The translations under genes were made by a program, and so were the position numbers. Positions 1 to 64,000 of a stretch of DNA of 64,000 bases are shown here, piece after piece (position 1 is the first letter of the stretch; each line of letters begins with the position of its first letter). The stretch lies in contig DATNBZ010000020.1 of assembly GCA_035607285.1 (NCBI GenBank), positions 4,505-68,504 of the forward strand, in the 5' to 3' direction. The stretch is from Blastocatellia bacterium. GTDB taxonomy: Bacteria; Acidobacteriota; Blastocatellia; UBA7656. Under the pieces are notes generated by a model. The model saw nothing but the letters and a program-made list of their open reading frames with translations. It did not search any database and had not been told where the DNA came from.

Positions 1-1368
1 CGCTCGCTGATACCATTCGGCTTCGGCCCGAACCAACAAGAGAAGGGCCTCGATCCGCGAGTAATCATATTCGCGCTGATTATCTCGATTCTCAGCGGAG
101 TATTGTTCGGGCTCGCGCCGGCGCTACAAGCTTCGAAGGCTAATCTTGTCCCGACTTTGAAGGGCGAGATCACAATGCCGGAAGGCTCGCGAGGATTCAG
201 GTTCAATCTTCGAAAGGCCCTGGTCGTATTTCAAGTCGGGTTGTCTCTGTTTGCGCTAATCACCGCGGGCTTGTTTGTGCGAAGTCTGCAAAAGGCGCAG
301 TCGGTGAATCCGGGCTTTGACGTGAACAACGTTGTGTTGATGGCGTTCAACCTCGGACGCGAGGGCTACAGCGAAGCTCAGGGAAGGAATTTTCATCAGC
401 AGGTGGTCGACCGAATCCGCTCGGTGCCGGGTGTGGTCAACGCTACCATCGCGCGAGATCGGCCGTTTGGCGGCGGGTTCTCGAGAAGCATTTTTCTCGA
501 GGGACAGGAACCAACGCCGGGCGGGCGAGGCGTGCTGGTGCAAACCAACAACATCGGACTGAAGTTCTTTGACACGTTGGGCATCTCGCTGCTGCGCGGC
601 CGGGATTTCACGGAAAACGATTCTCAACAAGCGCCGAAGGTGCTGATCATCAACGAAGCAATGGCGAATCGCTTCTGGGGAGATCAGGATCCGATCGGCA
701 AGCGCCTGAAGTTGTTCGGCGATCAGGATTACCGGCAGGTCGTCGGCATAGTCGGCGACAGCAAGTACAACAGCCTGACCGAGGCTCGACGGCCGTTCAT
801 GTACATTCCGCTTCTGCAGGAGTACGCGCCGCAAGTCAATCTCCACGTTCGAACTTCGGCCGAGCCGAAAGGGCTGGTGGCGGCGCTGCGCGGCGAAGTG
901 CAGGCGGTTGATGCGAGCCTTCCGGTGCTCAACGTCCAGACCTTGAGCGAACGCGTCGAGAACTCGCTTGGCGGCGAACGGACGCAGGCGACGCTGCTCG
1001 GCTCAGGCGGGTTGCTGGCGCTGTTGCTTGCGGCGGTCGGGCTGTACGGCGTCATGTCCTACACGGTCGCCCAACGTACTCGCGAGATTGGCATAAGAAT
1101 GGCGCTGGGAGCCGGCCGCGGGAATGTGATGGGGCTGGTGCTCAAGCAAGGCGTGACGCTCGTAGGGGCCGGCGTCGTGTTAGGACTCGGCGCCGCGTTC
1201 GGGATCACGCGACTGCTTGCGAGCCTGCTCTTCGGTGTGAGCGCGGTCGATCCGCTGACCTTCATCGGCACGTCGGTTGTATTGTTGGCCGTCTCTCTGT
1301 TGGCGAGCTACATTCCGGCCCGCCGGGCTACGAAGGTCGATCCATTGATTGCGCTTCGGTACGAATAG
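1..1368 (+). CDS. ADOP/MacB-like FtsX ABC transporter permease, C-terminal part (5' end lies upstream of window)
   Basis: Frame open from nt 1; conserved 'FGLAPALQASKANL' linker and C-terminal FtsX domain ending 'VDPLIALRYE', paralogous to the full-length permeases at 1746, 9511 and 24420. Confidence 0.85.
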   Translation, partial: RSLIPFGFGPNQQEKGLDPRVIIFALIISILSGVLFGLAPALQASKANLVPTLKGEITMPEGSRGFRFNLRKALVVFQVGLSLFALITAGLFVRSLQKAQSVNPGFDVNNVVLMAFNLGREGYSEAQGRNFHQQVVDRIRSVPGVVNATIARDRPFGGGFSRSIFLEGQEPTPGGRGVLVQTNNIGLKFFDTLGISLLRGRDFTENDSQQAPKVLIINEAMANRFWGDQDPIGKRLKLFGDQDYRQVVGIVGDSKYNSLTEARRPFMYIPLLQEYAPQVNLHVRTSAEPKGLVAALRGEVQAVDASLPVLNVQTLSERVENSLGGERTQATLLGSGGLLALLLAAVGLYGVMSYTVAQRTREIGIRMALGAGRGNVMGLVLKQGVTLVGAGVVLGLGAAFGITRLLASLLFGVSAVDPLTFIGTSVVLLAVSLLASYIPARRATKVDPLIALRYE

Positions 1369-1375
1369 CTTCGAG

Positions 1376-1510
1376 GAAGCGGGCGTTAAGGAAGCGGGCG
1401 TTCAAGAAGCGGGCGTTCAGAGCACCGACTTTAGTCGGGCAGTGGCTTTCGATGTCTTCAGTTTCGCTAGGCACTGGCCGACTAAAGTCGGTACCCTGAA
1501 CGCCCGCTTC
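1376..1510. repeat. Composite palindromic element (CTGAAC family): 3x tandem 15-mer GAAGCGGGCGTTCAG, inner hairpin CCGACTTTAGTCGGG...CCGACTAAAGTCGG, closing CTGAACGCCCGCTTC
   Basis: Direct reading; second copy with the same architecture at 23316-23510. Confidence 0.7.
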
Positions 1511-1522
1511 CAAACGCTCAAC

Positions 1523-1728
1523 CCTGAACCACGAACTCTGAACCCCGAACCCTGAACCCCGAACCCTGAACCCCACACCCAACCACATTCCTGCGTTCGC
1601 CAGAACTATTCCAACGTAACAAGCGTTTGAGGCGGCAGTGTTTCAGAGCACCAGATTTGCGAAACCAATCTGGAACTCTGAACCACGAACCCTGAACCCT
1701 GAACTCTGAACCCTGAACTCTGAACACG
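1523..1728. repeat. CTGAACC/GAACCCTGAAC short tandem repeat tracts in a 360-bp intergenic spacer
   Basis: Repeated (GAACCCTGAAC) units at 1523-1575 and 1671-1728; related tract at 44576-44697. Confidence 0.6.
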
Positions 1729-1745
1729 AGTTGGCGAGGTGCTTG

Positions 1746-4178
1746 ATGGAAACTCTACTGCAGGACGTTCGTTACGCGATTCGAGCAATGCTCAAGAGTC
1801 CCGGCTTTACCGGCGTGGCAATTCTATCGCTTGCGCTGGGGATCGGAGCGAACGCCGCGATCTTCAGCCTGGTTAACCTGATTCTCTTTCGCCCGCTTCC
1901 GGTCCTTGAGCCGTCGCGCATCGTCGAGCTCACGCCGACCAGGCAAGGAAATGAGTTCAACAACTTTTCTTATCCGCTCTACCGAGACTTCCGCGATAAG
2001 AACGAGGTGTTCGAGTCACTCGCCGTTTATCGCTTCGCGCCCATGAGCCTGAGTCGTGAAGGCAACAACGAGCGGATCTGGGGCTACATTGTGTCCGGCA
2101 ATTATTTTGACATGCTCGGCGTGAAGCCCGCCGCCGGACGCTTCTTCACACAGGAAGACGATCGCGTGCCTGGCGCGAGTCCCGTGGCGGTGGTGAGCTA
2201 CGGCTGCTGGAAGCGGCGTTTCGGAGGCGATCCCAATCTGGTTGGAAAAGAGATCACCATCAACGGCGGTCGCTTCGACGTAGTGGGCATCGCTCCCGAA
2301 GGCTTCGGTGGAACGGTAATAATCTTTACGCCGGAGATCTGGGTGCCGGCGATGATGGCGCGGCAAGTCGAGCCGGGCTCGAACTGGCTGGATTCACCCA
2401 CGAACGGAGTGTTGTTCGCGCTCGGCCGGTTGAAGCCGGGAGTCACCGAGGCGCAAGCGGCTCAATCGCTTGATGCGCTGACGGAATCGCTTGTCGGCGT
2501 GTATCCGCACATCGAAGGCCAGACGATGGTGCTTTCGCCGCCCGGGTTGGTGATCCCGGCGCTCCGCAATGGAACGCTCGCGTTTTCATTTGTTCTGATG
2601 GCCGCGGTGGGGTTGGTATTGCTGATCGCCTGCACGAACCTCGCCAACATGCTTCTTGCACGAGCGACGCGCCGCCGCAAGGAGATCGCGATTCGCTTGT
2701 CGCTTGGAGCCAGCCGCGCGCGGCTCATTCGCCAGTTGCTAACCGAGAGTGTATTGCTCGCGCTGATCGGTGGAGTGATTGGCTGGCTCGTAGCGGTGTG
2801 GATGGTGCGGCTAGTCGGCGCGTTCAAACCGCCGGTTGATTTTACGTTGACCATAGACCTGAAACTCGATTGGCGAGTGCTTCTGTTCTCGTTGGTTGTT
2901 TCTTTGATCAGCGGGGTGATTTTTGGATTGATGCCCGCGTTGCACAGCACAAGGTCTGACCTGGTATCGGCGCTCAAAGCTGAAAGCCTTGCAGCCGGCC
3001 ACAGCCGATCGCGTTTGCGAAGCTCGCTGGTTGTCGCGCAGATAGCGTTCTCGCTGGTGTTGCTGGTGGCGGCGGGGTTGATCGTGCGCAGCCTGCAACA
3101 GGTGCAGATGATCGGGCCCGGGTTCAGGACCGAACGCACGCTGACTATGTCGGTTGACCTTGGCTTGCAGGGCTACACCGAAGCGCGCGGACAGGAGTTC
3201 TACAAGGAACTGATTGCGCGCTCGGAAGCGTTGCCCGGCGTGCGCTCCGTTTCGCTGGTGAACTACCTGCCGCTTGCGATGAATCGCAACACCACGAGCA
3301 TCTACATCGAAGGCCAGCCAACACCTCGCCCCTCCGATGTGCCCGAGATTCAAAACAGCACCGTGTGGCCGAAGTATCTCGAGACGATGGGCATACCGCT
3401 CGTCGATGGCCGTGAATTCACGATGCAGGACGATAAGAAGGACCAGCGCTTCGTGATGGTCAACGAAACTTTCGCGCGCCGCTTCTGGCCGGGCGAGAGC
3501 GCGTTGGGCAAACGAATTCGCAGCAGAACGGATGGACCGTATTGGGAAGTCATCGGAGTTGCGAAAGACGGCAAGTACTGGAGCCTCGGCGAAGACCCGC
3601 AGCCGTTTATCTACTACCCGATGGTGCGCGATTACGAAGGTTCAGCGGCGTTGATCGTCAGCGCCGATTCGGAACCCACCGGGCTCATCAACGCCCTTCG
3701 CCGCGAAGTGCAACAGATGGATCCGAATCTGCCGGTCTACGACGTGAAGACGATGAACGACCACATGCGGTTGTCGCTGTTCCCGTTGCGCGCGGGCGCC
3801 TGGGTTGCGGGCAGCTTTGCGTTGCTCGCGTTGACGCTTGCGGGTCTTGGCATCTACGGCGTGATGGCGTACTCGGTAAGCCAGCGCACTCGTGAGATAG
3901 GCATCAGAATGGCTCTGGGAGCCACTTCCAGTAATGTGCTCAGCCTGGTTGTCAAACAGGGAATGCGTCTCGCGTTGATTGGGCTTGGAGTCGGTCTGGT
4001 TGGTTCGCTTGCGGTTACTCGGCTGATGTCGAGCGTGCTTTATGGAGTGAGCGCAACGGACGTGATGACATTCACATTGGTTTCCGCGTTGTTAGCGGTG
4101 GTCGTGCTTGCGGCTTGTTACATCCCGGCTCGCCGCGCGGCGAGAGTCGACCCGATGATCGCGTTGAGGTATGAGTGA
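1746..4178 (+). CDS. ADOP/MacB-like duplicated FtsX ABC transporter permease (full length)
   Basis: N-term 'METLLQDVRYAIRAMLKSPGFT', two MacB_PCD+FtsX halves, C-term 'VDPMIALRYE'; start chosen at conserved METLLQ ATG (ORF track starts 5 codons earlier at 1731). Confidence 0.9.
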   Translation: METLLQDVRYAIRAMLKSPGFTGVAILSLALGIGANAAIFSLVNLILFRPLPVLEPSRIVELTPTRQGNEFNNFSYPLYRDFRDKNEVFESLAVYRFAPMSLSREGNNERIWGYIVSGNYFDMLGVKPAAGRFFTQEDDRVPGASPVAVVSYGCWKRRFGGDPNLVGKEITINGGRFDVVGIAPEGFGGTVIIFTPEIWVPAMMARQVEPGSNWLDSPTNGVLFALGRLKPGVTEAQAAQSLDALTESLVGVYPHIEGQTMVLSPPGLVIPALRNGTLAFSFVLMAAVGLVLLIACTNLANMLLARATRRRKEIAIRLSLGASRARLIRQLLTESVLLALIGGVIGWLVAVWMVRLVGAFKPPVDFTLTIDLKLDWRVLLFSLVVSLISGVIFGLMPALHSTRSDLVSALKAESLAAGHSRSRLRSSLVVAQIAFSLVLLVAAGLIVRSLQQVQMIGPGFRTERTLTMSVDLGLQGYTEARGQEFYKELIARSEALPGVRSVSLVNYLPLAMNRNTTSIYIEGQPTPRPSDVPEIQNSTVWPKYLETMGIPLVDGREFTMQDDKKDQRFVMVNETFARRFWPGESALGKRIRSRTDGPYWEVIGVAKDGKYWSLGEDPQPFIYYPMVRDYEGSAALIVSADSEPTGLINALRREVQQMDPNLPVYDVKTMNDHMRLSLFPLRAGAWVAGSFALLALTLAGLGIYGVMAYSVSQRTREIGIRMALGATSSNVLSLVVKQGMRLALIGLGVGLVGSLAVTRLMSSVLYGVSATDVMTFTLVSALLAVVVLAACYIPARRAARVDPMIALRYE

Positions 4179-4195
4179 AGATTTGAGGCATAGGT

Positions 4196-4212
4196 GAATG
4201 TAAGATTCACAA
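4196..4212. promoter_or_regulatory. Perfect palindrome GTGAATgtaagATTCAC in the AT-rich leader upstream of the KAP/NACHT operon (possible operator)
   Basis: 6-bp inverted arms with 5-bp spacer inside the 145-bp lower-GC intergenic region 4179-4323. Confidence 0.25.
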
Positions 4213-4323
4213 TCGACGTTTGAGAAGCAGATCCCTCTCAGCCATGTCCTTCTGTCGAAACTCTTCATAGCGGTTAACCTAGTTTTCAATTGATCTATCT
4301 TTGCCTCACTTTGCAAGCCGTGT

Positions 4324-5895
4324 ATGATTGTGAGCGCTGAAAGCGCGCGTCAAGTTGACCGAATGAGAGGGTCGATGATCTCGAACGATGAGCCAGTCTA
4401 TCTAGATGCCTTGGGTCACTACGAGTTGGCCAAGCAACTGGGCCATCGTGTGCTGAAGTGTCCCCCTCCATACGTTATCGGCGTATGTGGGTCATGGGGC
4501 TCCGGCAAAACAAGCTTCCTAAAAATGTTATGGGCGTATCTGGGGGGACCGGTTGAACTCGTTGGCCGGAAATTTGGAGGCTTGCGTGATGATGAGCGCG
4601 CGAAATGGTTCAATGAACCGCAGGACGACTTTAGTCCCCTGCTCAATAAGAGAAAGCTGGAGCTGATTTGGTTCAACCCCTGGCAGCATCAGTTCGAGAC
4701 AAGCCCCCTCGTGGCGCTGCTGAACGAAATACGCAAGCACTTTACAATGCCGCGGAAGGCATACGACGAAGCCGGGAGGCTCATTGACGTTGCAACTCAC
4801 GCTACCCTCAACGCTCTTGCAGATTTCGGAAAGGAACTCAAGATTCCGATCCCAGGCGCGAAAGGGATCATGGAAAGGGGCCGCGAATATGAAGGCGAGC
4901 ACTTTTCAACAGGACTGGCTTCGCAGCGTTTCCGCGATTTCTTTGAGGAGGCAATTCGTTCAGTCACCAAGAAAGGATTGCTGGTAATCTTCATTGACGA
5001 TCTCGACCGCTGCGAAGGTGACGTCGCTTATCATCTGCTTGAGGCACTAAAGCTTTATGTCAATGCGGATAACTGCATCTACGTTCTTGGGCTTGATCAG
5101 AACCACCTTGAGAGATCAATAGCGAAAGCATTGTCCGGGGAAGCAGAAAAGTGGCGTCATCGACCTCTCGCACGGGACTACCTCAGCAAGATATTTCAGA
5201 ACCTTTACCATCTACCGGTTCCGCGTCATACGTCACGGTACGTCGACGCCTTACTCGATGCAGACGACCCTGCCTTTAAGGCGCAACTTGGCCAGCTCTT
5301 TGGCCTAAATAATGCTGACTGGAAACTACTTGTAGAAGCGCTTGACGACAACTTGCCTCACAACCCTCGTAAGATTAAATCGTTCATTGGGTCGTGGAAA
5401 CTGTATCTTGATTCACTCATCAAGCCGGAAGGGCCCTCGGATAAGCTCGATTGGCGCCTGACATTGATACTGCATTATCTGGCGCAGTTTGAAGAGCCGC
5501 TCTTCCGAAAAGTTGAGGAGGCTCCCGCTTTCTACAGCGATTATATCATCCGATACTCCCGTGATGGCATCAATCGACACCCGTTGTTCGAGGGACTCGA
5601 GTTGCCTTACAGCACACCCTCGGCTGGATCAGAGGCTGACGAGAAGGGCGGACTCCCCTCGCCAGCGTCTGCTGCAGCGGCGGCCGATGAGTCTCAGGAT
5701 AACAAGAAGGATGAAAAACAAATCGAGGTTCAACCACGGATCTTTTGGATTAGTCGGTTGATTAACGGGCTTGCAAAAGAGACGAGATTTAAGCTCGATG
5801 ATGAAACCGTTCATCGCCATCTTCTGAGATCTGGTGGTAAGACACCCGAGCCGCCGCCCCCATTGCCTATTGTCCCAGGGGAGGCCACCGAATGA
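4324..5895 (+). CDS. KAP-family P-loop NTPase
   Basis: Walker A 'GVCGSWGSGKTS', Walker B 'LLVIFIDDLDRC', KAP signature 'NPRKIKSFI'; low-complexity acidic/Pro-rich C-terminus; start codon uncertain (M1, M14 or M18). Confidence 0.85.
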   Translation: MIVSAESARQVDRMRGSMISNDEPVYLDALGHYELAKQLGHRVLKCPPPYVIGVCGSWGSGKTSFLKMLWAYLGGPVELVGRKFGGLRDDERAKWFNEPQDDFSPLLNKRKLELIWFNPWQHQFETSPLVALLNEIRKHFTMPRKAYDEAGRLIDVATHATLNALADFGKELKIPIPGAKGIMERGREYEGEHFSTGLASQRFRDFFEEAIRSVTKKGLLVIFIDDLDRCEGDVAYHLLEALKLYVNADNCIYVLGLDQNHLERSIAKALSGEAEKWRHRPLARDYLSKIFQNLYHLPVPRHTSRYVDALLDADDPAFKAQLGQLFGLNNADWKLLVEALDDNLPHNPRKIKSFIGSWKLYLDSLIKPEGPSDKLDWRLTLILHYLAQFEEPLFRKVEEAPAFYSDYIIRYSRDGINRHPLFEGLELPYSTPSAGSEADEKGGLPSPASAAAAADESQDNKKDEKQIEVQPRIFWISRLINGLAKETRFKLDDETVHRHLLRSGGKTPEPPPPLPIVPGEATE

Positions 5896-8663
5896 CGGGT
5901 GTGATCAAGAAAGACCTCGAAGGCGATTACAAGTTATTGCTCTCATGGCGCTATAACAGCGTCGAGTTCCTTGGTCTACCTAGCCTGAAAGAGAATCGCC
6001 CGTTGACGCTCGAAGAGATATACATACCTCTGAGCTTTGCGTGGGAACAAGGTAGTGACAAGCGTGTCTACCTACCTGAAGCTCTAGAGACGAGCCGGCA
6101 ACTGGTCATACTAGGCGACCCAGGTTGCGGAAAGTCTACCCTGATTAAATTGGTTACCTACTCATTCGGAAGAACTGAACCTACACCACTCTCCCAGCGT
6201 TTTGGCCCGCTCGTGCCGGTGCCCATCATTCTGCGGGACTACCATGTTGGCTCATGGCAATCTAAAGAGGACATGCTGGACGATTTCATTGGCCAACTCG
6301 ACGAAGATATTCGTGATCGTGTCAGTGTGGGATGGCTATTGAGGGCATTACAAGAAGGCCGTGGCTTATTGCTCTTAGATGGCTTGGACGAAGTGGGAAG
6401 CAGTGAAGACCGCCTACATCTCAGAAACGACATCGTGCGCCCTTTACTTTCGATAATGCCCGAGAGTTATGCAATTCTCACTAGTCGGATAGTCGGCTAT
6501 GAAGAAGTGCCATACGGACATGACGAGGTTGGCATACTTCCACCCTTACTTCCTCGGTGCTACGTAGCGCCGTTCACTGATGAGGATATCGACCAGTTCA
6601 TCACACGCTGGTATGCGGCTCGCGAGCCTAACCCTGAGCGCAGGCGTACTGGGCTTCACTCGCTCGGCCAGGCCTTGCACCAGAATGACCGGATCAAGCG
6701 GCTGGCCACCAATCCTTCCCTGCTGACCCTGATGGTCTTGATCCATCGCGTCACGGCCCATCTACCGTCGGGCCGTGTGAAGCTCTACGACAAGATAGTC
6801 GAGGCCTATCTTGAGACCATCCAAACCTATCGGAAGCTCGGTCAATACCCAGCTTCGCTCGACCAGATGAAGCGCTGGCTTGCGAGGGTCGGTTGGGAGA
6901 TGCAGTCCAGCCGCGTTGGCGCTGGGGAAGGGGAACTAATGGTGCCACGCGATGACATCGTGGCATGGCTCACCGATGCCATCGATGTGGATCGCGTCGG
7001 CGCGGCGGCGGAAGCTGCCCAGTTCTTAGACTACGTGGCGCGCCGTAGTGGACTCTTGATTGAGCGCAAAAACGATGTGTTTGCATTCGTTCATCTGACT
7101 TTTCAAGAGTACTTTGCCGCGTTTCATCTGCGCGGCAAACTTGGACGCTTCGATGATTTGGCGAGCACGTCTGGCTTCCTAGTTGCGCAGGTTCACTGGC
7201 ACGAAACGCTTAGCCTTTTGTTTGAGATGCTGGCCGAATTCCCGGGAGCAGGGGACGATTTGTTGAATGAGATAGAGGAACGAACGAAAGGGTTTCCCGA
7301 TAAACGCGTCGGCGCGGCGGAGTTCGTCGCGGATTTATTATTGGACGACCAGAGCGGACTTGGTTTGCGTAGACAGACACAGGCGGCGGCCTACGCGCTA
7401 GGCGTAGCGACCGGCAGTTTCGATGAGGCAGTACTCGCGAGATTAAAACAACTCCCAGCAGACCGGTTCGAACAACTGGTCCGCAAATGGTTGGAGAAGG
7501 AACTCTGGCGTGCGAAACCGGAAAAACTGGGCCGCGATTTCTTTGTTGTTGGAGGTGATCTATTAGAGGACTGGTCACGCGTGTTGGGAGAATGGGTGAC
7601 TGCGCGCGGCGAGTTGCCATGGAGTGACTCGCAAATCGAAGACATCATTCTCATTGCCGGAGAGAGTCCCGAGGTGCACCGATGGGCGACGGAGTCGCTG
7701 CCTCTGAGCGGATGGCTGAAGGCTCGATCCTTGAGCTGGCATCATTACGGTTTGGCGAATCTGGCCGAGCTCAACTTGACTACATTGCTGGAAGCTAATG
7801 ATGAGTGCCCTCGGCATCAACTGCTAACTCAATTTGGTCTCGCTTCAGCTATCTCGGGCTCGGAGCTCATAAGGGTCTCGACGGCTTTGGCTTTCCATCA
7901 GAGGCCTGATCAGCCTGTAGTCCGGGCGTTGAGAGGAATTGAGGAGATCCTTCAGGATCGCGTTAAGCGCTATGCTCGGATGCTGGCTCTAGACTTGGCT
8001 ATGGGTCAGGCTTCTCCTCGGGATCGGGCACGAGTAGCGAGCCGAGGTCTGATTGTGGACCCGTATCTGGATGAACCTTTGGTTGGCCCTCTATTTCGTT
8101 CTTTGATCCTCTCTTCGCGTCTTCAACTGGCTTCAAATCTCGAATTGGCAATCTCATCATCAAAGCCGAAGCTGAGCGAAGAAAACAGAAAGATTGCCGC
8201 GCTCGCCGATGCAGAGTGTCTGTTCTTTTCACCTAAGACCTCACCCAAGCAATTCAATATCACAACGCGCAGTCTAAAAGAAATGACAACGGCCCAGGAT
8301 GAATGGACTCAACTGCTCGCCCTCTCCGCTTTGCTGATGCTCGGTGCAGGGACACCGAAAGCCTGCGGCAGCCGCAATGAGTTACTCGATAAGGCCATGA
8401 GGCAACCTCAAGCGTTCAGCTTTCCGCAAAAGGTGCGGCTGGAGACGGACACCCCCGCCTTCCACGAATCGCTTCCGAAGCTCATGCGTATGGTCTTCCT
8501 GCACGACCCCGACGATCCGTGGCTTTTGCCGGAGAAGCTTGATCGCTCGAATCCCGAGTCGCGTTTTTTCGTTTCTAGCCCACGCGAGTTCTATGCGCTC
8601 GCAGCCGAGGTTCTCGACCCTGAAGGCAAAACCGAACTGGCAGAATGGCGGAATAGTGATTGA
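5892..8663 (+). CDS. NACHT-domain STAND NTPase with about 480-aa alpha-helical C-terminal region
   Basis: Walker A 'ILGDPGCGKSTL', Walker B 'LLLLDGLDEV', sensor-1 'ILTSR', 'NPSLLTLM' motif; GGGAGG RBS 7 nt upstream; start overlaps the KAP stop by 4 nt (ATGA). Confidence 0.85.
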   Translation: MTGVIKKDLEGDYKLLLSWRYNSVEFLGLPSLKENRPLTLEEIYIPLSFAWEQGSDKRVYLPEALETSRQLVILGDPGCGKSTLIKLVTYSFGRTEPTPLSQRFGPLVPVPIILRDYHVGSWQSKEDMLDDFIGQLDEDIRDRVSVGWLLRALQEGRGLLLLDGLDEVGSSEDRLHLRNDIVRPLLSIMPESYAILTSRIVGYEEVPYGHDEVGILPPLLPRCYVAPFTDEDIDQFITRWYAAREPNPERRRTGLHSLGQALHQNDRIKRLATNPSLLTLMVLIHRVTAHLPSGRVKLYDKIVEAYLETIQTYRKLGQYPASLDQMKRWLARVGWEMQSSRVGAGEGELMVPRDDIVAWLTDAIDVDRVGAAAEAAQFLDYVARRSGLLIERKNDVFAFVHLTFQEYFAAFHLRGKLGRFDDLASTSGFLVAQVHWHETLSLLFEMLAEFPGAGDDLLNEIEERTKGFPDKRVGAAEFVADLLLDDQSGLGLRRQTQAAAYALGVATGSFDEAVLARLKQLPADRFEQLVRKWLEKELWRAKPEKLGRDFFVVGGDLLEDWSRVLGEWVTARGELPWSDSQIEDIILIAGESPEVHRWATESLPLSGWLKARSLSWHHYGLANLAELNLTTLLEANDECPRHQLLTQFGLASAISGSELIRVSTALAFHQRPDQPVVRALRGIEEILQDRVKRYARMLALDLAMGQASPRDRARVASRGLIVDPYLDEPLVGPLFRSLILSSRLQLASNLELAISSSKPKLSEENRKIAALADAECLFFSPKTSPKQFNITTRSLKEMTTAQDEWTQLLALSALLMLGAGTPKACGSRNELLDKAMRQPQAFSFPQKVRLETDTPAFHESLPKLMRMVFLHDPDDPWLLPEKLDRSNPESRFFVSSPREFYALAAEVLDPEGKTELAEWRNSD

Positions 8664-8710
8664 GCACCGAGGCTTGCAAAGACACCTTCAATAATCGCAC
8701 AAATGATGGA

Positions 8711-8846
8711 TTAATGGAGAGCATTCAAGACATTCGTTACAGCGCTCGCTCGCTGACTAAGACTCCGGGCTTCACGGCGGCTGCTGTTAGCGTGCTTTGC
8801 GCTCGGCATCGGAGCTAACACGGCTGTCTTCACCGTAGTCAAGCCG
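8711..8846 (+). pseudogene. 5' remnant (about 40 codons, frameshifted) of an ADOP permease gene
   Basis: Translates 'MESIQDIRYSARSLTKTPGFTAAAV', matching ADOP N-termini (compare 'METILQHIRYSVRSLIKTPAFTAVA' at 9511); frame breaks, then nucleotide similarity to 9511 continues to 'accgtagtcaa(g)ccgtgctg' and stops. Confidence 0.6.
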
Positions 8847-8986
8847 TGCTGCTCCAGGCGCCCCCGCAGTTGTTCTTCAGCGGTGATGATTGTGATTGCG
8901 ATTTCGTCAGCGGGAATGAGCACCAGTCGCTCGCGGATCTTTGGATTGCCCCATGGGTTCAGGCTGAGATGATCCGTATCCAACAC
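8847..8986 (-). pseudogene. Truncated PIN-domain (VapC-like) toxin gene, N-terminal about 45 codons only
   Basis: '(M)LDTDHLSLNPWGNPKIRERLVLIPADEIAITIITAEEQLRG' fits the VapC N-terminal pattern (hhLDTN..., ...ITxxEL.xG); the ORF then reads antisense through the ADOP fragment, so the 3' part of the toxin is missing. Confidence 0.5.
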
Positions 8987-8993
8987 GTACAAG

Positions 8994-9380
8994 TTACTGG
9001 TCCGATTCGCCAGTATTATTCTCCTGCCGATTGCGGGAAATCTCAGTCATAAAGTCGTCATAGGTGGGATCATCACGCAGACTGCCGTGAACCTCCAACC
9101 ACGGGTTTGCGGAGACAGGCGAGGGCGATTCGTCTATCTCTGGGAAGAGCGGCCTTTCACCTTGTGCCGCGCGGGTTTCATTCAGGGCGTGTTTCAAGTG
9201 CTCGAATGTCTCCCGCTGTTCACTCTCATCCTCTTCCAGAAAACGGTCAAGCACCGCCAGCGCGGCTGGGACATCGATTTTATGCAGCACGAAACCGGAA
9301 GTACGCGGACGATCGATAGCCAATTCATCCGCCGCTCGATGAGCGAGGCCGTCGTCTGACAATATACTCGGTTGATTCAT
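8994..9380 (-). CDS. Putative antitoxin-like small acidic protein upstream of the vapC remnant
   Basis: 128-aa ORF whose stop is immediately before the vapC start (classic antitoxin-toxin order); family not recognised. Confidence 0.45.
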   Translation of the reverse strand: MNQPSILSDDGLAHRAADELAIDRPRTSGFVLHKIDVPAALAVLDRFLEEDESEQRETFEHLKHALNETRAAQGERPLFPEIDESPSPVSANPWLEVHGSLRDDPTYDDFMTEISRNRQENNTGESDQ

Positions 9381-9510
9381 TTCTGCGGACTCCCATTCAT
9401 CGTCTTATGGCTTGCATTGTAGCACAAAGATGCGGTGTCCCAGGAGGTTACACTGTCAGGCGTCCTGCGCTACTATTGCGTCCAGCAGAGTTTCGCGCGT
9501 GAGGCGTTCA

Positions 9511-11982
9511 ATGGAGACTATCCTTCAACACATTCGATACAGCGTTCGGTCGCTGATAAAGACCCCAGCCTTCACGGCGGTTGCGATCGTCGTTCTTGCG
9601 CTTGCCATCGGCGCCAACACCGCGATCTTTACCGTAGTCAACGCCGTGCTGATTCGGGCGCTCCCTTATCCCAATTCGGATCGGCTCGTGATGCTCTGGG
9701 AAACAAATCCGCGGTTCCAGATCGGAATCGATACGCTGCCCGTTACGCCAGGGACTTTCATGGATTGGCGAGAACAGAGCAGCGTCTTCGAACATATCTC
9801 AGCGCTGGGAGCCGGGCGTTTGAATCTGTCGGGCTCGGGTGAGCCTGAACGAATCAGTGGCGCCACCGTCTCTGCAAATTTCTTTCGATTGATGGGTATT
9901 GAGCCGAAGCTCGGTCGGGCGTTTCAAGACGACGAAGAGAAGCCCGGCGCAACCAAGGTGGCTGTCATAAGCCATGCGCTTTGGCAGAGGCGCTTCGGTG
10001 GCGCGGAGGATATTGTTGGGAAACCGATGACGCTCGACGGCGAGAGCTACACTGTAATCGGCGTCGCACCGGAAGGATTCCAGTTTCCACGCGCACGCGA
10101 GCTTCCTTACTTCGTCGGCGTGTCGTCGGCAACAGAGCTATGGCGACCGATGATTCAGTCGGAAGATTTCATTAGTAAGAAACGCGCGAATCATCAGATG
10201 ACGGTCATAGCGAAACTCAAACCCGGCGTTACTCGCGAGCAAGCTCAAGCCGAGATGACTGCGATCGCCTCGCGGCTCGAGCAAGCCTACCCGGAGAACC
10301 AGGGAATCGGCGCGAAGGTCGTTCCGCTAAGCGAGCAAGTCGTCGGCAACTCCAGAATCGCGTTGCTTGTATTGATGGGCGCGGTTGGATTGGTTCTGTT
10401 GATCGCGTGTGCGAACGTCGCCAACCTGATGCTCACTCGAGCTTCGGGAAGAAGGAAAGAGATTGCTATTCGAATCGCGCTCGGCGCAAGTCGCCGGGAC
10501 GTAATACGTCAACTGATGAGCGAGGCCCTGCTCCTCTCGCTCGCAAGCGCAGTCGCCGGAACGCTGTTGAGTCTCTGGGGCGTCAAAGCGATGCTGGCGC
10601 TAACGGGCAAAAATCTTCCCCGGCTGAACGAAGTCACTGTCGACCCGACGGTTCTTGGATTCACCGTAGCGATCGCCTTGCTGACCAGTCTGTTCTTCGG
10701 ACTGACACCCGCGTTGCAAGCTTCAAAAATCAATCTCGTCCAGACGCTGAAGGACGGCTCTCGAGGACAGTCAGGCGGGCGAGGTGCGAATCGCGTTCGC
10801 GGCGCGCTGGTTGTTGCGGAAGTTGCTCTCTCGCTGGTGTTGCTGATCGGCGCCGCGTTGATGATCAAGAGTCTTGCGCAACTGCTCGAGGTCGATCCGG
10901 GCTTTAAGACCGATCGCGCGCTCACAATGAACATAGCGTTGCTCGGATCAAAGTACCCGAGCGCGAATCAGCAAATCGGTTTCTTCGACGAGGTTCGCCG
11001 TCGCGTCGAGGTTTTGCCCGGCATCGAGTCTGTAGGGTTGATCTCATCGGCGCCTCTGAGCGGAGGAGTCTACGCGGGAGGCTTCTCGATCGAGGGCCGT
11101 GGGCCGAGGTCGGCGAATGAAGACCTCTCGGCCGACAGACGAATGATCAGCCCCGAGTATTTCAACGCTCTTCAGATTGCGCTCATCAAGGGCCGCTACT
11201 TCACCGAACGCGATAATCAAGCGTCGACCGGGGTCGCGATTGTGAGCGATTCGTGGGCGCGACGGTTTGTGCCGGACGACGATCCGATTGGCAAGCGCAT
11301 CAAGCTTGGCGGCCGCGACTCGACTCGACCGTGGCTTTCGATTGTTGGAATAGCCGGAGACGTTCGAGACACCGCGCTCGAATCGGATGCGCGGCCTTGC
11401 GTGTATTTGCCTTATTCGCAGTTCCCGGCTTCGAGTATGTCTCTTGTTGTGCGCACCGCGGTCGATTCCAGAGCCGAGTCAAAAACCTTGGTGCCCGCGA
11501 TTCGAAGCGAGGTGTGGGCGATCGATAAGGACCAGCCGGTAACGGACGTAAAGACGATGGACGAATACGTCTCGGATTCGGTTTCACCGCGTCGCGCGAA
11601 CGCGCTGCTGCTGGCCGTGTTCGCGGCGTTGGCGCTTGCGCTTGCCTCGATAGGAGTCTACGGAGTGATGGCTTATTCGGTGGCGCAGCGAGTTCGCGAA
11701 ATCGGTATCCGGATGGCGCTTGGCGCGCAGAGGTCGGATGTTGTCAGGCTGATCGTCGGAAGCGCTATGACTCTCGTGTTCGCGGGTGTGGGGATCGGGC
11801 TCGCGAGCGCGCTGGCGTTGAGCCGCGTGTTATCGAGCTTACTTTATGGAGTGAGCGCGACCGATCCAATGACTTTTGCTTTCGTTTCTGTTTTGCTTGT
11901 GTGCCTGGCATGGTTCGCAAGTTACATCCCGGCCCGCAGGGCTACAAAGGTTGATCCGATGATTGCCTTGCGACACGAATGA
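9511..11982 (+). CDS. ADOP/MacB-like duplicated FtsX ABC transporter permease (full length)
   Basis: 'METILQHIRYSVRSLIKTPAFT...' to 'VDPMIALRHE'; start taken at the conserved MET codon 9511 rather than the ORF-track start 9412. Confidence 0.9.
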   Translation: METILQHIRYSVRSLIKTPAFTAVAIVVLALAIGANTAIFTVVNAVLIRALPYPNSDRLVMLWETNPRFQIGIDTLPVTPGTFMDWREQSSVFEHISALGAGRLNLSGSGEPERISGATVSANFFRLMGIEPKLGRAFQDDEEKPGATKVAVISHALWQRRFGGAEDIVGKPMTLDGESYTVIGVAPEGFQFPRARELPYFVGVSSATELWRPMIQSEDFISKKRANHQMTVIAKLKPGVTREQAQAEMTAIASRLEQAYPENQGIGAKVVPLSEQVVGNSRIALLVLMGAVGLVLLIACANVANLMLTRASGRRKEIAIRIALGASRRDVIRQLMSEALLLSLASAVAGTLLSLWGVKAMLALTGKNLPRLNEVTVDPTVLGFTVAIALLTSLFFGLTPALQASKINLVQTLKDGSRGQSGGRGANRVRGALVVAEVALSLVLLIGAALMIKSLAQLLEVDPGFKTDRALTMNIALLGSKYPSANQQIGFFDEVRRRVEVLPGIESVGLISSAPLSGGVYAGGFSIEGRGPRSANEDLSADRRMISPEYFNALQIALIKGRYFTERDNQASTGVAIVSDSWARRFVPDDDPIGKRIKLGGRDSTRPWLSIVGIAGDVRDTALESDARPCVYLPYSQFPASSMSLVVRTAVDSRAESKTLVPAIRSEVWAIDKDQPVTDVKTMDEYVSDSVSPRRANALLLAVFAALALALASIGVYGVMAYSVAQRVREIGIRMALGAQRSDVVRLIVGSAMTLVFAGVGIGLASALALSRVLSSLLYGVSATDPMTFAFVSVLLVCLAWFASYIPARRATKVDPMIALRHE

Positions 11983-11994
11983 TCGTCCCGCTAA

Positions 11995-12093
11995 TCTTTG
12001 CGTGCTTTGCGGACCTTTGCGAGCTTTGCGTTAAACGAATTTCTGCTTGAAAGAGCGATACGTTTAACGCAAAGCTCGCAAAGCACGCAAAGG
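11995..12093. repeat. Palindromic intergenic element, family 2 (CTTTGCGAGCTTTGCG arms)
   Basis: 'ctttgcgtgctttgcggacctttgcgagctttgcgttaaacg' ... 'cgtttaacgcaaagctcgcaaagcacgcaaagg'; copies also at 27631, 33931 and 42943. Confidence 0.7.
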
Positions 12094-12125
12094 CATACTT
12101 CAATGACTAGCCCAAAGGAGTCGTA

Positions 12126-12524
12126 GTGACCAAACAAGCAAGCGGAGCCTTCGACGTGAAGGTAATTCCTCATACTGACGACGAACCCATCGAACCGACC
12201 ATCGGCAGGATGATTATCGACAAGCAGTATCACGGCCCTCTCGAAGGAACCGGCAAAGGCCAGATGCTGACGGGCGGCACCGACGTGCAGGGTTCGGGTG
12301 TCTATGTGGCGATCGAACGAGTCAACGGGACACTGGACGGCCACAGCGGCACTTTCTTACTGCAGCACGGCGGCGTAATGACGCGCGGCGTCCCGCAGCT
12401 CACGATCACCGTGGTTCCGGATTCAGGAACCGGTGATCTGGTTGGGCTCATGGGCACGATGATGATCAACATCGTCGATGGAAAACACTTTTATGAATTC
12501 GAATACACGATTACCAAATCGTAA
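12126..12524 (+). CDS. Conserved hypothetical small beta-rich protein (possibly DUF3224-like)
   Basis: GTG start 5 nt after AAGGAG RBS; 132 aa; no recognisable catalytic motifs. Confidence 0.55.
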   Translation: MTKQASGAFDVKVIPHTDDEPIEPTIGRMIIDKQYHGPLEGTGKGQMLTGGTDVQGSGVYVAIERVNGTLDGHSGTFLLQHGGVMTRGVPQLTITVVPDSGTGDLVGLMGTMMINIVDGKHFYEFEYTITKS

Positions 12525-12578
12525 TAAGACTCGTGCGAATCTTCCGCTGAGTTTTGCGCGCGGCCGAGAGGTAGTTTC

Positions 12579-13421
12579 ATGAAGTTCGGTTTGTTTGGGA
12601 TCAACTTTGGTGTAGCGGGCGACGTCAACGCGATGATCCACATCGCGAAGGCCGCCGAGGCAGCCGGGCTCGAATCGGTGTGGACCGGTGAGCACGTCGT
12701 GCTTCCTGACCCGCGTGTGGCGCCCTCGCCTTCGGATCCTCAGACTCCGCTTCTCGATCCCGCGGTGGCGCTCAGCCATATTGCCGCGCACACTTCGCGG
12801 CTACGACTTGGCACGGGTGTGATTATCCTGCCGCAACGCAACCCACTGGTTCTTGCAAAGGAGCTTGCGTCGGTCGATGTCGTTTCGCAGGGCCGGCTGA
12901 TCTTCGGTTTAGGAGCGGGCTATCTCGAACCGGAATTCCGGGCGCTCGGCGCGCCTTTCGAAGACCGAGGCGCGGTGACAGACGAAGCCATCGAGGCAAT
13001 CAAGGCTCTTTGGACGATGGAGAAGCCCGCTTACAAAGGCCGGTTCTTTTCATTCGAAGGCATCGACGCGCAGCCTCGTCCGGTACAGAAGCCGCACCCG
13101 CCGATTGTCGTCGGCGGGATGAGTCGCAGCGGAGCGAAACGCGCCGCCCGATATGGAAACGGCTGGTACGGCTTTCTCACTGATCTTGAAGCGACCGCCC
13201 AAAGCATCGAATGGATTCGAGATTACATAGCAGGCGGTGCGCGTCCCGACGAACTGGGCGAAGTCGAGATATCGGTTACGCCCCCGATGCGGCTGACGAC
13301 TGCGGTAGTAGATAAGTACGCCGAGATCGGCGTGCATCGGCTCATCCCGATGTCGAACGCAACGTCGTTGGGCGAGGTCCTTCGGTTGGTGGACGATATC
13401 GGTGAGATCGCGTCGCGGTGA
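12579..13421 (+). CDS. LLM-class (luciferase-like) flavin/F420-dependent oxidoreductase
   Basis: 'MKFGLFGINFG...AAEAAGLESVWTGEHVVLP' TIM-barrel LLM signature; GAGGT RBS. Confidence 0.85.
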   Translation: MKFGLFGINFGVAGDVNAMIHIAKAAEAAGLESVWTGEHVVLPDPRVAPSPSDPQTPLLDPAVALSHIAAHTSRLRLGTGVIILPQRNPLVLAKELASVDVVSQGRLIFGLGAGYLEPEFRALGAPFEDRGAVTDEAIEAIKALWTMEKPAYKGRFFSFEGIDAQPRPVQKPHPPIVVGGMSRSGAKRAARYGNGWYGFLTDLEATAQSIEWIRDYIAGGARPDELGEVEISVTPPMRLTTAVVDKYAEIGVHRLIPMSNATSLGEVLRLVDDIGEIASR

Positions 13422-13475
13422 AATGGCTGCCGAAAACGTAGCGTCACTAACTCCCGGAGTGGTGTAACAGTATTT

Positions 13476-13563
13476 TGCTCCCCCGCGTCCTCGGCGTCCC
13501 TGCGGTTCTCTTGATCGGTGTTGGGGATCAACCGCAGAGGACGCAGAGGACGCCGAGGGGCAA
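13476..13563. repeat. Palindromic intergenic element, family 3 (GCGTCCTCGGCGTCCCTGCGGTT ... AACCGCAGAGGACGCAGAGGACGC)
   Basis: Inverted arms around a 20-bp loop; related copies at 15567, 38379, 50112 and 55925. Confidence 0.65.
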
Positions 13564-13672
13564 CGCACGATGTCCGCTCCCTAACTCCAAAAAGATGGTG
13601 TATTGTCTGCCGATCGACATATAATGCCAAAGTAAGCTTGAGCCGCAACAGAGGCGTGACGGAGTTGCAATC

Positions 13673-14245
13673 GTGGAAACCCTGCCGAAACTAACAAGCG
13701 CAGACCTGGGACTCTTGCCGGAGGACGGCAAACTGTACGAATTGATCGATGGAGAACTCTACGTGTCTCGACAACCGTCCTGGGATCATCAGTATTCGTG
13801 TGTTCGCTTGGCCAGATTTCTAGATGAATGGAATGAGCAGGCTGACCTCGGAGTTGTTAACGCCGCGCCCGGTGTGATCTTTGCCGAAGATGATGATGTC
13901 GCTCCCGACCTGGTTTGGATAAGTCACGGCAAGCTAAGCACTGCGCTTGGTGAAGACCGAAAACTCCACTCCGCTCCTGAGTTGGTCATTGAAGTGCTAT
14001 CGCCCGGCTTCGCCAACCAGCAGCGTGATCGGCAGGCAAAACTGAAACTCTACAGCCGGCGCGGAGTGGTGGAATACTGGATCGTGAACGGACTAGAACA
14101 TGAAGTGGAGGTCTATCGCCACGACGGGATCAGCTTACGCTTTTGCGTGACACTTGGTGGTGAAGATCTCCTGGAGTCGCCCTTGTTGCCAGGATTCTCC
14201 TGCCGCGTGAGCAAGCTCTTCTTCGAGGGTTCACCGGGGGCCTAA
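13673..14245 (+). CDS. Uma2-family (DUF820) putative endonuclease
   Basis: 'ELVIEVLSPGFANQQRDRQAKLKLYSRRGVVEYWIVN' PD-(D/E)xK-like Uma2 signature; GTG start. Confidence 0.8.
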   Translation: METLPKLTSADLGLLPEDGKLYELIDGELYVSRQPSWDHQYSCVRLARFLDEWNEQADLGVVNAAPGVIFAEDDDVAPDLVWISHGKLSTALGEDRKLHSAPELVIEVLSPGFANQQRDRQAKLKLYSRRGVVEYWIVNGLEHEVEVYRHDGISLRFCVTLGGEDLLESPLLPGFSCRVSKLFFEGSPGA

Positions 14246-14418
14246 GCAGCACAATACTCATGCTGCTTCTGGGAAACTGATTTCCCGCAAGTGGACACAG
14301 CCACAAAAGGGGCCCGCCCGGGCTCGACCTAACACGAATCATTTAAGCACTTATCGGTACGAACTTTCTGGCACGCGGCTTGGCTAACAAGCAGCCTTGT
14401 ACTAGTGAGGTATTAGTC

Positions 14419-15565
14419 ATGTCTGCTGTAGTTCCTGCTGCTCCGCGAACCCTGATCGCCGACGATCAACCCGACGTGCTTGAAGCGCTCCGCCTCCTGC
14501 TGAAAGGCGAAGGCTACGAGACCCACGCGGTTACCACCCCCTCGGATGTGATCAAGGCCTTGAAGGCTAATGACTTTGATCTGTTGTTGATGGATCTGAA
14601 CTACGCGCGTGACACGACGTCGGGTCAGGAAGGGCTCGACCTGTTGTCACGAGTCCAGGCCGTCGACAGCACGCTTCCCATAGTTGTCATGACTGCGTGG
14701 GGAAGCGTCGAGCTTGCAGTCGAAGCGATGCGCCGGGGTGTGCGGGATTTCGTGTTGAAGCCCTGGGAAAACAATCGGCTGCTCACGATCCTACGGACTC
14801 AAATCGAGATGGGTTACGCGATGCGCAAGACAGCGCGGCTCAAGACCGAACAGGAGCGCGAGCTTGTCGAAGCGCGAGCCATTCAGCGGCGGCTTTTGCC
14901 AACCGAGATTCCTCAGATCGACGGCGGCCGAATCGCCGGCGCGTGGAGACCGGCTCGCACGGTGAGCGGCGACTACTTTGATGTGTTGAAGTTCAGCGAG
15001 ACTCGAGCCGCCCTGTGCATCGCAGACGTTTCAGGCAAGGGAATGCCCGCGGCCCTGTTGATGTCCAACGTGCAGGCCGCCGTTCACTCGTTCGCTTCCG
15101 AGACCGTTTCGCCATCCGAGTTGTGCGCGAAGGTGAACCACGTTGTGTCGGCGAGCACGGGCGAACAAGTTCATCACGTTCTTCTACGGCGTCGTGGACA
15201 CCGGAGAGAAGACGCTGACGTACACCAACGCGGGTCATAACGCGGGAATTCTCCTTCGCAACGACGGCTCGCTCGAGAGGCTCGAGCCGGCTGATGCAGT
15301 GCTCGGTCCATTTCGTAGTTGGAATTACACTGAAGCGAAGATTGAACTGTGTTCCGGCGATCGGCTTTTGCTGTTCACCGATGGGGTTACCGAGTTAAGA
15401 AACGCGGCGGCGGATGAGTTTGGCGAAGACCGTCTGATTGAATTGCTGATTCAAAATCGAGAGCTGGAAGCCGAGCAATTGCGGGATCGAATCGTGCAGG
15501 CCGTGGTGGATTTCAGCGGCGGCGAGTTCCAGGACGACGCGACGTTGCTGGTGCTGCGCGCGTAA
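14419..15565 (+). pseudogene. Response-regulator receiver + PP2C/SpoIIE (RsbU-like) phosphatase gene interrupted by a frameshift near 15165-15175
   Basis: Receiver domain (DDQPDVLE...LLMDLNYA...) and the first half of the PP2C domain in frame 1 end at 15240; the conserved 'KFITFFYGVVDTGEKTLTYTNAGH' continuation is in the +1 frame (ORF 15143-15565). A one-base indel around 'ggcgaacaag' would join them. Confidence 0.65.
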
Positions 15566-15566
15566 T

Positions 15567-15635
15567 CGCGTCCCCTGCGGTTTTCCGGCATCAGTCCGAG
15601 ATCAAACCGCTGAGGACGCAGAGGACGCTGAGGGT
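15567..15635. repeat. Palindromic intergenic element, family 3 (short copy)
   Basis: 'gcgtcccctgcggtt'...'aaccgctgaggacgcagaggacgc'. Confidence 0.6.
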
Positions 15636-15802
15636 TAGCCGTTTTATTCGGTGAGGCTGCGCTCTAACCGTTCCGCTGAGAGGCCGCTTCGTCACACGAA
15701 ATTGCATTTCATCACAAACCACTTCTCCTGGAGCCGTCGGATTTGCATTCTCGTGTCGAATACCGAGACGTTCGACGACGACGATTAAGACGACCGATTC
15801 TT

Positions 15803-17116
15803 ATGAGAACCAAAGTGAGTATTATCGCGCTCGTGGCGGCGCTTGGTTTGGCGGGGCTGACATCGGCGCCGGCGGACCCCAGCGACGACCCGCCAAAGAC
15901 CGCGCGATACTATCGCCAGCAAGCCGCGGCCGCTTACAAGGCGAAGGACTATGCGCTGGCAATCGACAACCTGAAGAAGGCTCTCGAGTTGATCCCGGAT
16001 CACCCAACCCTGTTTTACAACATCGCTGCAATCTCAGCCCTCCAGGGGAAGAAGTCCGATGCGATTGCCGGACTAACCAAAGTCGCCGCGATGGGTCTGG
16101 CGCTGCATCCTGAAAAGGACGGCGACTTTGATTCGATCAAAGACAGTGATGAGTTCAAGAACGTGCTCAGGCGGTTCGAGAGCAACAACGCGCCGGTAAT
16201 AAACAGCGCGACCGCGTTTACGATTCACGAAAAAGGACTGATCACCGAAGGCCTGGCTTATGATCCCGTGAGCGAGACCTTCTTTGTCAGCAGCGTTCAC
16301 AAAAGAAGGATTCTCGCCGTGAACAAGAACGGCGAAGCGAAAACCTTCGCCGGCGAACAAGCCGGGCTATGGAGCGTCCTCGGCATGAAGGTCGATGCGA
16401 AGCGGCGGCTGTTGTGGGCTACTACGACTGCGTTTCCGCAAATGGTCAACTTCAACAAGGACGAAGAGAACACTTCCGCAGTTCTGAAGTTTGATTTGAA
16501 AACCGGCAAGCTCATAAAACGATACGTGCTGCCCAACAAACCAAAAGGGCACGGGCTAGGCGATCTGACCATCGACTCGAACGGCAATGTGTTCACGACC
16601 GACAGCCTGACTCCGGCGGTCTACGTCATCCATCCCCAAAAGGATGAAGAGAAGGATGAAATCGAATTGTTTCTCGAGAACGACGGATTCATCTCGCCCC
16701 AGGGACTCGCGTTCTCCGGCGACGAACGGCACCTCTTCATGGCAGACTATTCAACCGGCCTCTTCGATATTGATGTTCGAACAAAGAGGGTCGTGCATCT
16801 GCCGCCGCTCGAAGGCGCGACGCTGCTGGGAATAGACGGGTTGTACTTTTACGGAGGCAACCTGATCGGCGTGCAGAACGGAGTAGCGCCGTGGCGATTG
16901 GTGCGAATAGTCCTGACGGATGACTTCAAACGCGTCGAACGCTTGCAGGTGATCGAAGCCAACAATCCGGTGTTTGATGAACCAACGCTTGGGGTGATTG
17001 TTAGAGACAGCTTTTATTTTATTGCTAACAGCCAGTGGGGGCTTGTCGACGACAAGGGACAACTCGGTCCGGCGGACAAGCTCGCTGATCCAGTTGTTCT
17101 GAAGATGAAATTGTGA
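15803..17116 (+). CDS. Secreted TPR-repeat / SMP-30-gluconolactonase-LRE-like beta-propeller protein
   Basis: Signal peptide 'MRTKVSIIALVAALGLAGLTSAPA', TPR-like helical segment, then propeller-like repeats; start taken at MRTK (15803) rather than ORF-track start 15743. Confidence 0.7.
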   Translation: MRTKVSIIALVAALGLAGLTSAPADPSDDPPKTARYYRQQAAAAYKAKDYALAIDNLKKALELIPDHPTLFYNIAAISALQGKKSDAIAGLTKVAAMGLALHPEKDGDFDSIKDSDEFKNVLRRFESNNAPVINSATAFTIHEKGLITEGLAYDPVSETFFVSSVHKRRILAVNKNGEAKTFAGEQAGLWSVLGMKVDAKRRLLWATTTAFPQMVNFNKDEENTSAVLKFDLKTGKLIKRYVLPNKPKGHGLGDLTIDSNGNVFTTDSLTPAVYVIHPQKDEEKDEIELFLENDGFISPQGLAFSGDERHLFMADYSTGLFDIDVRTKRVVHLPPLEGATLLGIDGLYFYGGNLIGVQNGVAPWRLVRIVLTDDFKRVERLQVIEANNPVFDEPTLGVIVRDSFYFIANSQWGLVDDKGQLGPADKLADPVVLKMKL

Positions 17117-18609
17117 GCGCGCTAAGAGGACGACTCTTGAAAAGTGTTTGGCTGACGATCGGGCTGTTGCTAACCTCAGCCGTATTACCCGCTCAATCGG
17201 CCGCCCAGGCGCCGCCGCGGAAGGGAATAAGCATCATTGCCTTGACTCACGTCACGGTGATCGACGGCACAGGTGCGCCTCCCAAATCCGACGTTACCCT
17301 TGTGCTCGCCGGCTATCGCATCGCGGATATCGGAAAGGCCATCCCGATTCCCCATCAGGCCAGAATCATCGATGCGGCCGGTTCATTCGTCATCCCGGGT
17401 CTCTGGGACATGCACGCCCATCCGGACGATCCCGAGTTGTGGCCTGTCCATCCAGGTGAACAGGAAAAGGCATCGCTGCTTACGCTGCTGATCGCGAATG
17501 GAGTCACGGGAATTCGCGACATGGGCGGCGATCTGAAATTGCTTCAGAACTGGAGAAGCCGCATAGGCGCAGGCGTGCTGATCGGACCTCACATAAGAGC
17601 ATGCGGCCCGTTGCTTGACGGCCCTAACCCGATGTGGCCCGGCTCAATTGCAATAACAAACGCGGAACGGGCTCGACAAGCCGTGCGCGATCTGAAAAAG
17701 CAACGCGCGGATTTTATAAAAGTATATTCAGGCCTTTCGCGCGATGCTTTCCTGGCGATCGCCGATGAAGCTAAGCAGCTCAGGATTCCTTTCGCGGGGC
17801 ACGTGCCGGATTCGATAACCCCCGCCGAAGCCTCCGATGCCGGGCAAGCAAGCGAAGAGCATCTGCTGCAAATAATCGAATCGTGCTCGGACCGCGAGGC
17901 GGTAAGGGACAAACTCGATTCCCTGCGCGGGGCTTCACCGATTGAGCGACGGCGCGCTTATGTCGAGACGATGCTGGCGACGTTCGATCAGAAAAAGGCC
18001 GACGCGCTGTTTGCCAAATTCGTGAAGAACAACACCTGGGTAACTCCTACGATTGTCGCATGGCAAAACAATGTCTCGTTTGAAGATCTTTATCCGAAGT
18101 CGATCGATCGCCTTAAGTACATGCCGCGTTACATAATTGAGTACTGGGACCCGAAGAACAATGTGCATCTCAAAAACCGGTCTCCGGAGCGTATCGCTGT
18201 TGAAAAGAAACTGGTGAACAAGTATCTGGAAGTCATCGGCGCAATGAATCGCGCGGGAGTGAAGCTGATGACCGGCTCGGACTTCGGCGCGAACCCGCTT
18301 CTGTTTCCCGGCTGGGGGGTTCATGACGAGATGGCGCTCTTCGTGAAGGCGGGGCTGACTCCGATGGAGGCGATTCAAACCGCAACCAAAAACCCGACAA
18401 CATTTTTTGAGGTTAACAACTCAGTCGGCACCGTCGAGAAAGGGAAGATAGCCGATCTGGTGGTGCTCAGCGCGAACCCGTTGGAGGACATCAACAACAC
18501 GCGCAAGATCACAGCAGTTTTCTTCGGCGGTAAAATGTTCGACCGCGCCGAGCTGAACCGTATGCTGAATTCTGTTGCAGCGTCCGCCAACCAAAAGGAT
18601 AAGAAATGA
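17113..18609 (+). CDS. Amidohydrolase-family metal-dependent hydrolase (secreted)
   Basis: Signal peptide, 'PGLWDMHAHP' metal-binding HxH motif; ATGA overlap with the upstream gene. Confidence 0.85.
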   Translation: MSALRGRLLKSVWLTIGLLLTSAVLPAQSAAQAPPRKGISIIALTHVTVIDGTGAPPKSDVTLVLAGYRIADIGKAIPIPHQARIIDAAGSFVIPGLWDMHAHPDDPELWPVHPGEQEKASLLTLLIANGVTGIRDMGGDLKLLQNWRSRIGAGVLIGPHIRACGPLLDGPNPMWPGSIAITNAERARQAVRDLKKQRADFIKVYSGLSRDAFLAIADEAKQLRIPFAGHVPDSITPAEASDAGQASEEHLLQIIESCSDREAVRDKLDSLRGASPIERRRAYVETMLATFDQKKADALFAKFVKNNTWVTPTIVAWQNNVSFEDLYPKSIDRLKYMPRYIIEYWDPKNNVHLKNRSPERIAVEKKLVNKYLEVIGAMNRAGVKLMTGSDFGANPLLFPGWGVHDEMALFVKAGLTPMEAIQTATKNPTTFFEVNNSVGTVEKGKIADLVVLSANPLEDINNTRKITAVFFGGKMFDRAELNRMLNSVAASANQKDKK

Positions 18610-19175
18610 AAAAAGCAAAAGCAGTAAGTTGCGTGGCAGCTCTGATGGTTTTCAGTTGCGCAGCGGCGGGCAGCTTTGGAAGGCCGGCGGCCCGGCAAGC
18701 GACAGACAAGCCCGCTGCTCCGGCGGCCAACCCCGCGGACGTTGCGTCGATGGATTCTATCGTCGCTGCTCTCTACGACGTCATTTCGGGCCCCGCCGGA
18801 AAGAAGCGCGACTGGGACCGGATGCGCTCGCTGTTCGTTCCGTACGGCCGGTTGATACCGGTTGGCAAAAGGGCCAACGGCGAAATGGGAAACCGAGCGA
18901 TGTCGGTCGACGATTACATCGCCGGCTCGGCGAAATTCCTCGAGGAGAACGGCTTCTACGAACGCGAGATCGCGCGGCGCGCGGAGCGGTTCGGTAACAT
19001 CGCGCACATCTTTAGCACCTATGAATCGAAGCATAAGGCTGACGATCCGAAGCCGTTCGCTCGCGGCATCAACAGCATTCAAGTCATGAACGACGGAAAG
19101 CGATGGTGGATCGTCACCGTGTTCTGGCAGGGCGAGAGCGCCGACAATCCGCTTCCGGAGAAGTATCTGAAATAA
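18606..19175 (+). CDS. Hypothetical exported protein
   Basis: Signal peptide 'MKKAKAVSCVAALMVFSCAAAGS'; ATGA overlap with the amidohydrolase stop; no family recognised. Confidence 0.6.
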   Translation: MKKAKAVSCVAALMVFSCAAAGSFGRPAARQATDKPAAPAANPADVASMDSIVAALYDVISGPAGKKRDWDRMRSLFVPYGRLIPVGKRANGEMGNRAMSVDDYIAGSAKFLEENGFYEREIARRAERFGNIAHIFSTYESKHKADDPKPFARGINSIQVMNDGKRWWIVTVFWQGESADNPLPEKYLK

Positions 19176-19187
19176 GAAGTATCTGAA

Positions 19188-19802
19188 ATGAAAAGACTGC
19201 TGTGTCTATTGATCTCGTGTTTGTTTCTGCTTTTTGCGAGCAACAGCCTTGCTCGGCAGCGAGAGGTTGCCTCGCAGGAGCTTCGCAAGGAGTTGCTCGA
19301 AAGAGTCGGTCGTGACCAGGCCATTCGGAACGAGATGATCAGGAGCGGCGTAACGCATCCCGACCCGAAAATCGAAGCACGGATGACGGAGATCGACTCG
19401 GCGAATACGGCGCGAATGAAGGAAATCGTGAAGCAATACGGTTGGCCCGGACCCGAGCTTGTTGGAGTCGACGGTGCCGAGGCCGCTTTCATGCTCGTCC
19501 AGCATGCCGAGCACCAGTTTCAAAAAGAAATGCTGCCGCTGGTCGAAAAGGCTTACCGCGAAAAGAAATTGCAGGGGCAAGACTACGCTCTTCTGCTGGA
19601 TCGAGTGCTGGTCGCCGAAGGCAAGCCGCAGGTCTACGGGACTCAGGCGAAGAGATTCGATCAATGGAAGAACAACGAACCGGTGTTCAACCCGATCGAG
19701 GATGAAGCCAACGTTGATAAGCGGCGCGCGGAGGTCGGACTTTTCTCGATGGCTGAATATCGGCGGCTGTTGAAGCAAATGTATTTTCCGAAACAGAAGT
19801 AG
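19188..19802 (+). CDS. Hypothetical exported protein
   Basis: Signal peptide 'MKRLLCLLISCLFLLFASNSLA'; 204 aa, Lys/Glu-rich; no family recognised. Confidence 0.6.
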   Translation: MKRLLCLLISCLFLLFASNSLARQREVASQELRKELLERVGRDQAIRNEMIRSGVTHPDPKIEARMTEIDSANTARMKEIVKQYGWPGPELVGVDGAEAAFMLVQHAEHQFQKEMLPLVEKAYREKKLQGQDYALLLDRVLVAEGKPQVYGTQAKRFDQWKNNEPVFNPIEDEANVDKRRAEVGLFSMAEYRRLLKQMYFPKQK

Positions 19803-19837
19803 CGGCCGGCGCGCTCGTGGCGCTGCGGTATGAATAG

Positions 19838-19920
19838 GGAAATTTGCGATTGCCGATTTGCGATTGCCGAGTTCTCAGGAAATCGGAAATCGGAAATCGG
19901 AAATCGGCAATCGGAAATCC
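19838..19920. repeat. Heptamer (GAAATCG)n tandem array facing an imperfect inverted copy (TTTGCGATTGCCGA x2)
   Basis: 'ggaaatcggaaatcggaaatcggaaatcggcaatcggaaatcc' and upstream 'gggaaatttgcgattgccgatttgcgattgccgag'. Confidence 0.5.
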
Positions 19921-19937
19921 AGTTAACTTGAATCTTC

Positions 19938-22900
19938 ATGGAGGAACTCACTTTGAATATTAGAAAATTGTTCTCCGCCGCGGTGCTGGCGGCTACGCTA
20001 TTTATCTCGATCTCGGCGTCGGCGCAGACCAAGCTGCTACGCTTTCCCGACATTCACGGCGACAAGGTCGTCTTCACTTATGGAGGCGACCTGTGGACCG
20101 CGCCCGCTGCGGGCGGAACGGCCACGCGACTGACGGCGCATCCGGGCGTCGAAGTCTTCGCCAAGTTCTCGCCCGACGGAAAATGGATCGCGTTTACCGG
20201 CCAGTACGACGGGGACGAGCAGGTGTATGTGATCCCCGCTACCGGAGGCGAACCGAAACAACTCACGTTTTATCCGGCGCGCGGCCCGCTGACACCGCGG
20301 TGGGGCTACGACAACCAGGTGTACGGCTGGACGAATGACGGGAAATCGGTTGTCTTCAAATCGCTTCGCGATTCGTGGACCCTTCCTGAGGCTCGACTGT
20401 ACACGGTTTCAGTCAACGGCGGGGCGGCCGAACCGCTGCCGATGCCTGAAGCCGGCTCCGGCGCGTTTTCACCGGATGGCGCGAAGATGGTTTACTCGCC
20501 GCAGTCGCGTGACTTCAGAACCGAAAAGCGATACGGCGGCGGCCAGGCCAATCAGCTCTACATTTTTGATTTGAAATCTTTCGATGCGAAGAAGATCAGC
20601 GAGGGCGCGCGGCCGAGCCGTGACCCGATGTGGATAGGAAACACGATCTACTTCAACTCCGATCGCGATGGTCATTTCAATCTTTACTCGTACGACGTCG
20701 CGAGCGGCAAGACTACGGCTGCGACAACGCACAAGCCCTGGGACGTGAGATGGCCGAGCGCCGACCGTGACGGGCGCATAGTCTATGAACTCGACGGCGA
20801 GCTTCGCGTGCTCGATACCAGGTCGAAGAAGGACACCGCGCTTTCAATCACCGTTCCCGACGATGGGCTCGCGCGAAGACCGAGCCGCGTCTCGGCAGCG
20901 AACAACATTGAAGACGCAACGCTGAGCCCGAAAGGCGAGCGCGTCCTGTTTTGCGCGCGTGGCGATATCTTCACCGCGCCAGTCGAGAAGGGAGGCACGC
21001 GCAACCTTACGCATTCATCGGGCGCACACGACAAGTGGCCTCGCTGGTCGCCCGACGGCTCGCGTATCGCCTTCATCTCAGATAAGAGCGGCGAAGATGA
21101 AGTCTGGGTCGTCGCGCAGGATGGATCGAGCGCTCCCGAGCAATTGACCACCGGCGGCAAAGCCTTTCGTTACGCCGCCGAGTGGGCGCCCGACGGAAAG
21201 CGTCTCGCATTCGGCGACAAGGACGGCAAGATCTTTGTGGTTACCGTCGCCGATCACACGCTCACGCAGGTTGTCGATGCGCAGTTCGGTCAGATTCGAG
21301 ACTACGCGTGGTCGCCTCGCGGGAACCATCTGGCATTCAGCATGTCGAACAACACCGGCTTCCGCGCAATGTATATCTGGAGCGCCGGCGACAGCCAGCT
21401 TCGCAAAGTCACCGACAATCTGTTTAATTCGCACACTCCGGTGTGGGACCCCCAGGGTAATTATCTTTACTATCTGAGCGATCGCGAATTTGCGCCGCAG
21501 ATCTCGAACCTCGAATTCGACTATGCGACTAATCGCTCGACCGGAATTTTTGCGCTTGCGCTTCGCAAGGACGTCAAGAGCCTGTTTCCTCCCGAGAGCG
21601 ATGAAGTGACGGTCACCAGGGACGATGGCGACAAGCCGAAGGAGCCGGAGAAAAAAGAAGCCGCGCCCAAACCCTCCGCCGATCTGGCGATTGATTTCGA
21701 CGGGCTTGGCTCGCGCGTAGTGCGCGTGCCGGTTGAGGCGAACAACTACTTTGGGCTAGCGGTGAAGAACGGGTATTTGCTTTATGCGACCGGTTCCGCG
21801 TTTTACTACGGACGCCAGGGAGACCGGCCGGCTTCCCTGAAAATTTATTCGATAAAGGACCGCAAGGAGACGAATTTCGTCGAAGACATTCGCGGCTACG
21901 ATCTGTCGATGGACGGATCGAAGGTGTTGGTGGCGGGTCCGGGGCAAAGCTTCGGTGTCTACGACGCCACGCCGCAGGGCGACAAGAGCAGGAAGGCGAT
22001 TTCAACCGCGGGACTGGCGGTCGATCGCGTGCCCGCCGAAGAATGGAATCAGATCTTCAACGAAGCGTGGCGGCGCTATCGTGACTTCTTCTACGTTCCG
22101 AACATGCACGGCTACGATTGGGAAGCGTTGCGCGAGCAGTACAAGCCGCTGTTGAAGTATGTCGCGCATCGTTCAGACCTCAACTACGTGATCGGCGAGA
22201 TGATCTCGGAGCTGACCGTTCAGCACGCCTACGTCGAGGGCGGAGACATTCCGCTTCCGCCGCGTCCGCGGGTTGCGCTGCCTGGCGCCAGGTTTGAACT
22301 CGATCGAACGGCAGGCCGTTACAAGATCGCGAAGATCTTCGCCGGCGAAAACGAAGAGGACATCTACCGTTCACCGCTTACCGAAGTAGGAGTCAACGTG
22401 TCGGTGGGTGATTACGTCCTGGCGATAAACGGCGAAGAGCTGACAGCGGCTGATGACCCTTATCGGCTTCTGCGCAACAAAACCGACAGCACGGTTTTAT
22501 TGACGGTCAACAAAGAACCGACGATGACCGGAGCGCGAACGGTTTCTTACAAGCCGATCACAAACGAGAGCGATTTGATCTACCTCGATTGGGTCACCGC
22601 CAATCGCAAGAAGGTATCTGACATGACCGGCGGACGCGTGGGCTACATCCACATCCCTGATATGGGCGCCGCGGGTATTCGTGAGTTCATCAAGTGGTAT
22701 TACGGTCAGATCACCAAAGAAGGAATGGTCGTCGACGTTCGAGCAAACGGGGGCGGCAACGTATCTCAGATGCTGATCGAGCGTCTGCGCCGAAAAGTGC
22801 TCGCGCTCAACTACTCGCGGACCTTCGATGAAGCCAGCACGTATCCGGGCGCGGTTTTTTCCGGGCCGATGGCGGCGCTTCTGAATGAGAACTCGGCTTC

Positions 22901-23309
22901 CGACGGCGACATTTTCCCGGCGATGTTTCGCGAGGCGGGACTCGGTCCGCTTATTGGGAAACGCTCGTGGGGCGGTGTCATCGGCATCGGCAATCGGGGC
23001 ACGCTGATCGACGGCGGCACGATCTTTGTGCCGGAGTCGGCGTTCGCAAGCGCAAAGGGACAATGGATTATCGAAGGCCACGGCGTCGATCCCGACATCG
23101 AAGTCGAGAACGATCCCAGGTCGGTGATGGCCGGCAAGGATCCGCAGCTCGAGCGCGCGGTGGCCGAGATCATGAAGACGCTCAAGGATCATCCGGTGAA
23201 ACTGCCGGCTCGTCCCGCGGCGCCGATAAAGACGCCCGACTATCGCCCCGACGTAACGCAGAACGGCCGGCCGGCTCGGCCCGAAGCGAAGGCCAAGGGT
23301 AATAACTGA
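19938..23309 (+). CDS. Tricorn-protease-like S41 peptidase (beta-propeller + PDZ + S41 domains)
   Basis: TolB-like propeller repeats ('KFSPDGKWIAF', 'RWSPDGSRIAF'), C-terminal S41 core 'SDGDIFPAMFREAGLGPLIGKRSWGG'; start could alternatively be the TTG at 19953 after the GGAGGA RBS. Confidence 0.85.
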   Translation: MEELTLNIRKLFSAAVLAATLFISISASAQTKLLRFPDIHGDKVVFTYGGDLWTAPAAGGTATRLTAHPGVEVFAKFSPDGKWIAFTGQYDGDEQVYVIPATGGEPKQLTFYPARGPLTPRWGYDNQVYGWTNDGKSVVFKSLRDSWTLPEARLYTVSVNGGAAEPLPMPEAGSGAFSPDGAKMVYSPQSRDFRTEKRYGGGQANQLYIFDLKSFDAKKISEGARPSRDPMWIGNTIYFNSDRDGHFNLYSYDVASGKTTAATTHKPWDVRWPSADRDGRIVYELDGELRVLDTRSKKDTALSITVPDDGLARRPSRVSAANNIEDATLSPKGERVLFCARGDIFTAPVEKGGTRNLTHSSGAHDKWPRWSPDGSRIAFISDKSGEDEVWVVAQDGSSAPEQLTTGGKAFRYAAEWAPDGKRLAFGDKDGKIFVVTVADHTLTQVVDAQFGQIRDYAWSPRGNHLAFSMSNNTGFRAMYIWSAGDSQLRKVTDNLFNSHTPVWDPQGNYLYYLSDREFAPQISNLEFDYATNRSTGIFALALRKDVKSLFPPESDEVTVTRDDGDKPKEPEKKEAAPKPSADLAIDFDGLGSRVVRVPVEANNYFGLAVKNGYLLYATGSAFYYGRQGDRPASLKIYSIKDRKETNFVEDIRGYDLSMDGSKVLVAGPGQSFGVYDATPQGDKSRKAISTAGLAVDRVPAEEWNQIFNEAWRRYRDFFYVPNMHGYDWEALREQYKPLLKYVAHRSDLNYVIGEMISELTVQHAYVEGGDIPLPPRPRVALPGARFELDRTAGRYKIAKIFAGENEEDIYRSPLTEVGVNVSVGDYVLAINGEELTAADDPYRLLRNKTDSTVLLTVNKEPTMTGARTVSYKPITNESDLIYLDWVTANRKKVSDMTGGRVGYIHIPDMGAAGIREFIKWYYGQITKEGMVVDVRANGGGNVSQMLIERLRRKVLALNYSRTFDEASTYPGAVFSGPMAALLNENSASDGDIFPAMFREAGLGPLIGKRSWGGVIGIGNRGTLIDGGTIFVPESAFASAKGQWIIEGHGVDPDIEVENDPRSVMAGKDPQLERAVAEIMKTLKDHPVKLPARPAAPIKTPDYRPDVTQNGRPARPEAKAKGNN

Positions 23310-23315
23310 TCGAAG

Positions 23316-23510
23316 CAGTCGTTCAGAGTACCGAAGCGGGTGTTCAGAGTATCGAAGCGGGTGTTCAGAGTACCGGCTTTAGCCGGGTAGTGCCTCTCGC
23401 TGTCGACCGTCTCAGTTGCCGCTGTCGAACGTTTCAGTTGCATTAGGCACTACCCGACTAAAGTCGGTACTCTGAACGCCCGCGTTACTCTGAACGCCCG
23501 CGTTGCCGGC
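23316..23510. repeat. Composite palindromic element (CTGAAC family), second full copy
   Basis: 'gttcagagtaccgaagcgggtgttcagagt...ccggctttagccgggtagtgcct ... aggcactacccgactaaagtcggtactctgaacgcccgcgttactctgaacgcccgc'. Confidence 0.7.
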
Positions 23511-23520
23511 AATAATTAAG

Positions 23521-24279
23521 ATGACGAGAAACGCGATTCAGATCGAGATTACCGATAACATCGCGGTCCTGACGATCGACCGGCCCTCCGCCAATGCAAT
23601 CGATCTCGACACTGCCCGTGAGTTCGCAGATGCTCTTTCGAGCCTCGTAGAACGCAACGACATCGGCGCGTTGATAGTCACCGGCGCAGGCAAGTGTCTT
23701 TCCGCCGGACTGGATCTGAAGGTGATTCCTACCTACGACCGGAACCAGCAACAGGCGATGGTCATGGAAGTCAACCGGCTGTTTGGACGGTTATACGATT
23801 TGCCGTTTCCGACGATTGCCGCGGTGAACGGACACGCAATTGCCGGCGGCGTGATTCTGACTCTCGCGTGCGATTACCGTATTGGCGCGGAAGGCGACTA
23901 CAAACTTGGTCTTGCCGAAATGCGCGTCGGCGTCCCTTTCCCGGTTGCGGCGCTGGCGATCGTTCAATCGGAACTGAGCCACAGGGCGGCGCGCTTGATG
24001 GTGTTGACCGCTCGCAACCTGAATCCACGCGAAGCGCTTTCCTTCGGAGTGCTTGATGAATTGCAGCCGCCCGAGCGATTGCTCGACCGGGCGATGGAGG
24101 TTGCCCGGGAAATGGCGGCCTTGCCGCGAGCGACTTATGCTCGAATCAAACGTGACCTTCGCGCTCATGCTCGTTCGCGCGTCGAGGACGCGATAGAAAA
24201 TCGGAATGAACCGATGCTCGAGTCGTGGCTGGGCGCGGAGACTATCGAGGCGGCTTCTGAAGCATTAAAGAAAAAGTAG
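23521..24279 (+). CDS. Enoyl-CoA hydratase/isomerase (crotonase) family protein
   Basis: 'ALIVTGAGKCLSAGLDLK' and 'AVNGHAIAGGVILTLACDYRI' crotonase signatures; start at ATG 23521 (the ORF-track TTG at 23503 lies inside the repeat). Confidence 0.85.
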   Translation: MTRNAIQIEITDNIAVLTIDRPSANAIDLDTAREFADALSSLVERNDIGALIVTGAGKCLSAGLDLKVIPTYDRNQQQAMVMEVNRLFGRLYDLPFPTIAAVNGHAIAGGVILTLACDYRIGAEGDYKLGLAEMRVGVPFPVAALAIVQSELSHRAARLMVLTARNLNPREALSFGVLDELQPPERLLDRAMEVAREMAALPRATYARIKRDLRAHARSRVEDAIENRNEPMLESWLGAETIEAASEALKKK

Positions 24280-24419
24280 TGAGCCCTGAGGCGGGCGCGC
24301 TCGAAGGTAGCACAAACTACCTCGAGCGGAAATTATCCATCAAACTGGAAGGAAGCTCGGGAGGAAGCGCGCGAGCGTATGCTCGATGCGTCTGAGCCCC
24401 GAGCTAAGGGGTGGCACAC

Positions 24420-26816
24420 ATGGAATCCCTGTTACACGACCTTCGGTACAGTACCCGCCTGCTGATCAGGAAGCCCGCGTTTACCGCGCTGGCAGTCATT
24501 ACATTGGCGCTTGGAATTGGCGCGAACACCGCCATTTTCAGCGTCGTGAATTCCGTCCTGCTCCGTCCGCTTCCGTATCCGCACCCAGAAAGGCTGTTGA
24601 CGATCCGTTCGAATCAATCGGTCCCGGATCTCGACGACATCAAGGCTCAGAGCCAGTCGTTTGAATACTTCGGCGGCTCGGTGATGCAGGCTCTTGATTA
24701 CACCGGCGAAGCTGAACCGCTCCAGGTGCAGGCCTCGCTCGTCAACGCAGACTTGTTCAAGGCTCTGGGTGCGCAAGCTGCCATCGGACGCGTGATCAAC
24801 GACGAAGAGGATCGATTCGGTGGCGAGCCGGTAGTCGTGTTGAGCCACGGCTTTTGGCAACGGCACTTCGGCGGCGATCGCGGTGTGCTTGGAAAGCCGG
24901 TTCAACTGAGCGGCAATAGCTACACGGTCATCGGAGTGATGCCTGCTGATTTCGTGATGCCAACCGAAGCTCCCGATCTGTGGGCTTCCGTTCGAGTGGC
25001 GAATCCCGTAGCCGCTCGTTTTCGAGGCGTGCATTTCCTCCGAAACTATTTGCGGCTCAAGCCAGGAGTACCGGCCGCCCAGGCGCAGGCCGAGATGGAG
25101 GGCATTGACGGCTGGCTATCCGAGCATTACCCCGAAGAGAACAAGAACCGCCACACAGTTCTTTTGTCTTTGCACGATCGCGTCGTCACCAACTCGCGTT
25201 CCGCTTTGCTGATCCTGTTCGGCGCCGTTGGACTGGTTTTGCTGATCGCGTGCGCTAACTTCGCGAACCTGCTGCTTGCGCGCGCGGCGGCGCGGCGCCA
25301 GGAACTGGTGATTCGCGCGGCGCTGGGCGCGGGACGAGCGCGATTGGTGCGCCAGATGCTCACGGAAAGCACGCTGCTTTCACTCGTCGGAGGAGCGGGA
25401 GGGCTCGTGTTGGCGATGTGGGGCGTAGATCTCCTGACCGCGCTCAAGCCTGCGAACCTTCCGCGCCTGTCTTCGATTGGAATCGATGGCTGGGTGCTGG
25501 CTTTCACACTTGGAATCTCGGTGCTCACGGGTGTGATTTTCGGACTCATCCCTGCGTTGAATGCTTCGAAGCTCGAAGCCGGTGAAGCGTTGAAAGAATC
25601 GTCGCGCGGCTCGACGGGCGGCATCGCCAGACTGCGCGCGCGCAACCTGCTTGTCGTGTCGGAGATCGCGCTTGCGCTTGTTCTGTTGATCGGAGCCGGG
25701 CTGCTGATCAAGAGCCTCTGGCGGCTGAGGACGATCGATCCGGGGTTCAATCCCGACGGGTTGGTCACTATGCGAATCGAGCTGCCCGAAGCGCGCTATC
25801 GAGAGATCCCCAAACAGACTCAATTTCGGCAACGCGTCCTCGAGTCGATCAACTCGATTCCCGGAACTCAGGCGGTGATGATCAGCGAGCTTCCGATGAG
25901 CGGCGACAACCTGATGCACAATTTCATCATCGACGGACGCCCGCCGCTCGCTACGGGAACGGAACCGGAGCTCGAGACTCGCACTGTAGCCGGCGACTAC
26001 TTTCGAACGATGGGGATTCCGCTGATCGCCGGCCGTGACTTCACCGAGCAGGACAACGCAGACGCGCCGATGGTCGGCCTGGTCAACGAAAGCTTCGTGC
26101 GCGAGTACTTTCCCAATGAGAGTCCGATCGGCGGACGAATCGCGTGGGCAAGAGGAACGCCGCGACAGTGGATGACAATCATAGGGGTCGTTGGGGATGT
26201 GAAACACTTCGGTCTCAATCTCCCTGAGCTGCCCGCGTTCTACGGCTCGTACGTGCAGTTGAATCAGCCGTGGAAGCGATGGATGTACATGGCTGTTCGA
26301 GGCGATCAGGGTTCGGGAGCGCTGATCGGGCGGGTCAAGAGTGAGATTTGGAAAGTAGACCCCGCGATCCCGCTCACCAAGCTCCGCACGATGTCTCAAG
26401 TCATGTCGGCTTCGCTTTCAGCCCAACGCTTCAACATGACGTTGATGGGAATCTTCGCGGGCGTCGCGCTGGTGTTGGCGGCGGTCGGCATCTACGGAGT
26501 CGTGTCCTATTCGGTGGCGCAGCGCACACACGAGATAGGCATTCGCATGGCGTTGGGCGCCGAGACCGGCGATGTGCTGAGAATTGTTTTGAGACAAGGG
26601 CTCATGCTGGCTGGTTTGGGAGTGGGGACCGGGCTTGTGGCGGCGTTCGCGGTCAGCCGAGTGATGTCGACTCTGCTCTTCGGTGTGAGCACCACCGATC
26701 CGGCAATCTTCTTAGCGATTTCGGTTGTGCTGACAGGAGTGGCTCTGGGAGCCACTTTGATCCCAGCTCGACGGGCCACAAAAGTGGACCCGATGATCGC
26801 ATTGAGATATGAATGA
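24420..26816 (+). CDS. ADOP/MacB-like duplicated FtsX ABC transporter permease (full length)
   Basis: 'MESLLHDLRYSTRLLIRKPAFT...' to 'VDPMIALRYE'. Confidence 0.9.
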   Translation: MESLLHDLRYSTRLLIRKPAFTALAVITLALGIGANTAIFSVVNSVLLRPLPYPHPERLLTIRSNQSVPDLDDIKAQSQSFEYFGGSVMQALDYTGEAEPLQVQASLVNADLFKALGAQAAIGRVINDEEDRFGGEPVVVLSHGFWQRHFGGDRGVLGKPVQLSGNSYTVIGVMPADFVMPTEAPDLWASVRVANPVAARFRGVHFLRNYLRLKPGVPAAQAQAEMEGIDGWLSEHYPEENKNRHTVLLSLHDRVVTNSRSALLILFGAVGLVLLIACANFANLLLARAAARRQELVIRAALGAGRARLVRQMLTESTLLSLVGGAGGLVLAMWGVDLLTALKPANLPRLSSIGIDGWVLAFTLGISVLTGVIFGLIPALNASKLEAGEALKESSRGSTGGIARLRARNLLVVSEIALALVLLIGAGLLIKSLWRLRTIDPGFNPDGLVTMRIELPEARYREIPKQTQFRQRVLESINSIPGTQAVMISELPMSGDNLMHNFIIDGRPPLATGTEPELETRTVAGDYFRTMGIPLIAGRDFTEQDNADAPMVGLVNESFVREYFPNESPIGGRIAWARGTPRQWMTIIGVVGDVKHFGLNLPELPAFYGSYVQLNQPWKRWMYMAVRGDQGSGALIGRVKSEIWKVDPAIPLTKLRTMSQVMSASLSAQRFNMTLMGIFAGVALVLAAVGIYGVVSYSVAQRTHEIGIRMALGAETGDVLRIVLRQGLMLAGLGVGTGLVAAFAVSRVMSTLLFGVSTTDPAIFLAISVVLTGVALGATLIPARRATKVDPMIALRYE

Positions 26817-26825
26817 AGGGAAACC

Positions 26826-26918
26826 CATGTATGGGCGGCCCTCCGTGGCCGCCCCTCAGTGGTGCCGAAGAGAGTTCGACTTCGACTGAGGGGCGGCCAC
26901 GGAGGGCCGCCCATACAT
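26826..26918. repeat. Palindromic intergenic element, family 1 (CATGTATGGGCGGCCCTCCGTGGCCGCCCCTC ... GAGGGGCGGCCACGGAGGGCCGCCCATACATG)
   Basis: Near-perfect 32-bp inverted arms; copies at 32757, 42047, 55212 and 60048. Confidence 0.75.
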
Positions 26919-26946
26919 GCACTAGAGAACCAAAAGGAGAAGACAG

Positions 26947-27582
26947 ATGAAACACAAAGGATTGAAATTAGCGATTGCGATGTGTGCAATGCTCTTTTGC
27001 GTAGCGGCGGAGCTACAGGCGCAAGACGCTCCAAAGAAACCTCAACCCAAGTACTTCGTTTTCGGCAGCGACTCGCCCGAGCGCGGCACCACGCGTGTCG
27101 GCTACTGGAGCAGCGAAAAGAACATGGGCGCCGGACAACTCGCGATCGACTACGGCCGTCCGGTTTGGAAGAAGGATTACGAGGATACGGCGAAGTTCGA
27201 CGCGATGACTAAGGGCAAAGTCTATCGGCTCGGGAGTAATTTCTGGACTACGCTTGATACGGATATGCCGCTGGTGATCGCGGGGAAGACTATTCCGGCA
27301 GGCTCGTGGTACCTGGGCTTGCATCGATCCACAGACGGAGCCACCTGGAGCCTGGTGTTCATCGATCCGGCCAAGGCTCGTGCGGCGCACGTTGATGCTT
27401 CCGAGATCGAACGCGCTCCGATCGCTTTCAAGGCGCCGATGACCGCTGACCCGGGCGCCGAGATGAAAGAGAAGCTTACGATTGATCTGGTATTCAAAAA
27501 AGGTGACTTTCAGAACGTGACGCTCAAGATCGGGTGGGGAAAGATTCAATTGAGCGCCCCGGTTCAAGTTCCGATGTCGTGA
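26947..27582 (+). CDS. DUF2911-like secreted protein
   Basis: Signal peptide; 'AIDYGRPVWKK...VYRLGSNFWTTLDTDMPLVIAGKTIPAGSWYLGL' resembles the DUF2911 core. Confidence 0.6.
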   Translation: MKHKGLKLAIAMCAMLFCVAAELQAQDAPKKPQPKYFVFGSDSPERGTTRVGYWSSEKNMGAGQLAIDYGRPVWKKDYEDTAKFDAMTKGKVYRLGSNFWTTLDTDMPLVIAGKTIPAGSWYLGLHRSTDGATWSLVFIDPAKARAAHVDASEIERAPIAFKAPMTADPGAEMKEKLTIDLVFKKGDFQNVTLKIGWGKIQLSAPVQVPMS

Positions 27583-27583
27583 G

Positions 27584-28822
27584 CTAATACTCAGTCATGC
27601 TCGTATTAACGAGCCGATAGGTGAAGAAACCGCTTTGCGAGCTTTGCGGTACTTTGCGAGCTTTGCGTTCAACGTATCTCTCTTTCTCGAGCGGATTCCT
27701 TGCGCAAAGCTCGCAAAGGACCGCAAAGCTCGCTGCGTCGGGTGGTTTCTTTCGAGTGCGTGCGCTCAGCGCTTCTTTCCAGAGCGCGGGATAATCCGTG
27801 AACCCGCCGTCTATCCCGTAGCCTAGATATAGCTGAATGTCCGCGATGATGTTTGCTCGGACCGTCGAGCCGTTCGGTTGCTTTTCATCCAATGGACGAC
27901 GCGCGTTCGCGCTAGTCGAACCGCGAAACGTGTATGGGTGAATCACCAACCCGGCTTTGTGAAACGTCGCGACATCGTCGGCACTCTTGAGCAGGCTCTT
28001 ACTCGGGCCGGCTCCTTGAGCGTAAGAAGCGATCTCCTCGGCTAGCTTCGGTGTGACGATCGCGGTGTCCTTCTCGCGTCCGTGTGTTTCCATCGGCAAG
28101 AGCTGAACGCGTGGATAGCCCGACGCCAACTCGCGCATTCGAAGCAACGCTTCCTTGTAAAACGACTGAATGAAAATGCGATTGTGCTGAGAAGGACGGT
28201 CGAAGCCATGCGCTTTGAGCACAGCCGCAAGCTTCTCGGCAGTATCGAAGCCAAGCGATTTGTAAAACGCGAAGTGTTTCAACTCGATGTACAACCCTGC
28301 GCGATTGCCTACGAACCTGATTGTCTCTTCCATCGTCGGCACGCGTTGTCCGACATAAGCCGGATTAGCAGCAAACGGATTTGCTCGATTGAACCACGAG
28401 CCCGCGTCGAGACGTTTGATCTCGGCGAGCGTGAAGTCGACGGTGTACCAGCCAGGTTTCGGTTTGCCTGTTTCTTCCGGATCGCGAAGCGTCGTTCGAT
28501 CGGGAAATACCTCGGCCGCGTTCGTCGTTCGAGCGAGGTCGGGATCGTGAAGGCAGATCAGCACGCCGTCTTTTGTGACCTGCAAGTCCTGCTCGACGAA
28601 ATCCGCGCCTTGCTCCATAGCGAGCTTGTATCCGGCTAGCGTGTGTTCAGGCGCGTATCCCGAAGCGCCTCGATGCGCGACACACAACGGCTTGTGCGAA
28701 GAGCGAGCCTGCCGCGTCGTTCCTCGAAGCGTAGCCGGAACGCCGATCGACATAGACATAGCAACGACAAAAATAGAAAGCCGGCTTATGCGGCGTATCG
28801 CGCTTTGAAGATTGGTGTTCAC
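27584..28822 (-). CDS. Glycerophosphodiester phosphodiesterase (GDPD) family protein, secreted
   Basis: 'CVAHRGASGYAPEHTLAGYKLAMEQGADFVEQDLQVTKDGVLICLHD' GDPD catalytic signature; probable GTG start giving signal peptide 'MNTNLQSAIRRISRLSIFVVAMSMS'; the 3' end (27584-27750) runs through a family-2 repeat. Confidence 0.8.
   Translation of the reverse strand: MNTNLQSAIRRISRLSIFVVAMSMSIGVPATLRGTTRQARSSHKPLCVAHRGASGYAPEHTLAGYKLAMEQGADFVEQDLQVTKDGVLICLHDPDLARTTNAAEVFPDRTTLRDPEETGKPKPGWYTVDFTLAEIKRLDAGSWFNRANPFAANPAYVGQRVPTMEETIRFVGNRAGLYIELKHFAFYKSLGFDTAEKLAAVLKAHGFDRPSQHNRIFIQSFYKEALLRMRELASGYPRVQLLPMETHGREKDTAIVTPKLAEEIASYAQGAGPSKSLLKSADDVATFHKAGLVIHPYTFRGSTSANARRPLDEKQPNGSTVRANIIADIQLYLGYGIDGGFTDYPALWKEALSARTRKKPPDAASFAVLCELCARNPLEKERYVERKARKVPQSSQSGFFTYRLVNTSMTEY
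27631..27734. repeat. Palindromic element, family 2, embedded in the 3' end of the GDPD ORF
   Basis: 'ccgctttgcgagctttgcggtactttgcgagctttgcgttcaacg' ... 'cttgcgcaaagctcgcaaaggaccgcaaagctcgc'. Confidence 0.7.
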
Positions 28823-28924
28823 GTCAGGAGATTTGGTCTTGTTATTCACGCTCAGAATATACAAACGAACTTGCCATAAGCGAAAGACTCTGATTCGATA
28901 ACGCCTGTCAAACTGGAGGACGCT

Positions 28925-30112
28925 ATGCACAGCTTCAAACTCAACCTGATTGCACCTGTTGTTCTAATGGGTCTCGCTTTCACTTCATTGTTGGCCGGCG
29001 CGCGAGTCGAGGCCGTCGCCGTAGACAACGGACTCGCCAGAACGCCGCCGATGGGTTGGAACAGTTGGAACAAATTCGGCTGCAACGTTAGCGAGCAGCT
29101 CATCAAAGAAATTGCCGACGCGATGGTTTCAAGTGGAATGAAAAAGGCCGGCTACCAATACGTCAACATCGACGATTGCTGGCAGGTTAGCCGGGATGCT
29201 TCCGGGAAAATCGTTGGCGATCCAGCCAGGTTTCCCAATGGAATCAAAGCGCTCGCGGATTATGTTCATTCAAAGGGCTTGAAGCTGGGAATCTACACCG
29301 ACGCCGGCACGATGACCTGCGAGAAGCGCCCCGGTAGTCTCGATCACGAAGCACAGGACGCGAAGACTTATGCCGAATGGGGAGTCGATTACGTAAAGAT
29401 CGATTGGTGTCACACTGAAGGTCTCGATCCACAAAAGCAGTACGCGAAGTTTCGCGATGCGCTTTTGGTATGCGGGCGGCCGATCGTGTTCAGCATCTGC
29501 AACTGGGGACGAAACCAACCGTGGACGTGGGGGCCGGCAACCGGGAATCTCTGGCGCACCACCGGCGACATCCAGGACAAGTGGGCCAGTGTGCTAAAGA
29601 TTCTCGACAATCCGAGCCAGCAACACGCCGACGCCGCCGGACCGGGAGCGTGGAATGATCCAGACATGCTCGAAGTCGGGAACGGCAAGATGAGTGATGT
29701 TGAATACCGTTCACATTTCAGCCTGTGGGCGATTATGGCGGCGCCGTTGATCGCCGGCAACGATCTTCGAACGATGTCGCAAGCGACGAAAGACATCCTG
29801 ATGAACGCAGAGGTGATCGCCGTCGATCAGGATGCGGCGGGCAAGCAGGGAACCAGGGTTCATGCCGAGGGCGGCCTGGAAGTTTGGGCGAAACCGCTCA
29901 AGCAAAAAGGCGCTGCCGCCGTCGCCCTCTTCAACAGGAATGACGCGGCTGCGGATATCACTTGCAAGTGGAGCGACGTTGGATTGGGCGCCCGCAAAGC
30001 AAAGGTGCGAGACCTGTGGGCCCACGCCGATCGAGGAGCATTCGCCGGCAGCTTCAAGGCTAATGTTTCTGCGCACGGCGTGGTTATGCTGAAAATCACC
30101 GGCGCAAGGTAA
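28925..30112 (+). CDS. GH27-family alpha-galactosidase (melibiase), secreted
   Basis: 'GLARTPPMGWNSWNKFGCNVSEQL', 'YVNIDDCWQ', 'LKLGIYTDAGTMTC' GH27 signatures. Confidence 0.9.
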   Translation: MHSFKLNLIAPVVLMGLAFTSLLAGARVEAVAVDNGLARTPPMGWNSWNKFGCNVSEQLIKEIADAMVSSGMKKAGYQYVNIDDCWQVSRDASGKIVGDPARFPNGIKALADYVHSKGLKLGIYTDAGTMTCEKRPGSLDHEAQDAKTYAEWGVDYVKIDWCHTEGLDPQKQYAKFRDALLVCGRPIVFSICNWGRNQPWTWGPATGNLWRTTGDIQDKWASVLKILDNPSQQHADAAGPGAWNDPDMLEVGNGKMSDVEYRSHFSLWAIMAAPLIAGNDLRTMSQATKDILMNAEVIAVDQDAAGKQGTRVHAEGGLEVWAKPLKQKGAAAVALFNRNDAAADITCKWSDVGLGARKAKVRDLWAHADRGAFAGSFKANVSAHGVVMLKITGAR

Positions 30113-30124
30113 CGCACGAGATCA

Positions 30125-30245
30125 ACCGCTGATCTTCGCTGACTGCGTAACGCTGATCCACGCAGATCAGCGGTGTTCAGCGATTCGAAAGTCAGCGAGG
30201 ATCAGCGTTATGCAGTCAGCGAAGATCAGCGCTTGATCCCCCTTC
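30125..30245. repeat. Cluster of GATCAGCG/CGCTGATC direct and inverted repeats
   Basis: 'caaccgctgatcttcgctgactgcgtaacgctgatccacgcagatcagcggtg...gaggatcagcgttatgcagtcagcgaagatcagcgcttgatc'. Confidence 0.45.
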
Positions 30246-30268
30246 CCAGATCGAAATCGGAGAACAAA

Positions 30269-32080
30269 GTGAGAGAATCGATCGAGCGCCCCGTCAGAGT
30301 CAGCATCACGATTCTAGCCGCGGCATTCACCATCGCGTCACCGCGCTCCTTCGCGCAGGAGCGCAGGAATCTCGCTTACGAACAGGCGGCGCCCACAATT
30401 CCAGCCCGCCTCACTGAACATTCGAAAAAGATGGAGCAGCGAGTCTACAAGATCGCCGACAACGTCTACTCGGCGGTCGGCTTCGCGCTGGCTAATTCGA
30501 TTATGATTGTCGGGCGTGACGGAATAATCATCGTCGACACCACCGAATCCGTTGACTCAGCCAAAGCCGTCCTTGCCGAGTTCAGAAAGATCACGGACAA
30601 ACCAGTCAAAGCGGTCGTCTACACTCACAACCACTCCGATCACACGATGGGCGTCAAAGCATTCGCGAGCGAAGACGATGTGAAGTCGGGCCGTGTCGTC
30701 ATCTACGCTCACGAGAGTTTGATGGACACGGTCATCAGCAACGCGAGCGTGATCGCTCCGATCCTCGGCTTGCGCTCCGCGTACAGTTTCGGAATTGCGC
30801 TCGAACGAGGACCCGAAGGCTCAGTCAACGAAGGCATCGGTCCGAAGCTGATCATCGGTCAACGAAGCTTCATCGCTCCAAACAAGACATTCAAGGACTC
30901 GCTCGACGTCGAAGTCGCGGGCGTAAAGTTGCGCCTTCAGCACGCGCCAAGCGAAACCGACGATGAGATTGTAGTTTGGCTTCCCGATAACAAAGTCCTG
31001 CTCACCGCCGAGGTGATTCAAGGTGAGTGCTTTCCGAACCTGCACACGCTTAGAGGAACGAAGTATCGCGACCCGGTCAACTGGTTCAAGAGTATCGACA
31101 AGCTGCGGAGCTTCGGCGCCGAGCATATGGCGCCCTCGCACGGCCGGCCTGTTTCAGGAAAACAAAACATAGAGGCGCTGCTGACTTCATATCGCGACGC
31201 GATCCAGTACGTGCACGACCAGACGATTCGAAACATGAACAAAGGCCTGACGCCGGATGAGTTGGTCGAAGCCGTCTCGAAGCTGCCGCCCCATCTTGCG
31301 AATCATCCGTGGCTCGGCGAGTTCTATGGGACGGTCAAACATTCGGTGCGTGAGATCTACTTCGGATATCTCGGCTGGTTCGAAGGCGACCCGACTTTCC
31401 TTGATCCGCTTCCGCGCGGCGAACGCGCGGCCCGCTATGTCGAGCAGATGGGCGGGCGGGCCCGCGTCCTGGAATCGGCTCTGGGAGCCTATGACAAGGC
31501 GGACTATCAATGGGCGGCTGAGTTGGTTACTTACTTGATTCGTGTCAACAAAGACGATGCGGAAGCGCGAACTCTGAAGGCCCGGGCGTTGAGGCAGCTC
31601 GCTTACAAGACTGAAAACACGAATTGGCGCGACTGGTACATTTCGTCCGCGCGAGAGCTCGACAAGAAGTTGAATACTATGGCGACGCTGGCGTCGATGA
31701 CCTCTCTTGCCGCGCCGGACATTGTGAAACAGCTTCCGCTGAGCAAGTTCTTCGAGGCGATGACGGTGAGGCTCGATCCGGTTAAGAGCGCCGATGCGCA
31801 CCTGATCGTTGGATTCCGAATCACCGACGCAGGTCGAGGGTATGCGCTCGAAATAAGAAGAGGCATCGCACAGCTTCACGAGACATTGCCGGCACAACGG
31901 GATGTTACTCTCAGCCTGACGCTCGGCGAACTTCAGCGAATTATCCTGCATCAGACAAGCTTCACGGATTCGCTTAGGAGTGGAGAGACGAAAGTGGAAG
32001 GAAGCCGCGCGGAGCTTGAACGCTTCTTCGGCTTCTTCGACGCGCCGGCAACCGAGGCTCCCGCGCTCACCGCGCGTTGA
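30269..32080 (+). CDS. Alkyl/aryl-sulfatase (MBL-fold, SdsA1/Bds1-type), secreted
   Basis: 'VVYTHNHSDHTMG' metallo-beta-lactamase motif, C-terminal dimerisation and SCP2-like regions; start taken at GTG 30269 after the GGAGAA RBS (the ORF-track N-terminus is repeat-derived). Confidence 0.8.
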   Translation: MRESIERPVRVSITILAAAFTIASPRSFAQERRNLAYEQAAPTIPARLTEHSKKMEQRVYKIADNVYSAVGFALANSIMIVGRDGIIIVDTTESVDSAKAVLAEFRKITDKPVKAVVYTHNHSDHTMGVKAFASEDDVKSGRVVIYAHESLMDTVISNASVIAPILGLRSAYSFGIALERGPEGSVNEGIGPKLIIGQRSFIAPNKTFKDSLDVEVAGVKLRLQHAPSETDDEIVVWLPDNKVLLTAEVIQGECFPNLHTLRGTKYRDPVNWFKSIDKLRSFGAEHMAPSHGRPVSGKQNIEALLTSYRDAIQYVHDQTIRNMNKGLTPDELVEAVSKLPPHLANHPWLGEFYGTVKHSVREIYFGYLGWFEGDPTFLDPLPRGERAARYVEQMGGRARVLESALGAYDKADYQWAAELVTYLIRVNKDDAEARTLKARALRQLAYKTENTNWRDWYISSARELDKKLNTMATLASMTSLAAPDIVKQLPLSKFFEAMTVRLDPVKSADAHLIVGFRITDAGRGYALEIRRGIAQLHETLPAQRDVTLSLTLGELQRIILHQTSFTDSLRSGETKVEGSRAELERFFGFFDAPATEAPALTAR

Positions 32081-32092
32081 GATGATGATCAT

Positions 32093-32716
32093 ATGTCGTC
32101 AAGAACGACGAGTCGCAGGTCTTTTGTGAGTGTGGCGGCGAGTGTCCTTGCGGCGCCGTTTATCGGCCTGGCCGGCAATGTGTCATCAGTGTCAGGAACG
32201 GGAAAGCCAACAAGAACGGGAAAGCCAAATCGTAAACCACTCGTGCTGCCGCTTGTCGATCCGAGCATCATCGTCACGAAGAGCAAACGCATCCTGCGAT
32301 TGTATTCCGGCGGAAAGCTGGTAAGGGAATACCGCGCGGGCCTGGGTTCGAGCCCGGTTGAAGACAAAATAAAAGCGGGCGACCGGCGCACGCCCGAAGG
32401 CGAGTTCTACATTTGCCGGAAGAACGCTCAGAGCAAGTTCTATCTATCCCTCGAGCTCAGCTATCCGAACAGGCGGCACGCCGATCGCGGGCTTCGCGAC
32501 GGACTGATAAGCCGCTCTCAACACAATCAAATCCTCAGTGCATTGGAACACAAACGAGTCCCGCTTCAGAACACCCACCTTGGAGGAGAGATCTTCATTC
32601 ACGGCAACGGATCGAGCAGCGATTGGACCTGGGGCTGCGTCGCGCTGGAAGACAAAGACATTCGGGAGTTGTTTGACGCGATCCCTGTCGGGACGCCGGT
32701 TACCATCGAACATTGA
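32093..32716 (+). CDS. L,D-transpeptidase (YkuD) family protein with TAT signal
   Basis: 'RRSFVSVAASVLAAPF' twin-arginine signal; catalytic 'IHGNGSSSDWTWGCVAL'. Confidence 0.8.
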   Translation: MSSRTTSRRSFVSVAASVLAAPFIGLAGNVSSVSGTGKPTRTGKPNRKPLVLPLVDPSIIVTKSKRILRLYSGGKLVREYRAGLGSSPVEDKIKAGDRRTPEGEFYICRKNAQSKFYLSLELSYPNRRHADRGLRDGLISRSQHNQILSALEHKRVPLQNTHLGGEIFIHGNGSSSDWTWGCVALEDKDIRELFDAIPVGTPVTIEH

Positions 32717-32756
32717 TCGCGCATTCACCGTCGCTGTAGTTGTGAATAGAAGTAGC

Positions 32757-32911
32757 GACATGTAGGGGCGGCTCTCCGTGGCCGCCCCTTAGTGGGTTGA
32801 CGGTGTGTCTCCGGTCGCGACTGAGGGGCGGCCACGGAGGGCCGCCCCTACATGTGGTAAAAGGGTCGCCCCTACATGTGGTAAAAGGGTCGCTAAAAGG
32901 GCCGCCCCTGC
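32757..32911. repeat. Palindromic element, family 1, with extra GGTAAAAGGGTCGCCCCTACATGT direct repeats
   Basis: 'acatgtaggggcggctctccgtggccgcccct' ... 'gaggggcggccacggagggccgcccctacatg' followed by two 'tggtaaaagggtcgc' units. Confidence 0.7.
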
Positions 32912-33918
32912 TAGCGGAGAAGGAATCCATCCTTCAACGGATCATTGGGGTTTGAGAGAAACTCGTGACGCCCGGTTATGTAAGCACTGCCTTCGACTTC
33001 AGGAACAACCGCGGAGTATTCGCCGAAGCGCGTTTCCCGAACAACCCGGCCGGTGAAGCGGGTGCCGATCAGGCTCTCGATCACGAACGGTTCGCCAATC
33101 GCCAATCTTCCTTTCGCATGTTCGAGCGCCACTCGCCCGCTGACGCCGGTGCCGGTGGGCGAGCGATCCACCTCACCTTCGGCGAAGATGCAGACGTTGC
33201 GGCTGTTGGCGCCGGTCGTCAGGGGATCGCTGTCGATTATCGTTCCGTAGAGAAAGCCGAGGTCGTCTTCGAAAGGATGTTTGATATCGAGCGAGTTCAT
33301 GACTGCGCGCTTGACTGACATTCCAACTTCAATCGACTTGCGAAAGTGTTCAGGAACGATTCGCACGCCCAAGTCTTCGGCTCTGCAGTAGGCGTAGAAC
33401 GCTCCGCCGAATGCTACATCGTAGCGCACGCTGCCAATGCCGGGAACGTCGACTGACTGATCGAGCTTATATGCAAACGACGGCACGTTTTCAAAAGCCA
33501 CACTACGAACGTGTTTACCGTCAAAGTTCGCGCGCGCGGTCACGCGACCCGCTGGCGTATCGAGCCTGATCACCTCGCGAGGCGAGAGCATGTTCGTTTC
33601 AAGCAGCACTGTTACGAGGGCTATCACTCCGTGGCCGCACATCGTGCTGTAGCCTTCGTTGTGTATGAAGAGCACTCCCAGATCACCGTCTGGTGTGACC
33701 GCGTCCGTGAGTAAGCACCCATACATATCGGCGTGACCGCGCGGCTCGAACATCAGCGCGCGGCGTACGTGATCGAGGTTCTCGCGTGCGTAACGTCTTT
33801 TTGCAAGGATGGTGTCGCCGGGAATCGGCGGAAGCCCGCCGGTGATTACTCGCAACGGTTCACCGGCGGCGTGCGCGTCGATGGTTGTTATGCGAGTCCA
33901 ATCAGATGGTGAGGTCAT
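32911..33918 (-). CDS. Proline racemase family protein; Cys/Thr catalytic pair suggests trans-3-hydroxy-L-proline dehydratase
   Basis: First catalytic motif 'STMCGHG' (Cys), second motif 'DRSPTGTGVSG' (Thr where racemases/epimerases have Cys). Confidence 0.85.
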   Translation of the reverse strand: MTSPSDWTRITTIDAHAAGEPLRVITGGLPPIPGDTILAKRRYARENLDHVRRALMFEPRGHADMYGCLLTDAVTPDGDLGVLFIHNEGYSTMCGHGVIALVTVLLETNMLSPREVIRLDTPAGRVTARANFDGKHVRSVAFENVPSFAYKLDQSVDVPGIGSVRYDVAFGGAFYAYCRAEDLGVRIVPEHFRKSIEVGMSVKRAVMNSLDIKHPFEDDLGFLYGTIIDSDPLTTGANSRNVCIFAEGEVDRSPTGTGVSGRVALEHAKGRLAIGEPFVIESLIGTRFTGRVVRETRFGEYSAVVPEVEGSAYITGRHEFLSNPNDPLKDGFLLR

Positions 33919-33930
33919 TAAGTGTTTCTT

Positions 33931-34030
33931 CTTTGCGAGCTTTGCGGTCCTTTGCGAGCTTTGCGTTTAACGAATTTGAAAGAAAAATACGTTAGCGCAA
34001 AGCTCGCAAAGGACCGCAAAGCCCGCAAGG
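33931..34030. repeat. Palindromic intergenic element, family 2
   Basis: 'ctttgcgagctttgcggtcctttgcgagctttgcgtttaacg' ... 'cgttagcgcaaagctcgcaaaggaccgcaaagcccgcaagg'. Confidence 0.7.
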
Positions 34031-34032
34031 AT

Positions 34033-35904
34033 TTATTGGCCGGGGGTCGGGCCGTAGAACTTCCAATTCGACACGAACTCGCGCGTTAACTTTTGCTTTG
34101 TCAGACTCGCGCGAACCATCTCGATCGGAATGCGATTCTCCTTCAACACCGCGTCGTGAAAGGCACGATTGGTCATCTTGCCCGAGTCGACCAGGTCTCG
34201 ATGAAGCGCCCGTAGCTGCAAGCCCCCCAGCAAGTATGAGCATTGATAAAGCGGCCCGTAGCCGCCGCCGAACGAGCGCCGCACTTCGGCGGTTGCGTTG
34301 TCCAACTCGTGGCCGACTTTCTTGACCAACAGGTCTATGCACTCCTGAGGCGTCATCTTCTCGAGATGAAAACTAAGCGAGAAAATGATTCGAGCCGAGC
34401 GGTGCATTCGCCAGAACAGCATGCCTATTCGGTTCTCGGGAGACTTTGCGAAGTTCATGTCCCACAACAGCATCTCCCAGTAAAGCGCGCCGCCTTCGGT
34501 CCAGAAAGGCGTGCCGAATATCTGTCGATAGGGCCGATATCGCCCGGCCATGAAGCCCTGAAGGTGATGACCTGGAATTAGTTCATGGAAAACGGTCGCG
34601 CGCGAGAAGTGAATGTTGTTTCCGCGCATGCTCATCATCTTGGCTTCGTGACCCATCGTGTTTGTAGGATAAGACACCTGGATCGTCTCGCCCCCGAGAA
34701 AGAACGGGCTGACGAGCTGGCGTTCGGGCGTCATCATCTCCATTCGCCAGGTGTCGCGGGCAAGTTGCGGAATCGTGACCAGGTCGTGATCGTCCATGAA
34801 CCTGATCGCCTCGATCGCGAGCTCGCGAATCAAGTCGGGTTGCTTGCCAGGTTCGACGTATAAGGTCTTCACGTACTCCAGCGCCTTCATCCAATCGTCG
34901 CCGTAGCCGAGTTCGCGCGACGCCTTCTTCATTTCGTTCTCGCACCAGTCATATTCCTTGTTGGCGATTGCGACGAGCTCCTCGGGTGTGTAAGGAATCA
35001 TCTCGTAAGCGAGCTCGCTCATCAGCGCTTCGCGGCCGATGGGATCGCCGATGATCTCGGTCGTGTCACCGGGCTTAAGGCCGAGAACTTTTTCGCGCAG
35101 GAGTGCAATGTACTTTTCCAGCGCGGTGTCGACCGACTTATAGGGCTCGCCGACCCACCACGTGAACATCGGGTCATAGCCGTTGTAAAAGCCGAACCAG
35201 TTTTTGAGCGTCGCGCGTTGAACGTTGATCGAAGCGATTGCGCGGTTCGCGATCGGTCTCTTGACCTTGATTGCATCAGGCTTTGTGTCGGGCTTTGCGT
35301 CGGGCTTGGCGTCGGGCTTGGCGTCGGGCTTGAGCCCGGCTTCGACCGCCTTGCTTGTCGCGTCGATTTCTTTGGCCATCCTGGTTAGCAGCGCGGCGGT
35401 CTTTGGTGAATCGATCGCCTGCATGCTCCGGCGCGCGTCTTCGAGCTCCGCGATTGTTCGAGCGAACGGCGCGAGCGGCGCGACCTCGTCGAAGGCTTGT
35501 TTTTGAATGTCGAGCTGGCGAAGCTCGTGATCCAGATGGTTCTTGAACAGAATATAGTCGACGCGTCCGTCCTGGCTCATCGAATCGAAGTTGACCTTCG
35601 TAAGAGTCGCAAGCCACTCGCCGTAGAACTGTTTCATGCGCGCCTGCCTCGACGCCGATGCTTCTACGCCGAAGAACCGAAACAGGCTCCCGCGATCGGC
35701 GGCGTATCGTTCGATCAAGGGGCGCAGCTCGCTGACTGGAACATCGCCGTTGGTGAGAGCGGGATCGGAGTTCGATCTCGCTTCGGTCTTGCGCACGGCG
35801 TTGATATTGGTCTGAGCTGCAGAGACTCCGACTGGTCCGCACAACGATTCCAGTGAGAGCATCGCGATCGATAGATATATGCTGATGGAAACTCTGTGCT
35901 TCAT
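34033..35904 (-). CDS. DUF885-family protein (putative metallopeptidase-like), secreted, with (KPDA)n linker
   Basis: 'VFHELIPGHHLQGF' DUF885 HExxPGHH motif; the 15-bp tandem repeat at 35276-35340 encodes KPDAKPDAKPDAKPDTKPDA. Confidence 0.8.
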   Translation of the reverse strand: MKHRVSISIYLSIAMLSLESLCGPVGVSAAQTNINAVRKTEARSNSDPALTNGDVPVSELRPLIERYAADRGSLFRFFGVEASASRQARMKQFYGEWLATLTKVNFDSMSQDGRVDYILFKNHLDHELRQLDIQKQAFDEVAPLAPFARTIAELEDARRSMQAIDSPKTAALLTRMAKEIDATSKAVEAGLKPDAKPDAKPDAKPDTKPDAIKVKRPIANRAIASINVQRATLKNWFGFYNGYDPMFTWWVGEPYKSVDTALEKYIALLREKVLGLKPGDTTEIIGDPIGREALMSELAYEMIPYTPEELVAIANKEYDWCENEMKKASRELGYGDDWMKALEYVKTLYVEPGKQPDLIRELAIEAIRFMDDHDLVTIPQLARDTWRMEMMTPERQLVSPFFLGGETIQVSYPTNTMGHEAKMMSMRGNNIHFSRATVFHELIPGHHLQGFMAGRYRPYRQIFGTPFWTEGGALYWEMLLWDMNFAKSPENRIGMLFWRMHRSARIIFSLSFHLEKMTPQECIDLLVKKVGHELDNATAEVRRSFGGGYGPLYQCSYLLGGLQLRALHRDLVDSGKMTNRAFHDAVLKENRIPIEMVRASLTKQKLTREFVSNWKFYGPTPGQ

Positions 35905-36125
35905 TTAGTCTCCTCGAACTAAGGTAACGGTGAGCGAGTAATGCTCGACGCCGAAAACAAGAGTTACCTGATCGGTTCTTATCTCACACCTCGCACCGCG
36001 CTGCAAACGTTGCGTGATCTGTCGAAGCACATGCCGGGGCGCTGGGCGACGCGAGCGCAAGCCGGTGATTCTCAAGAACCCGCACAAGTGCTAGAATGTG
36101 CTCACGACTTGAAACGGAGAGTCCA

Positions 36126-36386
36126 ATGCAAAGTCTGGTGGTTGAGATTCTAAACCCCGATACAGTTCAAGCGATCGCCGATGCCGCCAGGCTTCAGGGG
36201 ACCACGCCCGAAGCATGCGCGGTGGAGCTTCTCGAGACTGCGCTCCTTGCCAGACGACCGTTCGAAGAGATCGTGGAACCTATTGCGCGCGACTTCGATG
36301 AAGGCGGGTTGACGGAGGCAGAGCTCGACGAGCTGATTAAGCGGGCGCGACGCGCTGTTCGCGATGAGAGCGGTTCGAAGAAATAG
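36126..36386 (+). CDS. Putative antitoxin (ribbon-helix-helix-like) of a PIN toxin-antitoxin pair
   Basis: 86 aa, GGAGA RBS; stop 2 nt before the PIN gene start. Confidence 0.5.
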   Translation: MQSLVVEILNPDTVQAIADAARLQGTTPEACAVELLETALLARRPFEEIVEPIARDFDEGGLTEAELDELIKRARRAVRDESGSKK

Positions 36387-36388
36387 CC

Positions 36389-36868
36389 ATGCCCGAACAC
36401 ACCCCGCGTGTGGTCTTTGATTGCAATGTCTTTGTTCAGGGAATAGCCAACCGTCGCAGCGCGGCTCGAGCGGCGATGCGCTTATTCTTCGATGGCGAGA
36501 TCTCGCTATTTGTCAGCGAGGCGATTCTGCGCGAAGTCCGCGACGTACTAAATCGTGAAGAGCTTCGGCGCAAGCTGCCAGCCATTAAGGATCGCCTCGT
36601 CAACGCTCTCCTCCTAAAACTTGAAGGAAGAGCCATCCTCACTACCAACGTTCCCGAAGAGCACCAGTACGACCGCGATCCAAATGATGAGAAGTATCTA
36701 AATCTCGCGATCGTCTCTAGCGCTTCCTATCTGGTAAGCAAGGACGATGACCTCTTAGACTTAATAAGCACCAACACGGATGTTGCGCTCCGGTTCCGCA
36801 ACCCGTTTCTACAGATTCTTACCGCAAGCGACTTCATTACGAAGATGAAGTCGCAGAGCACCAGCTGA
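36389..36868 (+). CDS. PIN-domain protein (putative toxin, TIGR00305-like)
   Basis: 'RVVFDCNVFVQGI' N-terminal PIN signature with acidic residues. Confidence 0.75.
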   Translation: MPEHTPRVVFDCNVFVQGIANRRSAARAAMRLFFDGEISLFVSEAILREVRDVLNREELRRKLPAIKDRLVNALLLKLEGRAILTTNVPEEHQYDRDPNDEKYLNLAIVSSASYLVSKDDDLLDLISTNTDVALRFRNPFLQILTASDFITKMKSQSTS

Positions 36869-36898
36869 TTTCGTACCAGACAGGCGCGCCAAAGTACA

Positions 36899-38275
36899 CT
36901 AAGCAGGCCGTTCCTTCGAAATCGTCATCGTCTCCGGATTCCACGCGTAAGCCTGGCTCTCGAATAAGCTTCGATTAGTCAGCAAAGCGGCGCCCGCCGC
37001 GCGGAAGCCGAACACCGCGTCTTCGACGACCGGTTTTCGCGAGCGCATCCCGTCAAAGAACGCATTGAAGTGATCGACTGAATCGCTGTAGCCCGACGGC
37101 GGCGCGTAAGTATCCTGCGTCGACGCGTTGATGTCCTGCTTGTTCTCCGGATACTTCGTGCGGTACTCCTTCAGGAAGGCTTCCTGTGTCGCCTTTGTAA
37201 AAGTATCGATCGTGTAGCCGGGCTCTTTTGCTCGTTGCTTCTTTGCGACCGTCACGACGCCTGAGATCGTCATCACACCCTCGCTGCCGATGAAGCGAAA
37301 GCCGGAGCTTTCATTGGCGCCTGCCGCGAAATTGACTCTCAGAGCCAGATTGAAGGCGGGCGTACTCGCGGTCTTCGGATAATCGCAAAGCGCCAGCATC
37401 ACATCAGGCACGTCGCGGCCGTCGTTCCAGTAGCGCAGCCCACCGGTTGCCATCACCCTGGACGGCCCTGTAGTACCGACTACAAAGTGCAAACCTGAGA
37501 ACAGGTGAACGAACAAATCGCCCGCGACTCCGGTGCCGTAGTCGCGATAGTTTCTCCATCTGAAAAATCTGGTCGGATCGAACGGGCGCTTCGGCGCTTC
37601 GCCGAGGAAGCGATCCCAATCAACCGTTCCCGGCGAAGCGTCGGGCGGAATCGAATACTGCCACGCGCCGATCGCGCTGCTGCGGTCCCACCATGCTTCG
37701 ATCATGTTGAGTTCGCCGATTGCTCCGGATGCGAGCAGGTCTTTTGCTTTCTTGTAGACGATAGAGCTGACGCGCTGGCTTCCCACCTGAAATATCCGGC
37801 CGGTCTTTTTCGCTGTCTCGATTACGTGTTTGCCTTGTTCGAGCTGCTGCACCATGGGCTTTTCGCAATAGACGTCTTTACCCGCATTCATCGCGTCGTT
37901 CGAGATTCGCATGTGCCAGTGATCGGGCGTGGCGATGATGACCGCGTCGACGTCTGAACGCGCAAGCACTTCGCGATAATCGCGTGTGGTGAAGAGCTGG
38001 TTGCCCCAAATCTCTTTTGCGCGAGCGAGCCGCCCGTCGTAGAGATCGGCGACGGCGACGAGTTCTATTCCCGGGATCTTCAATGCCTCTCGCGTATCGC
38101 CCATGCCTTGCCCGCCGGCCCCGATGAGCCCGAGTCTGATTTTGTCGCTCGGCGCGACCGTCTTACTAGATTCGGACTTGTCCGCTGCGAGAATCGTTGT
38201 CGAAGTAGCCGCCGCCAGCGTCGTCGCCGTCGTCAGCTTGATGAAATCTCGTCGAGTTGTTCTTCCGGTATTCAT
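36899..38275 (-). CDS. Gfo/Idh/MocA-family NAD(P)-dependent oxidoreductase with TAT signal
   Basis: 'MNTGRTTRRDFIKLTTATTLAAA' TAT signal, 'RLGLIGAGGQG' Rossmann motif; start at M33 of the ORF-track ORF (GGAGA RBS). Confidence 0.85.
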   Translation of the reverse strand: MNTGRTTRRDFIKLTTATTLAAATSTTILAADKSESSKTVAPSDKIRLGLIGAGGQGMGDTREALKIPGIELVAVADLYDGRLARAKEIWGNQLFTTRDYREVLARSDVDAVIIATPDHWHMRISNDAMNAGKDVYCEKPMVQQLEQGKHVIETAKKTGRIFQVGSQRVSSIVYKKAKDLLASGAIGELNMIEAWWDRSSAIGAWQYSIPPDASPGTVDWDRFLGEAPKRPFDPTRFFRWRNYRDYGTGVAGDLFVHLFSGLHFVVGTTGPSRVMATGGLRYWNDGRDVPDVMLALCDYPKTASTPAFNLALRVNFAAGANESSGFRFIGSEGVMTISGVVTVAKKQRAKEPGYTIDTFTKATQEAFLKEYRTKYPENKQDINASTQDTYAPPSGYSDSVDHFNAFFDGMRSRKPVVEDAVFGFRAAGAALLTNRSLFESQAYAWNPETMTISKERPA

Positions 38276-38378
38276 CGCCCGTCTCCTTCTCGACGCAGGC
38301 TCTTGCGGTCTGCGCGATTCTGATTGCAATGTTTCAAACCCAATCTGGTTCGAAGGCCCAACTTTTCGCAAGCCGTTC

Positions 38379-38515
38379 GCTCACATTCGCGTTTTTTCCT
38401 CTGCGTCCTCGGCGTCCTCTGCGGTTGATTCCGAGCCACTGAGCAGGCAAAACCGCGGAGGACGCCGGGGCCGCAGAGGACTGCTTCCTGACAACACGCT
38501 AATACGCCACTGCCC
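38379..38515. repeat. Palindromic element, family 3, long (about 135 bp) copy
   Basis: Near-identical over its length to 55925-56058 ('gctcacattcgcgttt...cctctgcggttgattccgagc.actgagcagg.aaaaccgcggaggacgccgggg.cgcagaggactgctt.ct..caacacgctaata'). Confidence 0.7.
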
Positions 38516-38647
38516 AACTTTCGGGTTGGTTGCTCGTTGAGTGGAAAGCCTACTATTATCCTCCTGCGCGGTCGGTTTGCAATCAGAAATTGCGCAGGTT
38601 GCAATCAGAAATTGCATGGCTCACACACTTTTGTCGGGAGAGATCGA

Positions 38648-39607
38648 ATGTTCAAGGAAAGCGTTGTAGCAGTTCTGTGCCTGATAATGCCGTCGGCGTT
38701 GGTGTCCGGGCGCACGGCTTCGTCCGCGAATCCGGCGGCTGACGATAAGATAATCGGACGTTGGGACATGAAGGTCCAGGACGCGAGCGGCGCGACTTAT
38801 CCGTCGTGGTTTGAAGCGACTCGCGAAGGCGGAAAGCTCGCGGGCCGATTTGTTGGACGGTTCGGCAGCCAGCGACCCATCAAGTCCATCGAGTACGCCG
38901 ACGGCCATCTCAAATTCAGGTTGCCGATTCAGTATGAGAGTCGAAAGACCGATCTCGAGTTTGAAGCAAAGCTGGTTGGCGATCGTCTCGAGGGTACGGC
39001 TCCTGATGCCGATGGGAAGCCGATGAAATGGACCGCGGTGCGCGCGCCGAAGCTCGAACGCAAATCGTCGCCGCGATGGGAGAAGCCGATCACGCTGTTC
39101 AACGGACGCGATATGAGTGGTTGGCATGTGCGCGACGCGTCGAAAGCGGATACGTGGCGAGTCGCGGCTGGTGTGATGGAGAATACGCCTCACGGGACCG
39201 ACATCGTCACCGACCAGAAGTTCACCGACTTCAAGCTGCACGTCGAGTTCAAGATGGTCGAGAAGAGCAATAGCGGGGTCTACCTGCGCGGGCGCTATGA
39301 GGTCCAGATCGAAGACAACTTCGGACAAGAGCCCGAGAGCCACCGCATCGGAGGCATCTACGGTTTCGTCACCCCTTCGAGCAATCCATGTAAGAAGGCC
39401 GGCGAGTGGCAGACCTACGATATAACCCTGATCGGCCGCACGGTGACGGTAGTCTTGAATGGTACGGCTATCATCGAGAAGGCCGAGATTCCGGGCATCA
39501 CCGGAGGCGCGCTCGATAGCAACGAAGGCGAGGCCGGCGCGATAATGCTTCAGGGCGATCACGAGAAGATTTACTATCGCAACATCGTGATCACTCCAGC
39601 AAAGTGA
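38648..39607 (+). CDS. DUF1080-domain protein (3-keto-disaccharide hydrolase family), secreted
   Basis: Concanavalin-like DUF1080 C-terminal half 'GVYLRGRYEVQIEDNFG...YYRNIVI'; start at MFKE (38648) after the GGGAGAG RBS. Confidence 0.8.
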   Translation: MFKESVVAVLCLIMPSALVSGRTASSANPAADDKIIGRWDMKVQDASGATYPSWFEATREGGKLAGRFVGRFGSQRPIKSIEYADGHLKFRLPIQYESRKTDLEFEAKLVGDRLEGTAPDADGKPMKWTAVRAPKLERKSSPRWEKPITLFNGRDMSGWHVRDASKADTWRVAAGVMENTPHGTDIVTDQKFTDFKLHVEFKMVEKSNSGVYLRGRYEVQIEDNFGQEPESHRIGGIYGFVTPSSNPCKKAGEWQTYDITLIGRTVTVVLNGTAIIEKAEIPGITGGALDSNEGEAGAIMLQGDHEKIYYRNIVITPAK

Positions 39608-39939
39608 GCCAAACAGTCATGCCACAAAGGCACGAAGACACAAAGCTCCACGAAGAAAGGCCCTGGTGATTCTTGGCGCTTTCGTGTCTTCATGGCATTT
39701 CTTCCGCAACTCAAAGATTGCATCACTACAAAAAAAACAAACCAACATGCACCGCACGGCGTCTAAGACAACGTGTGCCTGAGGAACCTACGTCCGAGTG
39801 GTCTTTTGTTGGCACAGACGAGCAGTCAAACAATTAACCCGCCCCAACCTCATCGCCGGCAGGTGCAAGCCATCTCTTATGCGTCACGGACGTTCCGACC
39901 CGCGCAAACGTCTAATTCAGTCCTATCAGGAAAAGGTGA

Positions 39940-42045
39940 ATGACCGACTACACACTTCAAACCAGCCTACCCGCTCGTAACAGAATGGAAGCAACACGCG
40001 TCTCTCCTATTGCTCGATGGATTCGAGGATTTGCGCTTTATGGAGTTTGGTTAGTGATGCTCACGATGCCGGCTCACGCGCAAGAGCTGAGCAATGACAC
40101 TTTGAGTTTGCGGTTGAGCGTCACGCCTGAAAACATTCCCGTAATCGATGAGGCGGTATGGAAGGCGACGGGCCAGGCGGTGTTTCAGGACATGGGCACG
40201 CCTGATGGCCTCAGCGCGTGGGTTCCGTCGGGGTTGATTCCAGCAGCCCAGACGACCCCGCCAGCCTGGGTTATCACACAAGGCGATGACCTCACGACCG
40301 CCGAAGCCACCTGCGAGCTTTCAAACAAGATTCTCATTACCTGGATCGTTGAGCTCCCGAATCGAGGGCAGCTCTTTCGCGTGCATATCCGGCTGACTAA
40401 TGGCGGCAAGAAAGCGCAGGTCGTCGATTCGTTTCCCGCGTGGTCGGCCAATTGGAACGTCGCCGGACAATCGCAATGGGCGCGCTGGTGGAAATCTCTC
40501 GAGTACAACCGCGTCGAGGAAGCATTGACGGCCACCAGTCAGATTCGTTTCGGTAGCCGGCTGCATAGCTCCGATGTCGTCGCGGAAGGAGTCAATCCAT
40601 ACTGGGTTGTCGGCGGTCCCGATCGTCGCATCTATTTCGGTTTGCAATGGTGCGGCGGCTGGAGCGCGAGACTCCAGGGACTTGATAATGGCTTTACGTT
40701 TTCGGTTGGTTTGCCCTCTGAAGAGACGCAACTGGTTCTCAAACGGGGCGAGACCATTGAAGGCCCCGCGCTGCTGGTCACGCCAATGCCCGCGTCTGAC
40801 GACCTCAGCGGCCGATCGACCTGGATGAGCCAGCGATACTCGCTGGGGCGCATTCTGTATTCCGGTCCTTCGGTGTCATTCCCGTTGACTTACAATCATT
40901 GGTATGCGGCTCGCGCGGACGTGGATGAAGACTTCTTGAATAGACAAATAGCCGCGATGTCCCCCTATTCGTTTGATGCTTTCGTTATCGACGCCGGATG
41001 GTTTGCCGAAGGGCGTTGGAAGCCTGACTCCGCAAAATTTCAACCCGATGAGTTCGTAGCCATGCTGGCTTCTCTCAAAGAGAACGGCATAAGACCCGGT
41101 CTCTGGTCGACTCCGCAATACGTGAGCGAAGACGACGATGAATCAGCCTTGACTATAGAACAGCCGCCGGTCGCCTCGAACTTCTTAAGCGGTTACCTGG
41201 TTGATATGGCGCAACCCGAATTCCAGGGTTATCTGACGGACCATGTCCAAATCCTGCGAAACAAGTATTCCATCGAGTACTGGAAATACGATCAGCCCTT
41301 ATTCACCGATCAGTCGCGCGCGGGGGCGATGAAGAATGTCATCGGTTTCCAGAACGCAATGAAAGCCGTGCGTAACGCCAACCCCGATCTCATGATTGAG
41401 AATTGCTTGAACGGCGGGCGAATGATCAACGAGTTCACTCTGCTGACCACGCAGGCGACCTGGCTCAAGGATCTTGGCGCGAAAGTGCCGGACCCGCGTG
41501 GGAACATCTCAGTCTCGCTGAACGCGCTGGATTTTGTCTTCCCGTGGGCAGCGCTTCGCTTCACGATCAATCTGGATCGCATGGATCAAGACGATGACGA
41601 AGCGCTGCGGCTCTACTGCCGCAGCGCGATGGCTGGCATATGGGGCTTTTCCACGGACCTGTCGAAGATCAGCGACCGGCAGCAGGGCATTGTGCTGAAG
41701 GAGATTGAGAATTATCGCCAGTTGAATCATCTGAAGTTTTCCTGCCAATATGACCTGCAATTGCCGAGCGATACGGCCGACGTCGCAGGTGTAACCTTCT
41801 ACAGCAGAAGACGGTTCAATGCGGGAGTCTTGCTTTATCGGTGGCAGCGAGACGGAGCGTTCGACCAGCGAGTCAGTCTGTCCAGGCTGAAGTCCGGCGT
41901 GACCTACCACGTAGTGGATGCAGATACCGGGACCGAGATCATCGCCAGCGGCAGTGATCTGATCAGCAATGGCGTTACCGTACCTTTCAGTGCGGAGCGC
42001 CAGTCGGCGTTGCTATTCATAGAGCCGGTCGTACAATCTCCCTAG
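39940..42045 (+). CDS. GH36-like alpha-galactosidase family glycoside hydrolase
   Basis: 'FVIDAGWF', 'GLWSTP', 'IEYWKYDQ' (KxD nucleophile motif) and 'IENCLNGGRMINEF' match the GH36 catalytic-core pattern; start could be M16 (39985). Confidence 0.65.
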   Translation: MTDYTLQTSLPARNRMEATRVSPIARWIRGFALYGVWLVMLTMPAHAQELSNDTLSLRLSVTPENIPVIDEAVWKATGQAVFQDMGTPDGLSAWVPSGLIPAAQTTPPAWVITQGDDLTTAEATCELSNKILITWIVELPNRGQLFRVHIRLTNGGKKAQVVDSFPAWSANWNVAGQSQWARWWKSLEYNRVEEALTATSQIRFGSRLHSSDVVAEGVNPYWVVGGPDRRIYFGLQWCGGWSARLQGLDNGFTFSVGLPSEETQLVLKRGETIEGPALLVTPMPASDDLSGRSTWMSQRYSLGRILYSGPSVSFPLTYNHWYAARADVDEDFLNRQIAAMSPYSFDAFVIDAGWFAEGRWKPDSAKFQPDEFVAMLASLKENGIRPGLWSTPQYVSEDDDESALTIEQPPVASNFLSGYLVDMAQPEFQGYLTDHVQILRNKYSIEYWKYDQPLFTDQSRAGAMKNVIGFQNAMKAVRNANPDLMIENCLNGGRMINEFTLLTTQATWLKDLGAKVPDPRGNISVSLNALDFVFPWAALRFTINLDRMDQDDDEALRLYCRSAMAGIWGFSTDLSKISDRQQGIVLKEIENYRQLNHLKFSCQYDLQLPSDTADVAGVTFYSRRRFNAGVLLYRWQRDGAFDQRVSLSRLKSGVTYHVVDADTGTEIIASGSDLISNGVTVPFSAERQSALLFIEPVVQSP

Positions 42046-42046
42046 A

Positions 42047-42135
42047 CTTGTAAGGGCGTCCCTCCGTGGGCGCCCCTCTTTGCGGCTCACTTCGATCACC
42101 GATGAGGGGCGCCCGCGGAGGGACGCCCTTACATG
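42047..42135. repeat. Palindromic element, family 1 variant (GGGCGTCCCTCCGTGGGCGCCCCTC arms)
   Basis: 'cttgtaagggcgtccctccgtgggcgcccctc' ... 'gaggggcgcccgcggagggacgcccttacatg'; its terminal ATG is the ORF start of the next gene. Confidence 0.65.
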
Positions 42136-42975
42136 TCCATCACGATATCGTCAAAACGACATTCGCCACAGACGCTTGTTGCCTTCGTTCGCGCGATGGC
42201 GCAACATGTTCGTCAAATGATCTTCCGTCAAATCATCTTCCGGTACATACATCGACTGATCGCAACGTTCATCCTTGCAGTGCTTCTTGCGTTCGCACCT
42301 GCGGTATACCCGAGTCGGTTGGCGCTGACGCAGACTATCGAGCGTCAGGAGCCGGCTGATGCACAACGCATCACTCGCCCGACGAGCAAGCCTTACACCG
42401 GCGATCTGTCGATCTTTGAAGACCCCGAGCGCGACGAGAGGCTGCAGATAAATCGCGTGATGGAAATCTTGAAGATCAAGCAGGGTTCCACCGTTGCGGA
42501 TATCGGCGCCGGTTCCGGTTGGTTCACGGTGAGAGCGGCCAGGCGCGTTGGCACAACCGGCAATGTGTACGCGGTGGAAATAAATCGCGAATTTCTGGAG
42601 CACATCGAAGCGCGCGCAGGTAAGGAGAAGCTCTCGAACGTTCACGCGGTGCTTGGCAAAGAGGACGACCCATTGCTTCCGCGCGAGAGCCTCGATGCCG
42701 CGCTGATCCTGAAGACCTACCACGAGATCGCCCAACCGATTCTGTTGCTCTCGCATCTTCGCGAATCTATGCGCGCCGGAGCGCTGCTTGGCATCATCGA
42801 TAAAGACGGCAACGGCAGGAATCACGGAATCAATCGGGAGGTGGTGATCAAAGAAGCGGCCAAAGCGGGCTTCTCACTGGTTGACCAGTATGACTTTGTG
42901 AAGCCGGACGGCATGGATTATTTCCTCGTCCTCCGTCCTTCGGGTGCTTTGCGGTCCTTTGCGCCTTTGCGCTGA
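42133..42975 (+). CDS. Class I SAM-dependent methyltransferase
   Basis: Motif I 'VADIGAGSGWFT'; N-terminal start codon lies in the family-1 repeat and the last about 10 codons lie in a family-2 repeat, so both ends are uncertain. Confidence 0.7.
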   Translation: MSITISSKRHSPQTLVAFVRAMAQHVRQMIFRQIIFRYIHRLIATFILAVLLAFAPAVYPSRLALTQTIERQEPADAQRITRPTSKPYTGDLSIFEDPERDERLQINRVMEILKIKQGSTVADIGAGSGWFTVRAARRVGTTGNVYAVEINREFLEHIEARAGKEKLSNVHAVLGKEDDPLLPRESLDAALILKTYHEIAQPILLLSHLRESMRAGALLGIIDKDGNGRNHGINREVVIKEAAKAGFSLVDQYDFVKPDGMDYFLVLRPSGALRSFAPLR

Positions 42976-43040
42976 GTATCGGATTTTGCTCCCTCAATAC
43001 CCAATACTCAACGCAAAGGCGCAAAGGACCGCAAAGCACG
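42943..43040. repeat. Palindromic element, family 2
   Basis: 'gtgctttgcggtcctttgcgcctttgcgctgagtat' ... 'atactcaacgcaaaggcgcaaaggaccgcaaagcacgc'. Confidence 0.7.
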
Positions 43041-43273
43041 CGGAGGTTATTCAGCAACGCGGAATCCGAACACCACTACCCAAATTTTCGCCAGGCCGGA
43101 CTACGATCTCTTCCTGGTCACGCCTTCTTGACCTTCACTTGCCTTGCTCGTTCCGATAGCTGTAACTCCCGCAGTGGATGTTGCGTACCTATTTATTGTC
43201 GAAAGAATCATCAAGATGGATTGATAGATAGGTTCATTGCGCCCCAGGGTTAAGGAAGAACTGCCTGCCTCCG

Positions 43274-44575
43274 ATGAGCCCCATCGTGCGCTCCATAATG
43301 AAACAGGGTATTATTAACAAAGATGAGCTTATGACAATTAGTCTCTTAAACCTTCGCATGATCTCCAGTCATTATCTTCGAATCCTCTCGGGGGCCGGAC
43401 TGATCGCGGTCCTCATCCTCTCTTCCGCCGCCTGCAAGAGCGGTTATCCTGTTTCGGCCAGGAACGCCTCGGGCGAAGCGACAGAAGCCAGACCGGTGAA
43501 AGTGTCTGCCGCTTCTGAAATCTCAATGGAGCGAACTATCACCGTAACCGGGACACTTGCGGCTTTCGACCAGGCGACCGTCAGCGCGAAGGTGCCCGGC
43601 CGGCTCGCGTCCATTTCGGTTGATCTCGGCACCGTGCTGCGACAGGGCCAGGTCATTGCTCAAATCGAGAAGCAGGATTATCAACTCCGGCTTCAACAGG
43701 CGGAAGCGGCGCTTTCGCAAGCGCGAGCCCGAGTTGGATTGCCTCCTGAAGGTAAGGATGATCGCATAGTAACCGAAGAGACCGGCACCGTCAGATCGGC
43801 CCAGGCGCTGCTCGACGATGCCAAGGTCAAACTCGATCGGGCTGAAGGGCTCGTCAAGCGCGGCGTTCTTGCAAAGGCGCAGCTCGACAGCGCCGCTTCA
43901 GATTACAAGGTTGCGCTCAGCCGGTATCAGGATGCGATCGAGGAGATTCGAAACCGGCAGGCGCTGGTGGTACAACGCCGTTCGGAACTCGAAATCGCGC
44001 GCCAGCAGCTTACCGATTCGGCAATCTATGCGCCGTTCGACGGTGTCATTCAGGAGAAGCGGGCAAGCATCGGCGAGTATATTGCGGCCGGCGCTCCGGT
44101 GGTCACCATAGTCAGAATGGATCCGCTGCGTTTGCGCGCGGAAGTGCCCGAGCGTGAGTCGCGCAGCGTTCACGTCGGCCAGGAAGTTCGAGTGACGCTC
44201 GAAGGCGATTCAAGCGTTTACACCGGAAAGATCGCCCGCATAAGCCCGGCCATCACCGCGCAGAATCGCGTGTTGATCGTGGAAGCTGAAGTTCGGAATA
44301 ACGGTACCCTTCGTCCCGGATCATTCGCGCGCGCGGAAATTGTTTCAGCCGATAGAGCTCCGGCGCTGGCGGTTCCCACGGCTGCGCTTGTGAGCTTCGC
44401 GGGAATCGACAAAGTGATCCTCGCGCAAGGCGGCAAAGCGGTCGAGACTCCAATCACTCTCGGACGCCGAACCGCTGAATGGGCCGAGGTCCTGGCGGGA
44501 TTGAAAGTCGGCGACCCTGTGATAATCAGTCCCGGCAACCTTCAATCGGGTCAGCCGGTGGTGATAACGGAGTAG
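43274..44575 (+). CDS. Efflux RND transporter periplasmic adaptor subunit (membrane fusion protein)
   Basis: Lipobox 'LILSSAAC', coiled-coil then beta-barrel MFP architecture; true start probably M20 or M29 of the ORF-track ORF. Confidence 0.8.
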   Translation: MSPIVRSIMKQGIINKDELMTISLLNLRMISSHYLRILSGAGLIAVLILSSAACKSGYPVSARNASGEATEARPVKVSAASEISMERTITVTGTLAAFDQATVSAKVPGRLASISVDLGTVLRQGQVIAQIEKQDYQLRLQQAEAALSQARARVGLPPEGKDDRIVTEETGTVRSAQALLDDAKVKLDRAEGLVKRGVLAKAQLDSAASDYKVALSRYQDAIEEIRNRQALVVQRRSELEIARQQLTDSAIYAPFDGVIQEKRASIGEYIAAGAPVVTIVRMDPLRLRAEVPERESRSVHVGQEVRVTLEGDSSVYTGKIARISPAITAQNRVLIVEAEVRNNGTLRPGSFARAEIVSADRAPALAVPTAALVSFAGIDKVILAQGGKAVETPITLGRRTAEWAEVLAGLKVGDPVIISPGNLQSGQPVVITE

Positions 44576-44697
44576 TTCGGAGTTCAGGGTTCAGAGTTCC
44601 GGGTTCGAACTCTGAACTCGGAACCCTGAACCCTGAACCCTGAACTCTGAACCCTGAACTCTGAACTCTGAACCCTGAACTCGGAACCCCAGTTTTT
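44576..44697. repeat. CTGAAC-family palindromic/tandem element
   Basis: 'gagttcagggttcagagttccgggttcgaactctgaactcggaaccctgaaccctgaaccctgaactctgaaccctgaactctgaactctgaaccctgaactcggaacccc'. Confidence 0.6.
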
Positions 44698-47600
44698 ATG
44701 CAGAAGCTCGCAGAAATTTGTATCAAGCGCCCGGTGTTCGCGGCGATGATCATCCTCGCTCTCGTGGTGGTTGGCGCTGCCAGCTACTTCCGCCTCGGCG
44801 TCGATCGTTTTCCCTCTGTAGACCTTCCGACCGTCAGCGTGCGCACGAGTCTGCGTGGCGCGGCGCCTGAAGAGGTCGAGAGCGAGGTCTCACAAAAAAT
44901 CGAAGAGGTTGTAAACACAGTCGAAGGCATACAGGAATTGCGCTCGATTTCCTTTCAAGGCAGTTCGTTCGTCATCGTTTCGTTCAACCTCGATCGAAAC
45001 ATAGATATCGCCGCGCAGGACATTCGCGATCGCGTTTCGACAATAACCCGCGACTTGCCGAAGGACGTTGACCCTCCGGTGATCGCGAAGTTCAACAACG
45101 ACTCATCGCCGGTCATTACCATCGCGCTTTCAGCGGACCGCCCCCTTCGCGAACTGACCGAGCTTGCCGACAAGGTGGTGAAGGTCCAGCTCGAAAGATC
45201 GACCGGAGTCGGAGAGGTTTCCATCACCGGCGGTCTAAACCGCGCTATCAATGTCTGGGTGGATCCTGACAGGCTTGCAGCGTATCAGATACCGATAACC
45301 ACGATTCGCAACGCCATCGTCCGTCAGAACGCCGACGCGCCGGGCGGCAACGTTACGTCAGGCGCTCACGAGCAGGGCCTTCGCACGATGAGCCGCGTCG
45401 TGGATCCGAAGCTCTTCGGTGATCTTGTGGTCACAAACATCAACGGCGCGCCTGTCCGGGTGCGCGACGTTGGCTGGGCTGAAGACGGAACAAAGGAGCA
45501 GCGCACGCTTGCCCGCTTGAACGGAGTGCCAACGGTCACACTTGAAGTGCAACGCCAATCGGGGGCCAACACTATCGAAGTGATTGAGGGTGTGAAGAAG
45601 GCCCTCGCTCGTGTAGCCGGTCAGATTCCGTCCGACGTCAAGATGGAAGTGATCCGCGATCAATCTCGTTACATCTACGCCGCCCTTCACGAGATCAACC
45701 TTCACCTCATACTGGGGAGCATTCTCGCGTGTCTGGTCGTTCTGTTGTTCGTGCGAAGCTGGCGCTCGACGCTGATCGCGGGCATCGCAATTCCGGCCTC
45801 GGTTATCGCGTCGTTTGGAATGATGAGGGCGCTGAACTTCACGCTGAACAGCGTGACCATGCTCGCGCTGGTGCTGATGGTAGGAATAGTCATCGACGAT
45901 GCGATCGTAGTGCTTGAAAACATTTTCCGCTTCGTCGAGGAAAAGAAGATGCGGCCTTTCGAAGCCGCTCGCGCCGCGACCGCTGAGATCGGGATGGCGG
46001 TGATGGCTACGACCTTGAGCCTGGTCGTAATCTTCATTCCTGTGTCGTTCATGTCCAGTGTGTCGGGACGCTTCCTGTACCAGTTCGGCATCACCGCCGC
46101 GGTTGCGATCATGGTGAGCCTGCTTGTTTCGTTCACGCTGACCCCTATGATGAGCGCTCGTTTGCTTCGCGCTGAGGACGCCGGCGGTCACGATCAGGCG
46201 AAATCACGGTCGGGCTTCTACGGGTGGATAGATCGGGTCTATACCAGCCTGCTGCTGTTCGCGATGCGACATCGCGTGGCAGTCGCCGTTCTCGCGCTGC
46301 TGGTTATTTTTTCATCTGTTCCTCTCTACGGCATTGTGAAGCAGGACTACTTGCCAAGCGACGTGGACGAATCCGAATTCGACGTCAACATCACCGCCCG
46401 GGAAGGCACGAGCTTCGCGTCGATGGAGGAGGTGATGCGAGCCGTTGAAGCGGATCTTCGCACGACTCCGGGCGTTCAGGTTGTGCTGGCGACCGCAGGC
46501 GGGGGCTTCAACGGCAACGTCAGCCAGGGCAGCGCTTACATTCGCATAGCGCCAATCGAAGAGCGCAGCTTTTCGATCGAGCGCCTCTGGCATGGAGTCA
46601 GTCACGGACATCCGCTCGAGGCTTTTCAAACCAACTACTCTCAGCGCGACGTGATGCAGGAGATTCGCAGTCGCCTGAGAAAGTACAAAGACCTTCGCAC
46701 CTCTGTGCGAAACGCGCCGTCGTTCAACATCGGCGGCGGCGGATTCGACATAGACTTCAACCTGCGCGGGCCAGACCTTGAAGCCCTTGCGAGTTATGCC
46801 GATCAGCTTCGCCTGCGCGCGCCGGAGCTTGGAATCGTCGACGCCGACACGACCCTGAAGCTGGATAAGCCCGAGCTGCGCGTTGAAATCGATCGAACGC
46901 GCGCCGCCGATCTGGGCGTATCAACCGACGATATCGCCTCCGCGTTGCAGTTGATGGTTGGAGGCGATCAGCGAGTCTCGCGCTTCCACGACGCGGCGGT
47001 CAACGACGATTATGACGTTCAGCTACGGCTGACTAATGGCCAGCGAAATGACCCCGCGGCGATTTCGCGGCTTTACGTGTCGCGGCAGAACGGGGAACTT
47101 GCGCGACTGGATAATCTTGTGAGTGTGGTTCCCGGCAAGACCGCGTCGCGCATCGATCGGCTCGATCGCCAGCGGCTGGTATCGCTGCGCGCGGCAGTGG
47201 CGCCCGGTTACGCGCTTGCCGACCGGCTTGACGCTCTCCGCAAGGCGGTTGCCGATATGCACCTGCCCGCCGCGTACACCACCAGTGTTTCTGGCCGCGC
47301 GCGTGAGCTCGAGCGGACGTTCAACGAGTTTATCTGGGCGTTCCTGCTTTCGGTCATATTCATGTATATGATCCTCGCATCGCAGTTCGAGAGCGTGGTT
47401 CACCCGCTGACCATCCTGCTATCGCTTCCGCTTTCGATTCCGTTTGCGTTGTTCTCGCTGTGGGTAACCGGCAACACGCTGAATCTGTACTCGGCGCTCG
47501 GCATACTGGTGCTGTTCGGCGTGGTGAAGAAGAACGCCATTCTCCAGATTGATCACATGAACGGACTACGCAACCGGGGAATGGATCGCCCCACCGCGAT

Positions 47601-47988
47601 CCTCCAGGCGAATCGCGACCGGCTTCGCCCGATTCTGATGACGACGCTCGCATTGGTGGCAGGGATGATGCCACTGGCGTTGGGAACGGGACCGGGCGCG
47701 GATGAACGACGAGCCATCGCCGTAGTAGTTATCGGCGGGCAAACGCTTTGCCTGCTGTTGACCCTGGTGGTAACGCCGGTTGCGTATTCGGTGTTTGATG
47801 ATATGGCTGCCACTGAGGCGTGGCGCTCGCTGGCGAATCGGATCTACGCGATAACCCATCCGTTCAGGAAACGAGTAAAGTCAGCCGTATCCGGCGCGTC
47901 GGTGTCTGCCGAGATAGATAGCATCGGCGCGGAGATTGAAGCCGCCGCCAAAGCTGACGACAAAATGAAAGTCGGCGCCGGCGATTAG
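44698..47988 (+). CDS. Efflux RND transporter permease subunit (AcrB/HAE family)
   Basis: 1096 aa, 12-TMS RND architecture, 'MQKLAEICIKRPVFAAMIILALVVVG' N-term. Confidence 0.9.
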   Translation: MQKLAEICIKRPVFAAMIILALVVVGAASYFRLGVDRFPSVDLPTVSVRTSLRGAAPEEVESEVSQKIEEVVNTVEGIQELRSISFQGSSFVIVSFNLDRNIDIAAQDIRDRVSTITRDLPKDVDPPVIAKFNNDSSPVITIALSADRPLRELTELADKVVKVQLERSTGVGEVSITGGLNRAINVWVDPDRLAAYQIPITTIRNAIVRQNADAPGGNVTSGAHEQGLRTMSRVVDPKLFGDLVVTNINGAPVRVRDVGWAEDGTKEQRTLARLNGVPTVTLEVQRQSGANTIEVIEGVKKALARVAGQIPSDVKMEVIRDQSRYIYAALHEINLHLILGSILACLVVLLFVRSWRSTLIAGIAIPASVIASFGMMRALNFTLNSVTMLALVLMVGIVIDDAIVVLENIFRFVEEKKMRPFEAARAATAEIGMAVMATTLSLVVIFIPVSFMSSVSGRFLYQFGITAAVAIMVSLLVSFTLTPMMSARLLRAEDAGGHDQAKSRSGFYGWIDRVYTSLLLFAMRHRVAVAVLALLVIFSSVPLYGIVKQDYLPSDVDESEFDVNITAREGTSFASMEEVMRAVEADLRTTPGVQVVLATAGGGFNGNVSQGSAYIRIAPIEERSFSIERLWHGVSHGHPLEAFQTNYSQRDVMQEIRSRLRKYKDLRTSVRNAPSFNIGGGGFDIDFNLRGPDLEALASYADQLRLRAPELGIVDADTTLKLDKPELRVEIDRTRAADLGVSTDDIASALQLMVGGDQRVSRFHDAAVNDDYDVQLRLTNGQRNDPAAISRLYVSRQNGELARLDNLVSVVPGKTASRIDRLDRQRLVSLRAAVAPGYALADRLDALRKAVADMHLPAAYTTSVSGRARELERTFNEFIWAFLLSVIFMYMILASQFESVVHPLTILLSLPLSIPFALFSLWVTGNTLNLYSALGILVLFGVVKKNAILQIDHMNGLRNRGMDRPTAILQANRDRLRPILMTTLALVAGMMPLALGTGPGADERRAIAVVVIGGQTLCLLLTLVVTPVAYSVFDDMAATEAWRSLANRIYAITHPFRKRVKSAVSGASVSAEIDSIGAEIEAAAKADDKMKVGAGD

Positions 47989-48003
47989 GGATCTTTTCAA
48001 ACG

Positions 48004-48528
48004 TTGCAATGTGCAGAAAGAAGCGGTCCGATCACGAATAAAGAACTAGTCAACGCTATCTGTAAACAATCAAGACCTCTGATTAGATCAAAGAGGGACG
48101 TTGCCCTTCGGTCCCTGGAAAGGGTCATTCTTGTGAAGAATCTGGATAAGGTGATGGTGGGGGCGATGGGTTGCGCTCAATGGATTCGTGCAGATTTGGA
48201 ACTACTACTTCGCGCCGCATTTTGGCTAACTCTTTCAGAAGGCGCGTTACGCGCCCGAATCGTGCTGGATCAAAAGGATTTGATGCAGAAGTTTCAGAAG
48301 CGTCTGGGCTTGAGTGATGGTGAAATAGAATCTCTCTTGAAGCGATCAGACGACTTGCTGAAGAGTTTGCCTCCTGTAAAGAAACAAATTGAGAATAACG
48401 CTCAGATACTCGAGCACGACATCTGGCATCAGCCGAAACTCGCGAAACTGTATGGCCATTTCCACGGTTCGCTCTCAAAGTTGTCGCACCCAGATCCGTT
48501 TTATCTTCTTTCCGGAACTGCTCTCTAG
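48004..48528 (+). CDS. Hypothetical protein in a lower-GC segment
   Basis: ORF only; AT-richer codon usage than neighbours. Confidence 0.35.
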   Translation: MQCAERSGPITNKELVNAICKQSRPLIRSKRDVALRSLERVILVKNLDKVMVGAMGCAQWIRADLELLLRAAFWLTLSEGALRARIVLDQKDLMQKFQKRLGLSDGEIESLLKRSDDLLKSLPPVKKQIENNAQILEHDIWHQPKLAKLYGHFHGSLSKLSHPDPFYLLSGTAL

Positions 48529-48831
48529 TCAGATTCCAGAATCCATTATGCCGGATTTTTCGCTATGTGCTAACGAGCTTGATAAAGAGTGGCGAGAACT
48601 GGAGGAAGAAACAAAGGCGGCCTAACTCTGGCGTTCGCTTAGTCGAAATGCAAATCCCTCCAGTTCCGTTCGGCCATCTGCAAAGCTTTCTACTAACAAT
48701 CAAGAAGCTCAAGAAGCGAGCTGCGCTCAACTTCAAACGCGTGAGCCGAGACCCGCGACTAGATTGACCCAGTACACTCATCTGGTACACTGGAGCCTAT
48801 CAGGATTGAACAACTCCAAGGAGATATTACC

Positions 48832-49152
48832 TTGAGCAGCAGAGTCGCCCCTGCAGTACGAACGATCACGCTGACGAAGGCTCGGAACAATCTTGGCGAT
48901 TTAGTGACGCGTGTTCATCACAACAAAGAGTACTTGATCTTTGAGAAAGACGGCGTCCCGATTGCCGGCGTTATGGACATTGACGAGTTTGAAGACTACT
49001 TGGAACTTAACGACCCGAAGGTCCGTCGCGAGATTATGAAGAGCAACGAAGATATTCGTGCTGGCCGAACGCGCAACGCCAGAGACTTGCTGGCAGAACT
49101 GCGCGATAAGAACAAAAGCAAAGTTCGGAAGACGCGGTCCAAGAAGGTATGA
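48832..49152 (+). CDS. Phd/YefM-family type II antitoxin
   Basis: 'TITLTKARNNLGDLVTRVHHNKEYLIFEKDGVPIAGVMDIDEFEDYLE' Phd/YefM fold signature. Confidence 0.8.
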   Translation: MSSRVAPAVRTITLTKARNNLGDLVTRVHHNKEYLIFEKDGVPIAGVMDIDEFEDYLELNDPKVRREIMKSNEDIRAGRTRNARDLLAELRDKNKSKVRKTRSKKV

Positions 49153-49286
49153 CGACCCGTTTCACTGTTCGTTCTGGTTCAGCTTTCGACCGTGCCCTGC
49201 GCAAGCTAGTCAAGCGTCATCCCCGTCTAGTTGATTCATACGATGATGTCATCGACATCCTGGAACACTTATCGATGAAGCGATGA
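49149..49286 (+). pseudogene. Truncated RelE/ParE-type toxin gene (45 codons)
   Basis: ATGA overlap with the antitoxin stop; 'MTTRFTVRSGSAFDRALRKLVKRHPRLVDSYDDVIDILEHLSMKR*' matches only the first about half of a RelE/ParE toxin. Confidence 0.5.
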
Positions 49287-49413
49287 AATGAACGTCCGCG
49301 CCGGCGACTAAAAGTTTTTTCACCTCACACCCATCTTTGCCCTACCATTCGTTCGTACGGTATAAAGTATGAAGCGTGTTAAGCCCCAATCCAATTGAAG
49401 GTGTTGAAGCATC

Positions 49414-50058
49414 GTGCATCATAAGAAGTTTCTGTTCGCAGTCGTTGTCGGAACCGCAGCTCTGGCCGTCGCCATCTCGACAATCGTAATCGGAAGCTCG
49501 CGCAATGAAACGCCCGCCGCCGTTGCTGAAGGGCCGCTTGAAGACTCGAGCGGTGAGGTTGCGGCTACGCTGCCCGTGTTTCATCGAGTCGACGAAAATT
49601 ACGTGCGAGGCTCGCAGCCGATGCGAGGGGGCATCAGCACGCTGAAGAGACTCGGCGTCAGGACGATGGTCGACCTGCGTTCGATCTATGACTACACCGA
49701 CGAGGTTAAGACCGTAGCGGAAATCGCCGGCCTCAAGTATGAATGGATTCCAATGAGCGTCTGGAACCCTCCGACCGATGAGGAAGCGAAGAAGTTCGTT
49801 TCCATTGTGAGCGATGCCGCCAACGGTCCGTTCTTTGTCTTTTGCGCGGACGGGCTAAACCGAACCGGCGAGATGACTGCGATCTATCGAGTCGCACGCG
49901 ACAACTGGAGTGTCGAGAAGGCGCTGGACGAAGCCGACCAGCTCGGCTTCAGCCCTTACTATTGGGGGCTGAGAGATTATGTGTGGGACTACGCGCGAAA
50001 GTTCCGGCCATCGGCGGTCCCACCCACCGGCCGCCGCGTGAGTCCGACCGAACAGTGA
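49414..50058 (+). CDS. Tyrosine/dual-specificity protein phosphatase family protein, exported
   Basis: CX5R active site 'FCADGLNRTG'; signal/TM segment at N-terminus; GTG start. Confidence 0.75.
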   Translation: MHHKKFLFAVVVGTAALAVAISTIVIGSSRNETPAAVAEGPLEDSSGEVAATLPVFHRVDENYVRGSQPMRGGISTLKRLGVRTMVDLRSIYDYTDEVKTVAEIAGLKYEWIPMSVWNPPTDEEAKKFVSIVSDAANGPFFVFCADGLNRTGEMTAIYRVARDNWSVEKALDEADQLGFSPYYWGLRDYVWDYARKFRPSAVPPTGRRVSPTEQ

Positions 50059-50111
50059 TCGGTTGCTGGTCTCTTCATCAAAAGTGCCGCTTAAGTGTGC
50101 TGACCCCTTCG

Positions 50112-50195
50112 CAGTCCTCAGCGTCCTCGGCGTCCTCTGCGGTTTATCTTGGATTGGTGCGGAGAATCAACCGCAGAGGACGCGGAGGACACGCA
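50112..50195. repeat. Palindromic intergenic element, family 3
   Basis: 'cagtcctcagcgtcctcggcgtcctctgcggtt' ... 'aaccgcagaggacgcggaggacacgcag'. Confidence 0.65.
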
Positions 50196-50322
50196 GTAAT
50201 TCTGAGCCAGCAACAGGGTGTGACGCCTGACCGATCCGCGACAACGCTTGATCATTCAGCATCCCCTCCATCATACTTCGCCGCGAATGCACTGATTCTC
50301 AACGCCGAAAGCTTAAGCACCG

Positions 50323-51702
50323 ATGGCGAAATCCAAAATCTCTAAACTCGTTTTTGTCTGCCAGCAGTGCGGCTCGCAGCAGCAACGTTGGATGGGCAAG
50401 TGCCCGGACTGCGGCGAATGGAATTCACTCGTCGAAGAGAAACCCGCAACTCTGCAACCGGGAGCTTCGCCCCGCGGTGGAATGTTCCGCATGAGAGAGA
50501 CCGCAACGCTCGCTTACCAGGACATCGAAAGCCAGGACGACGCCCGCCAACCGTCGGGCATCGAAGAGTTCGACCGCGTGCTTGGCGGAGGCATAGTCCC
50601 GGGTTCGCTTGTGTTGATCGGCGGCGACCCCGGCATCGGAAAATCAACGCTGCTGCTCGAGGTCTCGGACAAGCTTTCTACTAATTGCGGTAAAGTGCTT
50701 TACGTTTCAGGCGAAGAGAGCGAACGCCAAATCAAATTGCGCGGCGAGCGATTGGGCATCAATCCCGCCGCTTTGTACCTTTTGCCCGAAACCTGCCTCG
50801 AGCGGATTTTTCAGGAGATCGACCGTCTCGATCCGCAAGCCGTCGTCGTCGATTCAGTGCAAACCGTGTTTTCGATGAAGCTTGAATCCGCGCCCGGATC
50901 GGTCTCTCAGGTTCGCGAAGTAGCCGGCCAGTTCCTGATGCTTGCCAAGAATCGAGGCATTCCTGTTTTTCTTATCGGACATGTCACCAAGGACGGTTCG
51001 ATCGCCGGACCGAAGACGCTCGAGCACATCGTCGATACCGTCCTCTACTTCGAAGGTGAGCGGCATCACAATCATCGAATCATTCGCGCGGTGAAAAACC
51101 GTTTCGGCGCGGCGAATGAAGTGGGCGTATTCGAGATGACTGGCCGCGGGCTCGTTCCTGTGCTGAATCCGTCCGGGTTGTTTTTGAATGAGCGGCCCGT
51201 TGGAGTGTCGGGCTCAGTGGTAACCGCGTGCATTGAAGGCACGCGGCCGATGCTGGTTGAGCTGCAGGCGCTGGTCAGTTCCTCGAAATACGGCACGGCT
51301 CGAAGAATGACTCAGGGCGTCGACGGCAACCGCGTGTCTCTGTTGATGGCGATGCTCGAGAAGCGCGTCGGGATGCAAGTGCTCGCTGACGATGTGTTCG
51401 TGAATGTAGCCGGTGGCATGACGATCGACGAACCTGCTGCCGATCTTGGGATTGTCGCCGCGATTGCATCGAGCTTTCGCAACGTTCCGGTGGACGAACG
51501 AGCGGCGGTGTTTGGAGAAGTCGGATTAGCCGGAGAAGTGCGAGCGACAAGCCAGGCTTCGGTGCGGGTGCGTGAAGCCTATGCGATGGGCTTCAAACGT
51601 TGTGTTATTCCTCACGGGAATCTCACGGGTCTTGATTACGACGACGGGATTGAAGTGATCGGAGTTCGCAACGTTACTGATGCGCTCGATGCGTTGTTTT
51701 GA
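50323..51702 (+). CDS. radA: DNA repair protein RadA/Sms
   Basis: N-terminal Zn-ribbon 'CQQCGSQQQRWMGKCPDCGEW', RecA-like Walker A 'GGDPGIGKSTLLL', 'KNRFG' motif, Lon-like C-terminal domain. Confidence 0.95.
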   Translation: MAKSKISKLVFVCQQCGSQQQRWMGKCPDCGEWNSLVEEKPATLQPGASPRGGMFRMRETATLAYQDIESQDDARQPSGIEEFDRVLGGGIVPGSLVLIGGDPGIGKSTLLLEVSDKLSTNCGKVLYVSGEESERQIKLRGERLGINPAALYLLPETCLERIFQEIDRLDPQAVVVDSVQTVFSMKLESAPGSVSQVREVAGQFLMLAKNRGIPVFLIGHVTKDGSIAGPKTLEHIVDTVLYFEGERHHNHRIIRAVKNRFGAANEVGVFEMTGRGLVPVLNPSGLFLNERPVGVSGSVVTACIEGTRPMLVELQALVSSSKYGTARRMTQGVDGNRVSLLMAMLEKRVGMQVLADDVFVNVAGGMTIDEPAADLGIVAAIASSFRNVPVDERAAVFGEVGLAGEVRATSQASVRVREAYAMGFKRCVIPHGNLTGLDYDDGIEVIGVRNVTDALDALF

Positions 51703-51726
51703 CCCTAGCCACTAGAGACAATCACT

Positions 51727-52362
51727 ATGACAATAGACAACTCGCTGATGGAAGCCTTGGCTGCAGTAGAGCTCCGGCGCAAAGAGGGTAACGAGACCTT
51801 CCACGAGAACGATGTTCCTGTCGGTAAGGATCTCTTGAGTTACTGGCGATGGTCAGCCTCCGATCTCCTAAGCAATACCGAACGCGGCCGGCTCGCCGAA
51901 TACATCGTTGCGATGGCGCTCGACGTTGCAGACGGCGTTCGCTCGGGATGGGAGGCCTACGACATCGAAACATCATCGGGGATCCGTGTCGAAGTAAAGG
52001 CCAGCGCTTACGTACAGACGTGGGGTCAGAAGGCTTTGTCGAAGATCATCTTCGGCATACGTCCAACAAGAGCGTGGGATCCAACCACTAATGTCTTTGC
52101 AAAAGACTCCCAACGCCAGGCCAATGTCTATGTTTTTGCTGTCCTCGCCGAGCGCAACCAGACGAACGTCGATCCGCTCAACCTCGCCCAATGGCAGTTC
52201 TACGTTTTGCCCACTAGCGTCCTTAACGATCGGGCGCCCCTCCAGAAAACTATCAACCTTTCTTCGCTTCTAAGGATGGGAGCGCTGATTGCGGGTTATC
52301 AAGAACTCCGCGAAGCCGTTGAGCGTGCTTCGGGTGATCTCGCTACTGCGGAGTGCAAGTAG
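51727..52362 (+). CDS. Hypothetical protein with PD-(D/E)xK-like nuclease motif
   Basis: 'YDIETSSGIRVEVKAS' (D...EVK) resembles a restriction-endonuclease-fold core. Confidence 0.5.
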   Translation: MTIDNSLMEALAAVELRRKEGNETFHENDVPVGKDLLSYWRWSASDLLSNTERGRLAEYIVAMALDVADGVRSGWEAYDIETSSGIRVEVKASAYVQTWGQKALSKIIFGIRPTRAWDPTTNVFAKDSQRQANVYVFAVLAERNQTNVDPLNLAQWQFYVLPTSVLNDRAPLQKTINLSSLLRMGALIAGYQELREAVERASGDLATAECK

Positions 52363-52417
52363 TCGCAAGGTTTGCTACCATCAGTCCGCAAACTACAGCC
52401 AAACGAGGAGGCTCGCA

Positions 52418-52642
52418 GTGACTAATCCTAAGCAGCGCATTACGATCAACCCTGAACAATGCGGTGGCCGTCCGTGTATTCGCGGTATGCGGATTCGAGT
52501 CATTGATGTCCTTGATCTTTTTGCCGCTGGACTCAGTGCTCAAGAAATTCTTGGGGAGATGCCTGACCTTGAGATGGAAGACCTGACGGCGGCCTTGCGG
52601 TACGCGGCCCAGAGACTTGACCATCCGGTTATTGCCGCATGA
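52418..52642 (+). CDS. DUF433-domain protein
   Basis: 'ITINPEQCGGRPCIRGMRIRVIDVLDLFAAG'; GTG start after the GAGGAGG RBS (the ORF-track 5' extension from 52289 was rejected). Confidence 0.7.
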   Translation: MTNPKQRITINPEQCGGRPCIRGMRIRVIDVLDLFAAGLSAQEILGEMPDLEMEDLTAALRYAAQRLDHPVIAA

Positions 52643-52977
52643 TTATCTGGATTGACGCTCAGCTCTCACCCGCCCTCGCTAACTGGATCGAAACAACACT
52701 CGGTATCCAAGCGCGTGCATTACGCGATGTTGGTCTGCGCAACGCGACGGATCGAGAGATCTTTCGCGCGGCCCGTGCAGCTAATGCGATAGTGATGACT
52801 AAGGATAGCGATTTCGTAACCCTGCACAACCAACTCGGCGCGCCGCCGCAGGTCATCTGGCTCACGTGCGGGAACACATCGAACCAGTATTTGCGCACCT
52901 TACTGACAACAGCGTTGCCCAAAGCTCTTGTGTTGTTGGAGGGTGGAGAGGATCTCGTTGAGATCAGCGCGCCCTAA
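52639..52977 (+). CDS. DUF5615-family PIN-like protein (partner of DUF433)
   Basis: 'MIIWIDAQLSPALANWI...' ; ATGA overlap with the DUF433 stop. Confidence 0.7.
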   Translation: MIIWIDAQLSPALANWIETTLGIQARALRDVGLRNATDREIFRAARAANAIVMTKDSDFVTLHNQLGAPPQVIWLTCGNTSNQYLRTLLTTALPKALVLLEGGEDLVEISAP

Positions 52978-53024
52978 CGAGTGTCCGAAAAGGTCCTGCG
53001 TTTAGTTTGTCCGCGCCGCCATCT

Positions 53025-55121
53025 CTACAGTCCAAACGCTCTTACCAGCAGTGCTGCCATCTGGCCGCGCGTGACATAGTCTCCTGGGCAAAAATTCCCT
53101 CCGCCACATCCTCCGGTAATCCCCAGGGCTCCAAGCCTGTCGATGAAGGCGTAGTACGGATTGGACCGCGGCACGTCTAAGAACATCCGAGACGCGGGAA
53201 CGGGAGGGCTGTACTCTCCCAGCGCCCGGATGATAAGTGCAGCTACCTGTTCGCGGGTGACAGGATCACCGGGGCAGTAGAGCGGTTGACCCTGGTTATT
53301 GGCGCCGCAGCCGCTGGTGATGCCAAATGCAGCCAGCTTGTCGATGAAGCTATAGAAAGGATCAGGCTGCCCGTTTACGGTTGGCGGCACGTCATCAAAT
53401 CGTTGCATAGCTGTAGGCAGGGGGCTGAACTCTCCAAGCGCTTTAATCACAAGCGCTGCCATCTGCTGGCGAGTGACCGGTTCATCGGGGCAGTAACGCC
53501 CATTAGCGCAGCCTACAGTCACGCCTCGAGCGGCCAGTTTACCTATCTCCGTGTAAAAAAAATGAGTCTTGGGAACATCAAGAAAGTCTACACTCTGGAC
53601 AACGGTGAACGTCTGACCTGCGACTGTGATAACGCCGCTACGATTAACTGCGCCGGGATTTGCGCGTACCAAAAAGGTGACCGTCCCGTTACCGGCGCCA
53701 CTTCCCGACAGAATGGTAATCCAAGCTACGTCGGCTGAGGCGGTCCAGCTACAGTTCCTCGCTTGTGTCACATTGAAGCTGCCCATTCCTTCGTTGGCAC
53801 TGAAGGATTGACTCAATGGAGCCATCGAGAGGACGCACTCCGACGGCGGCGTGTAGTTGTAGTATATGGATCCCCTGGCTGCGGGTGTCCCGCCTTCGCA
53901 ATGTTGGATGAAATCCGCCGCGAAGCTCACCACTTGCACTTCGGAGGATGAATAATCAAAGGCGGCATCAAGGACGGTAAACTCACCAATCAGCGTGTTG
54001 CATCCTCGGCCATTTCCCGAAAGGTCCAGGCCCGGGTGTCCGGCAGCTTCGAAGGGATAGCGTTGAGCGTTGGTGTAATAGCCGGGCACCAAAGCTACAT
54101 TCAGATTTCTGGTTGTGATGTGGAGACTCCACCAATTAGCAAAGGCAGCGTCGTTGTAGGCCAGGCGAAAGTAATTACCCGCACCGTTGGTGCTTCCCCA
54201 AGTGCGGAAAAATCCATCTCTTGGCGTGAACACATACTCATGAGACCCCACGATAAAGTCGCCCGGTTCCCCTTGCAAGGATAGCCTGGTGATTGAAGGA
54301 ATCGGTGACACAACCTTCAACGTGGCTGCGCTTGAAACTCCATGGTAACTGGCAAGTATGACGACCGACGAAGGCGATTTTATCCTGGTGGTGCTTATCG
54401 GGAAGTCTGCAGACTTCGATCCCTGTGGCACCGGGACGCTGGAAGGCACAGTCGCCAGCGCGACATTGCCGCTGGCGAGGTGTACGAGCGCGCCGCCCGG
54501 CGGCGCGGGATCGGTAAGAACCACGATGCCCTTGACGGTCTCGCCCCCATTTACGGTCGGCGGATTAGCTCTCAGAGAACTGGTGGGAGTGTAATTGTAG
54601 TAGATAACACCCGCCAGTGAGATTGGACCACCTTCACAATGTTGCTCGAACTGCGCTGCGAAGCTGATGAGTTGTGGAGTTCCTGATGAATAATCAAAAG
54701 TTGCTTGCAGGACGGTGAAGCTGCCTGTCACCGTGTTGCACCCTCGCCCATCTCCAGTAACCTCGAGACCTGGATGACCAGCCGTTGCAAACGGCGCGCG
54801 CATCGCCTTATCGTAAAAGCCAGGCTTTAACTCCAGATGTAGCTGGGTTGTGGTAAATGTCAAATTCCACCGCTGACCGGGACCAGTGAAGCCAATCGTA
54901 ACGTAATCGACCAAACCATCGTGATCGTGATCGAGTCCTCCCGCTGAGAAACTGCCATTCGCCGGCGTGAATGAATATGTTTGCCCACCGCCTATGTAAT
55001 CCCCCGGATTGCTCACCATGTAAAGTTGCGTAGCGCCGGCGGCCGGTGTGCTCTGCGCGAAAGCTGATGGCGCGAAAGCAGCAAGAAAGAGAAGTATCAG
55101 TATCGTGTGAATGCGGTTCAT
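53025..55121 (-). CDS. Secreted surface protein: two duplicated about 240-aa beta modules, BACON/Ig-like domain, three C-terminal SLH domains
   Basis: Signal peptide 'MNRIHTILILLFLAAFAPSAFA'; internal duplication ('...HCEGG...IYYNYTP' twice); 'NCSWTASADVAWITILSGSGAGNGTVTFLVRANPG' BACON-like; three 'F.DVP...Y..I..L...GIT.GC.....CP...VTR.Q.AAL' SLH repeats; real start at M62 of the ORF-track ORF. Confidence 0.75.
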   Translation of the reverse strand: MNRIHTILILLFLAAFAPSAFAQSTPAAGATQLYMVSNPGDYIGGGQTYSFTPANGSFSAGGLDHDHDGLVDYVTIGFTGPGQRWNLTFTTTQLHLELKPGFYDKAMRAPFATAGHPGLEVTGDGRGCNTVTGSFTVLQATFDYSSGTPQLISFAAQFEQHCEGGPISLAGVIYYNYTPTSSLRANPPTVNGGETVKGIVVLTDPAPPGGALVHLASGNVALATVPSSVPVPQGSKSADFPISTTRIKSPSSVVILASYHGVSSAATLKVVSPIPSITRLSLQGEPGDFIVGSHEYVFTPRDGFFRTWGSTNGAGNYFRLAYNDAAFANWWSLHITTRNLNVALVPGYYTNAQRYPFEAAGHPGLDLSGNGRGCNTLIGEFTVLDAAFDYSSSEVQVVSFAADFIQHCEGGTPAARGSIYYNYTPPSECVLSMAPLSQSFSANEGMGSFNVTQARNCSWTASADVAWITILSGSGAGNGTVTFLVRANPGAVNRSGVITVAGQTFTVVQSVDFLDVPKTHFFYTEIGKLAARGVTVGCANGRYCPDEPVTRQQMAALVIKALGEFSPLPTAMQRFDDVPPTVNGQPDPFYSFIDKLAAFGITSGCGANNQGQPLYCPGDPVTREQVAALIIRALGEYSPPVPASRMFLDVPRSNPYYAFIDRLGALGITGGCGGGNFCPGDYVTRGQMAALLVRAFGL

Positions 55122-55211
55122 GTGCGGACCTCTTTGAGGGGATCGACCGGAGGGCGCTGTCATTCTGGCACGTTTGCCTGGCACCGGCAAGAATAAACAA
55201 GGCGGACGGGA

Positions 55212-55316
55212 GTAACGACCTGTATGGGCGGCCCTCCGTGGCCGCCCCTCTTTACGTACGGCGCTCGTTGGACCGAAGAGGGGCGGCCAGGGAGGGCCGC
55301 CCATACAGGTCGTTAC
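55212..55316. repeat. Palindromic intergenic element, family 1
   Basis: 'gtaacgacctgtatgggcggccctccgtggccgcccctctt' ... 'aagaggggcggccagggagggccgcccatacaggtcgttac' (41-bp arms). Confidence 0.75.
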
Positions 55317-55427
55317 TACGAGACCGCCCAGAGTCGTGTCCGATTAATAGATGAGAGCCGTTGAAGAAAACCACCCAATCAATGTGAACCTGCTCGCTGC
55401 GACCTCTCAACGAACTTCATCGAAATG

Positions 55428-55877
55428 TCAGCGCCAATAATCAGGCCGCTCCTCAGTGTTCGGGTCGTGTCTTTCCATCCATCGCTCCGGTTTTTTCAAC
55501 TCATCGAATCCAAATCGGCGATACATCTCGTGAGCGTCTTTCGTCGCGAGCACCCATCTTCGAAATCCCTGCAGTTCCGGATGGGCGATGATCACTTCCA
55601 TCAGCCACTTTCCCAATCCCTGCCCCTGAAACGCCTCGAGGATGAATACATCCGCGATCCACGCGAAGGTCGCGTAGTCGGTTATCACTCGCGCAAAGCC
55701 AACTTGGTGATCGCCCGCGTAGACGCCGAACGGAAGCGAGTGTTCGATTGATCTGCGGATTGTCTCGGGAGAGCGCCCCGCCGCCCAATAGGACGTGTCC
55801 AGAAAGCGGTGAATGACTTCGATATCGAGCCGCGACCTGTCTGTGCTTATTGTGAACTCGCCTCGCTGATAATCCAT
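55428..55877 (-). CDS. GNAT-family N-acetyltransferase
   Basis: 'QGQGLGKWLMEVIIAHPE' acetyl-CoA binding motif; start at M56 of the ORF-track ORF (its N-terminal extension is repeat-derived). Confidence 0.75.
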   Translation of the reverse strand: MDYQRGEFTISTDRSRLDIEVIHRFLDTSYWAAGRSPETIRRSIEHSLPFGVYAGDHQVGFARVITDYATFAWIADVFILEAFQGQGLGKWLMEVIIAHPELQGFRRWVLATKDAHEMYRRFGFDELKKPERWMERHDPNTEERPDYWR

Positions 55878-55924
55878 TCCAAATTCCCCGCGATTCTGGG
55901 TAGTGGGGTGATAGTGTCTTGCTC

Positions 55925-56058
55925 GCTCACATTCGCGTTTCTCCTCTGCGTCCTCTGCGTCCTCTGCGGTTGATTCCGAGCAACTGAGCAGGAAAAACCG
56001 CGGAGGACGCCGGGGACGCAGAGGACTGCTTGCTGGCAACACGCTAATATCTCACTAC
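55925..56058. repeat. Palindromic element, family 3, long copy (near-identical to 38379-38515)
   Basis: Direct comparison of both copies. Confidence 0.7.
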
Positions 56059-56072
56059 CCGGTTTTGCGTGC

Positions 56073-57146
56073 TCAACGCGCGGCGGTGCTGCCGTGCGCT
56101 GCTTCGCGCAGGCGCCTTTCGGCTAAACTGTCGGCGGCTTTGTAAGTAGGAATGCCGTCAGCCTTCGCCAACTGGTAAACGGAAAGCACGGTGTCGTAGA
56201 TCGCAAGAACTTCGCTGCGCACCTTTTCGCTTGTCCATCCGAACAGCTCCGCTCCTCCGCTCAGAACGCCGCCTGAATTCGCGACGTAATCAGGCGCGTA
56301 GAGAATGCCACGATCTTCAAGCGCATCGCCGTCTTTGGGTTCCAGAAGCTGATTGTTGGCCGCCCCGCAGACGATCGCGGCGTTGAGCACAGGAATTGTC
56401 CTATCGTTGATGATGCCGCCGAGCGCGCACGGCGAGAAGATGTCGGCGTCTTCGGAAAAAATCTGTTCGCCGCAGGATTCCTCCGCGCCCAGCTCTTCAA
56501 CCGCGCGTCTGACTTTCTTCTCGTCGACGTCTGACACAATCAGCCGAGCGCCGGCCTCGCGCAGCAGCTTAGCGAGGTTGAGCCCGACATTGCCGCATCC
56601 CTGGATCGCGACTCGCTTTCCTCGAAGGTCATCGCTGCCCCATCGATATTGCGCGGACGCTTGCATCGAGCGAAACACGCCGAGCGCGGTCCACGGCGAA
56701 GGGTCTCCACCCTTGCCGATGAGCCCGCCTACGTGGCTGGTCTCCAAAGCAATCAGCTCCATGTCAGCCGGGCTGGTGCCCACATCTTCGGCGGTTACAT
56801 ATCGCCCGCCCAGCTTTTCTATGAAGCGGCCGTGCGCGCGAAAGAGCTTCTCTCGATCTTTAAAGCGGCCGTCGTCGAGGATGATCGATTTACCGCCGCC
56901 CCAGGGCAGACCCGCCACTGCGCATTTGTAAGTCATCCCACGTGAGAGTCGCAACGCATCTACAAGCGCTTCCTCCTCGCTGGCATATTGCCAAAAACGC
57001 GTGCCGCCAACCGCCGGACCGAGCGCGGTGCTATGAATCGCTATGATGCCACGATAGCCGCTTGAAGCATCCTGACAGAAGACAACCTGTTCGTGTCCCA
57101 TCTCGGCCATCGCCTCGAATAGTTCTGTTCTCTTTTTGTCAGTCAT
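56073..57146 (-). CDS. Leu/Phe/Val (Glu/Leu/Phe/Val-family) amino-acid dehydrogenase
   Basis: 'GLPWGGGKSII' catalytic Lys motif, 'VAIQGCGNVG' NAD-binding; start at M6 after the GGAGGG RBS. Confidence 0.85.
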   Translation of the reverse strand: MTDKKRTELFEAMAEMGHEQVVFCQDASSGYRGIIAIHSTALGPAVGGTRFWQYASEEEALVDALRLSRGMTYKCAVAGLPWGGGKSIILDDGRFKDREKLFRAHGRFIEKLGGRYVTAEDVGTSPADMELIALETSHVGGLIGKGGDPSPWTALGVFRSMQASAQYRWGSDDLRGKRVAIQGCGNVGLNLAKLLREAGARLIVSDVDEKKVRRAVEELGAEESCGEQIFSEDADIFSPCALGGIINDRTIPVLNAAIVCGAANNQLLEPKDGDALEDRGILYAPDYVANSGGVLSGGAELFGWTSEKVRSEVLAIYDTVLSVYQLAKADGIPTYKAADSLAERRLREAAHGSTAAR

Positions 57147-57173
57147 AGCTAGTCCCTCCAATTGCGCGGCGGT

Positions 57174-57292
57174 GTCTTAATTTGGAGTGCGGCGGCAAGG
57201 TACTCCGCGACGCCGCTTTCCTTCCCAATCGATTCAATCACAAGCCAAAGCGGCGTCGCGGAGTACCTTGCCGCCGCACTCCAAATTAAGAC
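57174..57292. repeat. 47-bp near-perfect inverted repeat with 25-nt loop
   Basis: 'gtcttaatttggagtgcggcggcaaggtactccgcgacgccgctttc' ... 'caaagcggcgtcgcggagtaccttgccgccgcactccaaattaagac' (46/47 match). Confidence 0.7.
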
Positions 57293-57309
57293 ATCGCCAA
57301 CTGCACCTG

Positions 57310-57975
57310 TCACCCGGCCTTTCCGTTTCTCGAATACCTTTTCAGATAATCGGGCGCTTGTATTTCCGCGGGCACCCGATCGTCAACAACCGGCGCGTCG
57401 GCAATCAACCTCAACGGAAGGACACCCGCCCACACCGCAAGGTTGTAATCTTCATCATCGTCGATTGGCGGGCCAGTGCGCACCTTTGCTGAGACCTCGG
57501 CCAGCCGAAGCCTTAGCACAAGCGTGGCCCTCAGTTCGTTTTCATCCGGCGGGCGCACGTCTGCCCAACGCCCCGGCACGACGTGCTCGGTGAACGCGTG
57601 AAGCGCGCGCAACTTCTCCTCCAATTCATCGACCGCGTCCGCCTTTCCGAAAATGACGACCGATCTGTAGTTGATTGAATGATGAAACGCCGAACGCGCG
57701 AGCACCAGTCCATCGATGAGCGTGACTGTAACGCAAACATCGATTCCTTCTTCGAGTGAGCGGAGCATTCGGCTGGCCGCGGAACCGTGAATGTAAACGT
57801 CATCAGCCACGCGGACGAAAGAGGTGGGAATCACCACCGGCTTGCCGTCGACGATGAACCCCACGTGGCATATGAAGGCTTCGTCCAGTATTGCGAAGAT
57901 TGCATCGCGCTCAAAATCGCCGCGCTTAGGGAGTCGTCTTAGCGTAGTTCGTCCGGTCGGCGAAAAAGTGCTCAT
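57310..57975 (-). CDS. Pyridoxamine 5-prime-phosphate oxidase family (FMN-binding split-barrel) protein
   Basis: 'FAILDEAFICHVGFIVDGKPVVIPTSFV...DDVYIHGS' split-barrel signature; start at M22 of the ORF-track ORF. Confidence 0.7.
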   Translation of the reverse strand: MSTFSPTGRTTLRRLPKRGDFERDAIFAILDEAFICHVGFIVDGKPVVIPTSFVRVADDVYIHGSAASRMLRSLEEGIDVCVTVTLIDGLVLARSAFHHSINYRSVVIFGKADAVDELEEKLRALHAFTEHVVPGRWADVRPPDENELRATLVLRLRLAEVSAKVRTGPPIDDDEDYNLAVWAGVLPLRLIADAPVVDDRVPAEIQAPDYLKRYSRNGKAG

Positions 57976-58000
57976 GGATTCGTGCTCCGTTGATTGAGGT

Positions 58001-58303
58001 CTAGACCTGGTTGCTGCCTCGCGCCAAAGCCCGGGCATCCTCGACAGAGGGCTTACCCGACGGCTCTTTGTCCTTCAACGTTTTGAGGACCAGCGTTGTT
58101 CGTGCGGAGGAAACCGATTTGATGGTTTCAATCTTATCCCTGATGAAACGCCCGAGAGCTTCCGTGTTAGCCACGCGAACTCTCACGATATAAGAATCCT
58201 CACCGGCGACACGGTGAACTTCTTCGACCTCGGGAATCCGCGAGACGAGTTTCGCTGCGTCCGCTCGAAGAGGAATTGTCTGAAGAAATACAAAAGCTAA
58301 CAT
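58001..58303 (-). CDS. Lrp/AsnC ligand-binding (RAM) domain protein, stand-alone
   Basis: about 100 aa 'MLAFVFLQTIPL...VEEVHRVAGEDSYIVRVRVANTEALGRFIRDKI' typical AsnC C-terminal domain; no HTH part. Confidence 0.55.
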   Translation of the reverse strand: MLAFVFLQTIPLRADAAKLVSRIPEVEEVHRVAGEDSYIVRVRVANTEALGRFIRDKIETIKSVSSARTTLVLKTLKDKEPSGKPSVEDARALARGSNQV

Positions 58304-58320
58304 GCTTGTCTCTCCTGGTC

Positions 58321-58405
58321 CCTGGGAGCGCAGGCATCCCTGCCTGCAAGGTTCCAATGGCATAGGCTTGCAAGGCGTGCAGGCAGGGATGCCTGCGCTC
58401 CCAGG
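58321..58405 (-). terminator. GC-rich 28-bp perfect inverted repeat downstream of the MocR-like gene (terminator-like hairpin, no U-tract)
   Basis: 'cctgggagcgcaggcatccctgcctgca' ... 'tgcaggcagggatgcctgcgctcccagg'. Confidence 0.4.
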
Positions 58406-58411
58406 GGCGTT

Positions 58412-59944
58412 TCACACCAGTGCTCGCAACCCGTCGGCTCGCATGGTTCCGCGCTGTTTCTTGAGCTTCAACAACTGCGTCTTCATTATTGCGGCAAGCC
58501 GCTTCACTCCTTCGTCAATAGCCTGGGGACCCGCCATGGTGAATGACAGCCTCATTACATTTTCCTGCGGCGAGCTTGCGAAGAAGTGGTCGCCGCTGAT
58601 GAAGGTCACGCCGCTCTCCGCGGCTTGATGCAGAAGCTGTCTGCTGCCGAGCGCGCCGGGCAAACGCACCCAAACCGACATCCCGCCTTCGGGTCTGCTC
58701 CAGCTTGCTTCGTCCGGGAAGTAGCGATCCAGCGCCTCGAGCATTGCATCGCGCCGCAGCCGGTAGGCCTTCTTGACGCGCTTGATGTGTTTAGCAAGTA
58801 AGCCGCGTTTGGCGAATTCGTGAATCGCAGCTTGCGCAAGCAGGCTCGCGTGCAAATCGCAGCGCTGCTTTACGCGATTGAGATGTTCTATGACGATCTT
58901 GGGAGCAGCTATCCATCCTACTCGCAAGCCGGGAAACCCAACCTTCGAAAAGCTGCTGATGTAGATAACCAGGCCGTGCTCATCGAGCGCCTTGAGCGGC
59001 GGGACTTCAGGGCCGTCGTATCTAAGCTCGCGATAAATGTCATCTTCGATTATCGGAACGCGATACCTGGCCGCGACGCCGATCAGTTGCCGGCGCGCGG
59101 CCGAGTCCATCGTCACGCCGGTCGGATTCTGAAAGCTCGGCACGACGTAGATCAGTTTCGCTCGGCGCTGAGAGAGAACGTCTTCCAGGACATTCAGGTC
59201 CATTCCATTCGCGCCGACCGGAACGCCGATGTACTTGGAACCGCCGCCGCAGAACACACTGAGCGCGCCGGGATAAGTCGGGTTCTCGAGCACCACTTCT
59301 TCACCGGGCTCGACCAGTATCTGCCGGATCAGATCGAGCGACTGCTGGCAGCCGTTGGTAATGAGCACTTCATCGGCCGACACCTTCGCGCCTGAAAGCG
59401 CGAGTTGCGAAGCGATATATTGCTGAAGCGGCGCGTATCCGCTGGTCGCTCCGAGCTGAAGCAAAACGCGACCTTGTTTTCGCAGGACCCGATCGACCGA
59501 GCGTCGAAAATCATCGAGCGGGAAGAGATCGGCCGAAGGAAGCGCGAGCGCCAAAGAAATGCCGTCTCGCCGCTGTTCCAGGCTGCTCATTTCTGCCAGC
59601 CAATTGTCACGTGTCTGAAGCGTCAATAGCGCGTCCCATAGCATTGGTGAGGATACGGGTGATCCAGCATCCTGTGTTTTGAACGAAGCGCGCGGCATCG
59701 GCGCCGGCAACCGGCTTACGTAAGTGCCGCTGCCGACGCGAGAGCTTATCAAGCCATCCGCGGCAAGTTCGGCATACGCCGTTGTAACCGTGTTGCGATT
59801 GACTCCAAGCGTCCTGGCGAGTTCGCGATTAGCGGGCAACCGGTCACCGACCTTCAGCGCGCCGTCAGTCATTCTTCGGCACACCTCGCTGACGATTTGA
59901 GCGTAAAGCGGGACGTGGCTGTCACGGTTGAGTTCCAAAAGCAT
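58412..59944 (-). CDS. MocR/GabR-type transcriptional regulator (GntR HTH + PLP-dependent aminotransferase domain)
   Basis: 'PLYAQIVSEV...LPANRELARTLGVNRNTVTTAYAEL' HTH, aminotransferase class I/II fold; start at M83 (the ORF-track N-terminal 82 codons translate the family-1 repeat). Confidence 0.85.
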   Translation of the reverse strand: MLLELNRDSHVPLYAQIVSEVCRRMTDGALKVGDRLPANRELARTLGVNRNTVTTAYAELAADGLISSRVGSGTYVSRLPAPMPRASFKTQDAGSPVSSPMLWDALLTLQTRDNWLAEMSSLEQRRDGISLALALPSADLFPLDDFRRSVDRVLRKQGRVLLQLGATSGYAPLQQYIASQLALSGAKVSADEVLITNGCQQSLDLIRQILVEPGEEVVLENPTYPGALSVFCGGGSKYIGVPVGANGMDLNVLEDVLSQRRAKLIYVVPSFQNPTGVTMDSAARRQLIGVAARYRVPIIEDDIYRELRYDGPEVPPLKALDEHGLVIYISSFSKVGFPGLRVGWIAAPKIVIEHLNRVKQRCDLHASLLAQAAIHEFAKRGLLAKHIKRVKKAYRLRRDAMLEALDRYFPDEASWSRPEGGMSVWVRLPGALGSRQLLHQAAESGVTFISGDHFFASSPQENVMRLSFTMAGPQAIDEGVKRLAAIMKTQLLKLKKQRGTMRADGLRALV

Positions 59945-60047
59945 GGTTGGCCCTCGAACTTTCAAGTGGGCTATCTGACCGAACCATTCTACAGTGGAAA
60001 TGAGTGACGTAAAGAGCCAATTGTGGGCCAATTGTCTGATGCCAATT

Positions 60048-60217
60048 CTGATAACGACATGTAGGGTCCCGATAACGACATGTAGGGTCCCGATAACGAC
60101 ATGTAGCGTCCCGATAACGACATGTAGGGGCGGCCCTCCGTGGCCGCCCCTCCGTCGCGACGTCTCGGGACGCGAAAGAGGGGCGGCCACAGAGGGCCGC
60201 CCCTACATGTCGTTATC
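60048..60217. repeat. Palindromic element, family 1, preceded by 3.5 tandem copies of a 21-mer GATAACGACATGTAGGGTCCC
   Basis: Direct reading; the 21-mer is the 5' arm of the palindrome amplified. Confidence 0.75.
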
Positions 60218-60234
60218 AAGAAGGCCGCGCCCGG

Positions 60235-60816
60235 TTATGTTGCGTCGTAGCCCACGAATTCTTTCAGATACGTATTGCCTTTGTATTCCATTTCATCGTG
60301 AATGCCGATCTTCGAACTGTAGTACGCGCGCGCCGTGCTTGACTTCAATTCTTTGAAGAACAATTCCTCCGGCTTCTGAGGGTTCATCTCGTTGTCCGAG
60401 ACTCGAGTAAGCAAGGCGACGCGTTGCTCCTGAGACGCGTCCAGAAATCGCTTGCCATGCATTTCCTGTGACAACTGCTCGATCAGTTTGAGCCCGTCCC
60501 GCCACATACTCTTAGGCTTGTCTTCGAATGATTCGGACAGTCTGAAGTCTATATAACCAGCGACCTGAGCCGCTCGCGCGCCCGCGGAGTGTTCGTCCGT
60601 AGGGATGATCAACTCAGTCAACTCATCGACAAGCGCGAATTCTTCTTTCGTGAAGAACAACGGCGGCTTGTCCTGTGCTGCCTGGGCCAGTCCGGAATCA
60701 ATTCCGATGAGAGTAGCCGCGACCGCAGCGCTCGCGCCCAACTTGATCAGCTCGCGACGGGTTAAGCCGGTTTCGTCTTCCGTGCCGATCCGGCTATCAG
60801 CGTTTTCGTCAGCCAT
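60235..60816 (-). CDS. Gluconate 2-dehydrogenase subunit 3 family protein (TAT-exported small subunit)
   Basis: 'TRRELIKLGASAAVAATL' TAT signal; 1-nt TAATG overlap with the upstream GMC gene. Confidence 0.75.
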   Translation of the reverse strand: MADENADSRIGTEDETGLTRRELIKLGASAAVAATLIGIDSGLAQAAQDKPPLFFTKEEFALVDELTELIIPTDEHSAGARAAQVAGYIDFRLSESFEDKPKSMWRDGLKLIEQLSQEMHGKRFLDASQEQRVALLTRVSDNEMNPQKPEELFFKELKSSTARAYYSSKIGIHDEMEYKGNTYLKEFVGYDAT

Positions 60817-62609
60817 TACAGGTTTCCTTTCTTGAAGTGGTCCGCAAGGTAATCGCAGGACCTCCAGGCGAGCGCCATTATTGTCCACGTTGGATTCTGA
60901 CACGACGCGCTTACGTGACTGCTGCCGTCCACCACGAACAGGTTCTTCACATCGTGCGACTGTTGAAATTGATTCAGCACCGAAGTCTTTTTATCGGTTC
61001 CCATTCTCGCCGTTCCCAGCTCGTGAATTGACCAGCCCTCGGTCAGGATTCGACGTCCGACGTTGACGATTTCGAAGCCGGCTTCGGCGAACATTTCCTG
61101 CGCGGTGTCCGCCATATCCTCAGCCATCTTCTTTTCGTTGTCGCCGAATTTGTAGTTGAATCGCAGAACGGGCACGCCCCATTTGTCTTTCATCGCCGGA
61201 TCGATATCTACATAATTCTCATATCGCGCGAGCACTTCTCCAAACGCTCCCATCTCGATAAACGCGCCCGAATAATCGCGCACAGTTTTCTTGTAAGCCG
61301 CGCCAAAGCCCGGCGTCGACGTCGTATTGTCCGGAAACATGGACGAGCCTGCCCCGCCTTCGAATCCGTAGCCGCGGATAAAGTTGGCATGCCGGTCGGT
61401 AAGATTGCGAAAGCGCGCGAGGTAGAAATGGCCCGGCTTCCCGTCGTCGAGTGTATGTGGTTTACCCACTTTGTCTTTGACCAGTCCGGTGACGTGCGGT
61501 CCCATTATGTGCTCGCAGAAGTTGTGGCCCACGTGCCCGCTCGAGTTTCCTATCCCGTTCGGGTGCGCGTCCGACTTTGACAAAAGCATCAATCGAGCCG
61601 ACTCCAAAGTGGAAGCCGCGATAACAACGACTTTTGCTTTTGCTTCGTAGGTCTTCCCGGTCTGGGCGTCGATAAAAGCCACTCCGCTCGCCTTACCGGT
61701 CTTCTTATCGACGCTCACCTGGTAAGCGATCGAGTTAGTCCGCAGCGTAAGATTGCCCGTGTCCATCGCGGGCATGATCAGCCCGGTCGGCGAATCGAAC
61801 GCAGCGTGAATATCGCAACCGCCTGCGCGACGATTACAGGCGCCCCGGCCAAAGCACCTGCTTCGGTATTTGTTGTGCTTCAATCCGTCGGTGGTCACAC
61901 CGGCTCGATAGGGAGTCAGGACGCGGTTCATTTTCTTCAGGCTCTGGCGCAGTTTCTGCTCGGCCTCGACAAGTTTTATCGGGCGCTGGAAAAGGCTGTC
62001 GGGCAGATGCGGCAGGTTCTCTTTCACGCCCGAGATTCCAAGATAAAGATCGACCTTGTCGTAGTACGGCGCGATGTCCTTGTAGGAGATGGGCCAGTCG
62101 TCGCCGTAGCCGTCGTGACTCTTCGCCTTGAAGTCCAAATCAGATAAGCGCAACGCGAGCCTTCCCCAAATATTCGTCTTGCCGCCCAATACGCGCGCGC
62201 GAACCCAGGCATAGTTTGTACCGGTGTAAGGATGCTCACGCTCATCGACGACTATGTTTTTGCTGTAGTCCGAGCCCCCCCAGCCCTGCACGTATGAATG
62301 CACCTGTTTGAACTTTGTGTCGGCGGCGTAAGGCGGCTGCCGAATCGTGTATTCATTCAACGAGAGCGCGTGATGGCTTGGCGGCATTTCTCCGCGCCGC
62401 TGATGTTGATAGGGCCACTCGGTCGATTTGAGTTCCTTGTCGATGTCGAGTTTCTTGCCGGCTTCGAGCATGAGCACCTTCATGCCGTGTGAGGTCAGAA
62501 CGTGTGCGGCCATGCCACCGGCTGCCCCGGAACCGACTACGATAGCGTCATAAGTCTTTTTGAGATCGACTTCGTCTCGGGTTGCGCCGATCAAGCGAAT
62601 GAGTCTCAT
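60816..62609 (-). CDS. GMC-family FAD-dependent oxidoreductase (sugar/gluconate dehydrogenase flavoprotein subunit)
   Basis: 'YDAIVVGSGAAGG' FAD motif and GMC C-terminal domain; start at M55 of the ORF-track ORF (GGAGA RBS). Confidence 0.85.
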   Translation of the reverse strand: MRLIRLIGATRDEVDLKKTYDAIVVGSGAAGGMAAHVLTSHGMKVLMLEAGKKLDIDKELKSTEWPYQHQRRGEMPPSHHALSLNEYTIRQPPYAADTKFKQVHSYVQGWGGSDYSKNIVVDEREHPYTGTNYAWVRARVLGGKTNIWGRLALRLSDLDFKAKSHDGYGDDWPISYKDIAPYYDKVDLYLGISGVKENLPHLPDSLFQRPIKLVEAEQKLRQSLKKMNRVLTPYRAGVTTDGLKHNKYRSRCFGRGACNRRAGGCDIHAAFDSPTGLIMPAMDTGNLTLRTNSIAYQVSVDKKTGKASGVAFIDAQTGKTYEAKAKVVVIAASTLESARLMLLSKSDAHPNGIGNSSGHVGHNFCEHIMGPHVTGLVKDKVGKPHTLDDGKPGHFYLARFRNLTDRHANFIRGYGFEGGAGSSMFPDNTTSTPGFGAAYKKTVRDYSGAFIEMGAFGEVLARYENYVDIDPAMKDKWGVPVLRFNYKFGDNEKKMAEDMADTAQEMFAEAGFEIVNVGRRILTEGWSIHELGTARMGTDKKTSVLNQFQQSHDVKNLFVVDGSSHVSASCQNPTWTIMALAWRSCDYLADHFKKGNL

Positions 62610-63042
62610 TGTTAGTCTCCCGGCTGCGGTCTGTGCCGCATGAGTACTCCAATCGAATCGCGGAGTCAATGCATAAAGTGAGTTGGTAGTAGGTTGGGGT
62701 TGACGGCAAGCTTGGGAGTGAAGTATAAGCCACACAGTTGCACTGCGTGATTGCCTGAAAATCGGAGGCAAACCATCTTGTTGGTCCTCAGGTTACCTGC
62801 TGAAACCGGGCATTGGGTACGACAAACCTGGACTTATCCCGGGGAAATTCAGGAAATTGCAGATGAAATTGCAGATATTGTGCAGCTACCTCCGGTGTCG
62901 CCATTATTCTCAGGAACTGAAGAGTAGCAAAGGCCCCGGCTACTGGGGGGAAGGCGGAACGATTTCAGCTTTCCAAGTGCTTCGCGTGGAGCGAGGAGCA
63001 CTGTAGATACGTCGTTGAGCGCCGCTACCAGGGGACAGGATA

Positions 63043-64000
63043 TGAGTAATCAAGTTACATTGTCGGTCGTGCGACTAATCAATGCAGCAGGGAGTGTTGC
63101 GGGCATTGGATATGTGACCCCTGAGAATCGCATCATTACCTGCGCCCACATGGTTACGCAGGCGCTGGGCATCCCAAAGGACACCGCGCAGAAGCCTGAC
63201 GCCGACGTGACGGTCGATTTTCCGTTTGTGGAAAGAGGTAAAACCCGAACGGCGAGGGTAGTGCTATGGCGAACGGTATATCAGAGCGCTGCCCTTCCCC
63301 TCGATGGCATGGAAGACACAGCGGTGCTCGAATTTGCCGATGAGCCGCAGATCATCGCTCCGCTTGCCACTACATTGGGGGACACGGATTACGAATATAT
63401 GATTGATGCTATTAGGACTGGCCAGGTGATCCCATTTTTGGGAGCAGGTGTCAATCTGTGTGACAGGGCGGAAGGAGAGCGTTGGAATGCTACGCGCCAG
63501 TATCTACCGAGCGGCGAAGAGCTATCTATGGCCCTCGCCGCGGAATTCGGGTATCCGTGGTCCGATAGCGGTGATCTTCTACGCGTCTCTCAATACGTCG
63601 CTCTCATGCATACTCTTGATCGCCTGAACGCGAAGTTGCGTACAATATTCAACCGAGACTACCCGCCGACGTCTCTCCATGAGTTCTTTGCGAGACTGCC
63701 AAGCGTTCTGCGCGGCAAAGGCTATCGTCCCAACCTCCTGATCGTCACAACCAATTATGATGATCTTCTCGAAAGGGCATTCACTCAATTCGCTCAACCG
63801 TTTGATTTGGTGACCTATTGGATTGGAGATCAAGACGAGCAGCGCGGCAAGCTGTTGCATTGGACAATGGATGGAAAGCGGTGCCCGATTGACGATCCCA
63901 ACAAGTACGACGGCATCAAGCTCGACGAGCAGAGAAATCTTGTCAACCCCGTAATACTGAAAGTGCACGGCGCAGTTGATCGGACCACCGCCGGTTTCAA
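63043..64000 (+). CDS. SIR2-like (SIR2_2-type) domain protein with N-terminal trypsin-like half-domain; 3' end beyond the window
   Basis: Open frame from ATG 63043 to the window end (absent from the ORF track because no stop is reached); 'VIPFLGAGVNL', 'LLIVTTNYDDLLERAF' and 'VILKVHGAV' match SIR2_2 motifs; N-term 'GSVAGIGYVTPENRIITCAHMV...DTAVLEF' resembles the His/Asp half of a chymotrypsin-fold protease. Confidence 0.7.

Follow-up and report, generated by a model that had tools for sequence, protein, structure and literature searches.

A conserved KAP–NACHT gene pair in a Blastocatellia bacterium as a possible two-gene NLR conflict module

Two P-loop NTPases, one of the KAP family and one of the NACHT (NLR-type STAND) family, are encoded by overlapping genes in the 64,000-nucleotide stretch of Blastocatellia DNA analysed here (the window). 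A NACHT gene directly follows a KAP gene of this clade, on the same strand, at 42 loci in at least eight phyla, a count that takes in every KAP of the clade with downstream DNA available. We propose that the pair may be a self-contained, horizontally mobile two-gene NLR (STAND) conflict module, most probably a sensor of phages or mobile elements, a reading to which we give slightly less than even weight. Bacterial NLR-like proteins are usually seen as single-chain effector–switch–sensor machines, and KAP NTPases, which range from bacteria to humans, are one of the most poorly understood P-loop groups.

The phyla represented are Acidobacteriota, Pseudomonadota (alpha, beta and gamma), Nitrospirota, Spirochaetota, Bacteroidota, Armatimonadota, Verrucomicrobiota and Campylobacterota. 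Across the 42 loci, the median gap between the two genes is 3 nt and 33 gaps are no longer than 30 nt; the genes overlap at 16 loci, at nine of them by the same 4 nt as here. The identity matrices of the KAP and NACHT proteins are correlated (r = 0.89, Mantel p = 0.001), even for pairs with KAP identity below 50% (r = 0.71), and by nearest neighbour the paired KAPs (39/39) segregate from the unpaired ones (36/36). This cross-phylum pairing, tight or overlapping spacing and co-divergence support the view that the two genes work as a unit. When 205 ORFs flanking 35 loci were clustered, no third gene conserved with the pair emerged, only lineage-specific synteny. Cultured carriers of the pair are Pseudomonas sputi BML-PP014, Pseudoduganella sp. 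LjRoot289 and Alteromonas sp. a30.

Both ORFs named in a preliminary description of this DNA (4324-5895 and 5892-8663, forward strand) are present, and the ATGA overlap that it reported is real: the ATG of the NACHT gene lies on the TGA of the KAP gene, with a Shine–Dalgarno sequence, GGGGAGG, just 5' of the ATG. The KAP start that it placed at 4324 was not borne out. Since all KAP homologues start at the position of M18 (MISNDEP...) and a promoter-like site overlaps the 4324 ATG, the coding sequence most likely begins at 4375, a start served by the Shine–Dalgarno sequence GAGAGGG (Table 1). The promoter-like site, whose TTGCCT and TATGAT elements recur with the same spacing in the leader of homologue L001 (67% identical), is a candidate operon promoter.

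The leader has a GC content of 43%. A palindrome described there as perfect, at 4196-4212, lies 2 nt away at 4194-4210 (GTGAAT-GTAAG-ATTCAC, with 6-bp arms) and is imperfect, because only seven of its eight symmetric positions pair. By our arithmetic, chance alone would give about 0.2 repeats of this kind in a leader of 145 nt, and the repeat was not found in homologous leaders. Being imperfect, displaced by 2 nt and not conserved, it was rejected as a regulatory element.

The two genes are modestly atypical in composition. Their GC3 values are 0.563 and 0.588 vs 0.662 ± 0.046 in the remaining 38 long ORFs (z of about -2.2 and -1.6), ranking second and fourth lowest among 40 ORFs. As a mark of the suggested compositional island, the shift is a weak signal.

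Table 1. Coordinates of the gene pair, its domains and motifs, and the adjoining fragment patch in the window.
Feature	Position	Strand	Basis or remark
Promoter-like site, TTGCCT-16 nt-TATGAT (candidate)	4301..4328	+	consensus scan; overlaps 4324 ATG
KAP-family P-loop NTPase gene, 506 aa, soluble, RdrA-like fold	4375..5895	+	longest ORF from 4324
KAP Walker A, GSWGSGKT	4489..4512	+	invariant across 91 homologues
KAP helical insertion, from WFNPWQHQFE strand to Walker B	4699..4989	+	close-family identity, model
KAP Walker B, FIDDLDRCE	4990..5016	+	D-D-L-D-R-C-E invariant across 91 homologues
ATGA stop/start overlap of KAP and NACHT genes	5892..5895	+	sequence; tight spacing common in 42 paired loci
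NACHT (NLR-type STAND) NTPase gene, 923 aa	5892..8663	+	Pfam, AlphaFold model
NACHT module, residues 66-450 (nucleotide-binding domain, helical domain, winged helix)	6087..7241	+	
NACHT Walker A	6114-6140	+	within NACHT module
NACHT Walker B	6369-6392	+	within NACHT module
NACHT winged-helix His401, FVHLTFQEYF	7086-7115	+	within NACHT module
C-terminal all-alpha HEAT/ARM-like solenoid, residues 451-923	7242..8660	+	high-confidence model, Foldseek
Downstream insertion edge, patch of gene fragments, outside the system	8714..9380	.	repeats, translations
ADOP permease gene 5' remnant	8714-8865	+	within fragment patch
PIN/VapC-like toxin, N-terminal fragment	8866-8992	-	translation
128-aa ORF, may be antitoxin of PIN/VapC-like fragment	8994-9380	-	translation

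The upstream protein scores 97.4 bits with Pfam KAP_NTPase (PF07693; cut-off 20) over profile positions 15-285 of 293, and the GSWGSGKT, FIDDLDRCE and NPRKIK motifs by which it had been recognised are all found. Structure comparison places its fold nearest to RdrA. A helical insertion precedes Walker B; transmembrane helices occupy this site in many KAPs, and in RdrA the partner-binding 'crown' is found there. Identity in the insertion is about 64% within the close family, and residues 127-136 and 157-182 are modelled with low confidence. The membrane association expected of a KAP protein was rejected: the maximum 19-residue Kyte–Doolittle hydropathy is 0.97, hence the protein has no hydrophobic segment that could span the membrane. 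No transmembrane segments are found in either protein, and the helices of the insertion are soluble.

The downstream protein scores 39.5 bits with Pfam NACHT (PF05729; cut-off 26.7) over profile positions 1-165 of 167. It contains each of the motifs claimed for it, namely GDPGCGKST, LLLDGLDE, the sensor-1 TSR (residues 197-199) and NPSLL. Its AlphaFold model (pLDDT 90.6) finds ADP-bound NOD2 as the best PDB match (5irm, E 2e-9). G75, P77, G78, G80, K81, D163, G164, D166 and E167 are invariant in 75 homologues, as are T197, the sensor-1 R199, H401 and F404-F408. PDB searches with the sequences of the two proteins gave no significant match.

The NTPase and C-terminal parts of the NACHT protein have diverged to different extents. 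Within the close family the NACHT module is 58-63% identical, while residues 451-800 are 25-35% identical vs about 60% in the NTPase part. The C-terminal solenoid resembles SF3B1, karyopherin-beta2 and designed armadillo proteins in Foldseek. It is restricted to this family, with 49 cluster representatives among 1.84 billion proteins searched and no other context found among them. Depending on lineage, the paired NACHT proteins end in LRR, TPR or solenoid repeats, and true NACHT-LRR proteins are included. We regard the solenoid as a putative ligand sensor.

The NACHT protein has only about 65 residues ahead of Walker A, in keeping with the reported lack of an N-terminal effector. The N-terminal extension has a median length of 16 aa in 46 paired NACHT homologues, vs 178 aa in unpaired relatives, whose N-termini carry Peptidase_C14, DUF4062, Mrr_cat, Metallophos or NNH2 domains. 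Neither member of the pair has a nuclease, protease or TIR domain recognisable by Pfam, PADLOC or NCBIfam, as had been noted, and Pfam detects neither a DNA-binding domain nor any other domain for regulatory output in the pair.

The relatives of the two proteins suggest a defence role by analogy, and from the features described above we infer a physical interaction, a direction of signalling and a kind of output. The NACHT protein would serve as both receptor and switch: the rapidly diverging solenoid at its C-terminus, replaced by LRR or TPR repeats in other lineages, would bind an invader-derived ligand, which would free the ADP-locked NACHT module for oligomerisation. The N-terminal position, where sister NACHT clades carry their output as a caspase, an Mrr nuclease, DUF4062 or a phosphoesterase, is empty here, and the output or partner would be the soluble RdrA-like KAP ATPase co-translated from the gene directly upstream. 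This ATPase probably acts as a ring, and its conserved helical insertion, which corresponds to the RdrA crown, is by analogy a putative NACHT-docking surface that may bind the oligomerised NACHT protein. The concluding step, toxic or protective, would be the NTPase or remodelling activity of KAP, for example NTP depletion, a speculative step given that neither protein has a recognisable effector. That an effector-less sensor NLR signals through a KAP ring ATPase dedicated to it and co-evolving with it, with KAP activity as the immune output, is a tentative proposal that we consider possible though rather doubtful; it would make the pair a hitherto unrecognised kind of bacterial NLR immune system with two different oligomerising NTPases.

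The same parts could be wired in the opposite direction, with the KAP ring as sensor or regulator and the NACHT protein as amplifier or executor, or with KAP, as a guard or antitoxin-like partner, keeping the NACHT protein inactive until infection. In RADAR the proposed sensor is the C-terminal lobe of RdrA (PMC9994260), and KAP and STAND NTPases can each fill the central 'switch' position of other conflict systems (PMC8195603). The KAP gene, moreover, is upstream and translationally coupled, the usual place of a regulator or antitoxin. Such a polarity is nonetheless unlikely: the variable sensor-type repeats (LRR, TPR, HEAT) are on the NACHT protein and not on KAP, KAP is the more uniformly conserved of the two, and the NACHT protein lacks an effector domain that could make it the executor.

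Outside the pair, the setting is not that of a defence locus. The genes flanking it are ADOP duplicated permeases, as previously identified (TIGR03434, 990 and 1013 bits); a functional link with them was rejected because unrelated genes flank the homologous pairs. The other neighbours in the window (a monooxygenase, a response regulator and similar) are likewise non-defence genes. A survey of homologues did not bear out the idea of a defence-island context, as neighbours are mostly housekeeping genes: the 111 immediate neighbours at 35 loci, tallied as raw, uncorrected counts of PADLOC and Pfam matches, include few PADLOC matches (mad3, mad6, mad8, HNH and a PD-T4-6 kinase). Three long homologue contigs also show no clear enrichment in defence genes. 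By family patterns no relatives were found in IMG/VR, and there was one weak phage match. Plasmids gave eight weak matches, of which the sole pair-like one is a degraded Magnetococcus copy.

Several observations show signs that the pair is accessory: its low GC3, rearrangement scars, adjacent toxin-antitoxin or IS genes and decayed copies. The fragment patch downstream contains direct repeats, D1, D2 and D4, that share 78-83% identity with the 5' end of the ADOP gene that follows. Toxin-antitoxin or IS genes adjoin some homologous pairs, the neighbours vary between loci, and some copies are broken by IS elements or frameshifts.

Regulators are common among bacterial STAND proteins, and the pair might consist of NTPase switches for an endogenous process such as development, a stress response or an envelope function. 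Mostly housekeeping neighbours, the missing defence-island signal and the absence from viral contigs are in line with such a role. We consider it quite improbable, since the pair has neither a regulatory output domain nor conserved neighbouring target genes, is scattered patchily over eight phyla in differing insertion contexts, and decays by IS insertion and frameshift. The sensor domain also diverges fast, and the nearest NACHT relatives carry conflict-type caspase, nuclease or DUF4062 effectors.

A selfish addiction cassette resembling a toxin-antitoxin system, kept without any sensing because loss of one partner unleashes toxicity, would also be a mobile unit of two overlapping genes, and toxin-antitoxin genes often adjoin the pair. 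This origin is very improbable for proteins so large (506 and 923 aa) with intact, conserved NTPase switches and no known toxin fold in either; the exchange of repeat domains between LRR, TPR and HEAT types points instead to ligand recognition. Single-gene KAP and NACHT defence proteins do exist, yet it is scarcely credible that a PDC-S20-like KAP and a bNACHT-like protein merely lie side by side as independent systems, considering their co-divergence (r = 0.89), their overlap or near-zero spacing at most of the 42 loci, the clade-specific pairing and a NACHT protein without the effector of its stand-alone relatives.

If the proposed conflict module with a KAP output is correct, signalling by bacterial NLRs can be divided between two NTPases. 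The pair would then be a prokaryotic sensor–helper pair with a new output mechanism for NLR-type receptors, and KAP proteins would acquire a definite function as partners of NLRs. Output by an effector-less NLR could be studied in a tractable model, and soluble KAP ATPases would gain a functional handle. As cultured carriers exist, the hypothesis is directly testable.

No description of a KAP + NACHT system was found in PADLOC v2, NCBIfam r20 or the searchable literature, which agrees with the preliminary description, and neither protein reaches membership of a named family in these two collections. There is a parallel in organisation with NAIP–NLRC4 and the plant sensor–helper NLR pairs, in which two oligomerising NTPase switches, a variable sensor and a conserved partner, act together. 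The parallel is an analogy only, with no homology implied, as the second NTPase here is a KAP and not a STAND/NLR protein.

With QatA, PifA, PDC-S20 and the Enterococcus fusion proteins, the KAP protein shares the KAP P-loop fold and Walker A and B motifs; unlike them it lacks transmembrane helices as well as a fused effector region, and its partner is a NACHT protein. Its HMM scores indicate family-level likeness: 110 bits (5e-32) for PDC-S20, the best match, which covers profile positions 64-360 of 464, 68 for PifA and 66-78 for QatA. Eight other paired KAPs score 93-127 bits against PDC-S20. The NCBIfam QatA score of 78 bits is far below the cut-off of 600, so the protein is not assigned to QatABCD, and no QatB, QatC or QatD genes lie near the pair. 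In Enterococcus, effector-fused KAP proteins protect against phage, and the KAP defence proteins tested need Walker B (bioRxiv 10.1101/2025.10.07.681051).

With RADAR the likeness is structural alone: the fold of the KAP protein is nearest to that of RdrA, and its sequence gives no match to the PADLOC RdrA models. RdrA has about 800-900 aa and a large C-terminal lobe, whereas the KAP protein has about 500 aa and no such lobe. The crown of RdrA makes nearly all contacts with RdrB (PMC9994260). RdrB is an adenosine deaminase, while the partner here is a NACHT NTPase, and no RdrB-like deaminase occurs in the window flanks or at 35 homologous loci.

The NACHT protein has no match in PADLOC, and its NCBIfam score for EruA is 28 bits against a cut-off of 1000. 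It resembles bNACHT and Avs proteins, among which single-gene NACHT defence proteins are established (Kibby et al. preprint), in its central NACHT module, where every catalytic and autoinhibitory residue is kept and the fold is NOD2-like, and in its C-terminal repeat sensor of HEAT, LRR or TPR type. The tripartite effector–NTPase–sensor arrangement of those proteins is seen in its nearest unpaired relatives and not in the protein itself, which has, instead of an effector, an obligatory co-evolving KAP gene upstream.

Two ORFs lie on the same strand of the window (4324-5895 and 5892-8663, +), and the motifs quoted for them in the preliminary description are all found in their translations. The first matches Pfam KAP_NTPase with 97.4 bits and the second Pfam NACHT with 39.5 bits (gathering score 26.7), in agreement with the proposed assignments. 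The TGA of the KAP gene and the ATG of the NACHT gene overlap as ATGA, a GGGGAGG Shine-Dalgarno sequence is located upstream of this ATG, and ADOP duplicated permeases (TIGR03434) are present on both sides of the pair. The KAP ORF stands, but its start is probably not at 4324: all homologues start at the position of Met18. A promoter-like sequence (TTGCCT-16-TATGAT, 4301-4328) overlaps the 4324 ATG and is kept upstream of a homologue with 67% identity, again in the leader. The KAP coding region is most likely 4375-5895. In P0121, a JGI gene call whose protein is identical to the KAP of the window, the start is placed at Met68 (456 aa) and Walker A is lost, probably a start-site annotation error. 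The leader does contain the reported repeat, which is neither perfect nor at 4196-4212: it spans 4194-4210, with 6-bp arms and a 5-nt centre. We rejected it as a regulatory element; such a repeat is near chance expectation and is absent from homologous leaders. GC3 is low in the two genes, as suggested (0.563 and 0.588 vs 0.662 ± 0.046 in 38 other long ORFs), but the deviation of only ~2 SD is not marked. The lowest GC3 of the window, 0.50, belongs to the ORF at 48004-48528 (+), which may be foreign as well.

Searches of 5.8 billion proteins returned hundreds of homologues each for KAP and NACHT; by our own count, at least 40 of the KAP matches listed have a longest contig of the same size as that of a NACHT match. 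HMMs built from both families were run on the ORFs of 80 genomic loci in which KAP aligned and of 80 metagenomic loci in which NACHT aligned. Every KAP of the clade with downstream DNA is followed by a same-strand NACHT gene, for a total of 42 pairs. The carriers belong to Acidobacteriota (Blastocatellia, Holophagae, Thermoanaerobaculia), alpha-, beta- and gamma-Pseudomonadota, Nitrospirota, Spirochaetota, Bacteroidota, Armatimonadota, Verrucomicrobiota and Campylobacterota, and include the cultured Pseudomonas sputi, Pseudoduganella, Cognatilysobacter and Alteromonas. Gaps between the two genes have a median of 3 nt and are ≤30 nt in 33/42 pairs; the genes overlap in 16 of the 42, nine times by the identical 4 nt. 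KAP and NACHT identity matrices correlate with r=0.89 (Mantel p=0.001), and with r=0.71 among distant pairs only. In a nearest-neighbour test, paired (39/39) and unpaired (36/36) KAPs segregate fully where DNA is available. Clustering of 205 flanking ORFs revealed no conserved third gene. Conserved pairing, co-divergence and the lack of a third gene therefore define a unit of two genes, inherited and moved together. An Acidobacteria-type pair is also found in L003 and L004, MAG contigs labelled 'uncultured Heliomicrobium sp.' (a Firmicute genus), reflecting either horizontal transfer or a doubtful taxonomic label; their KAPs share 56-58% identity with that of the window, and between the KAPs of L004 and the metagenome locus L081 identity reaches 93%.

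The neighbours of the pair differ by lineage and are mostly housekeeping genes, with toxin-antitoxin genes or IS elements often close by. The expected defence-island setting was not found: PADLOC matches are few among 111 neighbours, the window's own neighbours are non-defence genes, and the pair resides outside classical defence islands. A search of IMG/VR with patterns of the family found no viral copies. In the window, the NACHT stop is followed within 750 nt by three gene fragments, which we read as a rearrangement scar; the 8866-9380 interval has the appearance of a toxin-antitoxin module that decayed where the insertion ends.

Gene fragments downstream of the NACHT gene
Feature	Position	Strand	Remarks
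5' remnant of ADOP permease gene (MESIQDIRYSARSLTKTPGFTAAAV...)	8714-8865, ~150 nt	+	Stop-broken; 78-83% DNA identity to 5' end of next ADOP gene (9524-9665)
PIN/VapC-like toxin N-terminal fragment, ~42 aa	within 8866-9380	-	LYVLDTDHLSL...ITAEEQLRG; cut at ADOP remnant
Possible antitoxin, 128-aa acidic ORF	8994-9380	-	Precedes PIN/VapC-like fragment; no Pfam match

The next ADOP gene probably starts at ATG 9511 (METILQHIRYS) and not at TTG 9412. A Uma2-family putative restriction-endonuclease-like gene is located 5 kb downstream of the pair (13673-14245, +).

Decay is also observed elsewhere. On the Candidatus Magnetococcus massalia plasmid MAGMO_p1 (L162, 6989-12507), the pair is degraded, with an IS4 transposase interrupting the KAP gene and an IS1380 transposase truncating the NACHT gene, and in L015 (Cognatilysobacter), L074 (Spirochaetaceae) and L086/L087 frameshifts have split KAP. 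Varied neighbours, nearby toxin-antitoxin and IS genes and decaying copies are the behaviour of a mobile accessory cassette.

The NACHT protein was described as having no N-terminal effector, and this is general: the extension has a median of 16 aa in KAP-linked NACHTs (n=46), against 178 aa in their nearest unlinked relatives (n=47). In the latter, the extension is a Peptidase_C14 caspase, DUF4062, Mrr_cat nuclease, metallophosphoesterase or NNH2 domain, and bacterial conflict systems usually have such domains as their output. Thus, in operon terms, the KAP gene takes the effector's place. The closest KAP-less relatives, with caspase, DUF4062, Mrr_cat or metallophosphoesterase domains at the N-terminus, are found in L083, L084, L088, L103 and L130; some contigs carry tandem NACHT genes (three in L149, two in L153).

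The AlphaFold model of NACHT is confident (pLDDT 90.6). Residues 66-450 form the NACHT module, with ADP-bound NOD2 as the top PDB match (E 2e-9), and residues 451-923 are modelled as an all-alpha solenoid similar to HEAT/ARM proteins. Across 75 homologues there is no variation in Walker A, Walker B (DGLDE), the sensor-1 Arg199 or the His401 of the winged helix (FVHLTFQEYF). Within the close family, identity is 58-63% in the NTPase part vs 25-35% over residues 451-800, and among 1.84 billion proteins the C-terminal domain is confined to its own family (49 cluster representatives). LRRs take its place in distant pairs (Pseudomonas sputi, Pseudoduganella, Methylococcaceae, Panacagrimonas), and TPRs in P0081, a NACHT whose contig equals in size that of the KAP match P0223. 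C-terminal LRRs are present on many KAP-linked NACHTs of Proteobacteria and Abditibacteriaceae (L007, L009, L010, L012, L018, L039). Variable, swappable repeats on a conserved NACHT switch are a hallmark of a ligand sensor.

The paired KAP is soluble, contrary to the suggested membrane association, and differs from many KAPs in having no hydrophobic segment. Its Walker A and B motifs are invariant among homologues. RdrA, the ATPase of RADAR, is a heptameric ring that touches its effector partner RdrB almost entirely through the 'crown', a helical insertion located between Walker A and B (PMC9994260). With 64% identity, the equivalent KAP insertion (residues ~111-185) ranks among the most conserved regions of KAP, and it has low confidence in the structure model; conserved yet low-confidence, it would fit a surface that becomes ordered only on a partner.

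An NLR-type conflict system with a probable anti-phage role is the best-supported reading of the pair. Sensing and switching would fall to the NACHT-repeat protein, with the putatively RdrA-like KAP ATPase as its obligatory partner and, most likely, the output. The main rival keeps the same complex with reversed polarity, KAP being the sensor or guard. A signalling pair outside defence is less likely, and an addiction cassette unlikely. Two independent systems lying side by side are effectively excluded by co-divergence, gene spacing and effector loss.

In line with the preliminary description, both proteins fall below membership of a named system in PADLOC v2 and NCBIfam r20. Full-text literature searches of partial coverage returned no KAP+NACHT system, and an earlier mention is possible. 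In the main bNACHT survey, bNACHT genes are rarely in operons, and such operons are poorly conserved. Aravind's group noted systems in which a KAP takes the place of the STAND NTPase, but made no mention of KAP-STAND pairing (PMC8195603), and fused KAP-effector proteins were recently shown to be anti-phage (bioRxiv 10.1101/2025.10.07.681051). The proposed NLR/STAND conflict system of bacteria, in which the split-off partner is a KAP, comes from computation alone. Its KAP resembles the PADLOC models PDC-S20, PifA and QatA in sequence at family level only, and the KAP-linked bacterial NACHTs with LRRs have the same NACHT-LRR architecture as animal NLRs.

Follow-up and report, generated by a model that had tools for sequence, protein, structure and literature searches.

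The gene at 5892-8663 of the window (the whole 64,000-nt stretch of DNA that was analysed) encodes a bacterial relative of the NLR immune receptors of animals that itself lacks a killing domain. A KAP-family ATPase encoded directly upstream is its obligate partner, and the two genes function together. We consider the pair, with a probability of about 0.5, to be a self-contained, horizontally mobile NLR/STAND-type module of two NTPases, most likely directed against phages or other invaders, with KAP in the output slot. No prior description of a KAP-NACHT pairing was found in the literature searched. An earlier sequence-only reading of the locus is partly supported, as described below. The features of the locus are collected in Table 1.

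Table 1. Features of the KAP-NACHT locus in window coordinates
Feature	Position	Strand	Remarks
Sigma-70-like promoter candidate	4301-4328	+	TTGCCT-16-TATGAT; weak; upstream of KAP gene
KAP-family P-loop NTPase gene	4375-5895	+	506 aa from M18; NCBI HXU35016.1
KAP Walker A	4489-4512	+	G56-SWGSGKT-63; G56, W58, G59, G61 and K62 invariant in 71 homologues
KAP Walker B block	4996-5016	+	D225-DLDRCE-231; seven of seven residues invariant; most conserved block of the protein
KAP motif N347-P-R349, helical lid	5362-5370	+	Invariant
KAP disordered low-complexity linker, residues 431-461	5614-5706	+	pLDDT <50; 23% mean pairwise identity
KAP C-terminal element, residues 469-503	5728-5832	+	'PRIFWISRLI...RHLL'; conserved
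Translational-coupling junction	5878-5895	+	NACHT ATG (5892) overlaps KAP TGA stop: ATGA, 5892-5895
NACHT (STAND) NTPase gene	5892-8663	+	923 aa; NCBI HXU35017.1
Pre-P-loop segment, residues 1-68	5892-6095	+	No Pfam match; secondary structure in model
NACHT nucleotide-binding domain, residues 69-242	6096-6617	+	Pfam NACHT and motifs
NACHT Walker A	6114-6137	+	G75-DPGCGKS-82; motif read
NACHT Walker B	6366-6392	+	LLLLD163-GLDE167; NACHT-specific D-G-L-D-E signature
NACHT helical and winged-helix domains, residues 243-450	6618-7241	+	Model and conservation
Variable alpha-solenoid, residues 451-800	7242-8291	+	Candidate ligand sensor; first ~60 residues (to ~510) common to distant relatives
All-helical C-terminal cap, residues 801-923	8292-8660	+	Conserved; Acidobacteriota clade-specific

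The NACHT protein has no N-terminal effector domain

The product of the gene is identical to the NCBI record 'NACHT domain-containing protein [Blastocatellia bacterium]', which derives from a Blastocatellia MAG. Pfam NACHT matches residues 69-242 with 39.5 bits (cut-off 26.7), and the Walker A motif, which the sequence-only reading had placed at about residue 75, starts exactly at G75. The region of residues 243-450 is conserved among relatives of all phyla and contains the invariant block F399-x-H401-L-x-F-Q-E-Y-F-A-A410 as well as W436-H-E-T. A Foldseek search with the AlphaFold2 model (pLDDT 89.4, pTM 0.83) returned NLRC4 first (2e-10), followed by NOD2 and NLRP9 and then by armadillo/HEAT solenoids.

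The absence of an N-terminal effector, the central claim of the sequence-only reading, is borne out. Residues 1-68 show no Pfam match at E<=10, and in the model they comprise a single helix and some short strands running up to the first P-loop strand. Most of this segment is also present in most relatives fused to an N-terminal DUF4062 domain, whose alignments begin at query residues 12-24, and it therefore belongs to the NACHT module and not to an effector or adaptor. An effector was sought in both proteins by domain annotation and fold search, and Pfam, NCBIfam, PADLOC, the fold search and hydropathy detected no nuclease, NADase, protease, pore-forming or transmembrane domain in KAP or NACHT.

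The C-terminal helical region contains a candidate sensor

The region of residues 450-923 had been described as about 480 aa of HEAT/ARM/TPR-type repeats and as the likely sensor. It is rich in Leu (15.2%) and Ala (10.3%), and in the model it is all helical with an ARM/HEAT-like fold; the Foldseek matches that follow the NLR proteins are designed armadillo repeats, karyopherins, PP2A-A and SF3B1 (E 2e-4 to 1e-2, low TM-scores). In the sequence, Pfam detected no HEAT, ARM or TPR repeats. The proposed length does not hold: residues 417 to ~510 are conserved helices of the NACHT module common to the LRR, TPR and HEAT relatives, whose matches end at query residues 448-545, so the family-specific part is about 400 aa and not 480. 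Residues 501-923 were found in this family only (46 representatives among 1.84 billion).

Residues 451-800 are hypervariable, with a mean pairwise identity of 28% compared to 58% for the core and a majority-residue fraction of 0.22-0.46 per 25-residue block, the one exception being residues 476-500 (0.62). In relatives with the same KAP and NACHT-core chassis, the C-terminal helical region is replaced by LRR, HEAT or TPR arrays. The sensor position, variability and exchange of this region agree with the earlier assignment and suggest that the variable solenoid is a candidate ligand sensor. In the C-terminal cap, conservation returns to 0.5-0.7 with a mean identity of 49% and pLDDT of 92-98. 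The cap has no Pfam match, and the KAP-retaining LRR, HEAT and TPR relatives lack it.

KAP and NACHT form a two-gene unit that is probably mobile

The longest ORF of KAP begins at 4324, and M18 (4375) is the start given by NCBI; homologues align from residue 13-21 on. The position of the promoter candidate agrees with this start, although the site is tentative, as the region contains just 2 such sites where chance alone would give 3.6. The KAP and NACHT genes share 4 bp, and a Shine-Dalgarno sequence, GGGGAGG (5878-5884), precedes the NACHT ATG by 7 nt. Most related loci show the same 4-nt offset between the listed NACHT ORF start and the KAP stop (for example, 7905 and 7908). Of 77 NACHT-anchored loci, which come from at least nine phyla, 67 have a KAP gene as the immediate upstream neighbour in the same orientation, with a gap of at most 100 nt from KAP stop to NACHT start in 49 of the 67. 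In 19/20 KAP-anchored loci, the next gene downstream is a NACHT gene. The two proteins also co-diverge (Mantel r 0.92, reached by 0/999 permutations). The overlap, the locus counts and the co-divergence show that the genes are not separate units, in line with the partnership that the sequence-only reading had assumed. A neighbourhood comparison found no third conserved gene near the loci.

Members of at least nine bacterial phyla carry the two-gene module, whose distribution is patchy (~233 matches among 185,579 species representatives). The GC content falls over the cassette, the flanking genes differ between loci and include transposases, and a Magnetococcus plasmid carries a copy of the cassette broken by IS elements. 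The flanks consist mostly of metabolic and housekeeping genes, and the pair in the window lies between ADOP permease paralogues. Three observations on the surroundings and the sample were counted against our preferred explanation: defence genes are not enriched near the loci (a few methyltransferases and candidate-system matches among 128 flanking ORFs at 36 loci), no close relative was found on viral contigs, and the members come nearly all from uncultured MAGs.

KAP is a soluble ATPase with a conserved C-terminal element

KAP matches Pfam KAP_NTPase (1.2e-27, 97.4 bits) and is soluble, with a top 19-aa hydropathy window of 0.97. Its AlphaFold2 model (pLDDT 82.3) contains a P-loop domain and a helical lid only, to which no effector activity can be assigned. 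The best structural match is RdrA (Foldseek E 4e-07, TM 0.41), and BrxC and ORC/Cdc6 are also among the best. The NPR motif in the lid may be an arginine finger or a sensor.

The sequence-only reading had noted a Pro/acidic low-complexity tail in KAP. The linker, which is rich in Ser, Ala and acidic residues and varies in both length and sequence, and the non-conserved Pro-rich end (505-523) fit this description; the element between them (469-503) is conserved. An alignment of 60+ loci shows the pattern '[Y/F]PDPxxxxVFWIQxLI...YLHG' in this element in the KAP partners of all phyla, with a mean identity of 42% and pLDDT of ~93-95. It has no match in Pfam and is a candidate docking motif. KAP lacks a counterpart to the hypervariable surface of NACHT 451-800, and because its conservation equals that of the NACHT core (58% mean identity each), the proposal that it is a second sensing module is disfavoured.

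N-terminal domains and KAP exclude each other in the relatives examined

All 10 KAP-less relatives with upstream DNA have an N-terminal domain, which is DUF4062 in nine (L023, L027, L030, L037, L059, L064, L066, L067 and L070) and a weak NNH2-like match in the tenth, and Pfam detected no N-terminal domain in any of the 10 KAP-linked NACHT proteins scanned. DUF4062 is a TIR-like NADase effector according to two 2026 preprints. This exclusivity of domain and neighbour supports KAP in the missing N-terminal slot and makes it plausible that KAP fills the output position. The proposal that KAP supplies the effector function gains from this as far as the slot is concerned, but not as regards an activity, and we counted the lack of assignable effector chemistry against our explanation. 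We also counted against it that the exclusivity pattern stems from few independent events: the DUF4062 relatives form two clades only in the tree, so that the pattern weighs less than the raw counts suggest.

Comparison with known systems

Like the bNACHT/Avs proteins (Kibby et al., bioRxiv 10.1101/2022.07.19.500537), the window protein joins a NACHT module, with the Walker B signature D[GAS]hDE defined for NACHT in that study, to a hypervariable, superstructure-forming C-terminal array in the sensor position. Unlike them, it is fused to no effector or adaptor, whether at the N- or the C-terminus; in the same study all bacterial NACHT clades except clade 14 have fused effectors, and some proteins have an effector or tether at their very C-terminal end. 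The described bNACHT proteins are also single-gene, whereas the window NACHT is obligately paired. The DUF4062(NIR)-NACHT sister lineages share the NACHT core (28-40% identity over residues ~12-450), which also matches Pfam NPHP3_N, and have LRR or HEAT C-terminal sensors of the same kinds. They carry the N-terminal NADase and lack a KAP neighbour, and the window protein shows the reverse. TEP1, NWD1 and NPHP3 are named in the literature as eukaryotic counterparts of DUF4062-NACHT.

RADAR is likewise a two-gene system around a ring-forming ATPase, RdrA, which its depositors label a KAP NTPase. However, the partner there is an adenosine deaminase, RdrB, and here a NACHT receptor; RdrA has ~800-900 aa with a second layer, compared to 506 aa for the window KAP, and the two are only marginally similar in sequence (E 0.002 over ~60 residues). 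RdrA is described as the regulator of a separate effector and not as an effector itself (PMC9994260).

The window KAP has its P-loop domain in common with PifA, QatA and PDC-S20, a defence candidate in PADLOC, and matches their HMMs at 1.6e-19, 5e-19 and 4.8e-32, respectively. It differs from QatA in its score (78 bits; cut-off 600) and in the absence of QatBCD genes, and from PDC-S20, a single-gene candidate, in the NACHT gene that directly follows its subfamily. It also has no transmembrane insert. Such an insert is reportedly present in many KAP proteins, and PifA is said to be membrane-associated. Sensor/helper NLR pairs are known from animals (NAIP-NLRC4) and plants (RGA4/RGA5, NRC networks). 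By analogy with them, labour in the KAP-NACHT pair may be split over two adjacent NTPase switches, one with a variable recognition surface; unlike in those pairs, the second NTPase is a KAP and not a STAND protein, and no executioner domain is recognisable in either partner.

Alternative explanations and a possible mechanism

The signalling order of the two proteins could be reversed, such that KAP acts upstream, in the manner of RdrA or Cdc6/ORC, as a sensor, loader or licensing ATPase and controls the assembly of NACHT, whose oligomer is the output, for example through target sequestration or through the conserved cap. We regard this as unlikely. In its favour, the best structural matches of KAP are regulatory or loading ATPases, a point that in the case of RdrA we also counted against our own explanation, the cap is conserved in the Acidobacteriota-clade NACHT proteins, and C-terminal effectors or tethers do occur in some bacterial NACHT proteins (Kibby et al.). 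However, KAP shows core-like conservation and no variable surface, and the N-terminal exclusivity puts it in the output slot. Moreover, the KAP-keeping LRR, HEAT and TPR relatives lack the cap, so it cannot be a shared output.

The failure to find an effector domain in either protein would also fit a stoichiometric mechanism without cell killing, in which NACHT traps an invader component and KAP is an ATP-driven recycling or disassembly factor or a chaperone. This is improbable, as a NADase effector sits on the same NACHT core in the sister lineages, which argues for a catalytic, abortive-infection-type output, and the literature searched contained no example of an NLR-type receptor that works by sequestration. 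Slightly less probable again is a housekeeping role unrelated to invaders, namely a MalT/AfsR-style STAND switch with an accessory ATPase. The metabolic flanks, the ADOP permease neighbours and the lack of defence-island enrichment are consistent with such a role, but a DNA-binding or other regulatory output domain is missing from both proteins. The patchy occurrence across phyla, unconserved flanks, low GC, hypervariable and swappable C-terminus, IS-disrupted copies and PDC-S20 match also speak against it, being typical of conflict systems; the immune role of the pair is itself inferred.

In the mobile two-NTPase module that we favour, a trigger would bind the hypervariable C-terminal alpha-solenoid of NACHT, which would be both receptor and switch, and thereby free the NACHT module for nucleotide exchange and oligomerisation. 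KAP, probably co-translated from the overlapping upstream gene, may dock onto NACHT via the conserved C-terminal motif on its flexible linker. It would occupy the place of the N-terminal output domain, usually a DUF4062 NADase in the sister lineages, and its own ATP-dependent activity, probably with ring formation, would execute or relay the response.

The NACHT protein is an NLR-like STAND NTPase without an N-terminal effector

The NACHT ORF is real, and its 923-aa product is identical to HXU35017.1, an NCBI protein from a Blastocatellia (Acidobacteriota) MAG. Pfam finds the NACHT domain at residues 69-242 (39.5 bits; gathering cut-off, 26.7). The Walker A motif, which the sequence-only reading had placed at about residue 75, starts exactly there (GDPGCGKS, from G75) and fits the GxxxxGK[ST] pattern. 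The Walker B segment (LLLLD163-G-L-D-E167) fits the D[GAS]hDE signature, which sets NACHT apart from other STAND clades (bioRxiv 10.1101/2022.07.19.500537). D163, G164, D166, and E167 do not vary among the 66 homologues, and the winged-helix block F-x-H401-L-x-FQEYFAA is also invariant in the homologue alignment. The AlphaFold2 model computed from the 66-sequence alignment (pLDDT 89.4, pTM 0.83) shows the layout of NBD, helical domain, and winged helix of solved NLRs, and its best PDB matches by Foldseek are NLRC4 (4kxf, E 2e-10), NOD2 (5irm), and NLRP9 (7wbu), with E values from 2e-10 to 8e-08. By every sequence and fold criterion, the window protein is a bona fide NACHT-clade STAND NTPase. 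Membership in EruA, mad3, or mad8 (NCBIfam, PADLOC) was rejected, the matches being at the P-loop level only.

In the model, residues 1-68 fold into a single helix plus a few short strands and lead up to strand 1 of the P-loop domain, and this segment is also retained in relatives that have an N-terminal domain. Residues 1-68 have no Pfam match even at E <= 10, and the Foldseek output for the model contains no effector fold, in agreement with the earlier claim that the protein lacks an N-terminal effector. The N-terminus has neither space for an effector nor a trace of one.

The C-terminal region consists of three parts

The sequence-only reading had described the C-terminal ~480 residues as one region, probably the sensor, that looks like HEAT/ARM/TPR-type repeats. 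We find three parts instead of one. Residues 417 to ~510 are helices of the conserved NACHT module and contain the invariant W436-H-E-T block and D485, and matches to relatives in other phyla extend to query residue 448-545. Residues 451-800 are the least conserved part of the protein, with a mean pairwise identity of 28% versus 58% for the NTPase core. Residues 801-923 are conserved again (49% identity) and form a helical cap in the model (pLDDT 92-98), with mostly hydrophobic conserved positions in the homologue alignment; they give no Pfam match at E <= 10, and no effector or adaptor domain is found at the extreme C-terminus. Residues 451-800, which are variable and are swapped in relatives, are the candidate sensor.

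The AlphaFold2 model gives the C-terminal region an ARM/HEAT-like fold: the Foldseek matches that follow the NLRs are designed armadillo repeats, karyopherins, PP2A-A, and SF3B1 (E 2e-4 to 1e-2). The solenoid description stands at the level of the fold, but no repeat family is detectable in it by sequence. When 1.84 billion representative proteins are searched with residues 501-923 by phmmer, just 46 match, all of them members or fragments of the same family, and the domain turns up in no other architecture.

The upstream gene encodes a soluble KAP-family NTPase

The product of the upstream ORF matches Pfam KAP_NTPase (1.2e-27, 97.4 bits; cut-off, 20). The longest ORF begins at window position 4324, and M18, at 4375, is preceded by AGAGGG. 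Because the homologues align only from residue 13-21 on and HXU35016.1, its NCBI entry, has 506 aa, M18 is most likely the true start. A JGI gene call (456 aa) apparently starts inside the protein, after Walker A. The Walker A (GSWGSGKT), Walker B (FIDDLDRCE, of the hhhhDDLDR type), and NPR motifs are invariant in 71 homologues; the protein is a genuine member of the KAP family. Many KAP members, not all, reportedly carry transmembrane helices inserted in the P-loop domain. The equivalent insert of the window KAP (~residues 141-200) consists of soluble helices in a low-confidence part of the model, and the protein contains no transmembrane segment (highest 19-residue Kyte-Doolittle window, 0.97).

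In the AlphaFold2 model of KAP (pLDDT 82.3), the P-loop domain is followed by a helical lid, a linker of low complexity that is disordered (residues 431-461), and a short C-terminal element (~470-500) that is confidently modelled. This element ('[Y/F]PDPxxxxVFWIQxLI...YLHG') is kept in partners from every phylum examined, while the linker varies freely; the last 64 residues have no Pfam match at E <= 10. The whole model aligns best to RdrA (E 4e-07), the heptameric ATPase of the RADAR system, followed by BrxC and ORC/Cdc6, and no additional domain is left over. A sequence-profile comparison with solved structures gives a marginal match to RdrA only (E 0.002). Pfam, PADLOC, NCBIfam, hydropathy, and the fold search reveal neither a nuclease, an NADase, or a protease in KAP nor a pore or membrane element.

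KAP and NACHT form one gene unit across many phyla

The TGA stop of KAP overlaps the ATG of NACHT in the sequence ATGA (5892-5895), and the NACHT start has a GGGGAGG Shine-Dalgarno sequence 7 nt ahead of it. We scanned one genome per species (185,579 species) for NACHT relatives and found 233, from which 80 loci were fetched, 77 of them with upstream DNA. A KAP homologue lies directly upstream on the same strand in 67 of these 77, and in most of the 67 the KAP stop is 4 nt inside the listed NACHT ORF. In 49/67 loci, no more than 100 nt separate KAP from the position that corresponds to the first residue of the window protein. Wider gaps of 0.35-0.53 kb (L007, L010, L011, L060) and 1.3-1.8 kb (L047, L056, L072) are seen in a few loci and may reflect frameshifts in KAP, additional genes in between, or longer spacers. 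In the reverse direction, a KAP-anchored scan of metagenome contigs shows a NACHT gene next in 19 of the 20 KAP loci with downstream DNA. Clustering of the neighbouring ORFs yields just KAP, NACHT, and the shadow ORFs antisense to them, with no third conserved gene, and no KAP-NACHT fusion is present among the best 120 matches listed for either protein search.

KAP distances between pairs of loci closely track those of the NACHT core (Mantel r 0.92, 0/999 permutations), and the two genes are therefore inherited together. Because of the overlap, the pairing seen in both directions, and this co-divergence, the data speak against independent expression and separate function, which the sequence-only reading had named among the observations that would refute its proposal. 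The related loci come from Acidobacteriota, Pseudomonadota (alpha, beta, and gamma), Desulfobacterota, Planctomycetota, Verrucomicrobiota, Spirochaetota, Binatia, Hydrogenedentes, Nitrospirales, and Armatimonadota, and the separate KAP ATPase is conserved next to NACHT in at least nine phyla. The cassettes of five MAGs titled 'uncultured Heliomicrobium', 'Heliobacteriaceae', or 'Clostridia' (loci L006, L007, L011, L014, and L016) group with the Blastocatellia and Acidobacteriota versions, and the taxonomic labels of these bins look doubtful. A record look-up for P0093, the homologue of Desulfonema limicola and a cultured example, returned nothing.

DNA around the cassette and genomic context

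The cassette is flanked on both sides by a tandem array of ADOP-family permease genes. Directly 3' of the NACHT stop lies a duplicated 5'-end fragment of the next ADOP permease gene (peptide MESIQDIRYSARSLTKTPGFTAAAV versus METILQHIRYSVRSLIKTPAFTAVAI), which points to a rearrangement or an insertion at this site; the repeat also suggests that the real start of the downstream permease gene, listed from 9412, is near 9508. Two small ORFs sit between the NACHT gene and the next permease. Their toxin- and antitoxin-like appearance is visual only, with no Pfam support for either even at E <= 10. The GC content is 0.51-0.55 over the cassette (4000-9500), versus 0.58-0.60 in the upstream flank and 0.57-0.59 from ~10 kb on.

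Positions of the cassette genes, their neighbours, and one related ORF (window coordinates unless a locus is named)
Feature	Position	Strand	Remarks
ADOP-family duplicated permeases	103-1368, 1731-4178, 9412-11982		TIGR03434, E 8e-298 (1731 copy) and 0 (9412 copy), the two full-length copies
KAP gene	4375-5895	+	directly upstream of NACHT
NACHT gene	5892-8663	+
Direct repeat, 144 bp	8724-8865 and 9524-9665		80% identity
Small ORF	8711-8992	-	by eye, PIN/VapC-like start (MYVLDTDHLSL...ITAEEQLRGRL), then antisense of ADOP fragment
Small ORF	8994-9380	-	acidic 128-aa protein in antitoxin position
ORF just upstream of a KAP-less NACHT gene	L076:7180-7629	+	149 aa; weak match to NNH2 (NACHT N-terminal helical domain 2), E 1.6e-4

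PADLOC and Pfam annotation of 128 flanking ORFs from 36 loci shows a few methyltransferases, mad2, PDC-S01, PDC-M72A, and 6 transposases among mostly housekeeping genes, and the raw counts for these ORFs show no clear defence-island enrichment. On viral contigs, the only NACHT proteins are distant ones (<=27% identity) that have no KAP beside them. A search of plasmids gives 8 weak KAP matches. The Candidatus Magnetococcus massalia MO-1 plasmid MAGMO_p1 (NZ_LO017728.1; locus L128) carries a degraded copy of the KAP-NACHT module, in the order truncated KAP, IS4 transposase, short hypothetical ORF, truncated NACHT, and IS1380 transposase. The best plasmid KAP match is a 345-aa KAP NTPase (28.7% identity) on pREC4 of Acaryochloris marina MBIC10699 (L127). 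The genes after it code for a pentapeptide-repeat protein and an integrase rather than for NACHT, and the locus may represent a different KAP pairing or a decayed one.

KAP-less relatives carry an N-terminal domain

All 10 KAP-less relatives with upstream DNA carry an N-terminal domain, which is DUF4062 in 9 of them (E 1e-11 to 1e-20). The sole relative without both KAP and DUF4062 is L076, a Melioribacteraceae MAG locus with a HEAT C-terminus, where the 149-aa ORF ahead of NACHT may be a split or frameshifted N-terminal domain. Two 2026 preprints describe DUF4062 as a TIR-like NADase effector that is active in bacterial defence and place it N-terminal to NACHT in TEP1, NWD1/2, and NPHP3. Pfam scans of 10 KAP-linked NACHT proteins reveal no N-terminal domain, and in most of the remaining KAP-linked loci the gap after KAP is so short that one would hardly fit. 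The DUF4062 forms make up two separate clades in a neighbour-joining tree, one of them nested among KAP-linked lineages, so the switch occurred at least twice, but not many times. Because the switches are few, the mutual exclusion of KAP and an N-terminal domain is suggestive, not statistically strong.

The other end of the protein is exchanged as well. On the chassis of KAP and NACHT core, the C-termini are an Acidobacteriota-specific solenoid, LRR arrays, or regions without a Pfam match, and TPR and HEAT C-termini occur among the wider set of NACHT-core relatives. By analogy, such exchange on a common chassis resembles the behaviour of sensor domains in NLR-type receptors.

Comparison with known defence systems

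The window NACHT protein shares a variable C-terminal repeat or sensor region (residues 451-800) with bNACHT/Avs proteins. However, those proteins carry a fused effector or adaptor at the N-terminus or the extreme C-terminus and act as single genes, whereas the window protein has no such fusion and is obligately paired with KAP; it does not fit bNACHT/Avs as described. Fused effectors are present in every bacterial NACHT clade except clade 14 (Kibby et al., preprint, 10.1101/2022.07.19.500537). Identification of KAP as QatA was rejected, since the NCBIfam equivalog scores 78.2 bits against a cut-off of 600 and aligns residues 201-310 only; QatBCD neighbours would be expected in a Qat system, whereas the window KAP adjoins ADOP permeases and the NACHT gene. 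Identification as RdrA of a RADAR system was also rejected, the likeness being at the fold level only; no RdrB adenosine deaminase is present at the window locus or in the related loci. KAP matches the PADLOC HMM for PDC-S20 at 4.8e-32 over model positions 64-360 of 464, a model for which PADLOC gives no curated threshold. PDC-S20 is a single-gene candidate, whereas the window-type KAP subfamily is not single-gene, because NACHT follows in 19/20 loci. In the literature open to search, which leaves out most subscription-journal papers, we found no account of a KAP-NACHT operon; the nearest published statement is that, where systems have effector-associated domains, the STAND NTPase can be displaced by KAP (PMC8195603). 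The module couples an effector-less, NLR-like NACHT receptor obligately to a KAP ATPase.

Discussion

In the best-supported reading, the NACHT protein would act as receptor and switch with its variable solenoid as the sensor, and KAP would occupy the output position that a fused NADase holds in sister lineages. The KAP C-terminal motif on its flexible linker is a candidate for docking to the NACHT oligomer. The sequence-only reading had left to KAP either the effector function or a second sensing module; the absence of an N-terminal effector, the position of the candidate C-terminal sensor, and the gene unit lend that division of labour partial support, but no effector chemistry was found in KAP. 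KAP does have intact ATPase motifs and a ring-ATPase fold; if it is the executioner, runaway NTP hydrolysis is one conceivable mode of action, and ATP-driven remodelling of an essential complex of the host or the phage is another. We put the probability at roughly 0.3 that KAP and NACHT are a previously unrecognised class of bacterial immune system, spread over many phyla, in which an effector-less NLR-like receptor signals to KAP and KAP itself is the executioner.

A reversed order, in which KAP is an RdrA- or Cdc6-like ATPase acting upstream of NACHT, is a less probable arrangement. It is unlikely that the system has no effector at all and acts by sequestration, with KAP as a recycling factor. 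Least probable is a regulatory role of the pair outside immunity: the mostly housekeeping flanks, with methyltransferases and transposases only scattered, and the lack of close relatives on viral contigs speak against a role in conflict or at least lend it no support, but the patchy distribution with unconserved flanks, the GC dip over the cassette, the IS-broken plasmid copy in Magnetococcus, and the match of KAP to PDC-S20 all favour such a conflict role.

Bacterial NLR-like (STAND) receptors are currently seen as single proteins that combine sensor, switch, and effector. In the KAP-NACHT module, nothing fills the effector position; what is conserved instead is a KAP ATPase, encoded separately and co-translated. 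The module is compact (two genes, ~4.3 kb), and proteobacterial versions with LRR sensors exist, which makes it experimentally tractable. If KAP-NACHT is an immune system, an NLR chassis can pass its output to a second NTPase, and KAP ATPases, for which the mechanisms of PifA, QatA, and RdrA-like proteins are only partly known, would acquire a role open to experiment. The NACHT core, which is combined with KAP in trans in some lineages and with the DUF4062 NADase in cis in others, would then offer a natural comparison of how NACHT oligomers activate an output. If an effector-less receptor does signal to a KAP executioner, prokaryotes would have an equivalent of the sensor/helper NLR pairs, and the KAP family, which is still poorly understood, would have a defined role in output.

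Follow-up and report, generated by a model that had tools for sequence, protein, structure and literature searches.

We confirm that four palindromes in a 64-kb stretch of DNA, the whole of which is called the window here, are true members of a hairpin-forming repeat family abundant in soil Acidobacteria and referred to below as family-2. Because the same arms bracket GxxExxY genes, we read family-2 as high-copy, dispersed, non-autonomous hairpin repeats of a Blastocatellia-type acidobacterium, gene-less miniatures of a GxxExxY cassette, and assign this reading a probability of roughly 0.6.

Table 1. Family-2 copies in the window: extent, structure and best arm pair.
Copy	Position	Strand	Structure	Arm pair (length, identity)
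c1	11995-12094	.	left arm 4 units, right arm 3 units	12015-12040/12058-12083 (26 nt, 96%)
c2	27590-27753	.	hairpin core 27631-27735	27637-27667/27703-27733 (31 nt, 97%)
c3	33930-34031	.	4 + 3-4 units; loop type as in c1	33930-33965/33996-34031 (36 nt, 94%)
c4	42937-43076	.	hairpin 42937-43046 plus right extension	42937-42988/42995-43046 (52 nt, 88%)

All four copies lie where the original prediction had placed them (11995, 27631, 33931 and 42943; Table 1). The palindromes measure about 100-165 nt, and each arm contains 3-4 CTTTGCG heptamers with spacers of 1-3 nt between them. The common arm units claimed for them are borne out: CTTTGCGNNCTTTGCG, allowing at most one mismatch, has 11 matches in the window, all within the four copies (0.06 expected from shuffles), and clusters of CTTTGCG/CGCAAAG in the window are likewise restricted to these elements. 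In the left arm of c1 the order is CTTTGCG TG CTTTGCG GAC CTTTGCG AG CTTTGCG, and its loop is TTAAACGAAT...ACGTTTAA; the arms of c4 read GTG CTTTGCG GTC CTTTGCG C CTTTGCG. A TTAAACG-type centre had been proposed for the whole set and occurs in c1 and c3, whereas c2 carries TTCAACG and c4 has a loop of another kind (CTGAGTAT...ATACTCAA). The conserved unit of c2 (about 27590-27753) exceeds its palindrome in length, possessing conserved asymmetric extensions on the left (AGTCATGCTCGTATTAACGAGCCGATAGGTGAAGAAACCG) and on the right (..GGGTGGTTTCTTTCGAG), and c4 continues into a conserved 30-nt right extension (GGTTATTCAGCAACGCGGAATCCGAACACCACTAC, 43047-43076). Lower GC content, also predicted for the set, applies to c1 and c3 only (range over the four copies 0.48-0.56 vs 0.568 for the window). 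The loops of 17-40 nt contain no ORF. RNA folding yielded very stable structures on both strands, from -54 to -88 kcal/mol with z = -7.6 to -15. In the 64-kb window as a whole, long palindromes number at least 19, dispersed hairpins fill much of the intergenic space of the genome, and GTAG-tagged REP/REPIN-like elements are abundant. Rfam 15 at gathering score gave 0 matches in the window, the arrays of 18 further loci are likewise covered by none of its families, and a tRNA search returned none.

The repeat is indeed a distinct family with many further members. The window matches ENA contig ERZ27256655:k141_5421600, and homologues carry the annotation Blastocatellia. A count over related soil contigs of Blastocatellia type, 873 kb in total, revealed 90 further copies in F..R arrangement, and more than 118 family-2 loci occur among the JGI metagenome matches listed, these loci being picked by sequence pattern and their ORF calls being crude. 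Hairpin orientation in Blastocatellia is strongly biased (F..R vs R..F = 90:2). CTTTGCG arrays with a period of 8 were found at at least 49 loci, compared to 7 and 2 for composition-matched controls. An origin by chance, or as a property of any heptamer, was considered and rejected: permuted controls mostly form regular arrays of period 9 or 10.

Two subfamilies, c2-type and c4-type, show 80-96% identity with loops and flanks included. At least 20 c2-type copies were found in soil contigs, sharing 91-96% identity across about 150-160 nt. The c4-type has 14 related copies; full copies possess an inverted partner on the left (xTAGTGTTCGGATTCTGCGTTGC...), which is absent from the window copy. The number of units in the arms changes by whole-unit gain or loss, as shown by the orthologue of c1 in contig L149, where one arm is identical in sequence and the other has one unit fewer. 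This copy has been retained between genomes that are about 88% identical, and the site orthologous to that of c3, upstream of proline racemase, holds a family-2 copy in four other contigs (L179, L234, L204 and L239). The cores of the heptamers do not vary, while the spacers covary through compensatory changes.

The gene tied to these arms encodes a 127-aa protein of the PD-(D/E)XK type (TIGR04256, E = 1e-42; PF13366, E = 7e-40). In seven contigs (L130, L197, L215, L132, L148, L169 and L141), which represent one orthologous locus, an F-array and an R-array bracket this ORF, the only one of a cassette about 480-620 bp long. The arms of the window copies match the ends of the cassette, 515-617 bp in this comparison, with 88-97% identity over 32-52 nt; they share the CTTTGCG/CGCAAAG arrays and the polar flank, in the orientation seen around the gene. 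The window copies are assigned to gene-less derivatives and not to cassettes because they contain no ORF and the 64-kb window contains no GxxExxY gene.

The association is not confined to loci selected by their repeats. When GxxExxY genes were fetched by protein homology only, all 8 loci, which came from several phyla, had CGCAAAG/CTTTGCG arrays, with flanks of the form TCTCA-CGCAAAG... / ...CTTTGCG-TGAG, while in a second GxxExxY clade the arrays are of the CACAAAG/CTTTGTG type (4/4 loci). Both clades, each with its own arrays, coexist in one genome in L025 and L043. Among control ORFs, only 25 of 2843 have arrays at both ends. GxxExxY genes and flanking arrays are associated in different phyla, the two sampled clades having different array units. 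The topology of cassettes and of gene-less hairpins is concordant, both within Blastocatellia and in other phyla. The Blastocatellia cassette is F-gene-R; in other phyla R-gene-F is found at 5/8 homology-fetched loci, the remaining 3/8 showing complete R..F hairpins next to the gene or further combinations, and array counts there favour R..F by 84:16. The catalytic D, E-x-K and GPGLxExxY residues are invariant. The GxxExxY family is large, with about 29,000 clusters when grouped at 50% identity. Viral contigs contain at least 120 array loci without a GxxExxY gene nearby, and a search of viral contigs for the gene gave only 3 loci. One cassette (L524) is flanked by a 25-nt direct repeat. We found no description of the array-GxxExxY association in the searchable literature on heptamer repeats, acidobacterial REPs or GxxExxY proteins.

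Family-2 copies are found just 3′ of stop codons and can become fused with the ends of ORFs. This agrees with the location at gene 3′ ends put forward originally: 0 of 78 copies lie inside a gene body, and in co-directional pairs the upstream stop is nearer than the following start for 40 of 52 (p = 1e-4), the median distances being 26 nt after the stop vs 62 nt to the start. Divergent intergenic regions hold 14% of copies vs a baseline of 17%, which is no depletion. In the window, c1 begins 13 nt past the stop codon of an ADOP-type (MacB/FtsX) permease gene and ends 32 nt ahead of a DUF3224 gene, and c2 is located between the DUF2911 stop (27582) and a GDPD gene. The GDPD ORF runs through the entire c2, so that its final 56 codons are encoded by the element, and the methyltransferase ORF has its stop at 42975, within c4, with about 12 element-encoded codons. 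Both overlaps had been anticipated, and they illustrate how the elements alter gene ends, the GDPD protein gaining a 56-aa tail. Placement of c3 between convergent genes proved incorrect: it follows the DUF885 stop (34033) by 2 nt and precedes the proline racemase start (33918) by 12 nt, and both genes are on the minus strand and hence co-directional.

The suggested role as transcription terminators does not hold in its canonical form. Family-2 copies are not canonical intrinsic terminators because no U-tract follows them (6 or more T among 8 positions, within 25 nt, were present in 3.2% of 186 flanks, the background frequency), and their stems reach 35-50 bp. A consensus terminator scan flagged 0 of 4 hairpin stems and in total no more sites than in shuffles, its sole match near the copies being a chance-level 5-bp site in the right flank of c2 (27728-27743). 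Comparison of sense-strand G.U with A.C mismatches (86:82), performed as a test for selection at the RNA level, revealed no transcribed-strand signal. Family-2 might still act in U-tract-independent termination or mRNA 3′-end protection.

The family-2 arm is an irregular tandem CTTTGCG array, two such arms being inverted around a variable loop, and we hypothesize that family-2 relates to the GxxExxY cassette as a MITE does to an IS, or a REPIN to a RAYT. In hairpin or cruciform DNA, the invariant heptamer cores would be what the nuclease recognises, and it would multiply the gene-less copies in trans; mobilisation of family-2 by this enzyme is our inference. Copies may persist in 3′ UTRs because this position is tolerated, and there they would form RNA duplexes of 35-50 bp, serving as 3′-end barriers or RNase III-type processing sites, and not as U-tract terminators. 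Several points speak against this view, among them the lack of a GxxExxY gene in the window and the viral array loci with no such gene nearby. To our knowledge, no PD-(D/E)XK nuclease acts alone as a transposase. The four window copies show no target-site duplication, a possible GGAG duplication being seen with c2-type copies in REP loops, and no recent insertion was caught, c1 being old and stable in the one orthologous comparison.

A very unlikely alternative is that the copies are host-selected 3′-end signals, namely U-tract-independent terminators, mRNA stabilisers or operon insulators, that grow in place by slippage and palindrome correction and resemble each other through selection and gene conversion, not transposition. 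Their closeness to stop codons, their extremely stable folds and the whole-unit gain or loss at a conserved orthologous site would all fit, and since canonical terminators are not enriched in the genome, another signal may be in use. However, loops and non-palindromic flanks are 91-96% identical between copies at unrelated loci, indicating that whole elements were copied, and the heptamer cores stay invariant where pairing alone permits change; the missing U-tract, the undepleted divergent regions and the lack of a sense-strand G.U excess also argue against a host signal. We consider it similarly improbable that the arrays serve as binding sites or as targets for homing, with GxxExxY as either a selfish or homing-type invader of pre-existing hairpins or a regulator of its own flanks and the hairpins being independent of it. 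This proposal accommodates the invariant cores, the intact PD-(D/E)XK motif and the fact that the gene always resides in a hairpin 'loop' or between whole hairpins (L528). A weak fold resemblance to I-Bth0305I and Cas4 points the same way, but the fold search gave nothing significant. Moreover, the gene occupies one locus (7 contigs) in Blastocatellia vs about 90 empty hairpins, so homing is not active there.

A tyrosine transposase of the IS200/IS605-like kind (RAYT/TIRYT) moving REPIN/TIR-type repeats appears rather unlikely as the mobiliser, although several observations favour it. In this case the CTTTGCG hairpin would be cargo or an expanded spacer in GTAG palindromes and GxxExxY a passenger, and a RAYT/TIRYT gene with family-2 or GTAGTGTTCGG arms on both sides would be expected. 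Tyrosine transposases that are associated with TIRs and have their own cognate repeats have been reported from Acidobacteria (Di Nocera et al. 2013; PMC3733652). GTAG-tagged elements abound in the window, 12 of the 13 non-window c2-type copies occupy precisely the loop of a GTAGGGGCGGCC...GGCCGCCCCTAC hairpin (GTAG-REP), and full c4-type copies end in xTAGTGTTCGG.../...CCGAACACTAC. The GTAG-REP setting of the former and the GTAG-like outer arms of the latter mean that a tyrosine transposase could be the real mobiliser. On the other hand, c1, c3 and the window c2 have no GTAG flank, the family-2 arms are not themselves palindromic REPs, and a tblastn search of the window and related contigs with an E. 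coli RayT query, a weak probe, detected no RAYT. Nor does a transposase of this kind explain why the same arrays accompany GxxExxY genes in other phyla or why the array type tracks the GxxExxY clade.

The reading of family-2 as gene-less cassette miniatures provides the repeat with a candidate mobilising or recognising enzyme, and provides GxxExxY proteins with a candidate substrate, 7-nt cores in hairpin arms. A broader proposal, to which we give somewhat less than even odds, is that GxxExxY genes with their clade-specific inverted arrays constitute an unrecognised class of tiny selfish or domesticated elements spread over many phyla, in which the nuclease recognises the cores and multiplies the hairpins. 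If true, this would represent a second, enzymatically unrelated counterpart of RAYT-REPIN. It would also account for the puzzling sharing of short tandem intergenic repeats across phyla: identical repeats might occur in distant phyla because they travel with the GxxExxY gene.

Among known systems, REPIN-RAYT resembles family-2 in comprising short extragenic hairpin repeats, in hundreds of copies and mostly just 3′ of genes, that persist at orthologous sites and whose arms, inverted, flank a gene that occupies a single conserved locus (among the sampled contigs). The partner genes differ, being an HUH/Y1 transposase in REPIN-RAYT and the 127-aa PD-(D/E)XK GxxExxY protein here, as do the arms, which are GC-rich REP palindromes in REPINs and tandem heptamer arrays in family-2. 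A REP/REPIN unit is a 20-40-nt imperfect palindrome with GTAG (or CGTC) at one end; family-2 arms are non-palindromic, c1-c3 lack GTAG at either end, and a CTAC end is found among the window copies only in the right extension of c4. A Rho-independent terminator is likewise a stable, symmetric and potentially bidirectional hairpin right after a stop codon, but its stem is about 5-14 bp, and family-2 differs in its 35-50-bp stem, its 17-40-nt loop and the lack of a U-tract after it. IS-derived MITEs (Correia/NEMIS, Nezha) are also intergenic, 100-250 nt long and likely to be co-transcribed with neighbours, and have inverted arms in common with a longer gene-carrying unit, as family-2 has with the GxxExxY cassette ends. 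In contrast to MITEs, family-2 shows no clear target-site duplication, its arms make up nearly the whole element, and its gene-carrying unit encodes no recognised transposase. STRR and other heptamer repeats (Mazel 1990; TAACTGA, PMC4679880; GGGNATC, PMC4692102) share with family-2 the intergenic 7-nt arrays of 2-6 or more copies, enriched near gene ends and present in distant phyla. They are described as direct, head-to-tail arrays with a regular period of 7, whereas family-2 has a period of 8-10 with a variable spacer, is arranged in inverted pairs with a fixed polar flank (N-GAGA/GTTAA) and is tied to a specific gene family.

The best explanation of the four family-2 palindromes (c1-c4 in the table) is that they are gene-less miniatures of a cassette in which a GxxExxY gene, encoding a small PD-(D/E)XK nuclease, lies between heptamer arrays. 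All four were confirmed where originally predicted, and they form a single family. In each copy, 3-4 CTTTGCG heptamers (spacers 1-3 nt, period 8-10) make up the left arm, and a loop of 17-40 nt separates it from a reverse-complement arm of CGCAAAG units; we denote arrays of the two units F and R, respectively. The predicted common arm sequence held: CTTTGCGNNCTTTGCG, with up to one mismatch, occurs 11 times in the window, always within these elements (expected 0.06), and no CTTTGCG/CGCAAAG clusters occur elsewhere in it. The arms are 88-97% complementary across 26-52 nt, with predicted folding energies of -54 to -88 kcal/mol on both strands (z = -7.6 to -15) and a GC content of 0.48-0.56 (window, 0.568). 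The loop is of one type in c1, c2 (inverted) and c3 and of another in c4, and the loop-side flank reads [C/T]TGAG[A/T]A or GTTAA/CGAA.

Repeat elements of the window; genes next to family-2 copies were assigned by Pfam
Feature	Position	Neighbouring genes
Family-2, c1	11995-12094	MacB/FtsX (ADOP-type) permease before, DUF3224 gene after; both plus strand
Family-2, c2	27590-27753	DUF2911 (+) and GDPD (-)
Family-2, c3	33930-34031	DUF885 stop and proline racemase start; both minus strand
Family-2, c4	42937-43076	
Family-1 palindromes	26826-26919, 32758-32855, 42045-42137, 55211-55317, 60113-60217	
Sister hairpin family	38397-38480, 50123-50190, 55942-56025, ~13476-13563, ~15567-15634	
Long heptamer arrays	1520-1574, 1673-1725, 19842-19918, 44574-44687	
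Long palindromes, other families	1406-1510 and 23357-23483; 30120-30238; 57168-57298; 58320-58406	

The window matches an ENA soil-metagenome contig, and GxxExxY homologues from related soil contigs carry Blastocatellia annotation. A metagenome scan with CTTTGCGNGCTTTGCGGNNCTTTGCG returned at least 118 loci (873 kb), the majority contributed by the WNFR01 assembly and a single soil metagenome; among those listed, further copies are indeed abundant, with 90 F..R hairpins as in the window against 2 of the opposite topology, and 2-7 units per arm, often unequal between arms. At least 20 relatives of c2 share about 150-160 nt with it (91-96% identity), so the unit spans about 27590-27753. The 14 relatives of c4 conserve a right extension ending in CTAC, and full copies possess an inverted left partner. 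Aligned c4-type copies show invariant heptamer cores but two-sided changes in the spacers (column 29/84: CG 4, UA 3, GC 1), so constraint acts on the sequence of the cores in addition to pairing. A contig syntenic with window 9493-16724 (L149, about 88-91% identity) carries an orthologue of c1 with identical arm sequence and 5 loop substitutions; the two copies each lack one whole unit, in different arms, showing that units slip. At two other intergenic sites of this block, the window has TCCTCGGCG-type hairpins that are absent in L149.

A screen for array pairs 400-4000 nt apart revealed a 125-140-aa ORF between F- and R-arrays, identified as TIGR04256 GxxExxY/PF13366 PDDEXK_3 (E = 1e-38 to 1e-42). 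In Blastocatellia-type contigs the cassette measures 515-617 bp and comprises an F-array (four CTTTGCG units separated by TG, GTC and T), TTAAACG or CGAAACG, a GGAGG-containing leader of some 50 nt, the GxxExxY ORF, ..ATTCTCA[A/G] and an R-array; it represents a single orthologous locus in seven contigs, with the gene present every time. The window arms match the cassette ends at 88-97% identity over 32-52 nt, and cassette and hairpin topologies coincide within each lineage.

To remove selection bias, GxxExxY loci were also fetched by protein homology alone (L516-L519, L522, L524, L526 and L528; Thermodesulfobacteriota, Verrucomicrobiota and, for the others, metagenome contigs). TCTCA-CGCAAAG... 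and ...CTTTGCG-TGAG arrays flank the gene at 8/8 of these independent loci, five of which are compact R-gene-F units (the most compact about 480 bp); among control ORFs, 25/2843 have arrays at both ends. Genes of another clade, whose proteins share 82-87% identity with that of locus L043, are bracketed at 4/4 loci by CACAAAG/CTTTGTG arrays with GCCAC...GTGGC ends, and a more distant member (L514) also has CTTTGTG-type arrays. Both clades, with their different arrays, occur within the same genome at L025 and L043; array type thus follows the gene, not the host. CGCAAAG-clade proteins retain 49-80% identity across phyla. D67, E77-x-K79 and GPGLxExxY do not vary, and clustering at 50% identity leaves 29,072 representatives of the family. 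A structure model of poor quality (pLDDT 69) gave no significant fold match.

In other phyla (L516, L518, L522, L524, L526, L530; also L519 and L528), cassettes tend to occur in one of two settings: polysaccharide-biosynthesis clusters (epimerases, Bac_transf, glycosyltransferase 9, UDP-glucose dehydrogenase) and positions between ABC-transporter genes. Upstream of the gene in L516 and L518 (~770-1000 in each), 3-4 full R modules, each TCTCACGCAAAG..CGCAAAG with its A-rich tail, stand head-to-tail, resembling an iteron-like array. A 25-nt direct repeat (ACCCAAGAAAATCCTAAAGAAATTC) on both sides of the L524 cassette (~520-600 and ~1030-1060) is possibly a scar left by insertion or duplication.

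Scanning a genome collection for triplets of CTTTGCG spaced 1-3 nt apart gave at least 120 loci; loci in the collection scans were chosen by sequence pattern, and ORF calls were simple. Hosts among the matches listed include Acidobacteriota, Chloroflexota, Cyanobacteria, Planctomycetota, Verrucomicrobiota, Bacteroidota, Nitrospirota, several proteobacterial classes and others. Among them a period of 8 prevails, the polar flank CTTTGCG-[T/G]-G-A-[A/G]-A matches that of family-2, and R..F dominates (84 arrays vs 16). No Rfam family covers such arrays. In viral contigs, period-8 triples occur at at least 49 loci, against 7 and 2 for two composition-matched permutations. At least 120 viral-contig loci (L240-L359) carry octamer arrays with an N-GAGA flank, often directly upstream of start codons; no GxxExxY gene was found in the fetched DNA of those listed.

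The predicted lodging of copies at gene 3' ends is real. With ORFs called crudely, 0/78 copies in the metagenome loci listed are gene-internal, and in co-directional pairs the upstream stop is nearer than the next start for 40/52 (p = 1.3e-4; median distances 26 and 62 nt). Gene pairs are 67% co-directional, 19% convergent and 14% divergent, in line with the baseline (64/19/17%); c3 had been placed between convergent genes, wrongly, as both neighbours lie on the minus strand. The GDPD ORF passes through all of c2 (window 27584-27753), its last 56 residues being element-encoded, and the methyltransferase ORF stops 39 nt into c4 (42937-42975), giving a tail of about 12 aa. Such read-through occurs because the arms, read directly, are free of stop codons in all frames; element insertion has remodelled both C-termini.

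Of the suggested terminator role, the location is borne out, but canonical anatomy is absent: the hairpins are not followed by a U-tract (six or more T in 8 nt, no further than 25 nt away, occur in 3.2% of flanks, equal to background), and a consensus scan flagged 0/4 stems, with one chance-level 5-bp site in the c2 right flank. Sense-RNA mismatches reveal no G.U excess (G.U 86 vs A.C 82). Across window 11000-47000 (36 kb), terminator-like sites are at chance level (17 vs 20.2 and 18 vs 17.9, shuffled); terminators of the hairpin-plus-U-tract kind do not seem to be what the source organism relies on.

At least 19 long palindromes, belonging to several families, lie in the window. Family-1 arms (GTAG, then a GGGGCGGCC-CTCCGT-GGCCGCCCC hairpin) match the GTAG-tagged REP/REPIN architecture; in other contigs, family-1-type loops hold c2-type copies. 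A sister family with TCCTCTGCG/TCCTCGGCG 9-mer arms shares the F..R layout, has many copies in soil contigs (93-96% identity), and a 30-nt arm recurs with 100% identity in a Pelomicrobium MAG (L089 6410-6439). The element at 57168-57298 has 52-nt arms, 98% complementary, and copies in loci L123, L180 and L238 (94-97% identity). Long heptamer arrays (AACCCCG, GAACCCT, ATTTGCG/GGAAATC, GTTCAGG; 11 or more units), some forming inverted pairs, resemble cyanobacterial STRR repeats.

The main rival explanation is that family-2 is mobilised by RAYT/TIRYT tyrosine transposases, tied to REP/REPIN and TIR-type repeats. It draws on c2-type copies being nested in GTAG REPs (12/13 other copies occupy precisely the loop of a GTAGGGGCGGCC...GGCCGCCCCTAC hairpin, where GGAG may be duplicated), on c4-type copies having GTAG-like outer arms, and on TIRYTs reported from Acidobacteria (PMC3733652). 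The reading as GxxExxY-cassette miniatures, which we prefer, leaves unexplained the viral-contig arrays lacking the gene and the inverted topology in Blastocatellia. We hypothesize that the GxxExxY nuclease may recognise the heptamer cores and multiply the hairpins, which, once transcribed, could work as 3'-end barriers or processing sites.

In PMC3424549, PDDEXK_3 appears under "function unknown, multiple transfers". We found no literature on GxxExxY dealing with flanking repeats, and within the literature searched the gene-array association is undescribed. As miniatures of the GxxExxY cassette, family-2 copies would be comparable to MITEs or REPINs. Published heptamer repeats are described as direct arrays without an associated gene (PMC4679880, PMC4692102).
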